Below are positions 1 to 51,518 of a stretch of 51,518 bases of DNA, in pieces. Each line of letters starts with the position of its first letter. Position 1 is the stretch's first letter. The stretch spans positions 1 to 51,518 of the forward strand of contig JAJZPJ010000001.1 in assembly GCA_021811225.1 (NCBI GenBank), read 5' to 3'. This DNA is from Pseudomonadota bacterium. Lineage in GTDB: Bacteria > Pseudomonadota > Gammaproteobacteria > Burkholderiales > Rhodocyclaceae. The notes beneath the pieces were generated by a model. The model did not search any database and was not told where the DNA came from. It saw only the letters and a list, made by a program, of their open reading frames with translations. Made by a program: the position numbers and the translations under genes.

Positions 1-142
1 GCCATTTCGAAACGATCGCGCAGCCGACGCCGAGACCCAAATGCAAACCGAAACTGATCGATGGCGACGGCAAGCGCACGGGAAGCCACGCGCGAGCTCG
101 AACCGACCGAAAGAATGGCGTTAACACCGAAGGAGAAAGCTC

Positions 143-280
143 ATGAGCGGGAACGTGTACGCTATCTACACAGTCATCCTGCTGGTGCTGTTCATAGGCG
201 TGCTGCTTTGGACGTTTGGTAAAAAGCGTAAAAAACGCTTTGAGAAAGACGCCGAGATTCCATTCCAGGACGGGCAATGA
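143..280 (+). CDS. small single-pass membrane protein, FixQ/CcoQ-like (45 aa)
   Basis: Too short for the supplied ORF track. ATG 143 lies 6 nt after AAGGAG (131-136). It translates to MSGNVYAIYTVILLVLFIGVLLWTFGKKRKKRFEKDAEIPFQDGQ: one hydrophobic helix, a KKRKKR stop-transfer and a short PF-acidic tail, as in cbb3-oxidase subunit CcoQ/FixQ. The ATG overlaps (ATGA) the stop of a frame that is open from the window edge. Confidence 0.5.
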   Translation: MSGNVYAIYTVILLVLFIGVLLWTFGKKRKKRFEKDAEIPFQDGQ

Positions 281-536
281 GGTGGCAACGACCCGCGCGC
301 CGGCAGATTTCGTCGATGACCCCATTACGATTGAGCGCCCATATGCAAGGCCCAGCGCGGCGCAAGTGACCTTGGTCACATGCAGGTCGTGACCTGCGAC
401 ACGTCGAAGTCATGACTTCCGGGCGCTTGCATCCGCCGGGCCGAGGCTTAAAGTTCGAAACATGGGCGCACGGACAAAGACAGCACCGCGGCATCGACGT
501 GCAAACCCGATAGCGCAACATGAAAAGGACCAGACC

Positions 537-1067
537 ATGAACCAGACCATGACCAAGACCGATATTGCCGTCGCCGTGTATGGCAACCATACCCAGGCGG
601 AATCCGCCGTTAAGGCGCTGCAACGCGCCGGTTTCGACATGAAGAAGCTTTCGATCATCGGCAGGGATTACCACACCGAGGAACACGTCGTCGGCTTTCT
701 CAATGCCGGCGATCGGGCCAAGTTCATGGGCAAGCTCGGTGTGTTCTGGGGCGGCTTGATGGGGATGCTGTTCGGCTCCGCCCTGTTATTCGTGCCGGTG
801 GTGGGCCATGTGATCATCCTGGGTCCGCTCGCGGCAACCATCTTCGGTGGCCTGCAAGGCGCCGTCCTGGGTGGTGGCGCCAGCGCCCTGGTCGGCGCCT
901 TGATGGCAATTGGCATTCCGAAGGATTCCGTGCTGCGCTACGAAACCGCGCTGAAGTCCGACAAGTTCCTGTTGATCGTTCATGGCGACGCGCAGGAGAT
1001 CAAGCGGGCGTATGAACTGCTCACGACCTCCGGTCTTGCTTCGTTCGATCATCACACCGTCGCCTGA
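537..1067 (+). CDS. membrane protein with general-stress-protein-like soluble domains flanking a Gly-rich transmembrane core (DUF1269-like)
   Basis: Frame 462..1067. The internal ATG at 537 follows AAAAGGA. The N-terminus DIAVAVYGNHTQAESAVKALQRAGFDMKKLSIIGRD and the C-terminus FLLIVHGDAQEIKRAYELL flank Gly/Ala/Leu-rich helices. The family assignment is from memory of the motif layout. Confidence 0.65.
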   Translation: MNQTMTKTDIAVAVYGNHTQAESAVKALQRAGFDMKKLSIIGRDYHTEEHVVGFLNAGDRAKFMGKLGVFWGGLMGMLFGSALLFVPVVGHVIILGPLAATIFGGLQGAVLGGGASALVGALMAIGIPKDSVLRYETALKSDKFLLIVHGDAQEIKRAYELLTTSGLASFDHHTVA

Positions 1068-1305
1068 GCTGCCGCGTACCAGGCTCATCTCCGACGCAAA
1101 AGAAGCAAACGTTTTCCACGCAGTCAACCTGAATTCACCTTGAAAGTAGCGCGTATGAAACTCAAGACCGGTGCGTAGCAACGGGCCGCGCTGATGAAAC
1201 CGGGTTCGTGAACGGCTGGATTTGTCCATCGCTTTCGCGATAGACAAACATGACGTGCAGCTTGTCCGTACATTTTTTACAACCAGTAGTGATTAGGAGC
1301 GGATC

Positions 1306-1824
1306 GTGAACAAATCAGTGGCGATGGGATTCATTATGCTGGCAAGCTTGGCAGTACTGAGCGGCTGTACGACGATGGGCACGGGCCAAGGCGATATATC
1401 GGGCAACCACCAGCCCGGCGAACCGGTGCATTTCACCTGGAAAAGCACCGACGGCGGGCAGCAGGGCACGATGACGGCGACGCTGCAGCATGCGATCTAT
1501 CATGGTCGATTCTTCCAGATTACCCACCAGACACGGCGGGAAATACTGGCGCCGTTATGGGTGGGCTGGAATGATGGCTGGAGCGACTGGCCGTATTGGG
1601 GCGGGCCGTTTGCGGGCGGCGCATTTCAGGGCGGCTACGACACGACGCAGTTCGTCACTTATTATTCGGGCAAGGTGCTGGCAAACCTGAGCGGTCCGGC
1701 GGGGAAACGGATGCGCTGCCGTTTCCTGCTATTTTCACCATCGTCGGGCATGGCGGGCGGCGGGCAGGGCGAATGCCAGCTCTTGGGCGGGCGCACGATC
1801 AACGCTACGTTTGACCCCTCCTGA
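1306..1824 (+). CDS. hypothetical lipoprotein
   Basis: GTG start after AGGAGC. The signal peptide ends in the lipobox LSGC (MNKSVAMGFIMLASLAVLSGCTT). The mature part is Trp/Gly-rich with no family I recognise. Confidence 0.65.
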   Translation: MNKSVAMGFIMLASLAVLSGCTTMGTGQGDISGNHQPGEPVHFTWKSTDGGQQGTMTATLQHAIYHGRFFQITHQTRREILAPLWVGWNDGWSDWPYWGGPFAGGAFQGGYDTTQFVTYYSGKVLANLSGPAGKRMRCRFLLFSPSSGMAGGGQGECQLLGGRTINATFDPS

Positions 1825-1841
1825 ATTCATATTTTTCTAAC

Positions 1842-2213
1842 CGACTGGCATACTTCTTCGGAACGACCACCCTTTCAGCACTGGTGGTCGTCATCGGGAG
1901 CGGAATCATCATCGCCATCTTCGGTCCCGGCTGGTGGCACGTATCACCGGCGGGCCACTTCCTCAACTCCGTCCACTTCTGGGGAGTGGAGGTGTTCTAC
2001 TTCGGTCTGGTGCTGCACCTGCTCGCGAAATTCTTCAAGGCGGCCTGGCGTGACGGCCGCTGGCGCACCTGGGCGATCGGCCTCGTGACCTTCGGCGTGA
2101 CGATCTTTTCCGGGATCACGGGGACGCTGCTGCAGCAGAACTGGGACGCCCGATGGAATGCAGTTCAGGGCAAGGATCCGATGAGCGCCCTCGGCCTCCA
2201 GTGTGTTCAATGA
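1842..2213 (+). pseudogene. truncated cytochrome b N-terminal-domain remnant
   Basis: The frame is open from the stop at 1839, with no ATG (the track used GTG 1884). LAYFFGTTTLSALVVVIGSG...HFWGVEVFYFGLVLHLLAKFFKAAWRDGRWRTWAIGLVTFGVTIFSGITG matches helices A-C of cytochrome b (QcrB/PetB type), including the two helix-B histidines. It stops after about 120 residues, before the helix-D histidines. There is no proper N-terminus. Confidence 0.55.
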
Positions 2214-2306
2214 ACCGCCGGATGCGGAACCGCACGTCCGGTGGTGTGGGAGGGCGACAGGGGTAACCCTGTCCCCTACCCGATGTGCGCCCGGCAGGGC
2301 GCACCG

Positions 2307-2338
2307 AAAAAAAACCCCGGTCAGCCGGGGTTTTTTTT
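2307..2338. terminator. bidirectional intrinsic terminator
   Basis: AAAAAAAA-CCCCGG-TCAG-CCGGGG-TTTTTTTT: a GC stem with an A-tract on one side and a T-tract on the other. It sits between convergent genes, and the stop codon of the minus-strand gene lies inside it. Confidence 0.75.
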
Positions 2339-3448
2339 CGTCCGCAAGGCCCTTATCAGCGCGACAGCAAACAGTGCGATGCCGGCCGCCGCCAGCCACA
2401 GGCCCGAAGGCTGGCCGAGTGCGGCAAGGGTTCCGCCCGCCACCAGGAGCAGCGAGCGCAACAGCGCGTGGCGCCCCAGCGCCGCGCGCATGCGGTCGTG
2501 CCACGGCTGTCTCGGGCCGGGACGCAGCCAGACCGGCAGGAGCTGCGTCGCGGCGCCGGTGACCAGCGGCAGCAAGAAGGCGGCGACGAAGCCTGACAGT
2601 GCATCCTGACCCGACAAGTAGTTCAGGGCGTGGCCGATGCCGGCCAACACCAGGAAGATCAGGCCGACGCAGGCGGCCACCAGCGAGGACGCGGCGCCGT
2701 GGCGGCAGTTGATCCGGTCCGGGAAGGCCGCTCGCCAGTGCCATCCCATGCGCAGCGGGGGAAGCGCGTACAGGCAGGCGCCGACGATGGCCAGCGGCAG
2801 GCTCCAGGCTGCGCCGACTGCGATTGCGGCGGCGCCGGCCACCGCCAGCTTGAGATCGCCGCTCAGGCGGACGGCGGCGCTCGGATCGGCACGTCCTGCG
2901 GCGGTGGGCAGCAGCACCTGCAGTGTGCCGATGGCCGTCAGGCCGACGAAGCCGAGCAGGTTGGCGTGCAGGTGGAAGAGCCGCAGCGCCTGACGCTGCT
3001 CCGGCCAGAGGCTCATCAGCGGCACGGCGACGAGCGCCGCGGCGAGAAAGCCCAGCGCCGCGAGATACCAGGCCAGACCCGGGTGGGGCCGGCCCAGGCA
3101 GCGGCGGGCACGGTGCGCGGTCCAGGCGAGCAGCGTCAGCGTCGCCGTGCCCGCGAGGGCCGCGGCGGCGAGTTCGGCCCCGGGTTGCGGCAGGAGACCG
3201 GCGAAGCCGGCAACGACCAGCGCGCCGCCGGCCCAGGCGGCCAGCGCCGTGCGCTGCAGCCATTTCGGCGCGCCCTCGCCGCGGCCGAGCACCGGCACGA
3301 AGTGCGCGATCGCCGCCAGGATCAATGGCAGGACGCCGAGCGCGAGGGCGACGTGGGCGGCGAGTTGCGGCGGCTGAGCTGCGGACAGCCAGAGCGCCAG
3401 CGCTGCCGCCATCATGGCGACGGCATTGATGGCGAGGGCCGGCAGCAT
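2321..3448 (-). CDS. polytopic inner-membrane protein, unknown function (about 10-12 helices)
   Basis: 375 aa, almost entirely hydrophobic Ala/Leu/Gly helices. Conserved-looking motifs are HFVPVL and FHLHANLLGFVGLTAIG. Its ATG at 3448 is 1 nt downstream of the uvrA stop (TGA-G-ATG on the minus strand). Confidence 0.7.
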   Translation of the reverse strand: MLPALAINAVAMMAAALALWLSAAQPPQLAAHVALALGVLPLILAAIAHFVPVLGRGEGAPKWLQRTALAAWAGGALVVAGFAGLLPQPGAELAAAALAGTATLTLLAWTAHRARRCLGRPHPGLAWYLAALGFLAAALVAVPLMSLWPEQRQALRLFHLHANLLGFVGLTAIGTLQVLLPTAAGRADPSAAVRLSGDLKLAVAGAAAIAVGAAWSLPLAIVGACLYALPPLRMGWHWRAAFPDRINCRHGAASSLVAACVGLIFLVLAGIGHALNYLSGQDALSGFVAAFLLPLVTGAATQLLPVWLRPGPRQPWHDRMRAALGRHALLRSLLLVAGGTLAALGQPSGLWLAAAGIALFAVALIRALRTKKNPG

Positions 3449-3449
3449 C

Positions 3450-6302
<2,853 letters not shown>

Positions 6303-6375
6303 GAGGGTCGTTTTTTCTGGCAAGGCGTCGGGCGAACCAAGTAATATACCTGCTTTTGGTTTCCCGGCCCGTTCC

Positions 6376-7752
6376 ATGAACACAGCAGACAAGATGACCC
6401 CACTGGAAAAGAAGGCGACGACCTCCCTCGCGCTCATTTTCGCCCTGCGCATGTTCGGCATGTTTTCCATCCTGCCGGTGCTGGCGATTTATGCCCGCGA
6501 CCTGCCCGGCGGCGGCAGCGACTTTCTGATCGGCGTGGCGCTGGGCATCGACGGCCTGGCCCAGGCCATCCTGCAAATTCCCTTCGGCTTGCTCTCCGAC
6601 CACATCGGCAGGAAGCCGGTCATCTACATGGGCCTCGCCCTGTTCGCCATCGGCAGCTTCATCGCCGCCGGCGGCCACGACATCTATATCATCATCCTCG
6701 GCCGGTTGATCCAGGGCACCGGCGCCGTCGCCTCGTCGATCATCGCGCTGATCGCCGACCTGACGCGCGAGGAAAACCGCGCCAAGGGCATGGCGACCAT
6801 TGGTCTCAGCATCGGCGCCACCTTCGCCATCTCGATGGTGGCGGGCCCCACCCTGGGCCACCTGATCGGCGTGCCGGGCATCTTTGCGCTCACCGGCGTT
6901 CTGGCCATCGCCGCCATGGCGGTCACCCGCTTCGTCGTTCCCAATCCGGTCGTCAGCCGGGTCCACGCCGACGCGGAAACGGTGCCGGGCCAGATCTTCT
7001 CGATATTGAAGAACCTCGAACTGCAGCGGCTCAACTTCGGCATCTTCACCCTGCACGCGGCGATGCGCGGCCTGTTCGTGGTCATTCCCCTGGTGCTGGT
7101 GGAAGTGGGCGGCCTGCCCGTCGCCCAGCACTGGAAGGTCTATCTGCCGGTGATGGTGATTTCCTTCTTCGCCGTCATTCCGGCGATCATCATCGCCGAG
7201 AAGTACGGCAAGATGAAGCCGGTGTTCTGCGGCGCGGTAGCCCTGCTCGCCACGGCGAGCCTGCTGATGGCGGTGTTCATCGGCAATTTCGCCGGCGTGG
7301 TGATCACCCTGTTCCTGTTCTTCCTGGCCTTCAACCTGCTGGAAGCGACGCTGCCCTCGCTGATCTCGAAGATCGCTCCCGCCGGCAGCAAGGGCACCGC
7401 CATCGGCGTCTACAACACCTTCCAGTTCCTCGGCCTGTTCCTGGGCGGCGCCTTCGGCGGCTTCCTGGCCCAGCACGTGAGCCGTTCCGCGGTGTTCGTC
7501 TTCGCCACCGGCCTGGGGCTGGTCTGGCTGCTCCTGGCCTTGTCGATGACGCCGCCACCGCAGGTGCGGACCCTGATGCGCCACGTCGTCGGCGACCTGG
7601 ACGAGGCGCGCGCGAAGAGGCTCTCCGCCGCTCTGGCGGCGGTCGATGGGGTGACCGAGGCGATGGTCATCGCCGACGAGGGGGTGGCCTATTTGAAGGT
7701 GCGCATGAGCGGTTGGGACGAGGCCGGCGCGAACAGATTGCTGCAAGCTTGA
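6376..7752 (+). CDS. MFS transporter with a C-terminal ferredoxin-fold (degenerate HMA-like) domain
   Basis: In-frame ATG at 6376 (alternative 6394) of track ORF 6172..7752; the region upstream is antisense to uvrA. It has 12 predicted helices and the MFS loop motif [11 protein letters not shown]. It is divergent from uvrA and upstream of ssb. Confidence 0.88.
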
Positions 7753-7785
7753 ATCGACAAGGTTGAATCGACAAGGAGAATCGAA
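7749..7785. repeat. 14-bp tandem direct repeat (2.6 copies) immediately upstream of ssb
   Basis: TTGAATCGACAAGG (7749-7762) is repeated at 7763-7776 and followed by the partial copy AGAATCGAA. The second unit runs into the ssb Shine-Dalgarno (AAGGAG). Confidence 0.85.
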
Positions 7786-8256
7786 ATGGCATCGGTGAAT
7801 AAAGTGATATTGGTGGGCAATCTCGGCCGCGATCCGGAGACCCGCTACATGCCCAACGGCGAAGCGGTGACCAACTGCACGCTGGCCACGACCGACACCT
7901 GGAAGGACAAGAACAGCGGCGAGAAGAAGGAGGCGACCGAATGGCATCGCCTCGTCTTCTACCGCAAGCTGGCCGAAATCGCCGGCCAGTACCTGAAGAA
8001 GGGCTCGCAGGTCTATATCGAGGGCTCGCTGAAGACGCGCAAGTGGACCGACAAGGAAGGCGTGGAGAAATACACCACCGAGATCATCGCCGACACCATG
8101 CAGATGCTGGGCAGTCGCCAGGGCAGCGGCCAGGCCGACGAGCGGCCGGCGCAGTCGGCCGGCGTCGCCGCCAAGCCCGCGGCCCAGTCCTCGGGTAATA
8201 CCCCGGGCAACGCCGGCAGCGGCTTCAACGACTTCGAGGACGATATCCCGTTCTAG
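7786..8256 (+). CDS. ssb: single-stranded DNA-binding protein
   Basis: [36 protein letters not shown]...[11 protein letters not shown]-fold, a Gly/Gln/Ala-rich linker and the acidic tip DFEDDIPF. Confidence 0.97.
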
Positions 8257-8357
8257 AGGGTACCTAGGGCATTCTTGTAAGACACTCGGGCAAATAATGA
8301 CCAAGTGATTGCAGGAAAGCTGGCGTTGATCCGTCGGATGGGTAGGGTGACGCAGAT

Positions 8358-10298
8358 CTAAGTCGTCCCGATTGTTTTGAGATGACGCCAGAGTGTCGTG
8401 CGGCTGATGCCCAGCATTTTTGCCGCGACCTGCCTGTTTCCGCCTGCCTTGGCCATGATTTCGCTGAGCGTGGTGGCTTCCAACGGCCGATGCGATAAGG
8501 AGGACATGTCCTCCTCGACAGGTTTCCCGGAGAAAATCTCCGGGAAATCCTCGCTGAAATCATTGTAGTTTATTTCCGTGGCCATCTGGCAAGCGCTCAG
8601 AGAGACCGCCAGGCGCTCGGCGACGTTCTCCAGTTCACGAACATTTCCCGGCCAGCGGTAGGAGCGAAGATAGGGCATGAGTGGCGCCAGCGCCTGATCG
8701 GCTGGGAGGCTGGATCCTGAGCGACGCAGCGAGGCATGCAGCATTTGCAGTGCCAGGATGGGAATGTCATCTACGCGCTCGCGCAAAGCAGGCAGATGCA
8801 AGTGAAGGATATTCAGGCGATAGTAGAGGTCGACGCGAAACAGACCGTTTTCGGCTCGCTGCATAAGATCCTGATGAGTGGCGGCAATGATACGTACGTC
8901 GATGGGGACGGGTTGCGCGTTGCCCAAACGGACGACCTCTTTCTCCTGCAGGACGCGAAGCAGCCTTGTCTGCAAGGGAATCGGCATATCTCCGATCTCG
9001 TCCAAGAAAATAGTGCCGGTGTGGGCGACCTCGAACAGCCCCGGCTTCCCTCCTTTGCGCGAGCCGGTAAAGGCGCCTTCCTCGTAGCCGAACAATTCGC
9101 TTTCGAGCAACGGTTCCGGAAAGGCGGCACAGTTGACTGCGACAAACGGCTTGTCTCTGCGGCTACTGGCATTGTGGATGGATTGGGCGAACAATTCCTT
9201 GCCGGTCCCGCTCTCACCCGTAATCAATACCGTCGAATTCGTGCTGGCATAACGTTCGGCGGCGAGGCGGGCGTGAGCGAATGCGCTGCTGTTTCCGACA
9301 ATCTGATGGAAATGGTAGCGGGCAGCAAGATTGCGTACGCGGCGCTGGCTCCGGATGTTGGTGTCGGCGCGCTGGATGACGCGAGCATCCTGGAGCGTCA
9401 GGACCGCACCGGAGATCAATCCTTGCTCGCGGATTGGAATATGGTTGGCAACGCAGGTGGCCAGATTGAGCTGTACCACCCGTTCCAAGGCTTCTTCGCC
9501 GGAGGACAACACCCCGCGCAGCGACAGAGGCGGTGCAAGATCGCTGAGCACGCGGCCCAAAGCCTCGGCACAGGGGACCCCGATCATCCGCTCCATCGCA
9601 GGATTGATTGCGGTAATCCTCTCTGAGGAATCAACGGCGAGAACCGCCTCCTGCAGGTGATGCAGCACGATATTGAGTTGCTCGTAACGGGCGCTTTCGA
9701 TCTTGGCGATGCGTGCGATTTCGATGCCATCGTCGATTGCCTGGCGTATCGAAGTCTGGCTGTAGGCCAAAATACCCACGATACCGTTCTGCTCGGCGAG
9801 ATCGACGACCACGCTCGATCCGACGATGACCTGGTAGCCTTCCGCCGCGAAACTCCGGAAACAATCCCGTGCATCTTCCAACGTCTGGTAAGTGCGCTGA
9901 GAAACTTCCAGTTTGAGCAGGCTCTTCGTGGCCTCGAGTTCAGGAATCGGGTCACGGTAGGTGACGATTCCGACGCGCTCTGAAACCATTCGTGCCTTCA
10001 TCAAGGCAAGCAGCACATCATAGCCGGTCACTTTGATGGGTACTACCGGAAGTGTCAGCGCGGAGCGCAAGATCGTTGCATTTGCGCCCGCGCTGATGAT
10101 TACGTCGGCCGCCTTGTTTCGTTCCAGATCTTTCGCGACGGTGAGTGCCTCATCGAAAACCTGATCGACTACGACGATGTCGGCCTGGTTCCCATAATCC
10201 GCCAAGACGGAATGCACGAGTCGGTTGAGCCCCTTGTAACCCATGACGCAGATTCTCGGTTTGCGCAGCACCGCCTCGGAATTCTTCTGTAGCACCAT
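8358..10298 (-). CDS. sigma-54-dependent transcriptional activator, PrpR/AcoR type
   Basis: N-terminal PrpR-N-like domain ([15 protein letters not shown]...[14 protein letters not shown]), a central PAS-like segment, an AAA+ sigma-54 interaction domain ([15 protein letters not shown], the GAFTGS loop as EGAFTGS) and a C-terminal Fis-type HTH ([23 protein letters not shown]). Confidence 0.93.
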
Positions 10299-10331
10299 AT
10301 CCTTCTTTCCCCCCTGATTGAGTCATGGCGA

Positions 10332-10399
10332 TGTTTCAAAAACGTTTCATGTTACATCGCATTTTGTTACGAGAAACACTATTTGAAACATTCATGAAA
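10332..10399. promoter_or_regulatory. candidate upstream activator sequence: GTTTC/GAAAC half-site array
   Basis: TGTTTCAAA (10332-10340) and TTTGAAACA (10382-10390) are a perfect 9-bp inverted pair. A second GTTTC (10344-10348) and GAAAC (10373-10377) lie inside them, and TTTCATG (10345) pairs with CATGAAA (10393). The array is 85-140 bp upstream of the -24 element. Confidence 0.35.
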
Positions 10400-10474
10400 T
10401 ATCAGCTCTCATTGAATCAGGCGGAGAAATGTAAATTCATATATAAAACAGATGCTTGGTTATTAATGTAAAAC

Positions 10475-10490
10475 TGGCATGGGCATTGCT
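10475..10490 (+). promoter_or_regulatory. sigma-54 (-24/-12) promoter
   Basis: TGGCAT-GGGCA-TTGCT matches TGGCAC-N5-TTGCW with exact spacing. It faces the 11-gene operon, is divergent from the sigma-54 activator gene, and follows an AT-rich stretch. Confidence 0.8.
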
Positions 10491-10532
10491 CTAAGCAACT
10501 CCATGACAGTATCTAATACCAAGGGAACATTT

Positions 10533-11732
10533 GTGAAATCCCTCGAAAACATTCTCGTATTGGACCTGACGCACATGTTGTCAGGTCCTTATGGCGCCAT
10601 GCTCCTGTCCGACCTCGGGGCGAGGGCAATCAAGGTGGAATCCCCAATAAGCGGAGAAGGGACGCGCCAACTGCTGGCAACGAGCCCCGAGTATTCCCGT
10701 CAAGGAATGGGTGCCTACTTCTTGACGCTCAATCGCGGTAAGGAGAGCGTCTGCATCGATTTGAAGTCGGATGCTGGCCGGGAAGTCTTTTACGACTTGG
10801 TGCGCAAGGCGGATGTCGTTTTCGACAACTTCAGTGTTGGTGTCACCAAACGCCTGAAAATTGATCATGAGACGCTCGCCGCAATCAACCCCAGGATCGT
10901 GACCTGCTCCGTGTCCGGGTTTGGCGAGACTGGTCCGGAACCCACTCGGCCCGCATTCGATTCGGTGGTTCAGGGGATGGGCGGCGGCATGTCGATCACC
11001 GGGTTCCCGGGCGGAGAGCCGGTCAGATCCGGAATCCCGATTGGGGACCTTGGCGGTGGGATGTTTGGCGCACTCGGCATCCTTGCGGCGCTCATCGCCC
11101 GCGGCAAGAACGGGCGAGGCCAGCATGTCGATGTCTCGATGCTTGACGTGCAGATTTCGCTGCTCAATTACATGGCGACCATGTACCTCATGTCAGGGAT
11201 AGTCCCCGAGCCTATGGGCAATGCGCACTTCGTTCACGTACCCTACAATGCCTTTAGAACCCAGACCGGCTACATCATCATCGCCTGCATCGGCGATGCC
11301 TTCTATGAGAAGTTCCTAGAGGTGATTCCCCGCCCCGAGCTTCGTCAGGAAAAATACAAGAAGCAACCTGGTCGCTATGCCGAGCGCGACCTAATCAACC
11401 GCATCATTCAAGAAGAGCTGCTGGCGAATACCTCTGAGTATTGGCTGGAGAAGCTTCGGGCCGCCAGGATCCCCTGCGGGCCCGTCAATGATTTCAAGCA
11501 AGCGCTGCGTGACCCCCAGATCGTGGCTCGCAACATGGTCGTTAATGTGCAGCTGCAAACTGGCGAGACGGTCAGCATGCCGGGTAACCCGATCAAATTA
11601 TCAGAAGCCGGAGAGGAAGTGTTTTCGCCACCGCCCTTGTTGGGCGAGCATACCGATGCGGTTCTCAAGGATCTGCTCGGCTATGACGCGGAAAGAATCG
11701 CGCCGCTCAAGGCAGCAGGGATCATCCAATAA
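10533..11732 (+). CDS. family III (CaiB/BaiF) acyl-CoA transferase
   Basis: LENILVLDLTHMLSGPYGAMLLSDLGARAIKVE and the catalytic-Asp region RPAFDSVVQGMGG. The track start at 10479 lies inside the sigma-54 promoter. GTG 10533 sits 6 nt after AAGGGA; ATG 10503 is an alternative. Confidence 0.9.
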   Translation: MKSLENILVLDLTHMLSGPYGAMLLSDLGARAIKVESPISGEGTRQLLATSPEYSRQGMGAYFLTLNRGKESVCIDLKSDAGREVFYDLVRKADVVFDNFSVGVTKRLKIDHETLAAINPRIVTCSVSGFGETGPEPTRPAFDSVVQGMGGGMSITGFPGGEPVRSGIPIGDLGGGMFGALGILAALIARGKNGRGQHVDVSMLDVQISLLNYMATMYLMSGIVPEPMGNAHFVHVPYNAFRTQTGYIIIACIGDAFYEKFLEVIPRPELRQEKYKKQPGRYAERDLINRIIQEELLANTSEYWLEKLRAARIPCGPVNDFKQALRDPQIVARNMVVNVQLQTGETVSMPGNPIKLSEAGEEVFSPPPLLGEHTDAVLKDLLGYDAERIAPLKAAGIIQ

Positions 11733-11766
11733 GCAAGCGGCTTGGCAAGGAAACTACGGAGGAAAA

Positions 11767-13839
11767 ATGGGCGTTAGCACAGGATCAAGCTACAGACTGG
11801 GGGTCGATGTCGGTGGAACCTTCACCGACCTTCTGCTCATCAACGAGCAAACTGGGGAGACCTATTCGGCGAAAGTTCCTTCGACCCCCAAGGACTCATC
11901 GGTGGGCGTGTTGAACGGCGTCGGCAGGATCTGCGAACAGAACGGGATCGATCCGAAGCGGATCACCCACGTCATGCACGGCACGACGGTCGCTACCAAT
12001 ACCGTGCTCACGAGTTCAGGCGCCCGGGTTGGGCTGGTGACGACCAAGGGCTATCGACAGGTTCTGCAGATCGCCCGCTCATTCGTTCCCGGTGGCTTAG
12101 GCGGATGGGTGATTTACAACAAGCGTCCGCTTCTGGCGCCCCTTGAACTCACCATCGAAGCCGATGAGCGCATGGATGCCAAGGGCAAGGTTATCAAGCC
12201 GCTCGACGAGCCGGCCCTCAGGAAGCATCTGGAAAAGCTCGGCAAGAAGAACATCGAGGCGCTGACGGTTTCCCTCGTCAATGCCTATGCCGACGGCGCG
12301 CATGAGCGGCGGATACGAGAGATCGCGGCAGAAGTCATGCCGGAGATTCCCGTTTCGATCTCTTCCGAGATCATGCCCGAGATGTGCGAATACGAGAGGA
12401 CGGAGACCACCGTCGTCAACTCCTATGTCCGCCCGGTTGTTTCCCGCTACATCGCCAATTTGCATCGCGAACTCGATGCCAAGATGCCCGGGGTAAAGCT
12501 CCACATCCTACGTTCCGACGGCGGCCTGGCCTCAGTTGAAGCCTCCGCCAACAATCCGGTTAACCTGCTCATGAGCGGTCCGGCGGGAGGTGTCTCGGGG
12601 GCACTTTGGATTGCGCGACAATCGGGATTCAAGAACCTCCTCACCTTCGACATGGGCGGGACATCGACGGACGTCGCCCTGATTCAAGATGAGGTTGCGC
12701 AGACCCGTCGCGAGACACGGGTCGCCGATGTCACGGTGCGCGCGCCGTCGATCGACGTGCGCACGGTCGGCGCAGGCGGCGGCTCCATCGCCTATGTGCC
12801 GGAACTGACCAAGGCTTTGCGGGTCGGCCCGCAAAGCGCGGGCGCCGACCCCGGGCCCGCGGCCTATATGAAGGGTGGCGACAAGCCGACCGTTACCGAC
12901 GCCATCGTGGTCCTGGGCTACCTGCCGGTTTCTTCCCGACTCGGCGGCGACATGAGGATAGACAAGTCGCTCGCCGAGAAGGCGGTCGCCACCATCGCCG
13001 AACCGCTCGGCAAGTCGGTGAAGGAATCGGCCGAGGGCATCATCAATATCGTCAATGAGAACATGTTCGGTGCCCTGCGTCTGGTGTCGATCGAGCAAGG
13101 CTACGACCCGCGCGACTTCGCGCTGATCGCCTTCGGTGGCGCCGGCCCCTTGCACGCCAACGCGCTGGGCAAGTTGATGGGCTCCTGGCCGGTGATCATT
13201 CCACCGGCGCCGGGCGTCCTGTGTGCTTATGGAGATGCCACGACGCGTCTGCGCGATGAGGCTTCGCGTACCTACGTGCGCAGGTTCACCGAGACCTCTG
13301 ACGCCGAGGTTCTCGACATGCTCGACGATCTGGAGGGCATCGCCCGTCGGACCTTGATTGCCGAAGGTGTTTCGACAGAGAGCCAGACGACCGAATATCA
13401 GGTCGATCTGCGCTACCGTGGTCAAGGGATGCGCCTGACGATCAGCGTTACGCGTGAGGAGTTTGTCGACGCAGGCCTGGAGGGAATCGCCAAGCGCTTC
13501 GATGAGATGCACACCCAGTTGTTCACTTTCGCGCTCGATGCGCCCCACGAAGTGGTCAATCTTCGCGCCGTGGTGCAGGGACCGGAGACCCTGGTGCGGG
13601 CCGAGCAACTGAAGCAGGGTGGGACCGACGCGGCGGCTGCGATCGTGGAGCAGACGACCTTGTTCGTGGACGGTAAGGATCACCCGGCCAAGATCTATGA
13701 TCGCGCCAAGCTACTCGCCGGTAACCGGATTTCCGGACCGGCGATCGTCAGTCAGATGGACACCACTACCCTGATCCTTCCCGGGCATACCGGCGAAGTG
13801 GATGCGGTGGGCAATATTCTGATTCGCCCCAACGTCTGA
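11767..13839 (+). CDS. hydantoinase/oxoprolinase family, A (HyuA-like) subunit
   Basis: ATG 11767 follows ACGGAGGA. YRLGVDVGGTFTDLLL, FDMGGTSTDV and TVGAGGGSIA are the ASKHA-fold ATPase motifs of Hydantoinase_A. The first 93 codons of the track ORF overlap the previous gene. Confidence 0.92.
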   Translation: MGVSTGSSYRLGVDVGGTFTDLLLINEQTGETYSAKVPSTPKDSSVGVLNGVGRICEQNGIDPKRITHVMHGTTVATNTVLTSSGARVGLVTTKGYRQVLQIARSFVPGGLGGWVIYNKRPLLAPLELTIEADERMDAKGKVIKPLDEPALRKHLEKLGKKNIEALTVSLVNAYADGAHERRIREIAAEVMPEIPVSISSEIMPEMCEYERTETTVVNSYVRPVVSRYIANLHRELDAKMPGVKLHILRSDGGLASVEASANNPVNLLMSGPAGGVSGALWIARQSGFKNLLTFDMGGTSTDVALIQDEVAQTRRETRVADVTVRAPSIDVRTVGAGGGSIAYVPELTKALRVGPQSAGADPGPAAYMKGGDKPTVTDAIVVLGYLPVSSRLGGDMRIDKSLAEKAVATIAEPLGKSVKESAEGIINIVNENMFGALRLVSIEQGYDPRDFALIAFGGAGPLHANALGKLMGSWPVIIPPAPGVLCAYGDATTRLRDEASRTYVRRFTETSDAEVLDMLDDLEGIARRTLIAEGVSTESQTTEYQVDLRYRGQGMRLTISVTREEFVDAGLEGIAKRFDEMHTQLFTFALDAPHEVVNLRAVVQGPETLVRAEQLKQGGTDAAAAIVEQTTLFVDGKDHPAKIYDRAKLLAGNRISGPAIVSQMDTTTLILPGHTGEVDAVGNILIRPNV

Positions 13840-13861
13840 ACAACTGCGACGAGGACCCGTC

Positions 13862-15745
13862 ATGCCAGCCACCATCGTTCAAACCAACAACGCGCCTTTC
13901 AAGGACGTCAAGCTTGATTCCATTACCCTCGACATCATCGAGAATGCCCTGCGCAATGCGCGAGCAGAGATGGATGCGGTGCTCTTTCGCACCGCCATGT
14001 CCCCAGGAATCCGCGAGCAGCACGACGCCTTCCCGATGATCGCCAACAACGAAGGAAAGATGGTCGTCGGCCAGTTCGGCTCTTTCATCCACGGCTTCGT
14101 TCAGGGCTACGAGGGCACGATTGAAGAGGGTGACGTCTTCCTGACCAACGATCCCTATTCCTGCAATGGCGCCGTCAGTCATCTCAACGACTGGCTGACC
14201 TTGATGCCGGTATTCCACGACGGCCGCATCGTCAGCTGGGCGGCCATGTTTGGACACATGACCGACATCGGCGGGAAGGTACCGGGTAGCCTGCCTACAG
14301 ATGCCGCTCAGATTTTCGAAGAGGGGTTCCAGATTCCGCCGATCAAGCTGATCCGCAAGGGTGAACTGAATCGCGAAGTGCTGGAGATGATCCTGCGTAA
14401 CTGCCGCATGCCGGAATGGAACCGCTCCGATTTGAACGCCATAATCGCCGCGCTGCGCCTTGCCGAGCGGCGGGTGCACGAGATCGTCGAACGCTTCGGG
14501 GTGGACAATTACATCGCCGCCATGTACGAGATGCTCGACCGAAACAAGCGTGCGATGAGTGCCATCATCAAGATGGTGGTGCCGGAGAAGAAGGCCTACT
14601 TCGAGGACTATATCGACGACGATGGCCTGGGCATGGGTCCCTACAAGGTTGCCTGCAGCCTTTGGCGGGAGGGCGATGTCGCCCACTTCGATTTTGAGGG
14701 AACCGATCCGCAGTCGATTAGTTCGGTGAACTTCTACCTCAACGAGGAGATGTTCAAGATGTTCCTGGGGGCTTTCTTCATCAACCTGTTTGATCCGCAG
14801 ATCCTGTTCAACGACGGCTTCTATGAACTGGTCAGCGTGCGCATTCCGGACGGCTGCATTTTGAAGCCTAAGCGTCCGGCCGCACTCTCCTGCCGCACTC
14901 ACCTGCTCGGCCGTATCTTCGACATCATGGGCGGGCTCCTGGGCCAGGGGGCGCCAGAGGCTTTGAACGCCGCCGGATTCTCCGACAGCCCGCACCTCAT
15001 GTACTCAGGCTACGACCGGAATGGCGAGTGGTACCAGTTGTTCCAGATCGGCTTCGGCGGCATCCCCGGCCGTCCTTCTGGCGACGGCCCCGATGGTCAC
15101 TCACTCTGGCCCTCATTCACCAATGTGCCGAACGAATTTCTCGAGAGCTATTTCCCGTTGCGTATCATGGCCTACGAGTCGATTGCAGACTCCGGCGGCC
15201 CCGGCCAGCATCGCGGCGGCAATGGCGTGTGTACCGCTTATGAATTCCTCGAGACCGGGGAAATCTCGATTCATGACGACCGCTGGCTGACCTACCCCTG
15301 GGGCGTCAATGCCGGCCTTCCGGGTGGGCGCAGCAACAAACTCCTGGTGCGGAAGGATGGCTCGCAAGCGCATCTCCCATCGAAATGCGACCGGGTCAAG
15401 GTTCACGAGGGAGACATCCTCTATTACAACACCTGGGGTGGCGGTGGCTGGGGCGATCCCCTGAAGCGGCCGGCAGAAATGGTGGCTCAGGATTGCGAGC
15501 GCGGCCTGGTCACTGTCGCGGGCGCCCGTCGCTATGGCGTGGTGGTCAGCGAAGACTTCACGCTGGATCAGGCCGCCACGGCAGAACTGCGCCAGCAGAT
15601 GAGCACAGAGCGCAAGGAGGCGCCGCTGTTCAATCGCGGTGGCACGATCGAAGAACTGAAAGCCCGGTGCAAGGAGGAAACAACTTTCGAACCTCCGCGC
15701 ACGCCAGTCTTCGCCAACTGGATGCGTTCGAAGGCCGCGGTTTGA
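13862..15745 (+). CDS. hydantoinase/oxoprolinase family, B (HyuB-like) subunit
   Basis: LDSITLDIIENALRNARAEMDAVLFRTAMSPGIREQHDAFPMI and GGGGWGDPLKRPAEMVAQD are typical Hydantoinase_B N- and C-terminal signatures. Confidence 0.92.
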   Translation: MPATIVQTNNAPFKDVKLDSITLDIIENALRNARAEMDAVLFRTAMSPGIREQHDAFPMIANNEGKMVVGQFGSFIHGFVQGYEGTIEEGDVFLTNDPYSCNGAVSHLNDWLTLMPVFHDGRIVSWAAMFGHMTDIGGKVPGSLPTDAAQIFEEGFQIPPIKLIRKGELNREVLEMILRNCRMPEWNRSDLNAIIAALRLAERRVHEIVERFGVDNYIAAMYEMLDRNKRAMSAIIKMVVPEKKAYFEDYIDDDGLGMGPYKVACSLWREGDVAHFDFEGTDPQSISSVNFYLNEEMFKMFLGAFFINLFDPQILFNDGFYELVSVRIPDGCILKPKRPAALSCRTHLLGRIFDIMGGLLGQGAPEALNAAGFSDSPHLMYSGYDRNGEWYQLFQIGFGGIPGRPSGDGPDGHSLWPSFTNVPNEFLESYFPLRIMAYESIADSGGPGQHRGGNGVCTAYEFLETGEISIHDDRWLTYPWGVNAGLPGGRSNKLLVRKDGSQAHLPSKCDRVKVHEGDILYYNTWGGGGWGDPLKRPAEMVAQDCERGLVTVAGARRYGVVVSEDFTLDQAATAELRQQMSTERKEAPLFNRGGTIEELKARCKEETTFEPPRTPVFANWMRSKAAV

Positions 15746-15747
15746 AC

Positions 15748-16686
15748 ATGCCCGATCGCATCCAGATCAATGAGGTGAGCCCGCGGGACGGGCTGCAGAA
15801 TCAGGTCGTGCATTTGTCGCTCGACGAGAAGCTTGAACTCATCGATGCCCTGGTCGCGGCGGGGCTCACGGCGATCGAGGCCACCAGCTTCGTCTCGCCG
15901 AAAGCCGTGCCGCAGCTGGCCGACGCAGATCAACTCTTCCCGAGGCTGCCTCGCCCGGAACGCGTCAGCTATTCGGCGCTGGTGCCGAATGTGCGCGGCC
16001 TCGAGCGCGCCCTGACAGCGGGGGTTCGCGAGATTGCCGTGGTCCTGTCGGCCACCGATACCATGAACCGGCGCAACATCAATATGTCGCTCGGCGAGGC
16101 GCGCCAGGCTTGCATCGACGTGATGACGGCGGCAGGCGCAAGGGGCTTGCGGAAAAAGGCCTATGTGGCCGTTGCCTTCACTTGCCCCTTCGAGGGAAAG
16201 GTGGCCCCTGGCCGCGTGATCGAGCTTGCCGACGAGATGTTCGCCAACGGAGCCGACGAGGTGGTGATCGCCGACACTATTGGCGCCGCCAATCCGCGCG
16301 AGGTTTCCTCCTTGCTCGCGGACTGTGTCGAACGATTCGGGGCAGGATGTTTGGCAGCGCACTTCCATGACACGCGAGGCTTTGCCTTGGCGAATGCCTG
16401 GGCGGCGCTGACAGCGGGCGTCAGGCGCTTCGATGCCAGCATCGGCGGCTTGGGCGGTTGTCCCTTTGCACCGGGGGCGGCCGGCAACCTGGCGACCGAA
16501 GATTTGGTGCTGATGACGGAGCAATGCGGCTTTGAGACCGGCGTCGATGTAGCCAAGCTACGTCTGGCGGTGGCCATCGCCGAACGCCTTGTGCAAAGGT
16601 CGCTGGGAGGCAGGACAACGGCTTGGCTTCAGGCCCAAGATTTGAAGGAGCAGTGCCGGCGCGACAACGCCGGCGCTGCGTTTTAG
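15748..16686 (+). CDS. HMG-CoA-lyase-family (HMGL-like) acyl-CoA lyase
   Basis: ATG 15748 is 2 nt after the HyuB stop. INEVSPRDGLQN, HFHDTRGFALANAWAALTAGVRRFDASIGGLGGCPFAPGAAGNLATEDLV. Confidence 0.9.
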   Translation: MPDRIQINEVSPRDGLQNQVVHLSLDEKLELIDALVAAGLTAIEATSFVSPKAVPQLADADQLFPRLPRPERVSYSALVPNVRGLERALTAGVREIAVVLSATDTMNRRNINMSLGEARQACIDVMTAAGARGLRKKAYVAVAFTCPFEGKVAPGRVIELADEMFANGADEVVIADTIGAANPREVSSLLADCVERFGAGCLAAHFHDTRGFALANAWAALTAGVRRFDASIGGLGGCPFAPGAAGNLATEDLVLMTEQCGFETGVDVAKLRLAVAIAERLVQRSLGGRTTAWLQAQDLKEQCRRDNAGAAF

Positions 16687-16700
16687 GGAGAATCAAGGTG

Positions 16701-17684
16701 ATGAGACGATTGGGCAGGGTCTTGTCCTCGATCATGCCGTTCGCGATCATCGGTGGACTGCTCTATGCCGGCATTTTCGTCAAGCCGAAAGCCACGGGAG
16801 ACAGCGTTGAGCCGCCGGTACTCCAGCCTCGCGATGCCTTCTATGGCATCGCCGTTCCTGATGATAAGGTCATCTGGGCGGTAGGCCGTGGCGGCAAGGT
16901 GGTGCGCAGCGAGGATGCCGGCGCGCACTGGATTAGCCAGAAAACCCCGTCACGCCAGAGCCTGCAGTCCTTGATCGCCTGGGACGCCCGGCGCGCCTTC
17001 GCCGTTGGCAATCAGATGACCGTCTTGCACACCGAAGACGGCGGCAAGAAGTGGTCGGCGCTGGCCGGATTTGCCCAGGCCGGCGAAGTACAGAAACTGA
17101 TTCGGGCAAGGTCTGGGGCTGGCGGAAATGCCTGGATAGTGGGCGAAATGGGCAGCATCTTCGCCACTGCCGACTATGGCCAGACCTGGGTCAGACTCGG
17201 CAAGCGGGAGGACCTCGCGTGGAACGATATCGCCGCTCACGGCGCCTGGCTCACGGTGGTTGGCGAATTCGGCCACATCCGGTTGTCGGAGGACGGTGGG
17301 GCGAACTGGAAGGAGGTTGCGAGCCCGGTGAAATCCAGCCTGTGCGCGGTCATGTATCGCGATGAGCGCAATGGCGTGGCGGTCGGACTGGAGGGCGTGA
17401 TCCTGGTGACCAAGGACGGCGGCCGGACTTGGAGCAAGGTCGCCTCCGGCACCGCCGAACACCTCTACGATGTGGCCTGGACCGGCCAGCGTTGGGTCGC
17501 GGTAGGAGACCAGGGTCTCATTCTGACTGCAGAAGACCCCTCCGATGCTTGGCTCGTGCGCAGCATCTCAGAACGCAGCTATGCCTGGCATACCGGTCTT
17601 GTCAGTCGTGGCGATCGCCTCTACGTGGCCGGGGCTACGCTGGCCATGATCGATTCAAAGAATAAGGTTCAGACCTTCAAATGA
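16701..17684 (+). CDS. signal-anchored BNR/Ycf48-like beta-propeller protein
   Basis: ATG 16701 (or GTG 16698) follows GGGAG. It has an N-terminal hydrophobic anchor and then repeated S-x-D-x-G-x-x-W motifs (SEDAGAHW, TEDGGKKW, TADYGQTW, SEDGGANW, TKDGGRTW). Confidence 0.82.
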   Translation: MRRLGRVLSSIMPFAIIGGLLYAGIFVKPKATGDSVEPPVLQPRDAFYGIAVPDDKVIWAVGRGGKVVRSEDAGAHWISQKTPSRQSLQSLIAWDARRAFAVGNQMTVLHTEDGGKKWSALAGFAQAGEVQKLIRARSGAGGNAWIVGEMGSIFATADYGQTWVRLGKREDLAWNDIAAHGAWLTVVGEFGHIRLSEDGGANWKEVASPVKSSLCAVMYRDERNGVAVGLEGVILVTKDGGRTWSKVASGTAEHLYDVAWTGQRWVAVGDQGLILTAEDPSDAWLVRSISERSYAWHTGLVSRGDRLYVAGATLAMIDSKNKVQTFK

Positions 17685-20080
17685 CGTCTCCCGAATTATC
17701 CAAGGCCCCCGAGTCCAAGGTCGCCCGCTTCGTTCGCTTTTGCATCAGGCAGCGACTCGCGGTCGTACTCGTGATGGGCGTGCTGACCGCGGTGTTTGCC
17801 CTGCTCGCGGTGCAAATCGAGATCAAGACGGTCTTCGACGACCAGTTGCCGCAGAACCATCCCTACATCAAGGTGAACGACCAGTTCAAGCAGACCTTCG
17901 GCAGCTCCAACATGGTCAGCATCATGCTGGAGGTGAAGGACGGCGATATTTTCCAGCCGTCCGTGCTGAAGAAGATCCAGAAGGTCACTCAGGAGTTGCA
18001 ACTCGTCGATGGGGTGAACCAGTTTCAGATCATCTCACTGGCGGCAAAGAAACTGAAGGAGATCCGAGCGTCGACCGAAGGCATCGACATCAAGCCGCTG
18101 ATGTGGCCCAAGGTTCCGAAAACGCAAGGCGAAATCGATAAGCTTAAGGACGCGGTCCTGAGGAACCCGCTTGTCTACGGCACCTATGTATCCGCGGACC
18201 TAAAGGCAGCTCTGGTGACGGTCGATTTCTATGATAATGAAATTAATTACAAAAAAATCTATGACCAGATCGGCGCCATCACACGCTCCGTCGCCGGGGA
18301 CGGAGTTACGGTGCGCGTTGTTGGCGAGCCTATCCTCTATGGTTGGGTAAGGCATTACCTGCCCGAGACCGGGCGAATTTTTTTGGTTACGCTAGTTGCG
18401 TTGATCGCGCTGTTGTTCCTGACGGCGAGGACTTGGCGCGGCACCTTGCTGCCGCTCCTGGCCGGTGTCGTCAGCTCCATCTGGGCGCTAGGCGCGGCCC
18501 GACTGCTGGGATTCCATTTGGATCCCTTGGTGATCGTGGTGGCCTTCCTGATCACCGCCCGAGCGATCTCCCATTCGGTGCAACTGGTTACCCATTACGA
18601 CGACGAGCTCGCCGCGGGGGCAGAGAATTCAGCGGCGGCGGCGACCGCCGCCATGTACGCCCTGTTCAAGCCGGGGATGCTCGGTGTCGTTGCCGATGCG
18701 GGCTGCATGATCGTCGTGATTCTGACTCCCATCCCGCTGCTGCAGAAGGTCGCCATGATCGGCACGGTCTGGGTTCTGACGATTGCGATCAGCGCCGTCG
18801 TGCTGACCCCGGTGTTGTTGTCCTGGATCAAGAGACCCAACCAGTTCGCCCATCCGATCAACGTGCGTCCCATGATGGAGCGCCTGCTCGGCGGTTGCGT
18901 GCGCATTGCCAGCACGCGTATGCGCTATGTCGTGGTCGCGGCGACCGCGGTGATTTTCGTGGTATCGGGCATTTACGCCTTCAAGCTGAAGGTCGGTGAT
19001 GCCAATCCCGGTTCCCCCATCCTTTGGGGCGACTCGACCTACAATCAGGACGCTGCCGCCATCAATCAGCGTTTCCAGGGGGCAGACCGGATGTTTGTGG
19101 TCTTCTCGGGGGACAAGACCGATGCGTTGAAGGAGCCGGCCGCCCTGCAGAGCATGGCCGCTTTCCAGGCGTACATGGAGAATCAGCCCGGGGTGGGCGG
19201 TACGCTGTCCATGGCCGACATCGTGCCGATCATGAACCGCATTCTGCACGAGGGTAATCCGCGCTACGAGGAACTAGGCACGAGTTTCGTCGAGAACGGC
19301 GAGATCATGTATCTGTTCACCTCAGGCACCGACCCCGGCGACATCGACCGCCTAGTCGATCCGCAATACAAGAATGCCTCGGTCACCATCCTGTTCCGGG
19401 ATCACCAGGGCGAGACCATCCGCTCGGCCATTTCGCACGTCGAGGACTTCGTCGCCGCGCACCCGGACAGCACCGTCAAGATTCGGCTGGCGGGCGGCTT
19501 GATTGGCGTGCTGGCCGCGGTCAATGAAATCATCTTGTCGAAACAGATTGAGAGCATAGCCTTGGCCTTGCTGGTGCTGGTGCTCTGCTGCGCGGTGGCC
19601 TACCGTTCGCTCGCCGCCGGCCTGTTCTTCATGGTGCCGGTGCTGCTCTCCAACACCCTTACTTTCAGCTTCATGGCCTGGAAGGGGATAGGCATGAACA
19701 TCAACACCCTGCCGATCGCGGCCTTGGGCATAGGGCTCGGCGTTGATTATTCTTTTTATGTGGTTGATGAGATTCGCGAGGAACTTCGTCGCGGAGAGCC
19801 CTTGTTCAAGGCTATCGAACTTTCCTTGATGAGCGCCGGCCGTGGCGTACTGATCACCGCTGCGACCCTGATTACCAGCGTGGTCATCTGGTACCTGTCC
19901 TCAATTCGATTCCAGGCAGAGATGGGGATACTCATGGCCTTGTGGCTGTTCATTTCGGCGGCGACATCCCTGCTGGTCATGCCCGCTTTGGTGGTCTTGC
20001 TAAAGCCCAAATTTATTTTTGAGTCGGTGGGCAAGTCGGGGCCGAGCCGAAATACGGCCATGCTCCAGGAAGCGATGTAA
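17681..20080 (+). CDS. RND-superfamily MMPL/HpnN-like permease
   Basis: ATGA overlap with the previous gene. 799 aa with two blocks of about six helices, each preceded by a large soluble loop. No membrane-fusion or TolC-type partner is encoded nearby. Confidence 0.85.
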   Translation: MTSPELSKAPESKVARFVRFCIRQRLAVVLVMGVLTAVFALLAVQIEIKTVFDDQLPQNHPYIKVNDQFKQTFGSSNMVSIMLEVKDGDIFQPSVLKKIQKVTQELQLVDGVNQFQIISLAAKKLKEIRASTEGIDIKPLMWPKVPKTQGEIDKLKDAVLRNPLVYGTYVSADLKAALVTVDFYDNEINYKKIYDQIGAITRSVAGDGVTVRVVGEPILYGWVRHYLPETGRIFLVTLVALIALLFLTARTWRGTLLPLLAGVVSSIWALGAARLLGFHLDPLVIVVAFLITARAISHSVQLVTHYDDELAAGAENSAAAATAAMYALFKPGMLGVVADAGCMIVVILTPIPLLQKVAMIGTVWVLTIAISAVVLTPVLLSWIKRPNQFAHPINVRPMMERLLGGCVRIASTRMRYVVVAATAVIFVVSGIYAFKLKVGDANPGSPILWGDSTYNQDAAAINQRFQGADRMFVVFSGDKTDALKEPAALQSMAAFQAYMENQPGVGGTLSMADIVPIMNRILHEGNPRYEELGTSFVENGEIMYLFTSGTDPGDIDRLVDPQYKNASVTILFRDHQGETIRSAISHVEDFVAAHPDSTVKIRLAGGLIGVLAAVNEIILSKQIESIALALLVLVLCCAVAYRSLAAGLFFMVPVLLSNTLTFSFMAWKGIGMNINTLPIAALGIGLGVDYSFYVVDEIREELRRGEPLFKAIELSLMSAGRGVLITAATLITSVVIWYLSSIRFQAEMGILMALWLFISAATSLLVMPALVVLLKPKFIFESVGKSGPSRNTAMLQEAM

Positions 20081-20139
20081 AGCCAGGGTCGCTGGCAATT
20101 TCAGCGGCACTTTCGCATTTCAAAGGAAGGAGTCAAGAC

Positions 20140-21861
20140 ATGGGGCAAGATCAGAAGTTGGCAACAGCACTTCGGCCGGTGATCCTCGCGGTGTTGGCGG
20201 CGGCATGGAGCGGGGCGTCATACGGTGCCGATGGGGGCAACAAGATCCCCGAGAGCCAGCCGTCATTGAGTGCCGATGGGGACAACATTATTCCGGAGAG
20301 CCGGTTCCATCTGGGCGGTTATGTTCGCGGCGCGGCATCAATGAACCTCCAGGACCAGCCGGAAACGACGGGCAACGACAAGGGCAAGCTCTCGATGCTG
20401 AGGGGCACCGTGCTGCTCGACGCGGACTACAAAGCCAGCACGACCGCACAATTCAAGGTCATTGCCCGGGCTGATCGCGAAGACAATACCAGCTACCTGC
20501 AGTCGCTCGCGGCGCCTCCAAGCCAGAAGCCGGCCGGATCGACTGCGGTGGTCTTTAATACCAACGGCGGCGGCGGCGTCGGCGGCCTCATGAATATGTA
20601 CAATCAGGCCGACCTACGTGAATTATGGGGCCAGTTCGATCTGAACGACAGGGTGAGGATCAAGCTCGGCAAGCAGCAAATCGTCTGGGGCGAGAGCGAC
20701 TTCTTTCGCGCCATGGATATCGTGGAGGGCTTCGACTACAGCTGGCGCTCCTTCCTCGAGGTGGAGAACGAGGAACTGCGCAAGCCGCTGATCATGGGTC
20801 GGATGATGATTCAGGTGCCCGAGGCCAATGGTTCCGTCGATGCCTATGTTCGACCCGGCTGGGACCGTGATCGTGACATCGGCAACACCTATGATCTCGC
20901 CGGTGGTCGCTGGGCCGCCCAACCGACCCGCGGCGCGAGCTTCCTCTATGCCACCGGCTATAACTACCATAGTAAGGGCGCAGATGTCCGCGACCCGACG
21001 GGCGGCATCCGCTGGCAGGGGATGGCGGGCGAGATCAACTACTCGGTCGCGCTGGCCAACACCTTCAATAATGACCCGGTCGCCAATCCGTGCCCGAGCA
21101 CCTTGGCGATTTTGGGGAGCAAGGGTGCACAAGTCTTCAAGCAGGCTCCTATCAACTGCGGCTTCGGCAGCAAGGACCCCTACGGCAATCCCTTACAGTT
21201 TGGCGACTGGATATTTCCCAAGACCAGCATCCTGGGGATGACCGCATCGGGATATTCCAACGCCATGGATGCGGTGTTGTCGACGGAAATCGTGTTCCAG
21301 AAGGACCGCGCCTTCAACTACGGCTTCATCGATGGAAAATTCGGACCCAACATAACGCCGGGGGCGTTCGGCATCATCCAGAAGAACACCCTGACGACCA
21401 TGTTCCGCATCGACAAGAACATCGACCTGACCGGCATCATCGGCACCAGCCGACCTTCCTTCGGTTCGCTGCAATTCTTCAACACCCGCATCCTGGGCTT
21501 CGACAAGAGCGATGAGATCGTACAACTGGCCTACTGGGACCGCGCCCGTTCCCGCGACTCGGCGATGTTGACCGCCATCCTGGGCATGAACTACAGCAAC
21601 GACCGCATCAATCCTTCGATCGCGGCAGGCTGGGACATGAGCTACGGCGGCGGCTTCTTCATTCCGTCCGTCGAGTGGGTGCTGGGCGACAACTGGCGCG
21701 TGAAGGGCGAACTGGATCTGTTCTATGCCGGAGGCAACACCAAGAACTACTACCTCAGCCCAACCACCGGCGCCTTTGACCGCCAGGGCAGCAGCGCGGG
21801 CTTGATGGGCTACTTCGCGAACTCCGACCAGCTCGCGGTCCGCGTGACGCGCCAGTTCTGA
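20140..21861 (+). CDS. DUF1302-family outer-membrane (beta-barrel-like) protein
   Basis: Signal peptide (AVLAAAWSGASYGADG), LGKQQIVWGESDFFRAMD, and a C-terminal aromatic residue (RVTRQF). The RBS is AAGGAAGGAG. Confidence 0.8.
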   Translation: MGQDQKLATALRPVILAVLAAAWSGASYGADGGNKIPESQPSLSADGDNIIPESRFHLGGYVRGAASMNLQDQPETTGNDKGKLSMLRGTVLLDADYKASTTAQFKVIARADREDNTSYLQSLAAPPSQKPAGSTAVVFNTNGGGGVGGLMNMYNQADLRELWGQFDLNDRVRIKLGKQQIVWGESDFFRAMDIVEGFDYSWRSFLEVENEELRKPLIMGRMMIQVPEANGSVDAYVRPGWDRDRDIGNTYDLAGGRWAAQPTRGASFLYATGYNYHSKGADVRDPTGGIRWQGMAGEINYSVALANTFNNDPVANPCPSTLAILGSKGAQVFKQAPINCGFGSKDPYGNPLQFGDWIFPKTSILGMTASGYSNAMDAVLSTEIVFQKDRAFNYGFIDGKFGPNITPGAFGIIQKNTLTTMFRIDKNIDLTGIIGTSRPSFGSLQFFNTRILGFDKSDEIVQLAYWDRARSRDSAMLTAILGMNYSNDRINPSIAAGWDMSYGGGFFIPSVEWVLGDNWRVKGELDLFYAGGNTKNYYLSPTTGAFDRQGSSAGLMGYFANSDQLAVRVTRQF

Positions 21862-21887
21862 ATCCCAGACTTGATTAAGGAGATAAC

Positions 21888-23150
21888 ATGAAACAGAGAT
21901 ACATCGCCCGCTTCCTCTTGGTGGGGCTGGTAACCATGACTTCGGCAGGCGCTGCGCTGGCGGTCGAACTGGCCGCAGGCACGGTGATCAGCAAGGCCAA
22001 TATCGACCAGGTCAAGAATGACACCTTCGAGGGCAAGACTATCGCCAGCATGCTGCCGGAAAAGATGGACATGCAGATCCGCAAATACGGCTTGACGCTC
22101 AAGCTGCGCAAATCCCAGCCGATCGCACTCGATCCGAAAATGCTCGAGGCAACCCACAAATATGCCGGCCAGGTCAGGTACGATGCGGCAAAGAACGAGG
22201 TCAGCGGCTACAAGGCCGGCTTGCCCTTTCCGAACCTCAGCCCTACGGACCCGAACTATGCCGCGAAGCTGGTGTGGAACGTCTACTATGCTTCGCCGGT
22301 GGGGCAGGTGATGGACTTCCGTAAATTCGCTTTTCTGCTGATCGATGGCGACAAGGGTCTGGAGCGAACCCAGCACTGGTTCTTCCTGCGTGACTTCATG
22401 AAGAATCGGCTGACGGGTTCCGGGGTTCCGGTGGAAGGCGATGGCACCGAGTTCACCCGGACCCTGCTGTTCGCCACCTATCCGGAGGACATCCGCGGCA
22501 TCGGCACCTATACCATCCGCTATGATGGTCCGCAGGTGGAAGACCAATGGGTCTATATCAAGAGCTTCCGCCGCACTCGCCGGCTGCCCGGCGGCGCCTG
22601 GATGGATCCGATCGGTGGCACCGACCAACTGAATGACGACATCGAGATCTGGAATGCCCGCCCTAGCTGGTATAAGTCCTTCAAGTATCTCGGCAAGCGC
22701 TGGGTATTGGCGACAGTCCGCGGAGCCAAGGCCTGGGACGAGTCGAAGAAGGGCACGCCCGCAGAATTCCCGCTGGTCGATCTCACGCACGCGCCCTACT
22801 GGAACCCTCTTGACGAGGTCGAGCCGCGCGAGGTGTATGTCGTAGAGGCCGTTCCGCCGCCCGAGCATCCCTACAGCCGCAAGGTGATCTACATCGACAC
22901 GCAGATCCCGCGTATTTTATACGGCGAGGCCTATGATAAAAAGGGTGATTTTTGGAAGTGGATGGCCTTCAGCAGTCGCCCCCTCAAGGGCGAAGACGGG
23001 GTTCAGACCTGGGTCTCTAACCAGGGCCTTGTCATCGACTTCAAGCGCATGCATGCGACGGTCTTCGTTTCCCATCCGTCATGGAGGACCAATACAGCCG
23101 TCAAGGCATCGGATGTGACGCTGGGCAAGCTAGAGGCCGCCGGCCAGTAA
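21888..23150 (+). CDS. DUF1329-family periplasmic LolA-like protein
   Basis: Signal peptide MKQRYIARFLLVGLVTMTSAGAALA. The length and motif layout are typical of DUF1329 proteins, which pair with DUF1302. Confidence 0.78.
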   Translation: MKQRYIARFLLVGLVTMTSAGAALAVELAAGTVISKANIDQVKNDTFEGKTIASMLPEKMDMQIRKYGLTLKLRKSQPIALDPKMLEATHKYAGQVRYDAAKNEVSGYKAGLPFPNLSPTDPNYAAKLVWNVYYASPVGQVMDFRKFAFLLIDGDKGLERTQHWFFLRDFMKNRLTGSGVPVEGDGTEFTRTLLFATYPEDIRGIGTYTIRYDGPQVEDQWVYIKSFRRTRRLPGGAWMDPIGGTDQLNDDIEIWNARPSWYKSFKYLGKRWVLATVRGAKAWDESKKGTPAEFPLVDLTHAPYWNPLDEVEPREVYVVEAVPPPEHPYSRKVIYIDTQIPRILYGEAYDKKGDFWKWMAFSSRPLKGEDGVQTWVSNQGLVIDFKRMHATVFVSHPSWRTNTAVKASDVTLGKLEAAGQ

Positions 23151-23223
23151 GAGTACCATAGCAACAGGCCCCTACGGGGGAGTAGGCCGTGCCTGCTCCC
23201 CATTTTCCTTGAGAGGATAAGCC

Positions 23224-23826
23224 ATGGCGACGCCGCCCAACAAAGCGGTCGGTCTGGGCGCCAAGTCCGCACTCATCGTTGTCGATGCTACCCTCGGTTT
23301 CACCGACCCCGGTTCGCCGTTGGGGTGCCCAAGCGATATTGAAGTCGGAGCGATCAAGCGCCTGCTTGGTGCCTTTCGCAGGCACCGGCTACCGATCGTG
23401 TTCACGACCAATGCCTATAGCCATCCGGCGGAAGCCAGCGTATTCAGGGAGAAGCTCCCTCTGTTGAATGAACTCGTCGTCGGCGGTGCTCTCGCTGCCA
23501 TAGACCCGCGCTTGCAGCCACAGGTGGGCGAAGTCGTTCTGAACAAAGGGGTTCCCAGCGCTTTTTTCGACAGCCCCTTACGGCAAATGCTCTGCAATAT
23601 GGGCGTCGACTCGGTCGTGGTCTGCGGCTTCAGCACCAGCGGTTGCGTCAGGGCGACAGCTGTCGATGCCCTGCAATCCAATTTCCGTCTGATGGTGGTA
23701 GCGGATGCCTGCGGCGATCGAGACAGGGCAGCACACGCCGCCAATTTGCGCGACCTCGGGCTCAAGTACGGCGACGTCGTCGATCTCGATACCGCCTTGG
23801 AAATGATCGAGCGCCTGCCTTGCTAG
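23224..23826 (+). CDS. isochorismatase-family (cysteine) amidohydrolase
   Basis: Catalytic triad context: ALIVVDAT (Asp), LNKGVPSAF (Lys), GFSTSGCVRATAVDA (Cys). This is the same family as N-carbamoylsarcosine amidase, maleamate amidohydrolase NicF and RutB. Confidence 0.88.
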   Translation: MATPPNKAVGLGAKSALIVVDATLGFTDPGSPLGCPSDIEVGAIKRLLGAFRRHRLPIVFTTNAYSHPAEASVFREKLPLLNELVVGGALAAIDPRLQPQVGEVVLNKGVPSAFFDSPLRQMLCNMGVDSVVVCGFSTSGCVRATAVDALQSNFRLMVVADACGDRDRAAHAANLRDLGLKYGDVVDLDTALEMIERLPC

Positions 23827-23841
23827 AAAAAGTGAACTGCT

Positions 23842-25251
23842 ATGGCAAATACATTGTTTGACAAGGTTTGGGAAGCGCATCAGATTGCAGCACTTGCCGG
23901 CAATGTCAGTCTGCTGCATGTGGATCGTCATTTGCTGCATGAGCTAACGGGCTCAGCGGCGATTAAACAGCTGGAAAAACGCGGCGTAGCGATACGCGAT
24001 CCAGGACTGACCTTCGCCACACTGGATCACGTGATCTCGACCAAGCCGGGTCGCACTACGGGCGATGAGGGCTGGAGTACCGTGATGGTGGACACGCTGC
24101 GCGAGCAAACCACGCGCATGAAAATTCAGCGCTTCGACATAGAAGACGGGCGCCAGGGCATTGTGCACGTGATCGGACCCGAAATGGGCCTGACACTTCC
24201 TGGCCTCGTCATTGTCTGTGGCGATAGCCATACCTGCACGCACGGCGCATTCGGCGCGATCGCCTGGGGCATCGGCTCTTCCGAACTGGTGCATGTATTG
24301 GCAACGCAGACCATTCGGCAACGGCGGCCCAAAACCATGCGCGTGAATTTCAATGGCACACCAAGTGAGGGCGTTGCCGCCAAGGATCTGATTCTTTACT
24401 TGATTGGCGTGCTCGGCACCTCAGCCGGCATCGGTTACGCAGTCGAATTCGCCGGTCCGGCAATTCGCCAGCTCGATATGGAAGGTCGCATGACCTTGTG
24501 CAACCTGTCTATCGAACTCGGCGCGAAAATGGGCATGATCGCACCGGATGAGGTGACGTTCGCATACCTGCAAGGCCTGGAGTTTGCCCCGAGGGGCGAG
24601 CAATTCGATCTGGCCGTCGACAGCTGGAAGCTGCTGGCGTCAGGTGCCGACGCCGTATTTGACAAGGAAGTCGACATCGACGTTGCCGCCGTCAAACCCC
24701 AGGTCACTTGGGGCACGAGTCCGGAGCATGCAGCGTCCATTGATGCGACAGTGCCTGATCCGGCGGCTGAAAGTGATTTGGCGCGGCGTGCAGCCCTGGA
24801 AGGCGCGCTTGCGTATATGCAGCTGGAGCCCGGCCAACCCATCGACCAGATCCCGATTGACCACGTATTCATAGGCTCCTGTGCGAATAGCCGGTTGTCC
24901 GACCTGCAGTCTGCGGCACGGGTAGTCAAGGGCCGACGCATCGCTCCCAACGTCACCGGATGGGTGGTGCCCGGTTCGCTGAAAGTGAAACGACAGGCCG
25001 AGAGTGAAGGTCTGGATCGGATTTTTCTTGATGCCGGATTCGAGTGGCGTGAGCCGGGCTGCTCGATGTGCGTGGGCGCAAACGGCGACTTAGTCGGTCC
25101 TGGACAGCGTTGCGTTTCGACATCGAACCGCAACTTCGTGGGACGTCAAGGACCCGGCGCGCTGACTCATCTGGCAAGTCCGGCAGTTGCCGCAGCCAGC
25201 GCGATCGCGGGCACCATCGCTTGTCCGGAAATGATCGGATACAAATCATGA
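23842..25251 (+). CDS. aconitase-family dehydratase large subunit (LeuC-like)
   Basis: LFDKVWEAH, HVDRHLLHE, VCGDSHTCTHGAFGA, IGSCANSRLSDL and CSMCVGANGD (the Fe-S cysteines). Confidence 0.9.
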   Translation: MANTLFDKVWEAHQIAALAGNVSLLHVDRHLLHELTGSAAIKQLEKRGVAIRDPGLTFATLDHVISTKPGRTTGDEGWSTVMVDTLREQTTRMKIQRFDIEDGRQGIVHVIGPEMGLTLPGLVIVCGDSHTCTHGAFGAIAWGIGSSELVHVLATQTIRQRRPKTMRVNFNGTPSEGVAAKDLILYLIGVLGTSAGIGYAVEFAGPAIRQLDMEGRMTLCNLSIELGAKMGMIAPDEVTFAYLQGLEFAPRGEQFDLAVDSWKLLASGADAVFDKEVDIDVAAVKPQVTWGTSPEHAASIDATVPDPAAESDLARRAALEGALAYMQLEPGQPIDQIPIDHVFIGSCANSRLSDLQSAARVVKGRRIAPNVTGWVVPGSLKVKRQAESEGLDRIFLDAGFEWREPGCSMCVGANGDLVGPGQRCVSTSNRNFVGRQGPGALTHLASPAVAAASAIAGTIACPEMIGYKS

Positions 25252-25859
25252 AGGCATTTACCATATGTGAAGGCTACGCCGCCCCCCTCATGCATGACAA
25301 CATCGATACCGATCTGATCATCCGCATCGAGCGTATCGCCAAACTCAAGCGTGGTGAATTCGCACCGTGGGCATTCGAGGCGAACCGTTATTTTGCTGAT
25401 GGCGCTGAGGACCCGAGCTTCGTACTGAATCAGGTCCCATTCCGGAAAGCGCAGATTCTGATCTCTGGCGCCAATTTTGGATGCGGTAGTTCGCGCGAAA
25501 TGGCGGTGTGGTCAATTGAGGAATTTGGCATACGCTGCATCATCGCACAAAGCTACGGTGATATTTTTTTCGGCAACTGTCTGCAAAACGGCGTGCTGCC
25601 GATTACGCTCGAACAAAATCAGATCAATGCGCTGGCGAAAGTGGCAGCGTCAGGCGCCACAGTAAAAGTTGACTTGCAGACCTGCACGATTTCGACCGTT
25701 GCGACTGGCGCAATATCATTTGCGTTTCCAGAAGCTCAGCGTCAGGCATTGCTAACTGGGTGCGACGAAGTCGATCAGACGCTGAAAATTGCGTCGCAGA
25801 TCGACCGGTTTCAGCAGGAGGATCGACGCGTGCGACCTTGGGTTTATAACGTGGGATGA
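25248..25859 (+). CDS. aconitase-family dehydratase small subunit (LeuD-like)
   Basis: ATGA overlap with the large subunit. DNIDTDLIIR, GANFGCGSSREMAVWSIEEFGIRCIIAQSYGDIFFGNCLQNG. Confidence 0.88.
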   Translation: MKAFTICEGYAAPLMHDNIDTDLIIRIERIAKLKRGEFAPWAFEANRYFADGAEDPSFVLNQVPFRKAQILISGANFGCGSSREMAVWSIEEFGIRCIIAQSYGDIFFGNCLQNGVLPITLEQNQINALAKVAASGATVKVDLQTCTISTVATGAISFAFPEAQRQALLTGCDEVDQTLKIASQIDRFQQEDRRVRPWVYNVG

Positions 25860-26133
25860 TCAGAACGGCCGAAGCGATCAATCCCCAACGATTTTGCGCA
25901 CTCTGACGCGCTTCGCCTGTCGCCGGGTTGATTCAGCTCCGCTCTCGCGGAACCGAATCAAGCAGGTAGAATGTAGACAATTCTAGTTGTTTGGCTGCTT
26001 TACTTCCACTTCGTTGGAGACCGAATCGATGATGAACCTGATCAAGGCTGGCGAAGGCTTCGTTGTATTGTTTAACCAACTTAGGTACGCACAACCGTTC
26101 TAGCGCGAGGCGGGCGACCGAGGCGATCGCGGC

Positions 26134-27468
26134 ATGGTGCGCAAGCTTCGGTCGCGACTGAGCAAGGCCTCCTTGCGCGACCTGCTGCAAGTCGGCCTGC
26201 CCTCCCTGCTGCTGCTCGTCCTCGGTTTCTGGGCGGCGGCGCAATTCATCCGGCCGGCGCCGCCCCACCAACTCATCCTCAGCACCGGCGGCGAGGGCAG
26301 CACCTACCAGCGCTTCGCCGCGCGCTACAAGGAGGTGCTGGCGCGCTACGGCATCGACCTGGTGGAGTTGCCCTCGGCCGGTTCGGTGGAAAACCTGCAG
26401 CGTCTGCGCGACGATCGCTCCCCCGTCGATGCCGGTTTCGTCCAGGGCGGCACCGGCAGCGCCGGCGACAACGACCGGCTGCTCTCGCTCGGCAGCCTGT
26501 TCTACGAGCCGTTGTGGATTTTCTATCGCGCCGATCTGGCCCCCGGCGGACGGCTCGATCGCCTCACCCAATTGCGCGGCCGGCGCATCGCCATCGGGCC
26601 GGCCGCCAGCGGCACGCACCAGCTGGCGCTGGAACTGCTCGGGGCCAACGGCGTCACCGCTGCGAACACGAGGCTCAGCGATCAGGCCGATCTCGCCGCG
26701 GTGTCCGCGTTGAAGAGCGGCAAGGCGGACGCCGCGTTCATCGTCGGCGCGACCCAGTCGGCGGCGGTGTGGCTGCTGCTCTACGCCGACGGCATACGCC
26801 TGATGAGCGTCAGCCAGGCGGAGGCCTACACCCGGCTGTTCCCTTATCTGGAAAAGCTCACCCTGCCCGCCGGCGCGGTCGATCTGGCGCGCGACATCCC
26901 GGCGCACGACGTCACCCTGGTCGCGCCGATGGCGACCCTGCTGGTGCGCGCAGACACGCATCCGGCGCTGATCGACCTGCTCCTGCAGGCGGCGACCGAG
27001 GTGCACGGCGGCCCGGGGATTTTCCAGAAGCCGGGCGAGTTTCCGAACGCCACCGAGGTGGATTTTCCGCTGTCGCCGGAGGCCCAGCGCTACTACAAGT
27101 CGGGCAAGCCCTTCTTGCAGCGCTACCTGCCGTTCTGGGCGGCGACGCTGATCGACCGGATGGTGGTGATGCTGGTGCCGCTCCTGGCGCTGCTGATTCC
27201 CGTGCTCAAGTTCGCGCCGCAGCTCTATGGCTGGCGCGTGCGTTCGCGCATCTACCGGCGTTACGGCGAGCTCAAGTTTCTCGAGGCGGAGGTGGAGCGC
27301 GAGCCGGGTGCCCGCTCGCGCGACGAATGGCTGGAGCGGCTCGATGCCATCGAGGCCGGCGTCAATCGCATGCCGACGCCGCTGGCCTTTTCCGACATGT
27401 TCTACACCCTGCGCGGCCACGTCGGCCTGGTGCGCGAAACCATCCTGCGCAGGACCGGCGTCCCGTAG
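26134..27468 (+). CDS. TAXI-family (TRAP-type) solute-binding domain protein tethered by N- and C-terminal transmembrane helices
   Basis: N-terminal anchor LPSLLLLVLGFWAAAQF, then the TAXI-like core (STGGEGSTYQRFAARYKEVLARYGIDLVELPSAGSVENLQRL...DAGFVQGG). A C-terminal helix (MVVMLVPLLALLIPVL) is followed by a charged tail of about 90 aa. Confidence 0.75.
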   Translation: MVRKLRSRLSKASLRDLLQVGLPSLLLLVLGFWAAAQFIRPAPPHQLILSTGGEGSTYQRFAARYKEVLARYGIDLVELPSAGSVENLQRLRDDRSPVDAGFVQGGTGSAGDNDRLLSLGSLFYEPLWIFYRADLAPGGRLDRLTQLRGRRIAIGPAASGTHQLALELLGANGVTAANTRLSDQADLAAVSALKSGKADAAFIVGATQSAAVWLLLYADGIRLMSVSQAEAYTRLFPYLEKLTLPAGAVDLARDIPAHDVTLVAPMATLLVRADTHPALIDLLLQAATEVHGGPGIFQKPGEFPNATEVDFPLSPEAQRYYKSGKPFLQRYLPFWAATLIDRMVVMLVPLLALLIPVLKFAPQLYGWRVRSRIYRRYGELKFLEAEVEREPGARSRDEWLERLDAIEAGVNRMPTPLAFSDMFYTLRGHVGLVRETILRRTGVP

Positions 27469-27474
27469 CCCGGC

Positions 27475-27957
27475 CTACAAGCGGCGGATTTTTTCCAGCA
27501 GGGCGGTGGTCGAGTTCTGGTGGATGAAGGGGATGGACGCCACCTTGCCGCCGTTTGCCAGCACCTCGCGCGCTCCGACGATGCTGTTAGTCGCCCAGTC
27601 GCCGCCCTTCACCAGCACCTCAGGCCGGCAGGCCAGGATGGTCGCGAGCGGCGTGTCCTCGTCGAACCAGGTGACCAGGGAGACCGATTCGAGCGCCGCG
27701 AGCAGCGCCACACGATCTTCCAGACGGTTGACCGGGCGGTCGGCACCCTTGCCCAGGCGGCGCACCGAAGCGTCCGAGTTGACGGCGACCACCAGGCTCG
27801 CGCCGAGGCTGCGCGCCTGGGCGAGATAGCTGACGTGGCCGCGGTGCAGGATGTCGAAACAGCCGTTGGTGAATACCAGCGGCCGCGCCAATGCCGCGAC
27901 GCGGCCGGCCAGATCGGCGGGCGGACAGAGCTTGGCCTCGAACGCCGGAGCGGTCAT
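27475..27957 (-). CDS. hldC: D-glycero-beta-D-manno-heptose 1-phosphate adenylyltransferase (RfaE domain II)
   Basis: VFTNGCFDILHRGHVSYLAQARSLGASLVVAVNSDASVRRLGKGADRPVN is the cytidylyltransferase-fold HxGH motif. At 160 aa this is the stand-alone domain. Confidence 0.88.
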   Translation of the reverse strand: MTAPAFEAKLCPPADLAGRVAALARPLVFTNGCFDILHRGHVSYLAQARSLGASLVVAVNSDASVRRLGKGADRPVNRLEDRVALLAALESVSLVTWFDEDTPLATILACRPEVLVKGGDWATNSIVGAREVLANGGKVASIPFIHQNSTTALLEKIRRL

Positions 27958-27961
27958 GGAC

Positions 27962-29292
<1,331 letters not shown>

Positions 29293-29646
29293 TTACGATG
29301 CCGAGAAGGCATTCTTGATCCAGACGAGCCCGGCCCCGTCTACGCGCTCCATCAGCACCGCGTCGAAGCGGCAGGGGACCTCGGGCTTGCCCGACAGGTA
29401 GTGGCGCGCGGCGAGGATCAGGCGGCGCTGCTTGGCGGCGGTGATGCTTGCCGCCGCGCCGCCGTAGTCGGTGCGCGTGCGCAGCCGCACCTCGACGAAC
29501 ACCAGCGTCTCGCCGTCGGCGCAGATCAGGTCGATCTCGCCGCCGCGCATCCGCCAGTTGCGCGCCAGGATGCGCAAGCCGTGACGCGCGAGGTGGGCTG
29601 CGGCGATCGCCTCGGCGGCAGCGCCGGCCGAGCTGTTCACTTGCAC
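29293..29646 (-). CDS. yraN: YraN-family (UPF0102) endonuclease-like protein
   Basis: GAAAEAIAAAHLARHGLRILARNWRMRGGEIDLICADGETLVFVEVRLR. There is no in-frame ATG that avoids overlapping rsmI, so a GTG start at 29646 (or 29640) is proposed. Confidence 0.78.
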   Translation of the reverse strand: MQVNSSAGAAAEAIAAAHLARHGLRILARNWRMRGGEIDLICADGETLVFVEVRLRTRTDYGGAAASITAAKQRRLILAARHYLSGKPEVPCRFDAVLMERVDGAGLVWIKNAFSAS

Positions 29647-29710
29647 CGGGGGGCCCCGGGCCTGACAATGCGACGCAGTTGGTCGTGAGACTCGGGCGGA
29701 CGGTGCATGA

Positions 29711-30568
29711 ATGGATAAGCAGCAACTTAGGACACCGGCATTGTACGTGGTGGCGACGCCGCTCGGTAATCTCGGCGACATCACGCTGCGCGCCATCGAC
29801 GTGCTGCGCGCCGCCGATGCGATCGCCTGCGAGGACACCCGTCACGCGCGCCGGCTGCTCGATCATTACGGCATCCGGGCGCCGCTCCTGGCGGTGCACC
29901 AGCACAACGAGGCGCAGGCGGCGGAGAAGCTGCTGAGCTTGCTCGCCCTCGGCAAGCGCGTGGCGCTGGTCTCGGACGCCGGCACGCCGGGCATCTCCGA
30001 CCCCGGGGCGCGCACCGTCGCTGCGGTGCGCGCCGCGGGCTTCCCGGTGATCCCGCTGCCCGGCGCCAATGCCGCGATAACGGCGCTCTCGGCCTCGGGT
30101 CTGGCCGATCCCTATTTCCTCTTCGCCGGTTTTTTGCCGGCCAAGTCCGGCGCGCGCCGGCAGGCGCTAACTGCGCTGCGCCCGGTCGCCGCGACGCTGG
30201 TGTTCTACGAGGCGCCGCACCGCATCGCCGAGACCCTGGCCGATCTGGCGGAGCTGCTGGAGCCCTGCCGCGAACTGGTGGTGGCGCGGGAACTGACCAA
30301 ACTGTTCGAGGAGATCGCTTCCATGCCGCTGCCCGAGGGGCCGGCCTGGCTCGCGGCGGACGGCAATCGCGGCCGCGGCGAGTTCGTGCTGCTGGTCTCG
30401 GCGCCGCCGCCGGAAGACCCGCTGCCGGCGGCGGCCAGGCGGGTGCTGACGCTCCTGCTTCCCGAACTGCCGCTGAAGCAGGCGGTCGGACTCGCCGCCG
30501 AAATCAGCGGTGCGCCCAAGAACGCGCTCTATGAGCTGGCGCTGAGCTGGCGGGACGAGCAGCTATAA
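29711..30568 (+). CDS. rsmI: 16S rRNA (cytidine1402-2'-O)-methyltransferase
   Basis: [45 protein letters not shown] and [12 protein letters not shown]. It is divergent from yraN, as in E. coli. Confidence 0.93.
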
Positions 30569-30576
30569 TCGGCGCC

Positions 30577-31614
30577 ATGCGCTCCCTGACGCTCACCCGC
30601 CCCGACGACTGGCACCTGCACCTGCGCGACGGCCCGGCGCTGGCCGCGGTGCTCGCCGACAGCGCGCGCCGCTTCGCCCGCGCCATCGTCATGCCCAACC
30701 TGAAGCCGCCGGTGACCACGGTGGGCGAGGCCGAGGCCTACCGCGAGCGCATCCTCGCGGTGCTGCCGGCGGGGGCGGATTTCGAACCCCTGATGACGCT
30801 CTATCTCACCGACGATACGCCTGCCGGCGAGATCGACGCCGCCCGCGCCTGCGGCTTCGTCCACGCCCTGAAGCTCTATCCCGCCGGGGCGACCACCCAT
30901 TCGGCCGCGGGCGTCACCGATCTCGCCAAGTGTCGGGCGACGCTCGCGCGCATGGAGACGCAGGGCCTGCCGCTCTTGCTCCACGGCGAGGTCACCGACC
31001 CGGCGGTGGATGTGTTCGATCGCGAAGCGGTGTTCATCGAGCGCGTGCTCGAACCGCTGCACCGGGACTTCCCGGATCTGCGCCTGGTGTTCGAGCACAT
31101 CACGACGAAGCAGGCGGTCGAGTTCGTCGAGGCCGCCGGCGCCAAGGTCGCGGCGACCATCACCGCCCATCATCTGCTCTATAACCGCAACGCCATGTTC
31201 GCAGGCGGCATCCGTCCGCATCATTACTGCCTGCCGGTGCTGAAGCGCGAGGCGCACCGGCGCGCGCTGGTCGCCGCGGCGACTTCCGGCAACCCGAAGT
31301 TCTTTCTCGGCACCGATTCGGCGCCGCACGCCAGGAGCGCCAAGGAGAACGCCTGCGGCTGCGCCGGCTGCTACACGGCGCACGCGGGCATCGAACTCTA
31401 CGCGCAGGTCTTCGAGGCCGCCGGCGCGCTCGAACGCCTGGAGGCCTTCGCCAGCCATCACGGCGCCGATTTCTACGGCCTGGCGCGCAACAGCGGGAAG
31501 ATCACCCTGGTCAAAGAAGACTGGACGGTGCCCGCCGATCAGCCGTTCATCGCAGGGGACCCGCTGGTGCCGTTCATGGCCGGCGAGACCATTGCCTGGA
31601 GACTGCCCACATGA
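30577..31614 (+). CDS. pyrC: dihydroorotase, homodimeric type
   Basis: [49 protein letters not shown]. Confidence 0.93.
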
Positions 31615-32087
31615 AGTTCGCGACGCTACTGGCCTGCGCGGCGACCGCCATGCTCCTCGCCGGCTGCGGCAACGACTCGACTTCCTACCTGATCGACGGC
31701 GCCGATCGCAGTCTGACGCTGTCGCGCGTGCAGCCCTATTTCTGGAGCAGCGCCTGGGACCTCTCGCTGGTCACCACCGGCCTGCCCGACTGCATGCGCC
31801 GCCATCGGCTGAAGCCCGCGGGCATGGACGGTTTCAAGGTCGAACTGTTCCGTACCCCGGATGATCGCTACCTCCTGAAACAGGGCGGCAACTGGTACGT
31901 CACCGAAACCCGGACGTGCCGGCTGCAGCAGTTCCAGACGCCGCCTGCCGAACCCGGGGAGCGCTTGGGGGCATTCGAGCTCAAGGACGAGCATCTGCAG
32001 TTCGTTGCCGCGCCCAAGTCCGCCGCGCCGCCGTCACCGCCAGCACAGACGTCCGCTGCAGCGCCTGCCGTCCCTGCGGCCCCCTGA
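31611..32087 (+). CDS. hypothetical lipoprotein with a Pro/Ala-rich tail
   Basis: ATGA overlap with pyrC. The signal peptide carries the lipobox LLAGC. Confidence 0.68.
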
Positions 32088-32090
32088 GCC

Positions 32091-32882
32091 GTGTTGACCG
32101 GATTCGCCGCCCGAGCCCTCTACGCGCCGCTGGCGCCCGCTTTGTCCGCTTTGTCCGCCCTGGCCGACGCCGGCCGGCCGCCCGACTGCGTTGTTCTGAA
32201 TCGCCTGGCCGCCGCGCACGATCTCAGGAGCGGCGGCGGCGCCCCGTTGCGCTTCGTCGTCCCCGGCGCCAGCGGCCTGGCCTACGAGGAGCGCATCTAT
32301 TGGCTGGGCGAGGTGGAGACCCGGCCGGGCAACTGGCACGACGGCTTCAACGCGCTGGTCTGGCTCGCCTACCCGAAGACCAAGGCGGCACTCAATGCGC
32401 GCCACCATTTCGCTTCTGCCGGCGGCAATGCGCGGCGCGGCCCGCTGCGCGATGCGCTGACCCAGTTCGACGAATGCGGCGCCGCGGTGGTGTCCAGCCG
32501 TCTCGATCTGTGGGAAGAGATCCGCGCCCACCGCTGGAAGGAAGTGTTCTGGTCGCGCCGGGCCGAAGTCATCAGCGCTCTGCGGGTGTATGTCTTCGGC
32601 CACGCCAGCTTCGACATGCTGCGCACGCCGCATCTGGGCCTGTGCGCCAAGGCGCTGTTCCTGCACGTCGATCACGACTGGTTCGCGGCGCCGCCGGCGG
32701 CGCAGCTCGCGGACGTCGATGCGCGGATGGCGCAGCGCTTCGCCGGCGACTTTTCGCCGCGTCCGCGCGACTTCCAGCCCCTGCCGCTGCTGGGCATCCC
32801 GGGCGCCACGGCCGACAACGAAGCCCCCGCCTACTACGACGATCGCCGCCAGTTCCGGCCGCTGCGGCTGATACAATCCTGA
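32091..32882 (+). CDS. DUF3025-domain protein
   Basis: GTG start. RPGNWHDGFNALVWLAYPKTKAALNARH is the motif I associate with DUF3025 proteins, which commonly sit next to pyrC in beta/gamma-proteobacteria (from memory). Confidence 0.7.
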   Translation: MLTGFAARALYAPLAPALSALSALADAGRPPDCVVLNRLAAAHDLRSGGGAPLRFVVPGASGLAYEERIYWLGEVETRPGNWHDGFNALVWLAYPKTKAALNARHHFASAGGNARRGPLRDALTQFDECGAAVVSSRLDLWEEIRAHRWKEVFWSRRAEVISALRVYVFGHASFDMLRTPHLGLCAKALFLHVDHDWFAAPPAAQLADVDARMAQRFAGDFSPRPRDFQPLPLLGIPGATADNEAPAYYDDRRQFRPLRLIQS

Positions 32883-32884
32883 GC

Positions 32885-33337
32885 GGAAGTCCGCCAGGCA
32901 GCCGCTGGGCGCGCAAGCGCCTGGAGGAAAGTCCGGGCCCCGCAGAGCAGGATGCCGGCTAACGGCCGGGCGCTATAAGCCGCGGCTCAGGTTTCAACTG
33001 AGTTGCGGCCCAAGGCGACGGAAAGTGCAACAGAAAGATACCGCCGATGGCCCGGGACTTCGCCGCCGCAAGGCGGCAAAGTCCCTTTAGGAGAGTAGGG
33101 GGTCGGAAGACCCTCGAATCTCCGGGCACAGGCAAGGGTGAAATGGCGAGGTAAGAGCTCACCGCGGACGTGGCAACACGGACGGCACGGCAAACCCCAT
33201 CCGGGGCAAGGCCAAATAGGGAAGCGATGGCGCTGCTCGCGCCGCTTCCGGGTAGGCTGCTAGAGCCCGTCGGCAACGGCGGGCCCAGAGGAATGGCTGC
33301 CCACGACAGAACCCGGCTTATCGGCGGGCTTCCAATC
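32885..33337 (+). ncRNA. rnpB: RNase P RNA, bacterial type A
   Basis: The 5' end GGAAGTCCGCC pairs with the 3' end GGCGGGCTTCC (helix P1). The universally conserved P4 strands GGAGGAAAGTCCGGGC and ACAGAACCCGGCTTATCGG are present, together with GTGCAACAGAAAG, GGTAAGAGC, CAAGGCCAAATAGGG and GGGTAGGCTGCT, collinear with E. coli M1 RNA. Confidence 0.92.
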
Positions 33338-33490
33338 TGTCCGAGGCAGGAATTCCCTTTCAGATGCCCGCTCCCCGGGCACTTCAAATAAGTAACTTTA
33401 GCTTTTAATTCTATCCCTATTGTTTTTCAAAGGATTCTTGTTTTTGTGCCATAAGTGCTTGTCAGCACAAGAAAAAACACCGTTTTTTCC

Positions 33491-33519
33491 TTGACCCTCG
33501 AAAGAATATCCTCTACAGT
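33491..33519 (+). promoter_or_regulatory. candidate sigma-70 promoter of the dcw operon (Pmra)
   Basis: TTGACC (33491-33496), a 17-nt spacer, then TACAGT (33514-33519). An AT-rich region lies upstream, and mraZ starts about 70 nt downstream. Confidence 0.55.
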
Positions 33520-33542
33520 GGGAATAAGTGGGGAAATGTGGG
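33518..33542 (+). promoter_or_regulatory. MraZ operator: three GTGGG direct repeats at 10-bp periodicity
   Basis: GTGGG occurs at 33518, 33528 and 33538 (GTGGGAATAA GTGGGGAAAT GTGGGAAAAG). This is the arrangement described for MraZ boxes upstream of E. coli mraZ. Confidence 0.7.
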
Positions 33543-33587
33543 AAAAGGGTTCCGGATCCGGTCTCCCACGGCGAAAAAGGGGGAGGC

Positions 33588-34034
33588 ATGTTCCAGGGGG
33601 CGGCGCAACTGAATCTCGATGCCAAGGGGCGCATGGCGATCCCCGCGCGGCATCGCGATGCGTTGCTGGCGCCGGCCGAAGGCCGTCTGGTCATGACCGC
33701 CCATCCGCACCGCTGTCTGCTGCTCTATCCGGCGCCGGCCTGGGAGCCGATCCGCGCCAAGATCCTGGCCGCCCCGAGCCTCGAGACCCAGTCCGCGATG
33801 CTGCGCCGCCTGCTGGTCGGCTTCGCCGCCGACAGCGAGATGGATGCCGCCGGCAGGCTGCTGGTGCCGCCCGAACTGCGGCGCTACGCGGCGCTGGAGA
33901 AAGAGGTGTGGCTGGTGGGGCAGGGCAGCCATTTCGAGATCTGGAGCGACGCGGGCTGGCGCGAGCAGCAGGAGGCGATCTTCGCGCTCGGCGACAAGCT
34001 GCTGCCACCCGGCCTGGAGAGTCTGACGTTGTGA
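33588..34034 (+). CDS. mraZ: transcriptional regulator MraZ
   Basis: [26 protein letters not shown] with two SpoVT/AbrB-like repeats. ATG 33588 follows GGGGGAGG. Confidence 0.95.
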
Positions 34035-34978
34035 GTCCCGGGTCGGCCCGGGAACACCAGAGCGTGTTGCTCGCCGAGGCGGTGGCGGCGTTGGCGGTGA
34101 AACCCGACGGGGTTTATGTCGATGCCACCTTCGGCCGCGGCGGTCACAGCCGGGAAATATTGGCGCGTCTCTCGGCGCGCGGCCGGCTGCTGGCAATGGA
34201 TCGCGACCCGGCGGCGATCGCCGCCGGACAGGCGATAGACGATGTCCGCTTCACCCTGGTGCACGCGGCATTCGGGGCGATCGGAGAGGTGTTGGACGGG
34301 CAGGGCGTGGAACGGGTGGATGGCGTGCTGCTCGACCTGGGCGTGTCGTCGCCGCAACTGGACGATGCGGGGCGCGGCTTCAGTTTCCGCCACGACGCGC
34401 CGCTCGACATGAGGATGGATACCAGCCGCGGCGAAACTGCCGCGCAATGGCTGGAGCGGGCTTCACAAACCGAGATAGAAGGGGTGATCAAAGACTATGG
34501 GGAAGAACGGTTTGCTCATGCGATTGCAGAGGCGCTTGTTGCTGCTAGGCGCGAATGCCGTGTTTCAACCACGCGACAATTTGCCGCGCTCGTGGAAAAG
34601 GCCGTCCGCACACGCGAGCCGGGCAAGCATCCGGCGACGCGCAGCTTTCAAGCTCTACGGATTCACGTCAATCAGGAGCTTGAGGAGCTGTCGCTAGCGC
34701 TGCCTCAGTGCGCCGCGCGACTCGCGTCCGGAGGACGGTTGGTGGTGATCAGTTTTCATTCGCTCGAAGACCGCATCGTCAAGCGTTTCCTGCGCGAGCG
34801 GTCGCAGCCGGCCGCCCTCCCGGCCCGGCTGCCGGTGCGTGCCGCCGAGCTGCCGGTCCCGACGCTGCGCCTGGTGGGCAAGGCGGTGCGCGCGAGTGCC
34901 GCGGAAATATCCGCCAATCCACGCGCCAGGAGCGCGGTGATGCGCGTGGCTGAGAAACGATGCTGCGCGCAAACCTGA
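34031..34978 (+). CDS. rsmH: 16S rRNA (cytosine1402-N4)-methyltransferase
   Basis: The GTG start overlaps the mraZ stop. [57 protein letters not shown]. Confidence 0.95.
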
Positions 34979-35226
34979 TCCTGATCCTGTTCGTGGTCGC
35001 CAGCGCGCTGGGCACGGTGACCTCGAATTATCGCGCCCGCAGGTTGTTTACCGCCCTCGAACAGGCGCAGGTGCGCATGCACAGCCTGGATGTGGAATGG
35101 GGGCAGCTGCAGCTGGAGCAGAGCACCTGGGCCGCCCCCGCCCGGGTCGAGAAGATCGCCCGCGACCAGTTGCACATGAAACAGCCGGCCGCCGATCAGG
35201 TCATCACCGTCGAAGACGCGAAATGA
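34960..35226 (+). CDS. ftsL: cell division protein FtsL
   Basis: 88 aa with one N-terminal helix followed by a coiled coil, in the position between rsmH and ftsI. Confidence 0.9.
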
Positions 35227-36953
35227 AATTCGCCAACAGCCCACTGCTCTCCCAGCGTCTGCCTTCCTGGCGCTCGCGGCTGCTGCTGCTGTGCATCCTG
35301 GCCGGCTTCGCGGTCCTGGCCGGCTGGTCGATCTATCTGCAGGGATTCAATAGCGCCTTCCTGCAGGAGAAGGGGGCGCAACGCTATTCCCGGGTGATCG
35401 AGCTGCCGGCCACGCGCGGACGGATTCTCGACCGCAACGGCCAGGTGCTGGCGGTGTCGACGCCGGTGAAGTCGATCTGGGCCATCCCCGAGGACGCCAA
35501 GCTGCAGCCGGCGCAGGTGAATCAACTGGCGAAGCTGCTGGAGATGGAGCCGCGCGAAGTGGATCGCAAGCTCGCCGACAGCCACGACTTCGTCTACCTC
35601 AAGCGGCAGATTCCGCCCGATGTCGCGGCCAGAATCCTCGCTCTCGATCTGCCCGGCATCCACGACCAGACGGAGTACCGCCGCTATTATCCGACCGGCG
35701 ACGTCACCGCCCATATCCTGGGCTTCACCGGCGCCGGCGACGTCGGCCTGGAAGGGGTCGAACTGGCCTACCAGTCCGTTCTCGCCGGCAAATCCGGCAG
35801 CCGCCGCGTCATCAAGGACCGGCGCGGCGACGTGGTCGAGGACGTCGATTCGATCCGGCCGCCGCGGGACGGCAAGGACGTGGTGCTGGCGCTCGACGAC
35901 CGGATCCAGTACCTCGCCTACGCCAACCTGCGCCGCGCGGTGATCGACAACAAGGCCAAGGCGGGCAGCATCGTGGTGCTCGACGCCAGGACCGGGGAAG
36001 TGCTGGCGCTGGCCAACATGCCCACCTACAACCCGAACAACCGCACCCGGCTGACCGGCGCGCAGCTGAGGAATCGCGCGCTGACCGACACCTTCGAGCC
36101 CGGCTCGACGATGAAGCCCTTCACCATCGCGCTGGCGCTGGACAAGGGCAAGTTCCGCTTCGACAGCCGCATCCAGACCGCGCCCGGCTGGTTCACCATC
36201 GGCACCGCGACGATCCACGATTCCGAGCCGCACGGCATCCTGACGGTGGCCCAGGTGATCCAGAAATCATCGAACATCGGCGCCGCCAAGATCGCCCTCA
36301 CCCTGCCGCCGGAAGAGATGTGGCACAACTTCGAGCGGCTCGGTTTCGGCCACCCGCTGAATCTCGGCTTTCCCGGCGAGGTCGGCGGCCGGGTGCGGCC
36401 GTACCAGCACTGGCGGCCGATCGAGCAGGCCACGATGGCCTACGGCAACGGCATCTCGGTGACCCTGATGCAGCTCGCCCACGCCTATCTGGTGTTCGCC
36501 CGCAACGGCGATCTCATACCCTTGTCGCTGACCAAGCTGGATTCGCCGCCGCTCTTCGGCAAGCAGATTTTCACCGAGCAGACCGCGCACGAAGTGCGGG
36601 CGATGCTGGAAATGGTCGAGGAGCCGGGCGGCACGGCGCCCAAGGCGCGGGTCGCCGGCTATCTGGTCGCCGGCAAGACCGGTACCGCGCACAAGGTGGA
36701 GGGCGGCATCTACGTCAATCGCTACGTCGCCAGCTATGTCGGTTTCGCGCCGGCGACCGATCCGCGCCTGGTGATCGCGGTGATGATCAACGAGCCCAGC
36801 GCCGGCAGCTATTACGGCGGCGACGTCGCCGCGCCGGTCTTTGCCAAGGTGATGGCGGGCAGCCTGCGCGACCTGGGCGTCGCGCCCGACGAGCCGCCGC
36901 AGTCGTTGCAGGCGCTGGGCCAGAACGCCCCCGCGGTCAAGGAGGGCACATGA
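35223..36953 (+). CDS. ftsI: peptidoglycan D,D-transpeptidase FtsI (PBP3)
   Basis: ATGA overlap with ftsL. RGRILDRNG, the active-site motif STMKP, SSN and KTGT. Confidence 0.95.
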   Translation: MKFANSPLLSQRLPSWRSRLLLLCILAGFAVLAGWSIYLQGFNSAFLQEKGAQRYSRVIELPATRGRILDRNGQVLAVSTPVKSIWAIPEDAKLQPAQVNQLAKLLEMEPREVDRKLADSHDFVYLKRQIPPDVAARILALDLPGIHDQTEYRRYYPTGDVTAHILGFTGAGDVGLEGVELAYQSVLAGKSGSRRVIKDRRGDVVEDVDSIRPPRDGKDVVLALDDRIQYLAYANLRRAVIDNKAKAGSIVVLDARTGEVLALANMPTYNPNNRTRLTGAQLRNRALTDTFEPGSTMKPFTIALALDKGKFRFDSRIQTAPGWFTIGTATIHDSEPHGILTVAQVIQKSSNIGAAKIALTLPPEEMWHNFERLGFGHPLNLGFPGEVGGRVRPYQHWRPIEQATMAYGNGISVTLMQLAHAYLVFARNGDLIPLSLTKLDSPPLFGKQIFTEQTAHEVRAMLEMVEEPGGTAPKARVAGYLVAGKTGTAHKVEGGIYVNRYVASYVGFAPATDPRLVIAVMINEPSAGSYYGGDVAAPVFAKVMAGSLRDLGVAPDEPPQSLQALGQNAPAVKEGT

Positions 36954-38467
36954 GCGGCGCGCAGTCCGTCGCAGACGAGCTCAAAAGACGGGGCGTGGCT
37001 CTGACCGGGATCTGCGCCGATTCGCGCCAGTTGAGGGCGGGCGAGGTCTTCGTCGCCCTGTCCGGGGTTCACGGCGACGGCCGCGCGCACATCGACGAGG
37101 CGCTGGCGCGCGGCGCCGCGGCGGTGCTTTGGGAGGACGACGGCCACTACGACGCCCACTCCGCCTGTCCGGCGCTCGCCGTGCCCGCGCTCGGCGTCAG
37201 GGGCCTGCGCGCCCTGTCCGGGGCCATCGCCGATCTGGTCTATGGCCGGGCTGCCGCGCGACTGCGGCTCATCGGGGTCACCGGCACCAACGGCAAGACC
37301 TCGGTGAGCCAGTGGATCGCGCAGGCGATGAGCCTGCTGGGCAGGCCCTGCGCCGTGATCGGTACGCTGGGCAGCGGCTTTCCGGGGGCGATGCAGGCGG
37401 GCATCAACACCACGCCCGATCTGCTCGGCCTGCGCCGCACGCTCTCGGCTCTGGCGGACGCCGGGGCCGAGGCTTGCGCCCTCGAAGCCTCCTCGATCGG
37501 ACTGGTCGAAGGGCGGGTCGCGGGTCTGGAATTCGCCGTCGCGGTGTTCACCAATCTCAGCCGCGACCACCTCGACTACCACGCCGACATGGCCGAGTAC
37601 GGCGACGCCAAGGCGCGGCTCTTCGCCGCGCCGGGGCTCGAGAGCGCGGTGCTCAATCTCGACGACGAATTCGGCAGGACGCTCTGCGCCCGGCTCTCCG
37701 GCAGCGGCGTGCGCCGCCTGGGCTACACCCTGGGTCCGGCGGATCGTCTGGCGGGTCTGGCGGAGGAAATTCTCGCGGCCGAGGATCTCCGGATCACCGG
37801 CGGCGGCATTCACTTCACAGCGCACTTCACCGCGCGCGGCGGCGAGAGCCGGGCGCGAGTCGAGGCGCGTCTGCACGGCCGCTTCAATGCCGCCAATCTG
37901 CTCGCGGTGCTGGGCGCGCTGGTCGCTTCGGGCTATCCGCTATCCGCGGCGGCTGCGGTGCTGGCGCAACTGACGCCGCCGCCGGGAAGGATGCAGGCGG
38001 TGAGCGAGGGTCGGGACGAGCCGCTGGTGGTGGTCGATTACGCCCATAGCCCCGATGCGCTGGAGCAGGCGCTGACCACGCTGCGCGAAGTGGCCGCGGC
38101 GCGCGGCGGCAGGCTCGTCTGCCTGTTCGGCTGCGGCGGCCAGCGCGATGCCGGCAAGCGCCCGCTGATGGGCGCGGTGGCCGAACGCCTGGCCGACCGG
38201 GTGCTGCTCGCCAACGACAATCCGCGCGCCGAGGACCCTCAGGCGATCATCGACGACATCCTGCAAGGCATGAAGAGCGCCCCGCGGGTCGAGCCGGATC
38301 GTGCCGCCGCGATCCGGCTGGCGGTGCTGACGGCCGCGGCGCGGGACGTGGTGCTGCTCGCCGGCAAGGGGCACGAGTCCTACCAGGAGCTCGGCTGCAC
38401 CCGCCTGCCCTTCTCCGATCTCGAACAGGCGCAGCGGGCGTTGTCGGCCCGGAGGAGTGAACGATGA
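36950..38467 (+). CDS. murE: UDP-N-acetylmuramoyl-L-alanyl-D-glutamate--2,6-diaminopimelate ligase
   Basis: ATGA overlap with ftsI. GVTGTNGKTS, and DNPR near the C-terminus. Confidence 0.95.
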   Translation: MSGAQSVADELKRRGVALTGICADSRQLRAGEVFVALSGVHGDGRAHIDEALARGAAAVLWEDDGHYDAHSACPALAVPALGVRGLRALSGAIADLVYGRAAARLRLIGVTGTNGKTSVSQWIAQAMSLLGRPCAVIGTLGSGFPGAMQAGINTTPDLLGLRRTLSALADAGAEACALEASSIGLVEGRVAGLEFAVAVFTNLSRDHLDYHADMAEYGDAKARLFAAPGLESAVLNLDDEFGRTLCARLSGSGVRRLGYTLGPADRLAGLAEEILAAEDLRITGGGIHFTAHFTARGGESRARVEARLHGRFNAANLLAVLGALVASGYPLSAAAAVLAQLTPPPGRMQAVSEGRDEPLVVVDYAHSPDALEQALTTLREVAAARGGRLVCLFGCGGQRDAGKRPLMGAVAERLADRVLLANDNPRAEDPQAIIDDILQGMKSAPRVEPDRAAAIRLAVLTAAARDVVLLAGKGHESYQELGCTRLPFSDLEQAQRALSARRSER

Positions 38468-39903
38468 TGACGCTAGCAGCGGCGGCACAGGCTACGGGCG
38501 GCGAGTTGGCGAACTGCGACGCGCAAGGCAGCTTCGTCGGCGTGTGCACCGACAGCCGCAGCGTCAAAGCCGGCGAACTGTTCATCGCCCTGAGAGGGGA
38601 AAATTTCGACGGTCATGACTATGTCGTCGCGGCGCTGGGGGCGGGCGCGGCGGCGGCGATGGTCGAGGCGAAGTGGGTCGCGGAGTTTGCCCGGCGCACC
38701 AGGACGGAAGCCAAGGGAGGGCCGCTGCCGCTGCTCGTCGTGGCCGATACCCGGCTGGCGCTGGGCAGGCTCGCCGCATACTGGCGCGGCCGCTTCGAAC
38801 TGCCGCTGATCGCCGTCACCGGCAGCAACGGCAAGACCACGGTCAAGGAAATGTGCGCCGCCATCCTGAGGGCGCAGGCGCGCGCCGCCGGCCTGGATCC
38901 GGCCGGTGCGGTGCTGGCCACCGCGGGCAATCTCAACAACGACATCGGCATGCCGCTGACCCTGCTCAAGCTGAATGCCGGCCACCGCGCCGCGGTGATC
39001 GAGATGGGCATGAACCATCCGGGCGAGATCGACTACCTGACGAACATCGCGCGTCCCAGCGTCGCCGTCGTCACCAACGCCCAGCGCGCCCATCTCGCCG
39101 GACTGGGCAGCATCAAGGCGGTGGCGCAGGCCAAGGGCGAGATCTTCGCCGGACTGATCGATGCCGGCACCGCGGTGATCAACGACGACGACGCTCACGC
39201 CGCGCTCTGGCGCGAGCTGGCCGGCAGCCACCGCATCATCGGCTTCTCGCTGGAGGGCGCCGCGGGTTCAGGAGCGAAGGTCACCGGGGAACTCGGCCAC
39301 CGCGCCTTCGGCAGCCGGCTGCAACTATCGACGCCGGCCGGTGCGGCGGCGGTCGAACTGCGCTTGCCCGGGCGTCACAACGCCGCCAATGCGCTGGCGG
39401 CGACGGCGGCCTGCCTCGCCGCCGGGGCGGATCTCGCCGCCGTGGTCGCCGGCTTGTCCGGCTATGCCGGCGCCAAGGGCCGACTGCAGCGCCGAGCGGC
39501 GATGAATGCCGCGACGCTGATCGACGACAGCTACAACGCCAATCCCGACTCGATGCGCGCCGCCATCGACGTGCTGGCGGCGCTGCCGGGAAAGAAGATC
39601 CTGGTCATCGGCGACATGGGCGAGATCGGCGCCGCGGCGGCCCAGTTCCACGACGAGATCGGCGGCTACGCCAAGAGCATGGGCATAGACCGGCTGCTGG
39701 CGGTGGGCGAGCAGACGGCCACCGCGGTGCGCAACTTCGACGGCGGCGGCAGCCATTTCAAGAACGTGACGGCGCTGATCGAGAGCCTGCGGCGGCTGCT
39801 CGACGCGGATACGACGGTGCTGGTCAAGGGCTCGCGCTTCATGAAGATGGAGCGCGTGGTCGATGCCATCGCGGCACAGGAAGGGGAATCCGATGTTGCT
39901 TGA
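38464..39903 (+). CDS. murF: UDP-N-acetylmuramoyl-tripeptide--D-alanyl-D-alanine ligase
   Basis: ATGA overlap with mur[44 protein letters not shown]. Confidence 0.95.
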
Positions 39904-41047
39904 ACTCACCCAGTGGCTGGCGAAGGACGTCCGCGCCTTCAACGTCTTCGCCTACATCACGCTGCGCGCGGTGCTGGCCACCCTGACCTCGCTGATCATT
40001 TCCTTCATCTTCGGCCCGATGCTGATCCGCTGGCTCACCGCCAAGAAGATCGGCCAGGCGGTGCGCGACGACGGCCCGCAGAGCCATCTCATCAAGGCCG
40101 GGACGCCGACCATGGGCGGCGCCCTGATCCTGATCTCGATGACCGTGAGCACCTTGTTGTGGAGCGAGCTCAACAACCGCTTCGTCTGGATCGTGCTGGC
40201 GGTGACGCTCGGTTTCGGCGTGATCGGCTGGGTGGACGACTGGCGCAAGGTGGTGCATGGCAATCCCAAGGGGCTGTCGGCCCGGAAGAAGTTCTTCTGG
40301 CAGTCGGCGATCGGCCTGATCGCCGCCGTGTATCTGGCCTTCTCGGTGTCGGCCCACGACAACACGCGCTTCATCGACCTGTTCTGGGCCTGGCTGCAAA
40401 GCGGCTTCAGCATCCATCTGCCGGCCCGGGCCGACCTGATCGTGCCCTTCTTCAAGAGCGTGTCCTATCCGCTCGGCGTCTTCGGCTTCATCGCGCTCAC
40501 CTACTTCGTCATCGTCGGCACCAGCAACGCGGTGAATCTCACCGATGGCCTGGACGGCCTGGCGATCATGCCGACGGTGATGGTCGGCGCGGCGCTGGGC
40601 ATCTTCGCCTACGTCGCCGGCCACGCCGGCTATTCCAAGTACCTGCTGCTGCCGTTCATTCCCGGCGCCGGCGAGCTGACGGTGTTCTGCGGCGCGCTGG
40701 TCGGCGCGGGCCTGGGCTTCCTCTGGTTCAACGCCTATCCGGCCGAGGTGTTCATGGGCGACGTCGGCGCGCTGGCGCTGGGCGCCGCGCTGGGCACGGT
40801 GGCGGTGATCGTGCGCCAGGAGATCCTGCTGTTCATCATGGGCGGCGTGTTCGTCGCCGAGACCCTGTCGGTGATGCTGCAGGTGCTGTACTTCAAGTGG
40901 TCGGGCGGCAAGCGCATCTTCCGCATGGCGCCCCTGCACCACCACTACGAGCTGTCCGGCTGGAAGGAGACCCAGATCGTGGTCCGCTTCTGGATCATCA
41001 CCATCATGCTGGTGCTGTTCGGCCTGTCGACGCTGAAGATACGATGA
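39893..41047 (+). CDS. mraY: phospho-N-acetylmuramoyl-pentapeptide transferase
   Basis: [53 protein letters not shown]. Confidence 0.96.
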
Positions 41048-42468
41048 CGCTCTCGGGCAAACGGGTACTCGTTCTCGGCCTGGGCGAATCCGGGCTGGCG
41101 ATGGCGCGCTGGTGCCAGCGCCAGGGCGCGCGCGTGCGCGTCGCCGACACGCGGCAGGCGCCGCCGGCGCTGGCGCAGCTGCAGGGCAGCGTACCCTCGG
41201 CCCGGTTCGTTCCCGGCGACTTCATCCGCAACCCGGACAAGGCCCTGCTCGAGGGCGTCGATCTGGTCGCGCTCTCGCCCGGGCTCTCGGGCGGCTCCCT
41301 GCTGCTGATCGAAGCGCAAGCCCGCGGCATCCCGGTGCTAGGCGAGATCGAACTGTTCGCGCAGGCGCTGCGCGGCCCGGCCGGGCGCGGCGAGGACCAG
41401 GGACAAAGCCGGGTGATCGCGATCACCGGCACCAACGGCAAGACCACGACCACGGCGCTGACCGCGCACCTGTGCCGCGCCGCGGGCCGGGACGCGGAGG
41501 CCGCCGGCAACATCTCGCCCTCGGCGCTCACCGCGCTGATGGCGCGTCTGGACGAGGGCCGCCTGCCCGACGTGTGGGTGCTGGAACTGTCGAGCTTCCA
41601 GCTGGAGACGACGTCTTCGCTCGACGCCGATGCGGCGACGGTGCTCAACATCAGCGAGGACCACCTCGACCGCTACATCGACCTCGACGACTACGCCAGC
41701 GCCAAGGCGCGCATCTTCCAGGGGAGCGGCGCGCAGGCGCTGAACCGGCAGGATGCCTACGTGCGGAGGATGGCGCTGCCCGGTCGACGGCTCGTGAGCT
41801 TCGGTCTCGACGCGCCGGGAATGAGCGAGGATTTCGGCCTGCGCGTGAAGGGGGGCGAGCCCTGGCTGGTGCAAGGCGAACGCACCCTGCTGGCGCAGTC
41901 GGCGCTGCCCCTCGCCGGTCTGCACAACGCCGCCAACGCGCTGGCGGCCTTGGCGCTGTGCCACGCCATCGGCCTGCCGCTATCCCGGCTGGTCGAAGGC
42001 CTGAAGAGCTTCAAGGGTCTGCCGCACCGCGTCGAGAAGATCGCCGAGCTCGGTCTCGTGAATTATTTCGACGATTCCAAGGGCACCAACGTCGGCGCCA
42101 CGGTCGCGGCGCTCGCCGGACTCGGCGGCGAGAGGGAGGGCGGCAAGATCGTCCTGATCGCGGGCGGCGAGGGCAAGGGTCAGGATTTCACGCCGCTCGC
42201 CGCTGCGGTCAAGCAACACGCCCGGGCCGTGGTGCTGATCGGCCGGGATGCGCCGCTGATGGCGGCGGCGATCGCACCCGCCGGCGTGCCCATCGTCGCT
42301 GCCGCGGACATGGGAGCGGCGGTGCGCGCCGCTGCCGCCGCGGCCCGGCCGGGCGACGCGGTGCTGCTCTCGCCGGCCTGCGCCAGCTTCGACATGTATC
42401 GCAATTACGTCCACCGCGCCGAGGTCTTCGTCGCCGCGGTGAATGCTCTGGCGGGAGCGGCCGCATGA
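41044..42468 (+). CDS. murD: UDP-N-acetylmuramoylalanine--D-glutamate ligase
   Basis: ATGA overlap with mra[23 protein letters not shown]. Confidence 0.95.
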
Positions 42469-43616
42469 TGCGCCAGATGCCCGCCGCGCCCCAGGAGATC
42501 GACGTCTGGCTGCTCTGGTCGGCGCTGTCTCTGCTGTTGTTCGGCCTGGTGATGGTCTATTCGGCGTCGATCGCCACCGCCGAGGCGAGCAAGTTCACCG
42601 GCTATCAGTCGACCTATTTCCTGGTCCGGCACGGGGTGTTCGTGAGCATCGGCCTGATCGTCGGCGCGGTGGTCTTTCAGGTGCCGGTGCGCCTCTGGCA
42701 GCAGATCGCCCCCGGACTGTTCGTCGCCGGCCTGGTGTTGCTCCTGGCGGTGCTGGTGCCGCACCTCGGCCGATCGGTCAATGGCGCCCACCGCTGGCTG
42801 CCGCTGGGACCGGTGAATCTCCAGCCCTCGGAGCTGACCAAGCTCCTGGTGGTGCTCTATGCCGCCGATTACACGACGCGCAAGCTCACCGACATGGACT
42901 CGTTCCGCCGCGGCTTCTTCCCGATGGCGATGGTCATGCTGCTGGTCGGCGGCCTGCTGCTCAAGGAGCCCGACTTCGGCGCCTTCGTGGTGGTCGTCTG
43001 CATCGCCATGGGCATCCTGTTTCTGGGCGGCATCAATATCCGGCTGTTCGCTGCGCTGATGGTGGTGCTGCTGATCGGTTTCGTGGCGCTGATCTGGATC
43101 TCGCCCTACCGCCGCGAGCGCATCTTCGGCTTCATGGATCCCTGGCAGAACGATCTCGGCCGCGGCTACCAGTTGTCCCACGCCCTGATCGCCTTCGGCC
43201 GCGGCGAATGGTTCGGCGTCGGCCTGGGCGCCAGCGTCGAGAAGCTGTTCTATCTGCCCGAGGCGCATACCGACTTCCTGCTCGCGGTCATCGCCGAAGA
43301 GCTCGGCTTCGTCGGCGTCGCCGTGGTGATCGGTCTGTTCGCGCTGATCGTGCAGCGCGCCTTCGTCATCGGCCGCCAGGCGCTGACCCTGGACCGCGTC
43401 TATGCCGGTCTGGTGGCGCAGGGCGTGGGCATCTGGATCGGCATCCAGGCCTTCATCAACATGGGCGTCAATATGGGCTTCCTGCCGACCAAGGGCCTGA
43501 CCCTGCCGCTGATGAGCTACGGCGGCTCCGGCATCGTCGTCAACTGCATCGCGCTGGCCATCCTGCTGCGCGTGGATTATGAAAACAGATTGCTCATGCG
43601 GGGGCAGCCCGCATGA
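42465..43616 (+). CDS. ftsW: peptidoglycan glycosyltransferase FtsW (SEDS family)
   Basis: ATGA overlap with mur[42 protein letters not shown], and the C-terminus [12 protein letters not shown]. Confidence 0.95.
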
Positions 43617-43627
43617 GCAATCTGTTT
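43583..43627. repeat. perfect 20-bp inverted repeat (5-nt loop) spanning the ftsW stop codon
   Basis: AAACAGATTGCTCATGCGGG-GGCAG-CCCGCATGAGCAATCTGTTT, verified base by base. The left arm encodes the last FtsW residues. The right arm begins with the final Pro and Ala codons and the stop, and is otherwise non-coding. Confidence 0.9.
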
Positions 43628-43649
43628 CGGCGCAGGCTAACTTGGCCGC

Positions 43650-43718
43650 GTAGGTCGGACTTCAGTCCGACATGTCCCACGGGACCGCTTATGGTCGTCG
43701 GGCTAAAGCCCGACCTAC
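43650..43718. repeat. REPIN-like inverted pair of REP palindromes
   Basis: GTAG-GTCGGAC-TTCA-GTCCGAC (43650-43671) and GTCGGGC-TAAA-GCCCGAC-CTAC (43697-43718) lie in opposite orientation around a small GTCCC-AC-GGGAC hairpin. Confidence 0.6.
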
Positions 43719-43719
43719 T

Positions 43720-43779
43720 GGAGGCATCGGGCGATGACTAAGACCCTATTGGTCATGGCTGGAGGCACGGGCGGACACA
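43720..43779 (+). repeat. upstream copy of a 60-bp direct duplication of the murG RBS plus codons 1-15 (second copy at 43865-43924)
   Basis: GGAGGCATCGGGCGATGACTAAGACCCTATTGGTCATGGCTGGAGGCACGGGCGGACACA against the copy at 43865 is identical at 57 of 60 positions. All three differences are synonymous third positions. Confidence 0.9.
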
Positions 43780-43886
43780 AATTTGGCTGCGGCCGCGCCA
43801 CGCGCTTAACGTTCGCTACGCTCACATTAGCCTACGCCGAAGATGTGTCCGCACGGAGTTTATCGGAGGCATCGGGCGATGACTAA
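43734..43886 (+). other. 50-codon chimeric upstream ORF (MurG residues 1-15 fused to insert-derived sequence)
   Basis: ATG 43734 has the same GGAGG RBS as murG. It translates to [50 protein letters not shown]. Its TAA (43884-43886) lies 3 nt after the authentic murG ATG (43879). Whether it is translated is unknown. Confidence 0.3.
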
Positions 43887-44958
43887 AACCCTATTGGTCA
43901 TGGCCGGCGGCACGGGCGGACACATCTTTCCCGGGCTGGCGGTGGCCGACTACGTCCGCGAACAGGGCTGGCATGTGGTCTGGCTCGGCAACCCGGCGGG
44001 CATGGAGGCCCGGCTGGTGCCGGCGCGCGGCTACGAGCTGGCGCCGCTCAACTTCGCTGCGCTGCGCGGCAAGGGCCCCCTGAGAAAACTGCTGCTGCCG
44101 TTCAAGCTGGTCTCCGCCCTGTGGCAGGCGCAACGGGCCTTGAGCCGCATCCGGCCCGACGTGGTGCTCGGCATGGGCGGCTTCGTCAGTTTCCCCGGCG
44201 GCTTGATGGCGGCGCTGACGCGGCGGCCGCTGGTGGTGCATGAGCAGAATTCGGTGGCGGGCTTGGCCAACCGCGTCCTGGCGCGCGTCGCCAATCGCGT
44301 TCTGACCGGCTTCCCCGGCACGCTCGGGCGGGCCGAGTGGTGCGGCAATCCGCTGCGCGCCGAGATCGCCGCCCTGGCCGCTCCGGCGCAGCGTTTCAAG
44401 GATAGGGCCGGACCGCTGCGTCTGCTGGTGCTGGGCGGCAGCTTGGGCGCCACGGCGCTGAACGAGACCGTGCCGCGAGCGCTGGCGCTGCTGCCCGAGG
44501 AAGCGCGGCCGCAGGTCGTGCACCAGTCGGGCGAGAGGCACCTCGAAGCGCTGAAGCAGAGCTATGGAGCGGCGGGGGTCAAGGCCGAGTGCGTCGCCTT
44601 CATCGAGGACATGGCCGGCGCCTACGCCTGGGCCGACCTGGTGGTCTGCCGCGCCGGTGCGCTCACCGTCGCCGAGCTGGCGGCCGCCGGCGTCGCCAGC
44701 ATCCTGATCCCCTTTCCGCACGCGGTGGACGATCACCAGAGCGGCAACGCCCGCTTTCTGGCCAATGCCGGCGCCGCCATCCTGCTGCCGCAGGCGGAAC
44801 TGACGCCGGAGCGGCTCTCGCTGATGCGCAATCTGACGCGCGCGCAACTGCTGCAGATGGCCGAGAAGGCGCGCGCCCTGGCCAAGCCCGAAGCCACCGC
44901 GGCCGTGGCCTGGGCCTGCATGGTGTTGGCCAAACGAGAGGTCGGCGATGAAGCATAA
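43879..44958 (+). CDS. murG: UDP-N-acetylglucosamine--N-acetylmuramyl-(pentapeptide) pyrophosphoryl-undecaprenol GlcNAc transferase
   Basis: [23 protein letters not shown] is the canonical MurG N-terminus. The start is Met13 of track ORF 43843..44958. Confidence 0.95.
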
Positions 44959-46345
44959 GATCCAACATATCCACTTTGTAGGTATCGGCGGCTCGGGCAT
45001 GAGCGGCATCGCCGAGGTGCTGGCAAACCAGGGCTATCGGGTGAGCGGCTCCGACCTGGCCGACAGCGCCGCGACCCGGCGCCTGGCGAAACTGGGCATC
45101 GCCATCGCCTTGGGACATTCCGCCGCCAACATCGCCGGCGCCGACGCCGTGGTGGTGTCCACCGCGGTCCGCGCCGACAACCCGGAAGTCGTCGCCGCGC
45201 GCGAAGCGCTGATCCCCGTGGTGCCGCGCGCCCTGATGCTGGCCGAGCTGATGCGCCTGAAGCAGGGCATCGCGGTGGCCGGCACCCACGGCAAGACCAC
45301 GACCACCAGCCTGATCGCCAGCGTCCTGGCCGAGGGCGGTCTCGACCCGACCTTCGTCATCGGCGGCCGCCTGAACTCGGCCGGGGCCAACGCGCGGCTC
45401 GGTCACGGCGAATTCCTGGTCGCCGAGGCCGACGAATCCGACGCCTCCTTCCTCCATCTGCAGCCGGTGATCGCGGTGGTCACCAACATCGACGCCGACC
45501 ACATGGAGACCTACGGTCACGACTTCAACCGCTTGAAGCAGGCCTTCGTCGACTTCCTCCAGCACCTGCCCTTCTACGGCGTCGCCGTGCTCTGCGCCGA
45601 CGACGCCAACCTGCGCGAGATCATGCCGCGGGTGTCGAAGCAGATCGTGCGCTACGGTCTCGACGCCCAGGCCAACGTCCGCGCCGAGAACGTCGTGGCC
45701 ACGGGCGGCCAGATGCGCTTCGATTGCGTGCGCGAGAACGGCAGCATCAGCCGCTTCCCGGTCACGGTGAACCTGCCGGGCAGGCACAACGTTCTGAATG
45801 CGCTGGCGGCGATCGCCGTGGCCACCGAGGTGGGCGTGGCCGACGAGGCCATCGTCCGCGCGCTGGCCGAATTCAAGGGCGTCGGCCGGCGCTTCCAGCG
45901 CTACGGCGAGATTCCTCTGGCCGGCGGCGGCAGCTTCACCCTGATCGACGACTACGGCCATCACCCCGCCGAGATGCAGGCGACGCTCGCCGCGGCGCGC
46001 GGCGCCTTCCCCGGACGGCGACTGGTGCTGGCTTTCCAGCCGCACCGGTTCACGCGCACGCGCGACTGTTTCGAGGACTTCGTCAAGGTGCTCTCCGGCG
46101 TCGATGGCCTGTTGCTGGCCGAAGTCTATGCCGCCGGCGAGGCGCCGATCGTCGCCGCCGACAGCCGCTCGCTGCTGCGCGCGATCCGCGTCGCCGGGAG
46201 GATAGAGCCGAGGTTCGTCGATGACATCAACGACATGCCCGGCGCGATCATGGACGCCGCCCGCGACGGCGACGTGGTGATCACCATGGGCGCGGGCTCG
46301 ATCGGCGCCGTGCCCGGGAAGCTGCAAAAAGGCGGTGCGAGCTGA
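44948..46345 (+). CDS. murC: UDP-N-acetylmuramate--L-alanine ligase
   Basis: [39 protein letters not shown]. Confidence 0.96.
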
Positions 46346-47247
46346 TGGGCGCCGCCAGCACCTTGCGCGGAGAATTGCGCCGGGACGAGCCGATGGCGCG
46401 GCACGTTTCCTGGCGCGCCGGCGGGCCGGTGGCGCGCGCCTATTTTCCCGCCGATCTGGCCGACCTGTCCGCCTTCCTGCGCGGCCTGCGCCACGACGAG
46501 CCGCTGTTGTTCGTCGGCCTGGGCAGCAATCTGCTGGTGCGCGACGGCGGTTTCGACGGCACCGTGGTGTTCACCCACGGCGCCCTGAAGACGCTGCGGC
46601 TGGAGCCGCCGTCCGGCCTGATCTATGCCGAAGCCGGCGTGGCCAGTCCCAAGCTCGCGCGCTTCGCCGCCAACCACGACCTCGGCGGCGCGGAATTCCT
46701 GGCCGGCGTGCCCGGCACGGTCGGCGGCGCGCTGGCGATGAACGCCGGCTGCTACGGCGGGGAGACCTGGCAGTTCGTCGAGCGGGTCCTGATGATGGAT
46801 CGCCGCGGCGAATTGATCACGCGGCCTGCGGCCGACTTCGCCGTCGGCTATCGCCACGTCGGCCTGCTGGAGGCTTGCGACGAATGGTTCGCCGCCGCCT
46901 GGCTGCGCTTTCCGGCCGGCGACGGCCGGATCTCGCGCACGCGCATCCGCGACCTGCTGGCGCGGCGCGTCGCCAGCCAGCCGCTGGCGCTGCCCAATGC
47001 CGGTTCGGTGTTCCGCAATCCGCCCGAGGATCACGCCGCCCGCCTGATCGAGGCGACCGGTCTCAAGGGTCTCACCCTCGGCGGCGCGCAAGTCTCGGAA
47101 ATGCACAGCAATTTCATCGTTAATCCGGACGGCGAAGCGACGGCGGCTGAGATAGAAATGCTAATCGGCCAAGTCCAGGCTCGGGTAGGGGAAAAGTTCG
47201 GTGTGGAACTGCAGCGCGAGGTGCGGATCGTGGGAGTGAGCGCGTGA
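46345..47247 (+). CDS. murB: UDP-N-acetylenolpyruvoylglucosamine reductase
   Basis: FAD-binding domain ([16 protein letters not shown]) and GSVFRNP. The start overlaps the murC stop. Confidence 0.93.
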
Positions 47248-48161
47248 TGGCCGGGGACTTCGGCAAGGTGGCGGTTTTGATGGGCGGATCCTCCGCCGAG
47301 CGGGAGATTTCCCTGCTCTCGGGCGGCGCCGTGTTGGCGGCATTGCAGCGTGCGGGTGTCGATGCCCACGCCTTCGATCCGGCGCAGAGCGAACTCTGGC
47401 AGCTGAAGGCGCAGGGTTTTGAGCGCGTCTTCATCGCCCTGCACGGACGCTACGGCGAGGACGGCACGGTCCAGGGTGCGCTCGAAACCCTGGGCATCCC
47501 CTATACCGGCAGCGGCGTGCTGGCCTCCGCCCTGGCGATGGACAAATGGCGCACCAAGCTGGTCTGGGCCGCGGTCGGGCTGCCCACGCCCCGCTACCAG
47601 CTGCTCGACGAGCACAGCGACCTTGCCCTCGTCGCGCCGCAACTGGGCCTGCCCTTGATCGTCAAGCCGGCGCGCGAGGGGTCCTCGATCGGCGTCACCA
47701 AGGTCGAGACGGTGGCTGCGCTGGCGCCCGCCTATGCCGCTGCCGCGGCGCTCGATCCGCTGGTGCTGGCCGAGGAGTTCATCGCGGGACAGGAAATGAC
47801 CGCGGCGGTTCTGGGGCAGCGGGTTCTGCCGCTGGTGCATATCGAGGCGCCCTCGGGCGCCTACGATTATCAGAACAAATATTTCACCGACGCGGTGCGC
47901 TATCGCTGTCCCGCCGTGCTGGAGCCGGCGCTCGCGGCGAAGATCGACCGCGCCTGTCTCTCGGCGTTCCAGGTGCTCGGTTGTCGCGGCTGGGGGCGCG
48001 CCGACCTGATCGTGCAGCCGGACGGCGGTTTCTTCCTGCTCGAAATGAACACCGTGCCGGGCATGACCGGCCACTCGCTGGTGCCGATGGCGGCGCGTGC
48101 CGCCGGCATCGCTTTCGACGATCTGGTGCTGCAGATCCTGGAGGGCGCGCGGCTTGGCTAA
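47244..48161 (+). CDS. ddl: D-alanine--D-alanine ligase
   Basis: [36 protein letters not shown], the ATP-grasp motifs and EMNTVPGMT. The start is GTG 47244 or ATG 47247, overlapping the murB stop. Confidence 0.95.
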
Positions 48162-48990
48162 ATTCGGCAGCGTCGGGCGCAAGAACCTCAAGGCGAGCCG
48201 CCAGGCCAGGGCCGCGGCGCGTCCGTCGGGCGAGGGCCTCTGGGACCGGCCGCAACTGGTGAACCTGGTCGCCGATCTGCTGCTGTTCCTGGCCGGCGCG
48301 ATGCTGATCTATGCCGCGCTGCTGGAGAGCACCCGCCTGCCGTTTTTTCCGCTGCGCGAGGTGGTGGTGGCCAAGGCGCTGGTCAAGGTGACGCCGGGCG
48401 AGATCGCGGACGCCGCCGGGCGTTCGCTCTCCGGCAATTTCTTCACCGTCAATCTCGATAAGGTGCGCGCCGCGCTGGAGAATATGGCCTGGGTCCGCCG
48501 CGCTTCGGTGCAGCGCCTTTGGCCCGACGGCATCGAATTGAAGATCGAGGAACAGGTCGCCGCCGCGCGCTGGCAGCACGGCCTGGGCGAGCCCGATCTG
48601 GTCAATGAGCAGGGCGAGCTCTTTAGCGCGCCGAAAGAACCGGATCAGGCGGCGCTGCCGCTCCTGGCCGGGCCCCAGGACAGCTCGGCGGAGGTGCTGT
48701 CGCGCTACCGCGAATTCTCGACCATGCTCTCGCCGCTGCACCGCACGCTGCGGCTGGTGGCGCTGTCGCCGCGCCAGTCCTGGCAATTGCGCCTGGACGA
48801 CGGCCTGACCCTGGAACTCGGTCGCGACCACGCCAAGCATCCGATCGAGGAGCGGGTCAATCGCTTCGTCGACACCTACGCCGAGGTCCAGCGGCGCATC
48901 AAAACCCCGATCAGCGTCATCGACATGCGCTACCCGAACGGCTTCGCGCTGCAGCCGGGTACGCCCCAAAACGACAAAGGCAATGCATGA
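48154..48990 (+). CDS. ftsQ: cell division protein FtsQ
   Basis: A single helix ([23 protein letters not shown]) followed by POTRA and FtsQ domains. The start is uncertain: TTG 48154 lies 7 nt after GGAGGG, while the track's ATG 48097 would overlap ddl by 65 nt. Confidence 0.85.
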
Positions 48991-49018
48991 CTAAGCTATT
49001 CTCCATCCCCCTAGCCCT

Positions 49019-50248
49019 ATGAGCAAGGAAACCAAGGACCTGATCGTCGGGCTCGACATCGGCACGTCGAAGATCTTCGCCGTCGTCGGCGAGCTGACCG
49101 CGGAAGGACAGTTGGCTATCCTGGGCATCGGCAGCCAGGAGTCGCGCGGCCTGAAGAAGGGCGTGGTGGTCAACATCGAGGCGACGGTCAATGCCATCTC
49201 GCGTGCGGTCCAGGAAGTCGAGCTGATGGCCGACTGCAAGGTGACCGAGGTGTACACCGGCATCGCCGGCAGCCACATCAAGAGCAAGGACTCCAACGGC
49301 ATGGCGGTGGTGCGCGAGAAGGAGGTGGCGCAGCTCGACGTCGAGCGCGCCATCGAAGCCGCCAACGCGACGCCGATCTCGGCCGACGACCAGATCCTGC
49401 ACACCCTGGTCCAGGAATTCATCGTCGATGGCCAAGACGGCGTCAAGGAGCCGATCGGCATGGACGCCAAGCGGCTCGAGGTGCGGGTGCATATCGTCAC
49501 CGGCGCGGTCACCTCGGTGCAGAACATCGTCAAGTGCGTCCATCGCTGCGGCCTCGAAGTGGTCGATCTGGTGCTCCAGCCCCTGGCCTCCGGCCACGCC
49601 GTGCTCACCGACGACGAGACCGACGTCGGCGTCTGCCTGGTGGACATCGGCGGCGGCACCACCGACATCGCGGTGTTCAGCCAGGGCGCGATCCGCCATA
49701 CGGCGGTGATCGCCATCGCCGGCGACCAGATCACCAACGACATCGCCATCGCGCTGCGCACCTCGACCCAGGACGCCGAGGAAATCAAGATCCGCTATGG
49801 CGTGGCGCTGCAGCAGCTGGCCGATGCCGAGGAGATGATCGAGGTGCCCGGCGTCGGCGACCGGCCGGCGACCCAGCTGTCGCGCCAGACCCTGGCCGGG
49901 GTGATCCAGCCGCGCGTCGAGGAGATCTTCCAGAAGGTGCAGGACGAGCTGAAGAAGTGCGGCTACGAGCGCCTGCTGCGCGCCGGCGTCGTGATCACCG
50001 GCGGGGCCGCGGCGATGCCCGGCATGGTCCAGCTGGGCGAGGAGCTGTTCCACAACACGGTCAAGCTCGGCATGCCGCATTACGACGGCAATCTGCGCGA
50101 CATCGTGCGCAATCCGCGCTATTCGACGGTCATGGGCCTGATGCTGGAAGGCATGGCGCAGAAGAAGCGCGGGCTCAAGGTGCAGGGTACCCAGAGTTTC
50201 AAGCAGGTAATGGCGCGGATGCGTTCCTGGTTCGTGAAGAATTTTTGA
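49019..50248 (+). CDS. ftsA: cell division protein FtsA
   Basis: LIVGLDIGTSKIFAVVGE, DIGGGTTDIAVF. Actin-like ATPase. Confidence 0.96.
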   Translation: MSKETKDLIVGLDIGTSKIFAVVGELTAEGQLAILGIGSQESRGLKKGVVVNIEATVNAISRAVQEVELMADCKVTEVYTGIAGSHIKSKDSNGMAVVREKEVAQLDVERAIEAANATPISADDQILHTLVQEFIVDGQDGVKEPIGMDAKRLEVRVHIVTGAVTSVQNIVKCVHRCGLEVVDLVLQPLASGHAVLTDDETDVGVCLVDIGGGTTDIAVFSQGAIRHTAVIAIAGDQITNDIAIALRTSTQDAEEIKIRYGVALQQLADAEEMIEVPGVGDRPATQLSRQTLAGVIQPRVEEIFQKVQDELKKCGYERLLRAGVVITGGAAAMPGMVQLGEELFHNTVKLGMPHYDGNLRDIVRNPRYSTVMGLMLEGMAQKKRGLKVQGTQSFKQVMARMRSWFVKNF

Positions 50249-50268
50249 TTTTCCAGAAGGAGGCGAGC

Positions 50269-51435
50269 ATGTTTGAAATCGTAGACAAGGATCCGAGCCC
50301 GACCGTCATCAAGGTCATCGGCGTCGGCGGGGCCGGCGGCAACGCCGTCGAGCACATGATCCGGGAGGGCGTGCAGGGCGTCGAGTTCATCTGCGCCAAC
50401 ACCGACGGCCAGGCGCTGAAGAAGAGTTCTGCCGGGGTCAAGCTGCAGTTCGGCCCGGGCCTGGGCGCCGGCGGCAAGCCGGAGAAGGCGCGCGAGCATG
50501 CGACGGCCGATCGCGAACGGATCGCCGAGGCGCTCACCGGCGCCCACATGGTGTTCATCACCGCCGGCATGGGCGGCGGCACCGGCACCGGTGCGGCGCC
50601 GATCGTCGCGGAGGTGGCGCGCGAGCTGGGGATACTCACCGTGGCGGTGGTCACCAAGCCCTTCGAGTACGAGGGCCGGCGCATGAGCCTGGCCGAACAG
50701 GGGCTGGCCGAACTCGCCCAGCACGTCGATTCGCTGATCGTCATCCTGAACGAGAAGCTGATGGAGGTGCTGGGCGACGAGGTGAGCATGCTCGACGCCT
50801 TCAAGTCGGCCGACAACGTGCTCAAGAACGCCGTCGGCGGCATCGCCGAAATCATCAATGTCCCCGGCCTGGTCAACGTCGACTTCGAGGACGTGCGCAC
50901 CGTGATGGGCGAAATGGGCAAGGCGATGATGGGTTCGGCCAGCGCCGCCGGCGTCGATCGCGCCCGCATCGCGGCCGAACAGGCGGTCGCCAGCCCGTTG
51001 CTGGAGGGCATCGAACTGTCCGGCGCGCGCGGCGTGCTGGTCAATATCACCGCCAGCGGCTCGCTCGGCATGCGCGAGGTCAAGGACGTGATGAACACCA
51101 TCCGCAACTACGCCGCGCCCGACGCCACGATCATCTTCGGCACGGTGTTCGAGGAGAGCATGGAAGACCAGTTGCGCGTCACCGTCGTCGCCACCGGCCT
51201 GGGCGGCGCCATCGCCAAGCCGCAGGCGAAACCGTCGATCAGCGTCGTGCCCAGCCTGCGCACCGGCACCGACGACCGGAGCTTCGATGCGGTCTCCGGC
51301 AGCTTGGATCTCGGCCTGCCGGCGGTGTTCCAGTCCGGGCGCAGCGGCGCGCGCAACGCCGCGGTCGACGCCATGACCGCCAGCGGCGTGGACAAGTACG
51401 ACATCCCCGCCTTCCTGCGCAAACAGGCCGATTGA
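50269..51435 (+). CDS. ftsZ: cell division GTPase FtsZ
   Basis: ATG 50269 follows AAGGAGG. IKVIGVGGAGGNAVEHM, GMGGGTGTGAAPIVA, NVDFEDVRTVM, and the C-terminal peptide DIPAFLRKQAD. Confidence 0.97.
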   Translation: MFEIVDKDPSPTVIKVIGVGGAGGNAVEHMIREGVQGVEFICANTDGQALKKSSAGVKLQFGPGLGAGGKPEKAREHATADRERIAEALTGAHMVFITAGMGGGTGTGAAPIVAEVARELGILTVAVVTKPFEYEGRRMSLAEQGLAELAQHVDSLIVILNEKLMEVLGDEVSMLDAFKSADNVLKNAVGGIAEIINVPGLVNVDFEDVRTVMGEMGKAMMGSASAAGVDRARIAAEQAVASPLLEGIELSGARGVLVNITASGSLGMREVKDVMNTIRNYAAPDATIIFGTVFEESMEDQLRVTVVATGLGGAIAKPQAKPSISVVPSLRTGTDDRSFDAVSGSLDLGLPAVFQSGRSGARNAAVDAMTASGVDKYDIPAFLRKQAD

Positions 51436-51518
51436 GGCCGTGAGGGTGCGCCGGCAGCGGCGGTGACGGGGCTCGCCATGGTAGAATTCGCCTCCTATCC
51501 ATAGCAGTCTCGTCATGC

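Follow-up and report, generated by a model that had tools for sequence, protein, structure and literature searches.

The 11 co-oriented genes of a genomic island in a Rhodocyclaceae bacterium raise the question whether their enzymes form one catabolic pathway and, if so, which compounds it would connect. The island lies in a window of 51,518 nucleotides, the whole stretch of DNA that was analysed. A sequence-only reading had ordered its enzymes into a complete, self-contained route from a cyclic amide to acetyl-CoA plus pyruvate. The operon was acquired horizontally and probably converts a cyclic nitrogen compound to acetyl-CoA and a 2-oxo acid. The pathway is widespread, yet undescribed so far; a literature search found no paper that describes the cluster. 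Gene identities were scored with Pfam and NCBIfam models, and structural kinship was judged by bit scores to PDB sequences. The locus comprises the following features:

8358–10298, minus strand: PrpR-type sigma-54 enhancer-binding activator with PrpR_N, PAS, AAA+ and HTH_8 domains, divergent from the operon
10330–10403, no strand: inverted repeat with the arms ATGTTTCAAA and TTTGAAACAT, candidate binding site (upstream activator site) of the sigma-54 activator
10475–10489, plus strand: sigma-54 -24/-12 promoter-like element TGGCATgggcaTTGC, one mismatch to TGGCAC-N5-TTGC
10533–11732, plus strand: family III (CaiB/BaiF) CoA-transferase (PF02515 CoA_transf_3 full-length, 410 bits)
11767–13839, plus strand: HyuA, ATP-binding subunit, hydantoinase/oxoprolinase family (Pfam domains, PDB ranking)
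13862–15745, plus strand: HyuB, catalytic subunit of the HyuA/HyuB enzyme (PF02538 Hydantoinase_B, 499 bits)
15748–16686, plus strand: HMGL-type (DRE-TIM) acyl-CoA lyase (HMGL-like 156 bits; NF004283 350 versus 246)
16701–17684, plus strand: AmeC-like periplasmic Ycf48/BNR beta-propeller protein (PSII_BNR 75 bits)
17681–20080, plus strand: AmeD-like RND transporter, HAE3/MMPL family (MMPL 120 bits, TIGR00921 HAE3 169 bits)
20140–21861, plus strand: AmeA-like DUF1302 outer-membrane protein (PF06980 51 bits; role from the known Ame-type module)
21888–23150, plus strand: AmeB-like DUF1329/LolA-like periplasmic protein (PF07044 193 bits; role from the known Ame-type module)
23177–23201, plus strand: GC-rich hairpin (stem of 11 bp, 8 GC pairs) followed by AUUUUCCUU
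23224–23826, plus strand: isochorismatase-family cysteine amidohydrolase, N-carbamoylsarcosine amidase/maleamate amidase subgroup (PF00857 115 bits)
23842–25251, plus strand: LeuC-like large subunit of a two-subunit aconitase-family (de)hydratase (Aconitase 530 bits; TIGR00170 621 versus 560)
25248–25859, plus strand: LeuD-like small subunit, substrate loop unlike the housekeeping type (TIGR00171 155 versus 116)

All genes that had been listed between 10533 and 25859 were confirmed, on the plus strand and with unchanged positions. The seven enzyme genes encode five enzymes, in the order CoA-transferase, HyuA, HyuB, HMGL-type lyase, isochorismatase-type amidase, LeuC, LeuD. They are indeed split by the transport module (16701–23150), which is a four-gene Ame-type RND envelope transporter. 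All 11 genes have the same orientation, with spacings of -4 to +73 bp. The entire block is a low-GC island (0.55–0.62 as against 0.67–0.71) between core genes; a related MAG has the cluster on one contig and ssb on another. A scan of the island found no further ORF of at least 190 aa with a coding signature. This rules out genes for an acyl-CoA dehydrogenase, for beta-oxidation and for a gamma subunit, and thus bears out the earlier remark that the first two are lacking.

The regulator scored 590 bits against the PrpR model TIGR02329 (cut-off 499). Its orthologues (52–63% identity) lie divergently upstream of the CoA-transferase gene in four other loci (L012, L097, L098 and L101). The 20-nt arms of the inverted repeat are 80% complementary with a perfect core of 10 nt, and GTTTCA/TGAAAC half-sites are also present in L012, L098 and L101, upstream of their orthologous operons. 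By itself, the sigma-54 motif is not above chance over the whole window; counterparts of the element are found at an equal relative position in all four loci. The CoA-transferase start at 10533 used by the sequence-only reading, a GTG preceded by AAGGGA, fits better than the database start at 10479, which is unlikely because this ATG falls within the sigma-54 element. The hairpin that separates the transporter genes from the amidase and leuCD genes is possibly a partial terminator or processing site; the 73-nt spacer that contains it has a folding energy of -26.7 kcal/mol (z = -1.9). A terminator-like structure ahead of the amidase gene counts against reading the genes as a single operon.

HyuA matched the Hydantoinase_A domain with 309 bits and the N- and C-terminal Pfam domains with 165 and 48 bits. 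Among solved structures it was closest to N-methylhydantoinase (451 bits), followed by caprolactamase (382), acetophenone carboxylase (305) and acetone carboxylase (231). For HyuB, the beta subunit of caprolactamase (228) and N-methylhydantoinase (225) were far ahead of acetophenone carboxylase (115) and acetone carboxylase (84). By these bit scores the closer kin of HyuAB are N-methylhydantoinase and caprolactamase and not the ketone carboxylases, as had been supposed. CapA and CapB were the best NCBIfam models, but with 545 and 230 bits versus a cut-off of 1000. Across Alpha-, Beta- and Gammaproteobacteria, HyuB identity is 67–83%.

The proposed nearness of the amidase to N-carbamoylsarcosine amidase and NicF was likewise found, since these families are its closest solved relatives: N-carbamoylsarcosine amidohydrolase scored best (146 bits), before 4l07/4l08 (128 bits), which we take to be the maleamate amidase of P. 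putida S16, and NicF (3ot4/3uao, 106 bits). Candidate Asp, Lys and Cys residues of a catalytic triad, assigned by eye, lie in ALIVVDAT, VVLNKG and TSGCV. The automatic naming at JGI labels many close homologues 'maleamate amidohydrolase'.

LeuC shares 52% identity with its E. coli counterpart and 66–81% with copies in catabolic clusters (L094, L097–L100). LeuD is only 32% identical to that of E. coli and carries the motifs DLIIRIERI and GSSREMAVW, where E. coli and L012 have DAIIPKQFL and GSSREHAPW. Both the differing LeuD loop and the nearest relatives, which lie in catabolic clusters next to lyases, set LeuCD apart from the housekeeping type. Elsewhere this clade adjoins a CoA-transferase and an HMGL-type lyase, or methylisocitrate-lyase-like genes; the latter (PrpB-like, ICL/PEPM family) are its neighbours, together with ABC transporters, in Burkholderia, Pollutimonas and Paraburkholderia. 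LeuCD and the enzyme set occur together at least five times independently (in the window, in L097, in L044, in L051/L064 and on an Acidiphilium plasmid).

The CoA-transferase stayed under all NCBIfam equivalog cut-offs and scored similarly against formyl-CoA transferase (276 bits), succinate-hydroxymethylglutarate CoA-transferase (261) and YfdE (260). The lyase scored 254, 235 and 218 bits against the HMG-CoA lyases of Bacillus, human and P. aeruginosa, and retains the catalytic motifs of the human enzyme in the alignment (PRDGLQN, TSFVSPK, HFHDT, GGLGGCP). As it passes the cut-off of the NCBI HMG-CoA lyase subfamily, and the CoA-transferase resembles succinate-hydroxymethylglutarate CoA-transferase as well as other members, an HMG-type substrate is possible.

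Do these genes belong together? We compared 82 HyuB loci, drawn from three classes of Proteobacteria. An isochorismatase-type gene was present in 50 of them, a CoA-transferase in 55, an HMGL-type lyase in 34, and the latter two together in 28. The grouping is found again, its genes shuffled, in Alpha-, Beta- and Gammaproteobacteria as well as on a conjugative plasmid, that of Acidiphilium, which carries all seven enzyme genes, and is therefore not due to chance; the five enzymes are functionally linked, as claimed before. L097 also has all seven in a different order. The amidase partner is variable, however: the L097 copy is only 30% identical to that of the window. HyuAB lies between the CoA-transferase and lyase genes in the window, in Denitratisoma (L010) and in L012, and the layout HyuAB, HMGL, Ame module, amidase is shared by L102 and L103 (Roseateles). 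Paucibacter (L101) has CoA-transferase, HMGL and amidase, with neither HyuAB nor LeuCD nearby.

LeuCD was present in only 4 of the 82 HyuB loci and is often replaced. It is missing in L103, one of the loci with the layout closest to the window, and in L102 a SnoaL-like gene and an ICL-type lyase take its place. Hence the family as a whole does not depend on hydrating an unsaturated acid. In loci without LeuCD or HMGL, their place is taken by enzymes of similar function, namely PrpB-like ICL/PEPM lyases (8 loci), MmgE/PrpD (8), MaoC/mesaconyl-CoA-hydratase-like proteins (4) and acyl-CoA dehydrogenases, which represent branched C5-dicarboxylate chemistry (PMC12290011).

In Massilia (L098), an orthologous regulator (52% identity) is divergent from CoA-transferase (66%), HMGL (62%), an ABC transporter, LeuC (76%) and LeuD (64%); this operon contains neither HyuAB nor amidase. 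Such a stand-alone operon indicates that hydration, CoA transfer and cleavage, three steps of the sequence-only reading, form one unit. Gene comparison thus shows the window operon to be a composite of a Massilia-type backbone with HyuAB, amidase and the Ame transporter. The backbone would consist of regulator, CoA-transferase, lyase, transporter (where present), LeuC and LeuD, with HyuAB inserted after the CoA-transferase and the amidase before LeuC.

What stands of the earlier pathway is thus the link between the enzymes, the affinities of HyuAB, amidase and LeuCD, and the unity of its last three steps. Of the results it had named as contrary, among them a biosynthetic-type LeuCD and an HyuAB clustering with acetone carboxylases, none was obtained as far as they were testable. 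Against a self-contained pathway, LeuCD is absent or replaced in the loci of closest layout, and L012 has an adjacent leuCD that is housekeeping-like and no amidase within 10 kb. In addition, the only characterised Ame-type module, AmeABCD of Castellaniella defragrans, is an exporter and tolerance system for monoterpenes, not a proven importer (PMC6394551). DUF1302, DUF1329, BNR and RND proteins form a co-fitness module (bioRxiv 10.1101/072470), and the Ycf48/BNR protein of the window is a member of this four-gene module.

A possible interpretation, to which we give about an even chance, is a single sigma-54/PrpR-controlled catabolic operon with three modules. In the upper module, HyuAB would open a stable ring, a cyclic imide or amide, at the expense of ATP, and the amidase would strip the amide or carbamoyl nitrogen thus exposed, which would yield a substituted C4-type di- or tricarboxylate and ammonia. 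Known imidases hydrolyse cyclic imides without ATP, which counts against this reading. Comparison among genomes shows the lower module to be a gene unit. Here the LeuCD-like enzyme would hydrate an acid of (alkyl)maleate type with a cis double bond, so that a citramalate-type 2-alkylmalate arises, the CoA-transferase would activate the latter, and the lyase would split its CoA ester into acetyl-CoA, or a different acyl-CoA, and a 2-oxo acid, which would be pyruvate if the substituent is methyl. The envelope module may handle the substrate or shield the cell from it. The rarity of LeuCD beside HyuAB, the gene contents of L012 and Paucibacter, the variable amidase partner and the possible HMG-type substrate also speak against this interpretation.

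Other readings have to be weighed against this one. A saturated or hydroxylated imide or amide could give a hydroxy- or alkyl-dicarboxylate directly, e.g. citramalate, 3-hydroxy-3-methylglutarate or methylsuccinate; CoA-transferase and HMGL would degrade this acid, and LeuCD would be a side entry for a related unsaturated acid. We regard this as unlikely. CoA-transferase, HMGL and amidase do form an invariant orthologous set to which HyuAB is optional, and the loci of Denitratisoma, Roseateles and Paucibacter all lack LeuCD. The HMG-CoA lyase subfamily assignment and the 261 bits of the CoA-transferase to the hydroxymethylglutarate enzyme point the same way, as do the acyl-CoA dehydrogenase, PrpD-like and MaoC-like genes of alphaproteobacterial loci, which match the methylsuccinate route (PMC12290011). 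Yet LeuCD recurs with the set in those at least five contexts and in Massilia shares its regulation with CoA-transferase and HMGL, and housekeeping LeuCD could do the step where a dedicated copy is missing. Alternatively, though quite improbably, HyuAB and the amidase act on an N-substituted hydantoin or cyclic ureide as in creatinine catabolism (ring opening to an N-carbamoyl compound, then amino acid, CO2 and NH3), and CoA-transferase, HMGL and LeuCD on an unrelated organic acid. The top matches of HyuA and the amidase, N-methylhydantoinase and N-carbamoylsarcosine amidohydrolase, would fit, and related loci often contain further C-N hydrolases (an AtzE-like amidase in 9, a CN_hydrolase in L010), Sua5/YrdC-like genes of a carbamoyl-adenylate chemistry family (14 loci) or, on the Acidiphilium plasmid, polysaccharide-deacetylase-family genes. 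However, the set has no recurring companion of the amino-acid oxidase, dehydrogenase or aminotransferase kind, hyuA and hyuB lie in among the genes for CoA-transferase and lyase and not merely beside them, both parts are under one regulator, and the maleamate amidase scores nearly equal that of N-carbamoylsarcosine amidase.

It is very unlikely that HyuAB is an ATP-dependent carboxylase of the acetone/acetophenone type, with a hydrophobic ketone or the lyase product as its substrate. The carboxylases belong to the same protein superfamily and Ame-type modules are typical of hydrophobic-substrate islands, but HyuB reaches only 84–115 bits with them versus 225–228 with the hydrolases, the gaps around hyuA and hyuB (34, 22 and 2 bp) hold no gamma or other extra subunit gene, and the near-constant amidase partner would be left unexplained. 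The sequence-only reading had disfavoured this option as well. That unrelated genes were assembled by chance in a mobile island is hardly credible: the GC content, the site between core genes and the split from ssb in the related MAG would agree with it, whereas the families recur jointly in three classes in differing orders with orthologous regulators and promoters.

The three-module operon shares parts with several known systems. Like the creatinine/N-methylhydantoin pathway, it combines ATP-dependent ring opening by HyuA/HyuB with an isochorismatase-fold cysteine amidohydrolase. In contrast to it, the window has no creatinine deaminase and no sarcosine oxidase, HyuAB is distant from the solved N-methylhydantoinase (451 bits for HyuA, 225 for HyuB), and the HyuAB-amidase pair is set among dicarboxylate-CoA enzymes. 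With NicF/Ami, the maleamate amidohydrolase of nicotinate and nicotine degradation, the window amidase shares the isochorismatase subgroup; NicF/Ami yields a cis-unsaturated dicarboxylate that requires further processing. In the nic pathway a dioxygenase opens the ring and maleate is isomerised to fumarate, whereas the window has HyuAB and, instead of a maleate isomerase, the LeuCD-type hydratase. In nicotinate fermentation by Eubacterium barkeri, the dimethylmaleate hydratase DmdAB is followed by 2,3-dimethylmalate lyase. By description, the likeness lies in a LeuCD-family two-subunit hydratase acting on an alkylmaleate before a C-C lyase, and NCBIfam TIGR02087 is named 'LeuD/DmdB family'; the window lyase, unlike that system, is of the CoA-dependent HMGL type and so requires a CoA-transferase. 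Chloroflexus aurantiacus reportedly has adjacent genes for a succinyl-CoA:D-citramalate CoA-transferase and an R-citramalyl-CoA lyase. Likened by description, this is the same pairing of a family III CoA-transferase with an HMG-CoA-lyase-family enzyme as in 28 of the 82 HyuB loci, but there it serves an autotrophic cycle and not the catabolism of a nitrogen compound.

The itaconate/methylsuccinate cluster (Ict, Ich, Ccl, methylsuccinyl-CoA dehydrogenase plus an MmgE/PrpD isomerase; PMC12290011) proceeds from CoA transfer through hydration to cleavage of citramalyl-CoA into acetyl-CoA and pyruvate, and PrpD-like, MaoC-like and acyl-CoA dehydrogenase genes also occur with HyuAB in alphaproteobacterial loci. 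Its MaoC hydratase acts on the CoA ester, whereas LeuCD is proposed to hydrate the free acid before CoA transfer; the window in addition has an HMGL-type lyase and the nitrogen-removing upper module. Caprolactamase CapAB, among the top solved-structure matches of HyuAB, hydrolyses a lactam with ATP and without extra subunits, but opening of caprolactam gives an amine, so that the amidase would have no role. AmeABCD of Castellaniella defragrans, finally, consists of the same four protein families, encoded together within a catabolic island; in the window the gene order is C-D-A-B, and the module is a candidate for uptake or protection.

The enzyme genes lie in a block of twelve genes, in which the eleven + strand genes are spaced by -4 to +73 bp:

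8358-10298, - strand, PrpR-type sigma-54 activator
10533-11732, + strand, family III CoA-transferase
11767-13839, + strand, HyuA
13862-15745, + strand, HyuB
15748-16686, + strand, HMGL-type lyase
16701-17684, + strand, Ycf48/BNR protein
17681-20080, + strand, HAE3/MMPL RND pump
20140-21861, + strand, DUF1302 protein
21888-23150, + strand, DUF1329 protein
23224-23826, + strand, isochorismatase-family hydrolase (amidase)
23842-25251, + strand, LeuC
25248-25859, + strand, LeuD

The sequence-only reading, which had listed the enzyme genes and had seen no acyl-CoA dehydrogenase or beta-oxidation gene, was right in every particular; within the island neither of these nor a small carboxylase subunit gene is present. 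The genes coincide with a low-GC block (about 8300-25900; GC 0.55-0.62 vs 0.67-0.71 in the flanking core genes). To its left lie uvrA, an MFS gene and ssb, to its right an NMT1-like gene, rsmI, a pyrC-like gene, DUF3025 and the dcw cell-division cluster. A search of the borders for direct repeats, an integrase and a tRNA found none. In a related Rhodocyclaceae MAG the gene order of the island is kept (consecutive accessions HUW36395-36402), but ssb is located on a different contig. Thus the block behaves as a mobile island.

The regulator contains a PrpR_N sensor, a sigma-54 AAA+ and an HTH domain and scores 590 bits with TIGR02329 (cut-off 499); together with a -24/-12 element at the target operon this identifies it as a PrpR-type sigma-54 activator. 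The promoter-like element, TGGCATgggcaTTGC, is located at 10475-10489, and equivalent elements occur at the same place before the CoA-transferase orthologues of the compared loci L012 (the closest relative in the genome collection), L097, L098 (Massilia) and L101 (Paucibacter). As the number of sigma-54 motif matches across the whole window was not above chance, what gives the element weight is solely where it lies and that the orthologous loci conserve it. An inverted repeat, ATGTTTCAAA / TTTGAAACAT (10330-10403), precedes the element by about 75-145 bp, and its GTTTCA/TGAAAC half-sites recur upstream of the orthologous sigma-54 promoters (L012 6416-6457, L098 4186-4198, L101 2496-2536). This repeat is a candidate site for the PrpR-type activator, in a layout as expected for a sigma-54 enhancer-binding protein. 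The public annotation starts the CoA-transferase (417 aa) at an ATG at 10479, inside the -24/-12 element. The GTG at 10533, which is preceded by AAGGGA, gives a protein of 399 aa, equal in length to the L012 orthologue; this start, taken in the sequence-only reading, is the better one because the promoter element overlaps the annotated ATG. Between the DUF1329 and amidase genes a stable, GC-rich hairpin of 11 bp with a weak U-tract on its 3' side (23177-23201) could serve in attenuation or processing of the transcript. It is hence plausible, though not assured, that the last three genes are co-transcribed.

HyuA and HyuB are encoded by adjacent genes 22 bp apart and match the domains of the hydantoinase/oxoprolinase superfamily over their full length (HyuA: Hydant_A_N 165, Hydantoinase_A 309 and Hydant_A_C 48 bits; HyuB: Hydantoinase_B 499 bits). 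Against solved structures HyuA scored 451 bits with N-methylhydantoinase, 382 with caprolactamase, 305 with acetophenone carboxylase and 231 with acetone carboxylase. HyuB reached 228 bits with caprolactamase and 225 with N-methylhydantoinase, compared with 115 for acetophenone carboxylase and 84 for acetone carboxylase. The caprolactamase (CapAB) equivalogs NF050156/NF050157 gave 545 and 230 bits, below their cut-off of 1000, and the Apc carboxylase models gave 120-310 bits vs cut-offs of 1250-1500. No additional ORF of the island could encode the extra (gamma) subunit that acetone and acetophenone carboxylases have beside HyuAB. Both the scores and the absent subunit gene favour a hydrolase, as the sequence-only reading had preferred. 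Judged by these comparisons, HyuAB is a separate hydrolase-like clade.

The amidase matches PF00857 (115 bits) and carries D, K and C in ALIVVDAT, VVLNKG and TSGCV, triad positions that were placed by eye. Its solved relatives are an N-carbamoylsarcosine amidohydrolase (146 bits), 4l07/4l08 (128) and NicF (3ot4/3uao, 106); with the Arthrobacter N-carbamoylsarcosine amidase it scored 93 bits. The two enzyme types that had been proposed for it, N-carbamoylsarcosine amidase and NicF, are thus among its best solved relatives. The isochorismatase fold, the candidate triad and the amide and ureide hydrolases found as its nearest relatives place it in the N-carbamoylsarcosine/maleamate amidase subgroup. 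It was not placed as NicF specifically, since the nic genes (2,5-dihydroxypyridine dioxygenase, deformylase, maleate isomerase) are absent from the island. The label 'maleamate amidohydrolase' found on its homologues is an automatic JGI name.

LeuC and LeuD pass the equivalog models TIGR00170 (621 vs 560) and TIGR00171 (155 vs 116). LeuC is 52% identical to its E.coli counterpart and LeuD 32%, and LeuD has the loop DLIIRIERI and a downstream motif GSSREMAVW where E.coli LeuD and the copy in L012 have DAIIPKQFL and GSSREHAPW. That copy belongs to a leuCD pair of the housekeeping type which follows the island in L012 (19302-21416) and is 62% identical to E.coli leuCD. Neither the loop nor the context of the window pair is that of a housekeeping enzyme, leuA and leuB being absent from the window. 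The closest LeuC relatives (66-81% identity; L094, L097, L098, L099 and L100) all reside in catabolic clusters: in L097 the neighbours are a CoA-transferase, HMGL, HyuAB and an amidase, and in Burkholderia sp. SFA1 (L094), Pollutimonas (L099) and Paraburkholderia bryophila (L100) they are GntR, an ABC transporter and one or two methylisocitrate-lyase-like genes. A reading of the window pair as the housekeeping isopropylmalate isomerase was rejected on the LeuD divergence, its loop and the catabolic contexts of the closest relatives. Dimethylmaleate hydratase and dimethylmalate lyase are a known pairing of a hydratase with a C-C lyase. The clusters of the LeuC relatives, in which LeuCD likewise stands beside a C-C lyase, parallel it, which argues by analogy for an alkylmaleate hydratase role of LeuCD.

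The CoA-transferase is a full-length CoA_transf_3 protein (410 bits, positions 1-366 of 366) which reaches no NCBIfam equivalog cut-off; among PDB entries it scored 276 bits with formyl-CoA transferase, 261 with succinate-hydroxymethylglutarate CoA-transferase and 260 with YfdE. The lyase passes the HMG-CoA-lyase subfamily model NF004283 (350 bits vs 246). In the alignment to 1ydo and 2cw6 it keeps PRDGLQN, TSFVSPK, HFHDT and GGLGGCP, corresponding to the catalytic Arg-Asp, the Glu, the His-x-His and the loop Cys of HMG-CoA lyase, and it thus belongs to the HMGL family. It is about equidistant (254-218 bits) from the enzymes of Bacillus (254), human (235), P.aeruginosa (218) and Brucella (within this range). 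The possibility that it serves leucine breakdown as a true HMG-CoA lyase (LiuE), which the sequence-only reading had named as a point against its pathway, was not borne out: the P.aeruginosa score is below those of Bacillus and human, and the island contains no liu genes for isovaleryl-CoA dehydrogenase, methylcrotonyl-CoA carboxylase or methylglutaconyl-CoA hydratase.

In Massilia (L098) an orthologous regulator (52% identity) is divergent from a CoA-transferase (66%) and an HMGL (62%), which are followed by four genes of an ABC transporter and by LeuC (76%) and LeuD (64%); HyuAB and the amidase are absent from this cluster. Judged by gene content, this shows that the hydratase, CoA-transferase and lyase exist as a unit on their own (the lower module). 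The PrpR-type sensor is common to the window and to Massilia, where the upper module (HyuAB and amidase) is lacking, and its effector is probably a lower-pathway intermediate. Read against the Massilia cluster, the window operon is a composite: HyuAB is inserted after the CoA-transferase gene and the amidase before LeuC, and in such an alignment an RND module of the Ame type occupies the transporter slot of the backbone. This build accounts for the impression that the transport module splits the enzyme genes.

Other genomes combine the parts differently. Common to Sterolibacterium (L102) and Roseateles (L103) is the layout HyuAB - HMGL - BNR - RND - DUF1302 - DUF1329 - amidase, at whose 3' end a SnoaL-like gene and an ICL-type lyase follow in L102 and nothing comparable in L103. 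Denitratisoma (L010) has the order CoA-transferase - HyuAB - HMGL - amidase - CN_hydrolase, and in L012, whose HyuB is 83% identical, the amidase is absent from the island. In Paucibacter (L101) the regulator (54%), a TonB-dependent receptor, two CpeT/CpcT-family genes and DUF1838 precede the CoA-transferase (71%), HMGL (65%), amidase (62%) and an MFS gene. Homologues of DUF1838 also precede HyuA in L015 and, directly, in L013. A conjugative plasmid of Acidiphilium multivorum (NZ_CP041720.1, L092/L093, 36-56 kb) carries all seven enzyme genes, with a second set of CoA-transferase, HMGL and isochorismatase and two polysaccharide-deacetylase-family genes. This plasmid region also contains an FAD oxidoreductase, a porin and an MFS gene, and it lies between IS elements at one end and type IV secretion genes at the opposite end.

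Relatives of HyuB with 67-83% identity are distributed over Alpha-, Beta- and Gammaproteobacteria. The clade is thus highly conserved. In the species-representative genome collection HyuB had matches in at least 597 stretches; of these, 80 loci were fetched, many of them from marine MAGs. This points to a common, ATP-costing enzyme system without an assigned function. The families of the window were counted by tblastn within 10 kb on either side of HyuB in 82 loci, which gave a family III CoA-transferase in 55, an isochorismatase in 50, an HMGL lyase in 34, HMGL together with CoA-transferase in 28 and LeuC in only four. Further neighbours came from ORF-based de novo clustering, which is crude and contains some antisense miscalls (hence tblastn for the window families): PrpB-like ICL/PEPM lyases (8 loci), MmgE/PrpD proteins (8), MaoC/mesaconyl-CoA-hydratase-like proteins (4), acyl-CoA dehydrogenases (11), AtzE-like amidases (9), TauD dioxygenases (11) and alpha/beta-hydrolases (12). 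The carbon-handling neighbours all belong to branched C4-C6 di-/tricarboxylate chemistry. The itaconate/methylsuccinate route (PMC12290011) consists of MmgE/PrpD proteins, acyl-CoA dehydrogenases, MaoC hydratases and citramalyl-CoA lyases. Sua5/YciO/YrdC-like proteins, often paired, flank the isochorismatase by HyuAB in 14/82 loci of the same clustering (e.g. L097 12030-14225) and are absent from the window. In the marine gammaproteobacterial versions (L065-L068 and related Luminiphilus/Halieaceae loci) the set is extended by a TauD dioxygenase and a luciferase-like monooxygenase, a second isochorismatase and a RutD/PcaD-like hydrolase, an EamA exporter and a TonB-dependent receptor, which recalls components of the Rut pathway.

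On this comparative evidence the island genes are shown to be one conserved, co-regulated set, within which no association is more constant than that of HyuAB with an amidase of the isochorismatase type. A scheme can be drawn in which HyuAB would open a cyclic imide or amide at the expense of ATP and the amidase would free ammonia (or CO2 and ammonia), leaving a substituted dicarboxylate. LeuCD would hydrate the cis-unsaturated acid to a 2-alkylmalate, which the CoA-transferase would activate, and the HMGL lyase would cleave the CoA ester to acetyl-CoA or another acyl-CoA and pyruvate or another 2-oxo acid. We hold the chances of the whole scheme, with all five enzymes in this order, to be evenly balanced. 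Its main rival keeps the core and makes LeuCD an accessory entry. This fits the many relatives in which LeuCD is missing or replaced, and we regard it as a serious, if rather improbable, contender.

HyuAB and the amidase could instead act on a cyclic ureide, in line with the ureide hydrolases among the relatives of the amidase; we consider this unlikely. Carboxylation of a ketone by HyuAB is very improbable and was rejected, because the similarity to carboxylases is weak, no extra subunit gene is present and the amidase is a constant partner. A chance juxtaposition of the genes has hardly any probability left and was rejected, because the set recurs in many lineages.

What emerges from the genome comparison is thus a modular hypothesis, in which ring opening and deamidation feed a hydratase/CoA-transferase/lyase route. 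A full-text search of the accessible literature for this gene combination found no description of the cluster. All the protein families are already known; new are their assembly, the wide spread of the unassigned HyuAB clade and the modular picture. As a speculation, to which we give only a small chance, HyuAB and amidase with variable lower modules might form a widespread, undescribed route mineralising alkyl-substituted cyclic imides. Candidate substrates would be methyl-, ethyl-, vinyl- and carboxyethyl-maleimides and the matching succinimides, for example hematinic acid imide and methylethylmaleimide. The oxidation of chlorophyll, heme and bilins commonly ends in such monopyrrolic imides. 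By chemical reasoning, ATP would be required because the rings of dialkylmaleimides and dialkylmaleamates resist opening to an unusual degree. Hints in this direction are that the downstream enzymes handle acids of the alkylmaleate, alkylmalate, methylsuccinate or methylisocitrate type, and that members of the HyuB clade abound in marine MAGs, among them those of Luminiphilus, Halieaceae and Rhodospirillaceae. A hint of a tetrapyrrole origin comes from Paucibacter sp. JuS9, where the TonB-dependent receptor and the two CpcT/CpeT proteins, which are secreted and belong to a bilin-lyase family, stand with DUF1838 (L101 2679-7872) before the orthologous CoA-transferase, lyase and amidase. Cultured carriers are Massilia sp. 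CP012640, Paucibacter sp. JuS9, Acidiphilium multivorum JZ-6, Denitratisoma oestradiolicum, Pollutimonas and Paraburkholderia bryophila. The identity of the substrate would put a new pathway on the map of organic-nitrogen turnover and would also mend the automatic labels N-methylhydantoinase, HMG-CoA lyase and leucine-biosynthetic LeuCD.

With the R-citramalyl-CoA lyase (Ccl) of Chloroflexus the likeness seen is the pairing with a family III CoA-transferase only. The transport module (16701-23150) is of the tetrapartite AmeABCD type, since its HAE3 RND pump is encoded together with DUF1302, DUF1329 and COG4447/BNR proteins, and it recurs with HyuAB in L012, L097, L102, L103 and partly in L090. 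The DUF1302 gene contains two tandem 45-nt copies (20208-20297, 76% identical), i.e. a duplicated segment of 15 residues right after the predicted signal peptide. In Castellaniella defragrans, deletion of AmeABCD lowered monoterpene tolerance and raised dye accumulation, which indicates export (PMC6394551), and an esterase role has been speculated for this module type in another study (bioRxiv 10.1101/2020.07.04.188060); uptake is therefore only one possible role of the window module. In its composition the module resembles both the AmeABCD system of C.defragrans (PMC6394551) and the DUF1302/DUF1329/BNR/RND module defined by co-fitness (bioRxiv 10.1101/072470).

What the first reader, a model, noticed from the sequence alone, without database searches (positions are those of the whole stretch)
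16701..23150. Four-gene envelope module (BNR propeller, MMPL/RND permease, DUF1302, DUF1329) embedded in the middle of a sigma-54 catabolic operon
Four consecutive, tightly spaced genes encode one component for each envelope compartment.
- Inner membrane: a 12-helix RND-superfamily MMPL/HpnN-like permease (17681-20080).
- Periplasmic face of the inner membrane: a signal-anchored beta-propeller with five SxDxGxxW BNR motifs (16701-17684). Its stop overlaps the permease ATG.
- Periplasm: a secreted DUF1329 protein (LolA-like fold family).
- Outer membrane: a secreted DUF1302 protein ending in an aromatic residue, as beta-barrel proteins typically do.

No membrane-fusion protein or TolC-type channel is encoded in the island. 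The architecture therefore differs from a classical tripartite RND pump. It looks more like a shuttle of the Lol/Lpt/Mla type: permease, soluble carrier and barrel.

As far as I know, co-occurrence of DUF1302, DUF1329, a BNR protein and an RND permease has been noticed in genome annotations, but no mechanism or substrate is established. Here the module sits between enzymes of one pathway under one promoter, which points to substrate uptake or product export for that pathway. This is my best candidate for an uncharacterised system in the window.
Basis: partly seen in the sequence, partly recalled or inferred. Interest (0 to 1): 0.8.

Follow-up and report, generated by a model that had tools for sequence, protein, structure and literature searches.

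The report
Four-gene hydrophobe transporter inside catabolic operon
Four adjacent genes encode an inner-membrane pump, its propeller partner, a periplasmic carrier-like protein and an outer-membrane barrel; this set is already described in bacteria that degrade oily compounds (AmeABCD), its mechanism is still unsolved, and here it sits inside an operon for an unidentified cyclic amide or ketone.

Summary
Window 16701-23150 encodes four tightly spaced genes:
- a Ycf48-like BNR propeller with an N-terminal membrane anchor;
- a 12-helix HAE3/MMPL-type RND permease;
- a DUF1302 protein, modelled as an 18-strand outer-membrane barrel;
- a secreted DUF1329 protein with a LolA-like fold.

No membrane-fusion or TolC-type gene lies in the island. 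In 80 genomes anchored on the permease, the propeller gene is adjacent in 80/80. All four genes are present in 71 of the 73 loci with enough sequence.

The module is not new. It matches AmeABCD of Castellaniella defragrans, where deletion lowers monoterpene tolerance. It also matches the co-fit sets Sama_1588-1591 and PP_0765/0766 + PP_2018/2019. A carrier-shuttle model from AlphaFold co-folding was published in 2024. Direction and substrate remain unproven.

Two things are new here:
- The module is fixed inside a sigma-54 operon (CoA-transferase, HyuA/HyuB, HMG-CoA-lyase-like, amidase, LeuCD-like). This operon recurs in three other metagenomic lineages.
- Permeases at least 60% identical to this one are linked to Hyu-type genes (21/25 versus 3/54).

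Verdict: a new member of a known, poorly understood kind. I commit to a proton-driven outward relay that acts as a tolerance valve (about 0.45). An inward, substrate-acquiring relay is the main rival (about 0.33).

The parts
8358..10298 (-). Divergent PrpR_N-PAS-sigma-54 AAA+-HTH_8 enhancer-binding activator
   Evidence: Pfam hits: Sigma54_activat 2e-68, PrpR_N 1e-46, PAS, HTH_8. An orthologue holds the same position in L010 and L092.
10331..10391 (.). Inverted repeat ATGTTTCAAA...TTTGAAACAT, a candidate activator binding site (UAS)
   Evidence: the repeat finder pair I2 is 10 nt and 100% complementary. It lies about 85-145 nt upstream of the -24 element. Its function is inferred only.
10475..10490 (+). 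Sigma-54 promoter-like -24/-12 element TGGCATgggcaTTGCT
   Evidence: It has one mismatch to TGGCAC-N5-TTGCW. It is the only such match on the + strand at one mismatch or fewer, and it lies in the divergent intergenic region.
10533..11732 (+). Family III CoA-transferase. The start is probably GTG 10533, not ATG 10479
   Evidence: Pfam CoA_transf_3, E = 1e-122. ATG 10479 lies inside the promoter element. A Shine-Dalgarno-like AAGGGA at 10521 precedes GTG 10533.
11767..13839 (+). HyuA-type subunit of an ATP-dependent hydantoinase/oxoprolinase/carboxylase family enzyme
   Evidence: Pfam Hydant_A_N, Hydantoinase_A and Hydant_A_C. ATG 11767 follows GGAGG. The gene call in identical contigs is 690 aa.
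13862..15745 (+). HyuB-type subunit
   Evidence: Pfam Hydantoinase_B, E = 2e-149. The nearest solved relatives are 6yra at 2e-66 (deposited as 'Hydantoinase'; that it is a caprolactamase is my recollection) and N-methylhydantoinase 7hk5 at 2e-65. The nearest NCBIfam model is caprolactamase subunit beta, 4e-68. Acetone and acetophenone carboxylases score only 1e-23 to 1e-32.
15748..16686 (+). HMG-CoA-lyase-like (HMGL-like) lyase
   Evidence: NCBIfam PRK05692 scores 350 bits against a cut-off of 246. PDB 1ydo matches at 2e-74.
16701..17684 (+). Ycf48-like BNR beta-propeller with N-terminal membrane anchor (AmeC-like, COG4447)
   Evidence: Pfam PSII_BNR, E = 1e-20. PDB Ycf48 2xbg/5ojp, about 5e-17. 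Five [ST]xDxGxxW motifs and a hydrophobic helix at residues 7-25. Adjacent to the permease in 80/80 loci.
17681..20080 (+). HAE3/MMPL-type RND permease (AmeD-like), 799 aa
   Evidence: Pfam MMPL 1e-34 and TIGR00921 HAE3 1e-49. The nearest solved relatives are MmpL5, HpnN and MmpL3. Hydropathy is consistent with 12 helices and two periplasmic loops of about 180 aa. D689-Y690 in TM10 and D339 in TM5 are invariant in 80 homologues.
20140..21861 (+). DUF1302 outer-membrane beta-barrel (AmeA-like)
   Evidence: Pfam DUF1302, E = 2e-13. AF2 model has pLDDT 81 and pTM 0.82 with 18 long strands. Foldseek matches porins at E about 1e-11 and the 18-strand barrels AlgE and OccAB1 at TMq 0.42-0.43. The C-terminal Phe is invariant. 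No solved relative is found by sequence.
21888..23150 (+). DUF1329 secreted LolA-like protein (AmeB-like)
   Evidence: Pfam DUF1329 1e-56 and LolA_like 1e-15. AF2 model has pLDDT 93 and pTM 0.90. Foldseek matches LolA3 9tp6 at TMt 0.83 and the DUF1329 structure 4z48 at TMt 0.70. It has a signal peptide and no lipobox Cys.
23177..23201 (+). GC-rich hairpin (11-bp stem) followed by AUUUUCC. Possibly a partial terminator or transcript-stabilising element at the 3' end of the module
   Evidence: Found by the terminator scan. RNA fold energy is -26.7 kcal/mol, z = -1.9. Comparable hairpins follow the DUF1329 gene in L092 and L089. Its function is inferred.
23224..23826 (+). Isochorismatase-family amidohydrolase
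   Evidence: Pfam Isochorismatase, E = 5e-33. The nearest solved relative is N-carbamoylsarcosine amidohydrolase at 8e-42, followed by 4l07 (2e-36) and 3ot4/3uao (1.5e-29). These last entries are deposited as isochorismatase-family hydrolases; that they are maleamate amidases is my recollection.
23842..25251 (+). LeuC-like aconitase-family large subunit
   Evidence: Pfam Aconitase, E = 9e-159. NCBIfam PRK12466 scores 711 bits.
25248..25859 (+). LeuD-like small subunit, last gene of the low-GC island
   Evidence: Pfam Aconitase_C. NCBIfam PRK01641 scores 216 bits. The gene call in identical contigs is 203 aa. GC content rises from about 0.59 to about 0.70 after 26.4 kb.

Best explanation
**What it is (about 0.9).** An AmeABCD-type, four-component HAE3-RND envelope transport system. 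It is induced from the same sigma-54 promoter as the enzymes around it.

**How I think it works**
- The 12-helix permease uses the proton gradient. It carries an invariant membrane Asp-Tyr pair.
- The permease forms a unit with the membrane-anchored Ycf48-like propeller. The two genes are translationally coupled or abutting.
- Cargo is a neutral, membrane-partitioning compound, most likely the cyclic amide or ketone that the adjacent HyuA/HyuB enzyme attacks first.
- The cargo passes between the permease's small periplasmic domains and the LolA-like DUF1329 protein.
- DUF1329 docks on the 18-strand DUF1302 barrel in the outer membrane.

**Direction I commit to.** Outward. [quoted passage not shown] The module then acts as a tolerance valve that keeps a toxic growth substrate at a safe level while the cytoplasmic enzymes consume it. 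This is the function claimed for AmeABCD.

**Shown versus inferred**
- Shown here: the families, the folds, the absence of MFP/OMF, the co-occurrence and the operon embedding.
- Inferred: the complexes, the cargo, the proton coupling and the direction.
For: **Families and folds**
- Family assignments.
- Folds.

**Architecture differs from a tripartite pump**
- No MFP or OMF gene is in the island.
- The permease has short periplasmic loops and an ACR_tran score below threshold.

**Proton coupling**
- D689-Y690 (TM10) and D339 (TM5) are invariant in 80 homologues.
- HMMER aligns the DY of TM10 to the 'DY' motifs of MmpL5.

**Co-occurrence**
- The propeller gene is next to the permease in 80/80 loci, with a median gap of -1 nt.
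- All four genes are present in 71/80 loci. Only 2 loci with room to spare lack DUF1302/DUF1329.

**The same embedded arrangement recurs**
- It is seen in L010, L092 and L089 at 52-83% protein identity.
- GC content is uniform across the island, so the module is not a recent insertion.

**Link between transporter subclade and pathway**
- Permeases at least 60% identical to this one are next to Hyu-type genes in 21/25 loci, against 3/54 for more distant ones.
- Fisher p = 3e-12, not corrected for phylogeny.

**Published evidence for outward direction**
- A ΔameABCD mutant grows normally with acetate plus up to 5 mM limonene but fails at higher limonene. It also accumulates slightly more Nile Red (PMC6394551).
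- Every characterised bacterial RND transporter named in these searches (MmpL3/5, HpnN, AcrB) moves cargo outward. This rests on established knowledge of the family.
- The four genes lie in sigma-54 phenol/aromatic regulons and were interpreted as a solvent-stress response (PMC6449761).

**Outer-membrane location**
- DUF1302 and DUF1329 proteins were detected in outer-membrane-vesicle 'nanopods' of Delftia (PMC3110197).

**Contacts**
- Published AlphaFold co-folding predicts DUF1329-barrel and DUF1329-propeller-permease contacts (PMC10866462).
- A DUF1302-DUF1329 pair scored ipTM 0.84 (PMC13499233).
Against: **Direction is not shown for any member with a natural substrate**
- The Nile Red effect in C. 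defragrans was slight and was seen only in CCCP-treated cells.

**Some phenotypes fit uptake at least as well**
- The P. putida homologues are needed to grow on Tween 20 and butyl stearate.
- A Delftia DUF1329 deletion impaired growth on poorly soluble phenanthrene.
- ΔameABCD grows poorly on limonene as sole carbon source.

**Design argument**
- A soluble high-affinity carrier is unusual for a high-capacity efflux valve. It is typical of scavenging or lipid trafficking.

**Limits of this work**
- No complex, cavity or pore was measured. No multimer prediction was run and I had no access to model coordinates.
- The cargo is unknown and the operon's chemistry is only inferred.
- I did not compare sequences directly with AmeA-D.
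Confidence: 0.45

Rival explanations
1. **Same four-part machine, but running inward as a substrate-acquisition route.**
- The DUF1302 barrel admits a poorly soluble substrate across the outer membrane.
- DUF1329 carries it through the periplasm.
- The propeller-permease unit unloads it into the inner membrane, as NPC2 hands cholesterol to NPC1 in eukaryotes.
- From the inner membrane the substrate reaches the cytoplasmic HyuA/HyuB.
For: **Position in the operon**
- The module sits in the conserved core of the operon, between the first-step enzymes HyuA/HyuB and the amidase. It stays there while the lower-pathway genes vary.
- The operon encodes no other transporter.

**Genome context elsewhere**
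- In 70+ genomes the module sits in catabolic clusters for hydrophobic substrates: ring hydroxylases, extradiol dioxygenases, meta-cleavage genes and ketone-carboxylase-like genes.
- The permease subclade tracks the pathway type.

**Published phenotypes**
- The homologues are needed for growth on Tween 20 and butyl stearate and on phenanthrene.
- The Foldy authors call it a 'substrate transport system'.

**Design**
- A soluble LolA-like carrier suits scavenging.
Against: - No bacterial RND transporter is known to work inward (established knowledge of the family).
- A sink-driven inward flux of a membrane-permeant compound would not obviously need a proton-coupled permease. Yet the Asp-Tyr relay is invariant and the permease is always present.
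- The C. defragrans mutant is more sensitive, not less, to high limonene when acetate is supplied.
Confidence: 0.33
2. **The module moves an endogenous envelope lipid, not the catabolic substrate.**
- It would export a cell's own lipid or remodel the outer membrane, for example through vesicle or 'nanopod' formation or a change in surface hydrophobicity.
- This would help growth on hydrophobic compounds indirectly.
For: - Price et al. found pleiotropic phenotypes and proposed 'export of a cell wall component'.
- DUF1302 and DUF1329 proteins are found in Delftia nanopod vesicles.
- The HAE3 relative HpnN carries hopanoids to the outer membrane (cited; sequence relation).
- DUF1329 shares its fold with lipoprotein and lipid carriers.
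Against: - Here the module is under a substrate-responsive sigma-54 promoter, inside a catabolic operon on a horizontally acquired island.
- Permease subclades track the neighbouring pathway type. A generic envelope-lipid function does not predict that.
- The island contains no lipid-biosynthesis genes.
Confidence: 0.12
3. **The four genes are a passenger.** They are a mobile cassette that landed in the operon, have no functional tie to the enzymes, and may be decaying.
For: - The whole region is a low-GC island.
- A strong hairpin separates the module from the three downstream genes.
Against: - GC content is uniform across enzymes and module.
- All four reading frames are intact with conserved invariant residues.
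- The same embedding recurs in lineages whose DUF1302 proteins are only 52-66% identical.
- No integrase, transposase or tRNA was seen: ARAGORN found no tRNA in the window, and the family assignments made across most of the window include no integrase or transposase.
Confidence: 0.03

Closest known systems
AmeABCD of Castellaniella defragrans 65Phen ('tetrapartite' HAE3-family RND transporter; Puentes-Cala & Harder 2018, PMC6394551)
   Same: - The same four protein families: DUF1302 outer-membrane protein, DUF1329/LolA-like, COG4447/Ycf48-like, and an HAE3 RND permease of about 790 aa.
- No MFP or OMF.
- Encoded inside a catabolic island and co-induced with the pathway.
- Similar protein sizes.
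   Different: - Gene order is ameA-B-C-D (DUF1302-DUF1329-propeller-permease). Here it is propeller-permease-DUF1302-DUF1329, the order in 68 of 71 complete loci.
- The neighbours there are monoterpene enzymes. Here they are HyuA/HyuB, a CoA-transferase, a lyase, an amidase and LeuCD-like genes.
- I did not measure sequence identity to AmeA-D.
- No phenotype is known for this copy.
Co-fit sets Sama_1588-1591 (Shewanella amazonensis) and PP_0765/PP_0766 + PP_2018/PP_2019 (Pseudomonas putida); Price et al. 2016, Thompson et al. 2020, Foldy 2024
   Same: - The same four families, with genetic evidence that they act together.
- AlphaFold co-folding predicts that DUF1329 binds both the barrel and the propeller-permease pair.
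   Different: - In pseudomonads the genes are split over two loci and are regulated by LuxR-type factors.
- The phenotypes are pleiotropic, or specific to fatty esters.
- They are not embedded between the enzymes of one operon.
HpnN (hopanoid) and MmpL3/MmpL5 (mycolate, siderophore) RND lipid transporters
   Same: - 12-helix RND permeases with two small periplasmic domains.
- A membrane Asp-Tyr motif.
- They are the nearest solved relatives by sequence.
   Different: - Scores are far below the family cut-offs: HpnN 66 bits against 752, and 32 against 1100.
- Those transporters are not encoded with a Ycf48-like propeller, a LolA-like protein or a DUF1302 barrel.
Tripartite HAE1 efflux pumps (AcrAB-TolC, TtgGHI)
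   Same: - RND superfamily and proton-driven.
- Some protect solvent degraders and lie near catabolic genes.
   Different: - No membrane-fusion protein and no TolC-type channel here.
- The permease is about 250 aa shorter and below the ACR_tran threshold.
- The outer-membrane part is a single-chain 18-strand barrel.
Lol and Mla inter-membrane shuttles (LolA/LolB; MlaC with MlaA-OmpC)
   Same: - A soluble periplasmic protein of LolA-like fold.
- It sits between an energised inner-membrane component and an outer-membrane acceptor or donor.
   Different: - The energy source is an RND permease, not an ABC transporter.
- DUF1329 carries an extra N-terminal region of about 110 aa.
- The cargo is unknown.
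- No LolB- or MlaA-type lipoprotein is present.
Ycf48/HCF136 photosystem II assembly factor
   Same: Same propeller fold family: PDB 2xbg/5ojp at about 5e-17, and Pfam PSII_BNR.
   Different: - It scores 75 bits against an equivalog cut-off of 326.
- The host is a non-photosynthetic Rhodocyclaceae bacterium.
- It is anchored by a transmembrane helix and coupled to an RND gene.

Membership tests
AmeABCD-type four-component HAE3 RND system | HAE3/MMPL-type 12-helix RND permease with small periplasmic domains | tested here: met
   MMPL 1e-34. TIGR00921 HAE3 1e-49 is the best NCBIfam hit, though below its subfamily cut-off. Hydropathy shows two periplasmic loops of about 180 aa.
AmeABCD-type four-component HAE3 RND system | COG4447/Ycf48-like beta-propeller gene adjacent to the permease | tested here: met
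   PSII_BNR 1e-20. There is a 4-nt overlap with the permease gene. The propeller gene is adjacent in 80/80 related loci.
AmeABCD-type four-component HAE3 RND system | DUF1302 outer-membrane beta-barrel protein in the cassette | tested here: met
   Pfam hit at 2e-13. The AF2 model is an 18-strand barrel with pTM 0.82. Foldseek matches porins, AlgE and OccAB1.
AmeABCD-type four-component HAE3 RND system | DUF1329 / LolA-superfamily periplasmic protein in the cassette | tested here: met
   Pfam hit at 1e-56. The AF2 model has pLDDT 93. Foldseek matches LolA3 at TMt 0.83 and 4z48 at TMt 0.70.
AmeABCD-type four-component HAE3 RND system | Permease falls in the AmeD lineage by phylogeny or direct similarity to AmeD | not tested
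AmeABCD-type four-component HAE3 RND system | Deletion reduces growth on, or tolerance of, the hydrophobic substrate of the neighbouring pathway | not testable with these tools
   This needs genetics in a cultured host and knowledge of the inducing substrate.
Tripartite HAE1 RND efflux pump (AcrAB-TolC type) | Membrane-fusion (HlyD-type) protein and outer-membrane factor (OEP/TolC) encoded with an AcrB-type permease | tested here: not met
   No such family occurs among the genes from 8.3 to 26 kb. ACR_tran scores 19.5 bits, below its cut-off of 28. An AcrB-type gene lies on the same contig, but beyond the window and outside the island.
HpnN hopanoid transporter | Score above the HpnN model cut-off; stand-alone permease in an hpn context | tested here: not met
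   TIGR03480 scores 65.8 bits against 751.85, and NF052374 scores 32.4 against 1100. The gene context is catabolic.
Lol lipoprotein-sorting pathway | LolCDE ABC transporter with LolA and the lipoprotein LolB | tested here: not met
   The only resemblance is the fold of DUF1329. There are no ABC genes in the island, and DUF1329 has no lipobox.
Ycf48/HCF136 photosystem II assembly factor | Score above the equivalog cut-off; photosynthetic host | tested here: not met
   NF010237 scores 75.2 bits against 326. The host is a Rhodocyclaceae MAG.

The most novel reading that the evidence does not exclude
The module is an RND-powered importer. The DUF1302 barrel and the LolA-like DUF1329 carrier would capture a poorly soluble cyclic amide, imide or ketone outside the cell or in the outer membrane. 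The proton-coupled permease-propeller unit would then unload it into the inner membrane for HyuA/HyuB. To my knowledge, that would be the first bacterial RND transporter shown to work inward, a prokaryotic counterpart of NPC2/NPC1. It would also explain why this cassette accompanies so many pathways for hydrophobic substrates.
Probability: 0.33. Interest if true: 0.8.

Novelty: new member of a known kind. Interest (0 to 1): 0.35.

Why it matters
**The cassette is widespread and unsolved**
- It occurs in Beta- and Gammaproteobacteria that degrade terpenes, aromatics, polycyclic hydrocarbons, fatty esters and ketones.
- A profile built from close DUF1302 relatives alone finds about 1,270 clusters at 50% identity.
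- No member has a solved structure for the barrel, a known cargo or a demonstrated direction of transport.

**What this window contributes**
- It does not reveal a new kind of system. It offers a clean natural experiment.
- One sigma-54 promoter, one activator and a compact operon hold the module between the first-step enzyme and its amidase. The arrangement is conserved across four lineages.
- It also shows that one permease subclade travels with Hyu-type ATP-dependent amidohydrolases and carboxylases.
- If the inducing substrate can be found, this operon would be a good place to settle whether these machines import or export. That question bears on bioremediation and on solvent-tolerant production strains.

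Tried and rejected
- **Classical pump.** I looked for MFP and OMF genes across the island and its flanks and found none.
- **Plasmid or mobile-element origin.**
  - Megablast of 8.3-26 kb against 72,556 plasmids gave only short hits of 74-84% identity to hyuB or prpR-like genes.
  - ARAGORN found no tRNA in the window, and no integrase or transposase appears among the family assignments made across most of the window.
  - The island is low-GC, but I found no mobility genes.
- **Translational coupling as a universal feature.** The 4-nt start/stop overlap between propeller and permease is present in only 17 of 79 related loci. The genes are always abutting, with a median gap of -1 and a range of -43 to +99 nt. 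I therefore claim tight linkage, not a conserved overlap.
- **ORF 5800-8304 (-), 834 aa.** It has no Pfam hit. It lies antisense to the MFS and ssb genes called on identical contigs, so I treat it as spurious.
- **NCBIfam.** It has no model that matches DUF1302 or DUF1329.
- **Sequence search of DUF1302 against the PDB.** Nothing was found even at E = 10.
- **Sigma-70 promoter and terminator scans.** Overall counts were no higher than in shuffles. Only the hairpin at 23177-23201 was kept, because it recurs at the same place in two other loci.
- **Literature search for AmeABCD follow-up work.** It returned only the 2018 paper.
- **Not possible here.** I could not run multimer structure prediction, cavity or pore measurement on the models, or a direct comparison with AmeA-D.

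Full report
**1. What is in the sequence**

The region 16701-23150 holds four same-strand genes with gaps of -4, 59 and 26 nt.

| Gene | Pfam family | E-value |
|---|---|---|
| 16701-17684 | PSII_BNR/Ycf48 (plus BNR) | 1.2e-20 |
| 17681-20080 | MMPL | 1.3e-34 |
| 20140-21861 | DUF1302, nearly full-length | 1.8e-13 |
| 21888-23150 | DUF1329 (plus LolA_like, 1e-15) | 1.4e-56 |

- In NCBIfam the permease's best hit is the HAE3 subfamily, E = 1e-49. It is far below the cut-offs for HpnN, MmpL3 and BstA.
- The permease scores below threshold for AcrB.
- Gene calls on identical public contigs give the same boundaries: 327, 799, 572/573 and 420 aa.
- The propeller has one N-terminal hydrophobic helix and five [S/T]xDxGxxW motifs, two with Ser and three with Thr, plus a degenerate sixth.
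- The propeller's stop overlaps the permease ATG.
- DUF1302 and DUF1329 start with signal-peptide-like segments without a lipobox Cys.
- DUF1302 ends in Phe, which is invariant in 66 homologues.

**2. Folds**

*DUF1302*
- With a 66-sequence alignment, AlphaFold2 gives pLDDT 81 and pTM 0.82.
- The model has 18 long strands after a disordered N-terminus of about 50 residues.
- Foldseek against the PDB returns only outer-membrane barrels. General porins score E about 1e-11. The 18-strand AlgE, OccAB1 and chitoporin give the highest query-normalised TM scores, 0.42-0.43.
- No solved relative is detectable by sequence. This agrees with a 2026 paper stating that no DUF1302 structure exists (PMC13499233).

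*DUF1329*
- The model has pLDDT 93 and pTM 0.90.
- Its C-terminal 280 residues or so superpose on LolA3 of Porphyromonas gingivalis (TMt 0.83) and on the DUF1329 crystal structure 4z48 (TMt 0.70). More loosely they match LolA, LolB and RseB.
- An N-terminal region of about 110 residues has no counterpart in those structures.

*Propeller and permease*
- The propeller matches Ycf48 structures at about 5e-17.
- The permease's nearest solved relatives are MmpL5, HpnN and MmpL3.
- In an alignment of 80 homologues, D689-Y690 in TM10 and D339 in TM5 are invariant.
- HMMER aligns that DY to the DY motifs of MmpL5. This is the basis for inferring proton coupling.
- I could not inspect model coordinates. 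The cavity in DUF1329 and the pore in DUF1302 are therefore untested.

**3. Surroundings**

*Neighbouring genes*
- The four genes lie in a 12-gene, same-strand array from about 10.5 to 25.9 kb. In order it encodes:
  - family III CoA-transferase, HyuA, HyuB and an HMG-CoA-lyase-like protein;
  - the module;
  - an isochorismatase-family amidohydrolase, a LeuC-like and a LeuD-like protein.
- A PrpR_N-PAS-sigma-54 activator is divergent.

*Promoter and internal hairpin*
- A near-consensus -24/-12 element, TGGCATgggcaTTGCT, lies at 10475-10490. A perfect 10-nt inverted repeat lies upstream.
- The promoter element overlaps the ATG at 10479. The CoA-transferase therefore probably starts at GTG 10533, behind AAGGGA.
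- One internal feature qualifies the 'one promoter' statement. An 11-bp GC-rich hairpin with a weak U-tract lies at 23177-23201, right after DUF1329.
- Similar hairpins follow the DUF1329 gene in two related loci.

*Island and flanks*
- No MFP or OMF gene lies in the island.
- An AcrB-type gene exists on the same contig, but beyond the window's left end, past uvrA.
- The island from 8.3 to 26.4 kb has GC of about 0.59. The flanks are at 0.66-0.70, and GC is uniform across enzymes and module.
- The flanks are core genes: uvrA and ssb on the left, and the yraN/rsmI region and the dcw cluster on the right.
- ARAGORN found no tRNA in the window, and the family assignments include no integrase or transposase.
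- The organism is a Rhodocyclaceae MAG (99% identity).

**4. Census**

A scan of one genome per species, using the permease as query, returned 80 loci at 53-99% identity. They come from Rhodocyclales, Burkholderiales, Pseudomonas and a few others. I searched their reading frames with the window's proteins.
- The propeller gene is directly upstream of the permease in 80/80 loci. The median gap is -1 nt.
- All four genes are present in 71/80 loci.
- Seven of the nine exceptions are cut by contig ends. Only L053 and L081 have 9-10 kb of room on each side and still lack DUF1302/DUF1329.
- The order propeller-permease-DUF1302-DUF1329 occurs 68 times. The 'Ame' order occurs 3 times, plus one truncated locus.

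The commonest neighbouring gene clusters belong to these families:
- amidase;
- Rieske homotrimeric ring hydroxylase;
- LigB extradiol dioxygenase;
- meta-cleavage hydrolase, with DmpG and DmpF;
- AraC regulators, alcohol dehydrogenases and CoA ligases;
- acetone-carboxylase-like HyuA/HyuB plus gamma subunit.

The cassette is therefore a recurrent accessory of pathways for hydrophobic or neutral substrates.

**5. The operon itself recurs**

| Locus | Source | Arrangement |
|---|---|---|
| L010 | Sterolibacterium MAG | Activator, CoA-transferase, HyuA, HyuB, lyase, module, amidase, in the same order |
| L092 | Another MAG | The same, followed by LeuC, LeuD and the amidase |
| L089 | JGI contig | HyuA-HyuB-module-amidase kept, but with a different lower pathway: two other CoA-transferases, mesaconyl-CoA-hydratase-like, PrpD-like, an acyl-CoA dehydrogenase and an MFS transporter |

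- Identities to the window's proteins across L010, L092 and L089 are: HyuA 76-81%, HyuB 80-83%, permease 74-78%, DUF1329 57-73%, DUF1302 52-66% and propeller 46-55%.
- The constant core is therefore HyuA/HyuB, the module and the amidase.
- Across the census, permeases at least 60% identical to this one are next to Hyu-type genes in 21/25 loci. Three of the four exceptions are short contigs.
- For more distant permeases the figure is 3/54. Fisher p = 3e-12, not corrected for phylogeny.
- In L093 the module follows HyuA, HyuB, a CoA ligase, a DUF35-type protein, a thiolase and a thioesterase. That set looks like a ketone-carboxylation route.

**6. What the enzymes suggest (inference, low confidence)**

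- HyuB is closest to 6yra and N-methylhydantoinase, at about 2e-66. Ketone carboxylases score only 1e-23 to 1e-32. Entry 6yra is deposited as 'Hydantoinase'; my recollection is that it is a caprolactamase, and the nearest NCBIfam model is caprolactamase subunit beta.
- The isochorismatase-family protein is closest to N-carbamoylsarcosine amidohydrolase (8e-42). Next come 4l07 and 3ot4/3uao, which are deposited as isochorismatase-family hydrolases. From memory I take them to be maleamate amidases.
- The lyase is a close relative of HMG-CoA lyases.
- A coherent reading has four steps:
  - ATP-dependent opening of a cyclic amide or imide;
  - deamidation to an alkyl-substituted maleate-type diacid;
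  - LeuCD-type hydration;
  - CoA transfer and lyase cleavage.
- The analogy to citraconate, (R)-citramalate and citramalyl-CoA cleavage rests on my knowledge of LeuCD and of the Chloroflexus enzymes. It is not a test done here.
- The substrate is unknown.
- All these enzymes are cytoplasmic types, and the operon has no inner-membrane importer. The substrate is therefore probably neutral and membrane-permeant.

**7. What is already known**

- The four-gene set was described as AmeABCD in Castellaniella defragrans (PMC6394551).
  - It is up-regulated on monoterpenes.
  - An ameB transposon mutant and a ΔameABCD strain grow poorly on hydrocarbon monoterpenes.
  - With acetate, the mutant tolerates limonene only up to 5 mM.
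  - Nile Red accumulates slightly more in the mutant.
  - The authors call it a tetrapartite HAE3 RND exporter. They note that all members of the AmeD lineage are encoded with the three partners.
- Price et al. found cofitness of the four genes in Shewanella, Kangiella and pseudomonads. They proposed export of a cell-wall component.
- Thompson et al. found all four P. putida genes needed on Tween 20 and butyl stearate.
- The Foldy paper co-folded the four P. putida proteins. It proposed a 'novel substrate transport system' in which DUF1329 binds either the barrel or the propeller-permease pair.
- A 2026 paper reports ipTM 0.84 for a DUF1302-DUF1329 pair.
- Suvorova & Gelfand placed the four genes in sigma-54 (AphR/S/T) phenol regulons of Betaproteobacteria, as a solvent-stress response.
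- DUF1302 and DUF1329 proteins are in Delftia outer-membrane-vesicle nanopods.
- A Delftia DUF1329 deletion impaired growth on phenanthrene, and an anaerobic benzene degrader expresses a similar cluster highly.
What remains open is cargo, direction and structure.

**8. Mechanism and rivals**

I am about 0.9 confident that this is a functional AmeABCD-type trans-envelope transporter tied to the operon's substrate. Direction is close to a coin toss.

*Outward, about 0.45*
- Every characterised bacterial RND transporter works outward.
- The invariant proton-relay residues and the obligatory presence of the permease fit uphill extraction from the membrane.
- The one direct experiment shows hypersensitivity to high substrate.

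*Inward, about 0.33*
- This reading is supported by the module's place in the conserved operon core, next to the first enzyme.
- There is no other transporter in the operon.
- The permease subclade is linked to the pathway type.
- The ester and phenanthrene phenotypes fit uptake.
- A soluble carrier is an odd component for an efflux valve.

*Other readings*
- An indirect role through envelope-lipid export or vesicle formation gets about 0.12.
- A passenger cassette gets about 0.03. This is contradicted by the uniform GC and the conserved embedding.

**9. Verdict**

The system is a new member of a known, named, mechanistically unresolved kind. The modest new points are:
- the conserved embedding in a Hyu-type sigma-54 operon;
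- the association between this permease subclade and Hyu-type genes;
- a recurrent hairpin at the module's 3' end.

Interest is 0.35.

Noticed in passing
window 10475-10540: The sigma-54 -24/-12 element overlaps the ATG at 10479 that an ORF finder and public gene calls use for the CoA-transferase. The real start is probably GTG 10533, which is preceded by AAGGGA. That leaves a leader of about 30 nt.
   Followed up: partly
window 10331-10391: A perfect 10-nt inverted repeat, ATGTTTCAAA/TTTGAAACAT, sits within a 20-nt imperfect one. It lies in the AT-rich divergent intergenic region, upstream of the sigma-54 promoter. It is a candidate binding site for the PrpR_N-type activator.
   Followed up: partly
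window 23177-23201; L092 12876-12993; L089 12982-13062: A strong GC-rich hairpin follows the DUF1329 gene in three differently arranged loci. In the window it has an 11-bp stem followed by AUUUUCC. It may set the ratio of transporter to downstream-enzyme transcripts or stabilise the upstream mRNA.
   Followed up: partly
window 8300-26400: The whole activator-plus-operon block is a low-GC island, about 0.59 against 0.66-0.70. It sits between uvrA-ssb and the yraN/rsmI-dcw region. I found no tRNA, integrase or transposase. It was probably acquired as one unit.
   Followed up: partly
L012-L035, L084, L085 (census loci): Permeases at least 60% identical to the window's are almost always next to Hyu-type genes. 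Many of these are acetone-carboxylase-like sets with a gamma subunit (21/25 versus 3/54 for more distant permeases). This points to a transporter subclade specialised for substrates of ATP-dependent amidohydrolases and carboxylases.
   Followed up: partly
L053 and L081 (Rhodocyclaceae MAGs): A propeller-permease pair sits next to acetone-carboxylase-like genes, but with no DUF1302/DUF1329 within about 9-10 kb on either side. These are the only clear exceptions in the census. The partner genes may lie elsewhere, as in pseudomonads.
   Followed up: no
L090 and L091 (Betaproteobacteria MAG and a Logan contig): This is a rearranged variant. The order is DUF1302, a short-chain dehydrogenase, an HbpS-like protein, the propeller and DUF1329. 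No permease lies between them before the contig ends.
   Followed up: no
window 10533-16686 and 23224-25859: The enzyme set does not match any pathway I can name: N-methylhydantoinase/caprolactamase-like HyuA/HyuB, an amidase closest to N-carbamoylsarcosine amidohydrolase (and, by my recollection of 4l07 and 3uao, to maleamate amidases), LeuCD-like, a family III CoA-transferase and an HMG-CoA-lyase-like protein. A route from a cyclic amide or imide through an alkylmaleate-type diacid to acyl-CoA plus an oxo-acid is plausible but untested.
   Followed up: partly
alignment of 80 permease homologues (window residues 292-299 and 689-690): The membrane Asp-Tyr motif is kept only in the second half of the permease (TM10). 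By my own end-anchored comparison of the two repeat halves, the matching position in TM4 reads Ser-His in the window sequence, and T292 and S297 nearby are invariant. An invariant Asp sits in TM5. This asymmetry differs from the paired TM4/TM10 Asp-Tyr arrangement I recall for MmpL3.
   Followed up: no
window 5800-8304 (-): An 834-aa open frame has no family hit. It lies antisense to the MFS and ssb genes, so it is almost certainly a spurious high-GC ORF.
   Followed up: yes

Follow-up and report, generated by a model that had tools for sequence, protein, structure and literature searches.

The duplicated start of murG in a Rhodocyclaceae bacterium as a probable footprint of a small mobile repeat, with short relay ORFs across the inserted DNA

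The window (the whole stretch of 51,518 nucleotides that was analysed) carries the start of the essential gene murG twice. This duplication was probably left by a small mobile repeat that inserted within the first codons of murG; short open reading frames, here called relay ORFs, tile the inserted DNA, appear to be kept by selection and plausibly pass ribosomes from ftsW to murG. We place the probability of this reading at roughly 0.65. It is built on the anatomy of the locus, the membership of the repeat in a dispersed family, the empty and filled alleles and a statistical excess of relay chains, each of which could be demonstrated.

A preliminary description of this DNA, made from its letters alone, reported a near-perfect duplication of the murG ribosome-binding site and first codons, and a recount bears this out. 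Pairwise comparison within the window gives 57 matches in 60 bases between 43720-43779 and 43865-43924, and both copies contain GGAGG, a 9-nt spacer, ATG and the same first 15 murG codons. The duplication widens to 65 nt at 92% identity (43720-43784 against 43865-43929) with a period of 145 nt; any further repeat pair within 1.6 kb reaches 26 nt at most, which places it above chance. The arrangement is identical in five other contigs, comprising ENA assemblies, a GenBank MAG and two k=31 Logan assemblies, and several independently assembled mine-drainage metagenomes yield the same duplication. Logan contigs from three separate runs cover 43594/43615-44100 with 0-1 differences. A second allele without 201 nt (43643-43843) is found in contig L001 and also as a joint in run X3. 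As this shorter allele coexists with the longer one, the insertion is polymorphic in the natural population.

Table 1. Features of the ftsW-murG junction, with coordinates in the window.
Feature	Position	Strand	Basis
ftsW; last codons (..QPA) and stop encoded by palindrome loop and right arm	42465..43616	+	PF01098 on the identical gene in L001-L003
Perfect 20-bp palindrome with 5-nt loop	43583..43627	+	inverted-repeat search
Relay ORF-A, 42 aa; ATG overlaps the ftsW stop (ATGA)	43613..43741	+	ORF call; homologous ORF in L011
TTTC, then a truncated forward copy of the three-way-junction repeat that keeps its first 16 nt (GGCGCAGGCTAACTTG; 43629-43644)	43625..43644	+	full copy at this place in L001 and L009
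REPIN-like REP doublet of two 22-nt palindromic units in inverted orientation, GTAGGTCGGnCTTnAGnCCGAC	43650..43718	.	inverted-repeat search; same unit at the same place in L011
Upstream (distal) copy X of the duplicated target, with murG SD, ATG and 15 codons	43720..43781	+	repeat comparison
Relay ORF-B, 50 aa; from the duplicated murG ATG through the repeat, stop in ATGACTAA of murG	43734..43886	+	ORF call; conserved in L009, L011 and L014
Complete ~57-nt three-way-junction repeat: GGCGTAGGC-TAA..hp1..TTAA-hp2-GGCCGCAGCC-AAA	43782..43838	-	family alignment, fold
Inverted copy of murG codons 12-17 (GAAGATGTGTCCGCACG)	43839..43855	+	inverted-repeat search; can pair with 43768-43787 or 43913-43928
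Functional murG leader, SD GGAGG at 43865-43869	43856..43878	+	homologous in L009, L011, L014 and L001
murG, 359 aa; proximal copy X' at 43865-43924	43879..44958	+	ORF call, PF03033, PF04101

The inserted DNA between ftsW and murG amounts to 262 bp (Table 1). At its upstream edge the palindrome consists of target sequence (the ftsW codons NRLLMRG) and an inverted copy of the same, and it is this inverted copy that makes the new ATGA in which the ftsW stop overlaps the ORF-A start. Palindromes of equivalent design but with species-specific sequences are present in L015, L016, L061 and L186. The REP doublet is a short palindromic unit present twice in inverted orientation and recurring elsewhere (L011), and is a later insertion into the leader of the upstream murG copy. 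RNA folding of the region gives z = -7.45, and in the predicted fold the murG AUG is paired within an 8-bp hairpin (AUGACUAA/UUGGUCAU). ORF-A, the REP doublet, the truncated second repeat copy and the repeat-family membership of the spacer are additions to the preliminary description.

That description had proposed asking whether the 85-bp spacer belongs to a repeat family; it does, since 43782-43838 is a copy of a dispersed repeat. A sequence scan found this three-way-junction repeat on at least 120 metagenome contigs, and some 140 distinct copies were collected. In an alignment of 122 sequences 87% of cells are paired in the proposed structure, and covariation scores 0.302, compared with 0.104 in shuffles (0/500) and at most 0.10 in slid controls. 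Between the conserved arms GGCGNAGGC and GGCCGNAGCC pairing is limited to 3+3 bp on either side of an internal loop, and the outer stem is derived from the target. Copies occur in both orientations relative to genes, and tandem arrays are present in L186, L203 and L116. Rfam holds no family matching the repeat in this region (E up to 10) or in seven other element-rich loci (E up to 1), its output for these loci being limited to spurious miRNA hits on palindromes and one tRNA. Literature searches with sequence strings matched unrelated primers only, and the topics of MITEs in Betaproteobacteria and of repeats at ftsW/murG gave nothing relevant. An association with phages was also considered and rejected, as viral contigs gave a single hit.

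Copies of the repeat typically share an insertion footprint. A flanking direct repeat above the 99% null accompanies 63 of 126 copies, and 61 of 126 have an inverted copy of the target upstream of the repeat. Pairing of the inverted 5' flank mainly with the right flank, which would lengthen the outer stem, was rejected as the general rule (16/126, against 61/126 in which it pairs with the upstream target copy). Among 27 non-tandem copies the target duplication varies from 22 to 88 nt, and the upstream target copy is preceded by GAAA in 16 and by CAAA in 9. The repeat itself ends in ..CCAAA, and the direct duplication begins immediately after. Two hallmarks of SINE-like target-primed retro-insertion, a duplication of variable length and an A-rich 3' end at an A-rich target, are present. 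The young copy L106 has a perfect 65-nt duplication. Copies associated with tRNA genes depart from the simple duplication model.

Relatives allow empty and filled sites to be compared. In relatives free of inserts ftsW and murG overlap by ATGA or GTGA (the empty sites are L010, L012, L013, L017 and L018), in agreement with the earlier suggestion that inserted DNA broke a coupled junction; on the sequences compared, this shows the ancestral state to have been an ATGA overlap. Such overlaps are frequent in the cluster. Seven ATGA junctions had been counted before, which is roughly right: we find six at gene ends (36953, 38467, 41047, 42468, 43616 and 48990), and in addition TGATG-type overlaps. 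L013 and L014 form an empty/filled pair, as do L018 and L016, and in both pairs, as in L001 and the run X3 joint compared with the window, the duplicated segment is single-copy in the empty or shorter allele. The same insertion with its leader is also found in L009, L011 and L014. In the cultivable Propionivibrio dicarboxylicus DSM 5885 (L056) the junction carries the repeat as a forward copy.

These comparisons suggest a history. A non-coding repeat of ~57 nt would have entered murG at a GAAA site, 16-17 codons from the start of the gene and in minus-strand orientation, bringing a direct target duplication of ~60-80 nt (leader, SD, ATG and 15 codons) and, beside its own 5' end, a short inverted target copy. 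Essential as it is, murG would have survived because the proximal duplicate provides a murG start in full. The remainder of the 262-bp spacer would stem from a forward copy of the repeat that had inserted earlier at the end of ftsW and from the later REP doublet.

The inserted DNA is open to translation throughout. The upstream ORF noted earlier is indeed open, its TAA (43884-43886) lying inside GATGACTAA of the real murG start, and the TAA of ORF-A lies 5 nt past the first base of the ORF-B ATG, in ATGACTAA. ORF-A and ORF-B together tile all 262 inserted bases in the order ftsW-ATGA-ORF-A-ATGACTAA-ORF-B-ATGACTAA-murG. This is the geometry of termination-reinitiation, in which the restart codon overlaps the stop or is at most a few nucleotides away and an SD is located upstream. 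ORF-B is open in L009, L011 and L014 although the period differs (145, 146 and 142 nt). Across Rhodocyclales a strict relay chain is present at 29 of 32 insert-bearing ftsW-murG junctions, where 13.4 are expected from shuffled inserts and 8.6 after deletions of 1-2 nt. The excess has P = 8e-15; the loci are related by phylogeny, and with one locus per cluster, which leaves a sample of 17, P = 5e-7. The ORF reported to bridge to murG is one link in a series of overlapping ORFs that begins at the ftsW stop and reaches the murG start, and across species this series is conserved well beyond chance. The chains cross several unrelated repeat families, and both alleles of the same population retain one. 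The design recurs in seven loci at nuoC-nuoD, where relay ORFs 41-50 aa long end -8 to +12 nt from the nuoD start. Two junctions, L076 and L077, have no relay chain, and the chain of L014 requires a TTG start. Three metatranscriptomes of the same study gave no coverage of the locus. On comparative grounds, these data support the earlier suggestion that a decoy ORF may have re-established coupling.

It could be argued that the target duplication is real and the relay ORFs are a meaningless by-product of it, a duplicated SD and ATG, a G+C-rich insert and the stops at the murG start being sufficient to produce them. Shuffled inserts still chain in 13.4 of 30 loci (~40%), G+C-rich frames stay open easily, and a stop at the murG start costs little, as CGATGACTAA holds TGA and TAA in the two non-murG frames. 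The young insertion L106, which lies elsewhere, has no relay, its frame stopping in the repeat after 12 codons, and the strong SD belongs to murG itself. Against this, the 29 chains seen far exceed the 13.4 or 8.6 expected even after clustering, the frame is kept although insert lengths vary widely (relay ORFs of 15-57 aa), unrelated repeat families and nuoC-nuoD show the same pattern, and the chain survives in both alleles of one population. We consider a neutral origin unlikely, though it is the strongest of the competing explanations.

The preliminary description had alternatively seen in the upstream copy a recombination scar from a diverged murG allele. Such an allele could have arrived by homologous recombination, or by site-specific recombination that left an attL/attR-like remnant of an integrative element. 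Some movement of this kind may occur between species. In L014 the upstream copy abuts ftsW, as does the native start in its empty relative L013, and the functional copy with its leader (MTKTLL..) is similar to the one in the window lineage, so that L014 looks like an import of the entire cassette by homologous recombination. The three differences between the copies in the window (AAG/AAA, GCT/GCC and GGA/GGC) are moreover all at synonymous third positions, as first noted, which would suit a diverged allele. As the origin of the duplication here a scar is improbable: the 85-200 bp between copies are non-coding repeat DNA with no room for an integrase, and flanking duplications are found throughout the family at many unrelated targets, are species-specific and are perfect in young copies. 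What was taken for a scar is the kind of target duplication that members of this mobile repeat family typically carry. The two copies within a species are also more alike (63/64 in L011 and 77/78 in L009) than orthologous copies are between species, and gene conversion appears to fit this near-identity better. We likewise reject the earlier argument that the synonymous differences are a sign of translation. With 27.8% of single changes synonymous, three would arise with a probability of 0.021 even if all had fallen in the pseudo-copy, the outgroups L009, L011 and L014 give no polarity for the changes, and any change in the real murG copy must be synonymous, so the differences carry little weight.

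It is still less probable that ORF-B, and perhaps ORF-A, encode functional micropeptides or a signal-sensing leader peptide that tunes murG. ORF-B is conserved in four species with a similar peptide over the repeat-encoded part, and the same frame (FG[SCY]GR..) is in use at nuoD; the similarity of the peptide is explained by conservation of the repeat at the nucleotide level. Forward copies of the repeat are read in different frames in different species (L001 and L047), a conserved relay peptide being rejected for this reason, relay ORFs over other repeat families have no common sequence, and the C-termini change with the period (..SGDD* against ..GGTAP*). A collapsed or chimeric join of strain variants, for which the breaks of L004 and L005 35 nt upstream of murG and the fragmentation of run X3 here might speak, has a negligible probability, as the breaks follow from the presence of an allele with the 201-nt deletion in the same population, the sequence is identical in six independent assemblies that differ in assembler and k value, the whole region is covered by single Logan contigs in each of three runs and the same architecture is found in three other species; the artefact that the preliminary description had allowed for can be set aside.

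Returning to the mobile repeat with its selected relay ORFs, we infer that selection keeps these ORFs for the act of translation and not for their peptides. Ribosomes leaving ftsW would be relayed over the insert, translation of the relay ORFs would melt the strong RNA structure predicted at the murG start and would permit reinitiation at murG, and mRNA covered by ribosomes would be shielded from Rho-dependent polarity on the essential downstream genes. As murG has a canonical SD of its own (GGAGG, 9-nt spacing), it might also initiate without the relay.

The closest known analogue of the repeat and its ORFs is the mycobacterial MIRU, in which an ORF across the repeat overlaps the neighbouring start with a spacing of -4, an arrangement thought to allow insertion with little effect on expression (PMC12548453). 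Both are short, dispersed, apparently mobile repeats between operon genes and both form tandem arrays; the present repeat also occupies many loci, with ORFs that overlap the flanking stop and start between co-oriented operon genes. MIRU has a fixed ORF of its own in one orientation, whereas copies of the present repeat lie either way round and differ in the frame that is read. Here the duplicated target, and not the element, supplies the relay with its start and stop codons, the relay pattern also spans unrelated repeats at the same junction, and the hosts are Betaproteobacteria. We know of no sequence relation to MIRU, and the comparison is one of descriptions. Short ORFs that serve solely to deliver ribosomes have been proposed in a review (PMC12548453). 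The junction resembles known termination-reinitiation coupling in its stop/start overlaps (ATGA, ATGACTAA) and in the SD upstream of the restart codon; it differs from known coupling or delivery ORFs in having two candidate delivery ORFs in series, apparently made by mobile DNA.

Long duplications are also known from IS1549/IS1634 and from restriction-modification units, whose flanking direct repeats, tens to hundreds of bp long, are single in the empty site, vary in length and arise by an unexplained mechanism (PMC2266710; PMC2853133). The duplication described here is likewise single-copy in the empty site and varies in length (22-88 nt). Those elements are kb-sized and protein-coding, whereas the repeat in the window is a structured, non-coding 57-nt sequence, and neither a templated inverted target copy nor an A-rich junction at GAAA is reported for them. 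REPs are simple hairpins without target duplication, and in MITEs the terminal inverted repeats are conserved and the duplication is short and constant in length. The repeat resembles both, and REPINs, in being small, non-autonomous, structured, G+C-rich and located in or between operon genes; it differs in its three-way-junction fold, its target-derived outer stem and its 22-88-nt duplication, which is neither short nor fixed. A genuine REP doublet (43650-43718) happens to adjoin it in the window. Rickettsia palindromic elements (RPE) are small palindromic repeats that insert into genes, keep the frame open and become part of the host protein. At the loci described here the host proteins are intact by virtue of the duplicated gene end, and the repeat is read by separate short ORFs only.

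A tentative further proposal, somewhat less likely to be right than wrong, is that the three-way-junction repeat represents a new class of non-autonomous bacterial mobile element. Its insertion would be unlike that of known MITEs and REPs, with a GAAA target, a long variable duplication and a fold-back target copy at the 5' end that suggest either target-primed synthesis or the repair of a break capped by a hairpin. Owing to the long duplication, essential genes (murG, ftsW, nuoD, tRNA-Phe/Ser) would be able to take up the element in their first or last codons without killing the host, and host selection would then add the relay ORFs. Known bacterial transposition chemistry does not account for the long variable duplication with its inverted target copy, and this footprint therefore offers a handle on the insertion mechanism.

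The locus provides a case of mobile DNA settling in tightly packed essential operons, where a long target duplication rebuilds the end of the gene and serial short ORFs, in the view proposed here, keep ribosomes on the message across the inserted DNA. Translational coupling has mostly been studied gene by gene. The comparative signal (29 of 32 junctions, several repeat families and two operons) amounts to population-scale evidence for selection on the continuity of translation between cistrons, and 'hypothetical proteins' of 40-50 codons annotated between operon genes may be relays and not genes.

The start of murG is present twice in the window, where the preliminary description had placed it, and the feature is real. 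Both copies contain GGAGG, a 9-nt spacer, the ATG and 15 murG codons; 57 of the 60 bases are the same, the three differences are all synonymous third-position changes, and the match can be extended to 65 nt at 92%. The 50 codons open from the upstream ATG end in a TAA (43884-43886) inside the GATGACTAA of the true murG start. The neighbours are ftsW (PF01098) and murG (PF03033/PF04101) of the dcw cluster of a Rhodocyclaceae/Sterolibacteriaceae-like MAG. Downstream, murG and murC overlap by 11 nt (murC ATG at 44948), and the overlaps of murB and ddl, which come next, are TGATG/GTGA, so this side of the cluster is still tightly coupled.

An assembly artefact is ruled out, as five other contigs (from ENA assemblies, from a GenBank MAG and from two Logan assemblies at k=31) are the same upstream of murG. 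In each of three mine-drainage runs a single Logan contig covers 43594/43615-44100 with 0-1 differences. The population also holds a second allele that lacks 201 nt with TG microhomology, found in contig L001 and, as a joint 43642->43844, in mine-drainage run X3; because this shorter allele coexists, some contigs end 35 nt upstream of murG. This short allele has neither the REP doublet nor the upstream murG copy nor the reverse repeat; it has an extra full forward repeat and 51 nt duplicated from the end of ftsW.

Features of the ftsW-murG junction and its surroundings
Feature	Position	Remarks
Perfect 20-bp palindrome	43583-43627	NRLLMRG codons of ftsW plus the inverted copy of these; footprint of forward repeat
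ORF-A (relay ORF)	43613-43741	42 aa; ATGA overlap with ftsW
ftsW stop	43614-43616	
Forward repeat remnant	43625-43644	TTTC and 16 nt
Segment absent from second allele	43643-43843	201 nt
REP doublet	43650-43718	GTAGGTCGGnCTTnAGnCCGAC units; immediately upstream of SD of upstream murG copy
Upstream duplication copy	43720-43779	60 bp
ORF-B (relay ORF)	43734-43886	50 aa; ATGACTAA overlap with ORF-A
Predicted start hairpin, upstream copy	43734-43758	
Repeat copy	43782-43838	minus strand
Inverted target copy	43839-43855	ACATCTT, extending GTCCGC/GCGGAC
Predicted domain-closing pairing	43840-43855 / 43913-43928	
Downstream duplication copy	43865-43924	60 bp
murG start	43879	ATGACTAA geometry, as at ORF-A/ORF-B
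Predicted start hairpin, murG	43879-43903	
murC start within murG	44948-44958	

The junction was compared across species, with one genome for each. In five relatives (L010, L012, L013, L017, L018) ftsW and murG overlap (ATGA or GTGA) with zero intergenic DNA, which shows this to be the ancestral state. In about 35 other species the junction carries 40-400 nt of insert. The murG insertion of the window, with a homologous leader, is shared by L009, L011 and L014 and therefore predates these species. The two copies are nearly identical inside each species (63/64 in L011, 77/78 in L009, 57/60 in the window), from which we infer gene conversion. In L014 the upstream copy abuts ftsW exactly as the native start does in its empty relative L013, and the functional copy resembles that of the window's lineage; this suggests that the cassette can also spread through homologous recombination. 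Eight other Rhodocyclales (L030, L038, L040, L070, L072, L075, L077, L080) have quite different palindromic repeat families at this position. Small mobile repeats thus seem to have a hot spot at the ftsW/murG overlap. In L076 (2415-2520) the spacer is a long G-run/C-run low-complexity stretch and the murG start is not assignable, which may reflect an assembly problem in that MAG.

The 85 bp between the duplicated starts had been taken as unrelated DNA; they contain a complete copy of a repeat of about 57 nt, with the pattern 5'-GGYGNAGGC-TAAC..hairpin 1..GTTA-A-hairpin 2-GGCCGNAGCC-AAA. A pattern scan of metagenome contigs found this spacer element dispersed on at least 120, and the ftsW-murG junction makes up only about a tenth of the matches listed. 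An alignment of 122 copies yields a three-way junction in which 87% of cells are paired and both hairpins are rich in compensatory change; covariation scores 0.302, where shuffles give 0.104 (0/500) and slid controls no more than 0.10. Two stems show C-G/U-G alternation, C-GNA-G triloops are frequent and a tandem G.A is conserved in one type of hairpin. No family in Rfam 15 matches the repeat, a literature search by its sequence found nothing, and among viral contigs it occurs in just one. Rather minisatellite-like tandem arrays of the repeat with its duplicated target occur in L186 (four copies, period 104, each unit repeating FtsW C-terminal codons), L203 (three, period 96), L116 (three, period 105), L110 and L176.

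Sufficient flanking sequence was available for 126 copies. A flanking direct repeat above the 99% null is found in 63 of these, and an inverted copy of the target lies just 5' of the repeat in 61. Among 27 non-tandem copies the duplication begins directly after ..CCAAA, flush with the A-rich end of the element, and is 22-88 nt long (median 45); the upstream duplication copy is preceded by GAAA in 16 and by CAAA in nine. Filler is occasional, and the inverted copy ends exactly at the duplication boundary. In the young copy L106 the duplication is perfect over 65 nt; after it come 11 nt of filler, 13 nt that repeat the duplication start in inverted form, and the repeat. The murG case conforms to this footprint on the minus strand with GGGAAAGATGTGTCC as target; its inverted copy extends a natural inverted repeat, and its duplication covers the SD, the ATG and the first 15-16 codons, and in L009 the whole leader too (78 nt, one mismatch). 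The duplication is the target duplication of a mobile repeat rather than one of unknown cause.

This footprint, with its GAAA target, would fit target-primed synthesis in which the displaced strand snaps back, or else repair of a break with a repeat-capped end; both are speculative. Target duplications that are long and vary in length also flank IS1549/IS1634 (8-514 bp, without a model; PMC2266710) and restriction-modification units (PMC2853133), but an inverted copy of the target is described for neither. Repeat copies also lie just upstream of intact genes for tRNA-Phe(GAA) (L193, L166, L201, L165, L160, L099, L187) and tRNA-Ser(CGA) (L163, L159). Ahead of each repeat copy, the tRNA 5' half is duplicated in part, up to the GAAA of the anticodon loop (..CTGAnAA), a geometry that does not fit a simple target-duplication model.

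The ftsW end of the spacer formerly carried a forward copy of the same repeat, which is whole in L001 and L009. The inverted arm of its palindrome encodes the last two FtsW codons, the stop and the ATG of ORF-A. As TCAT and ATGA are reverse-complementary, inversion of CTCATG (Leu-Met) gives CATGAG and hence a new ATGA, the present ftsW stop and ORF-A start. Species-specific palindromes of this kind are present in L015, L016, L061, L186 and others. The REP doublet is a later insertion; the same one occupies the equivalent place in L011 (85-150), ORF-A reads straight across the doublet, and no further copies were found in the 51-kb window.

Two overlapping short relay ORFs, ORF-A and ORF-B, tile all 262 bases that separate ftsW from murG. 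The chain is unbroken in both alleles of the mine-drainage population, the deletion allele L001 having a single 56-aa relay with ATGA at each end; L009 has three relays. Under a strict rule (next ATG/GTG -8 to +3 nt from the preceding stop) the chain is complete in 29 of 32 junctions with inserts, where 13.4 are expected from dinucleotide shuffles of the insert interior and 8.6 from random 1-2-nt deletions (P = 8e-15 for the 30 loci whose murG start was assigned; 5e-7 when each sequence cluster contributes a single locus). The inserts come from several unrelated repeat families, and all eight Rhodocyclales junctions with other palindromic repeats are tiled except L077. Relay ORFs are 15-57 aa long and their peptides are unconserved; the frame in which forward repeat copies are read differs between L001 and L047. 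The conserved property is openness and connectedness. The same design recurs at nuoC-nuoD in seven loci (L090, L108, L111, L177, L179, L185, L196), where the first 10-11 nuoD codons precede the reversed repeat, and the inverted copy, a new leader and nuoD in full (417 aa) come after it. Each locus has an ORF of 41-50 aa that begins at the duplicated ATG and stops at -8 to +12 nt relative to the real nuoD start, and the repeat frame is that used at murG (FG[SCY]GR..).

The proposal that a decoy ORF restores coupling upstream of murG thus gains comparative support; the argument from synonymous differences gains none: changes in the functional copy must be synonymous, outgroups leave the three sites unpolarised, and even the extreme case gives only P ~0.02. 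The stop at the murG start is expected because each of the other two frames of CGATGACTAA contains one. What does carry information is the start, the openness, the lack of in-frame fusion and the conservation of these features. Against coupling, murG has a good SD of its own, open frames come easily in G+C-rich DNA, and the young insertion L106, elsewhere, is without a relay. Comparison supports the view that the relay ORFs may couple ftsW to murG translation. The relay principle is already known from MIRUs. A 2025 review describes short ORFs with ribosome delivery as their sole role and cites MIRUs as mobile repeats whose insertion at start codons brings in an ORF coupled at -4 (PMC12548453). 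What appears to be new is the element family, its insertion footprint, the serial relays made from duplicated gene ends and the conservation of relays in different repeat families and operons.

The predicted mRNA fold over 43575-43940 is strong (z = -7.45). In it the murG AUG is paired with codons 6-8 in an 8-bp hairpin, AUGACUAA/UUGGUCAU, which is present in both duplication copies and at murG sits within a larger closed domain. Ribosomes finishing ftsW would reinitiate on ORF-A and next on ORF-B, terminating on the murG start, where termination would open the RNA structure and allow reinitiation. The relays would also leave Rho no long untranslated stretch to load on before the essential genes from murG to ftsZ.
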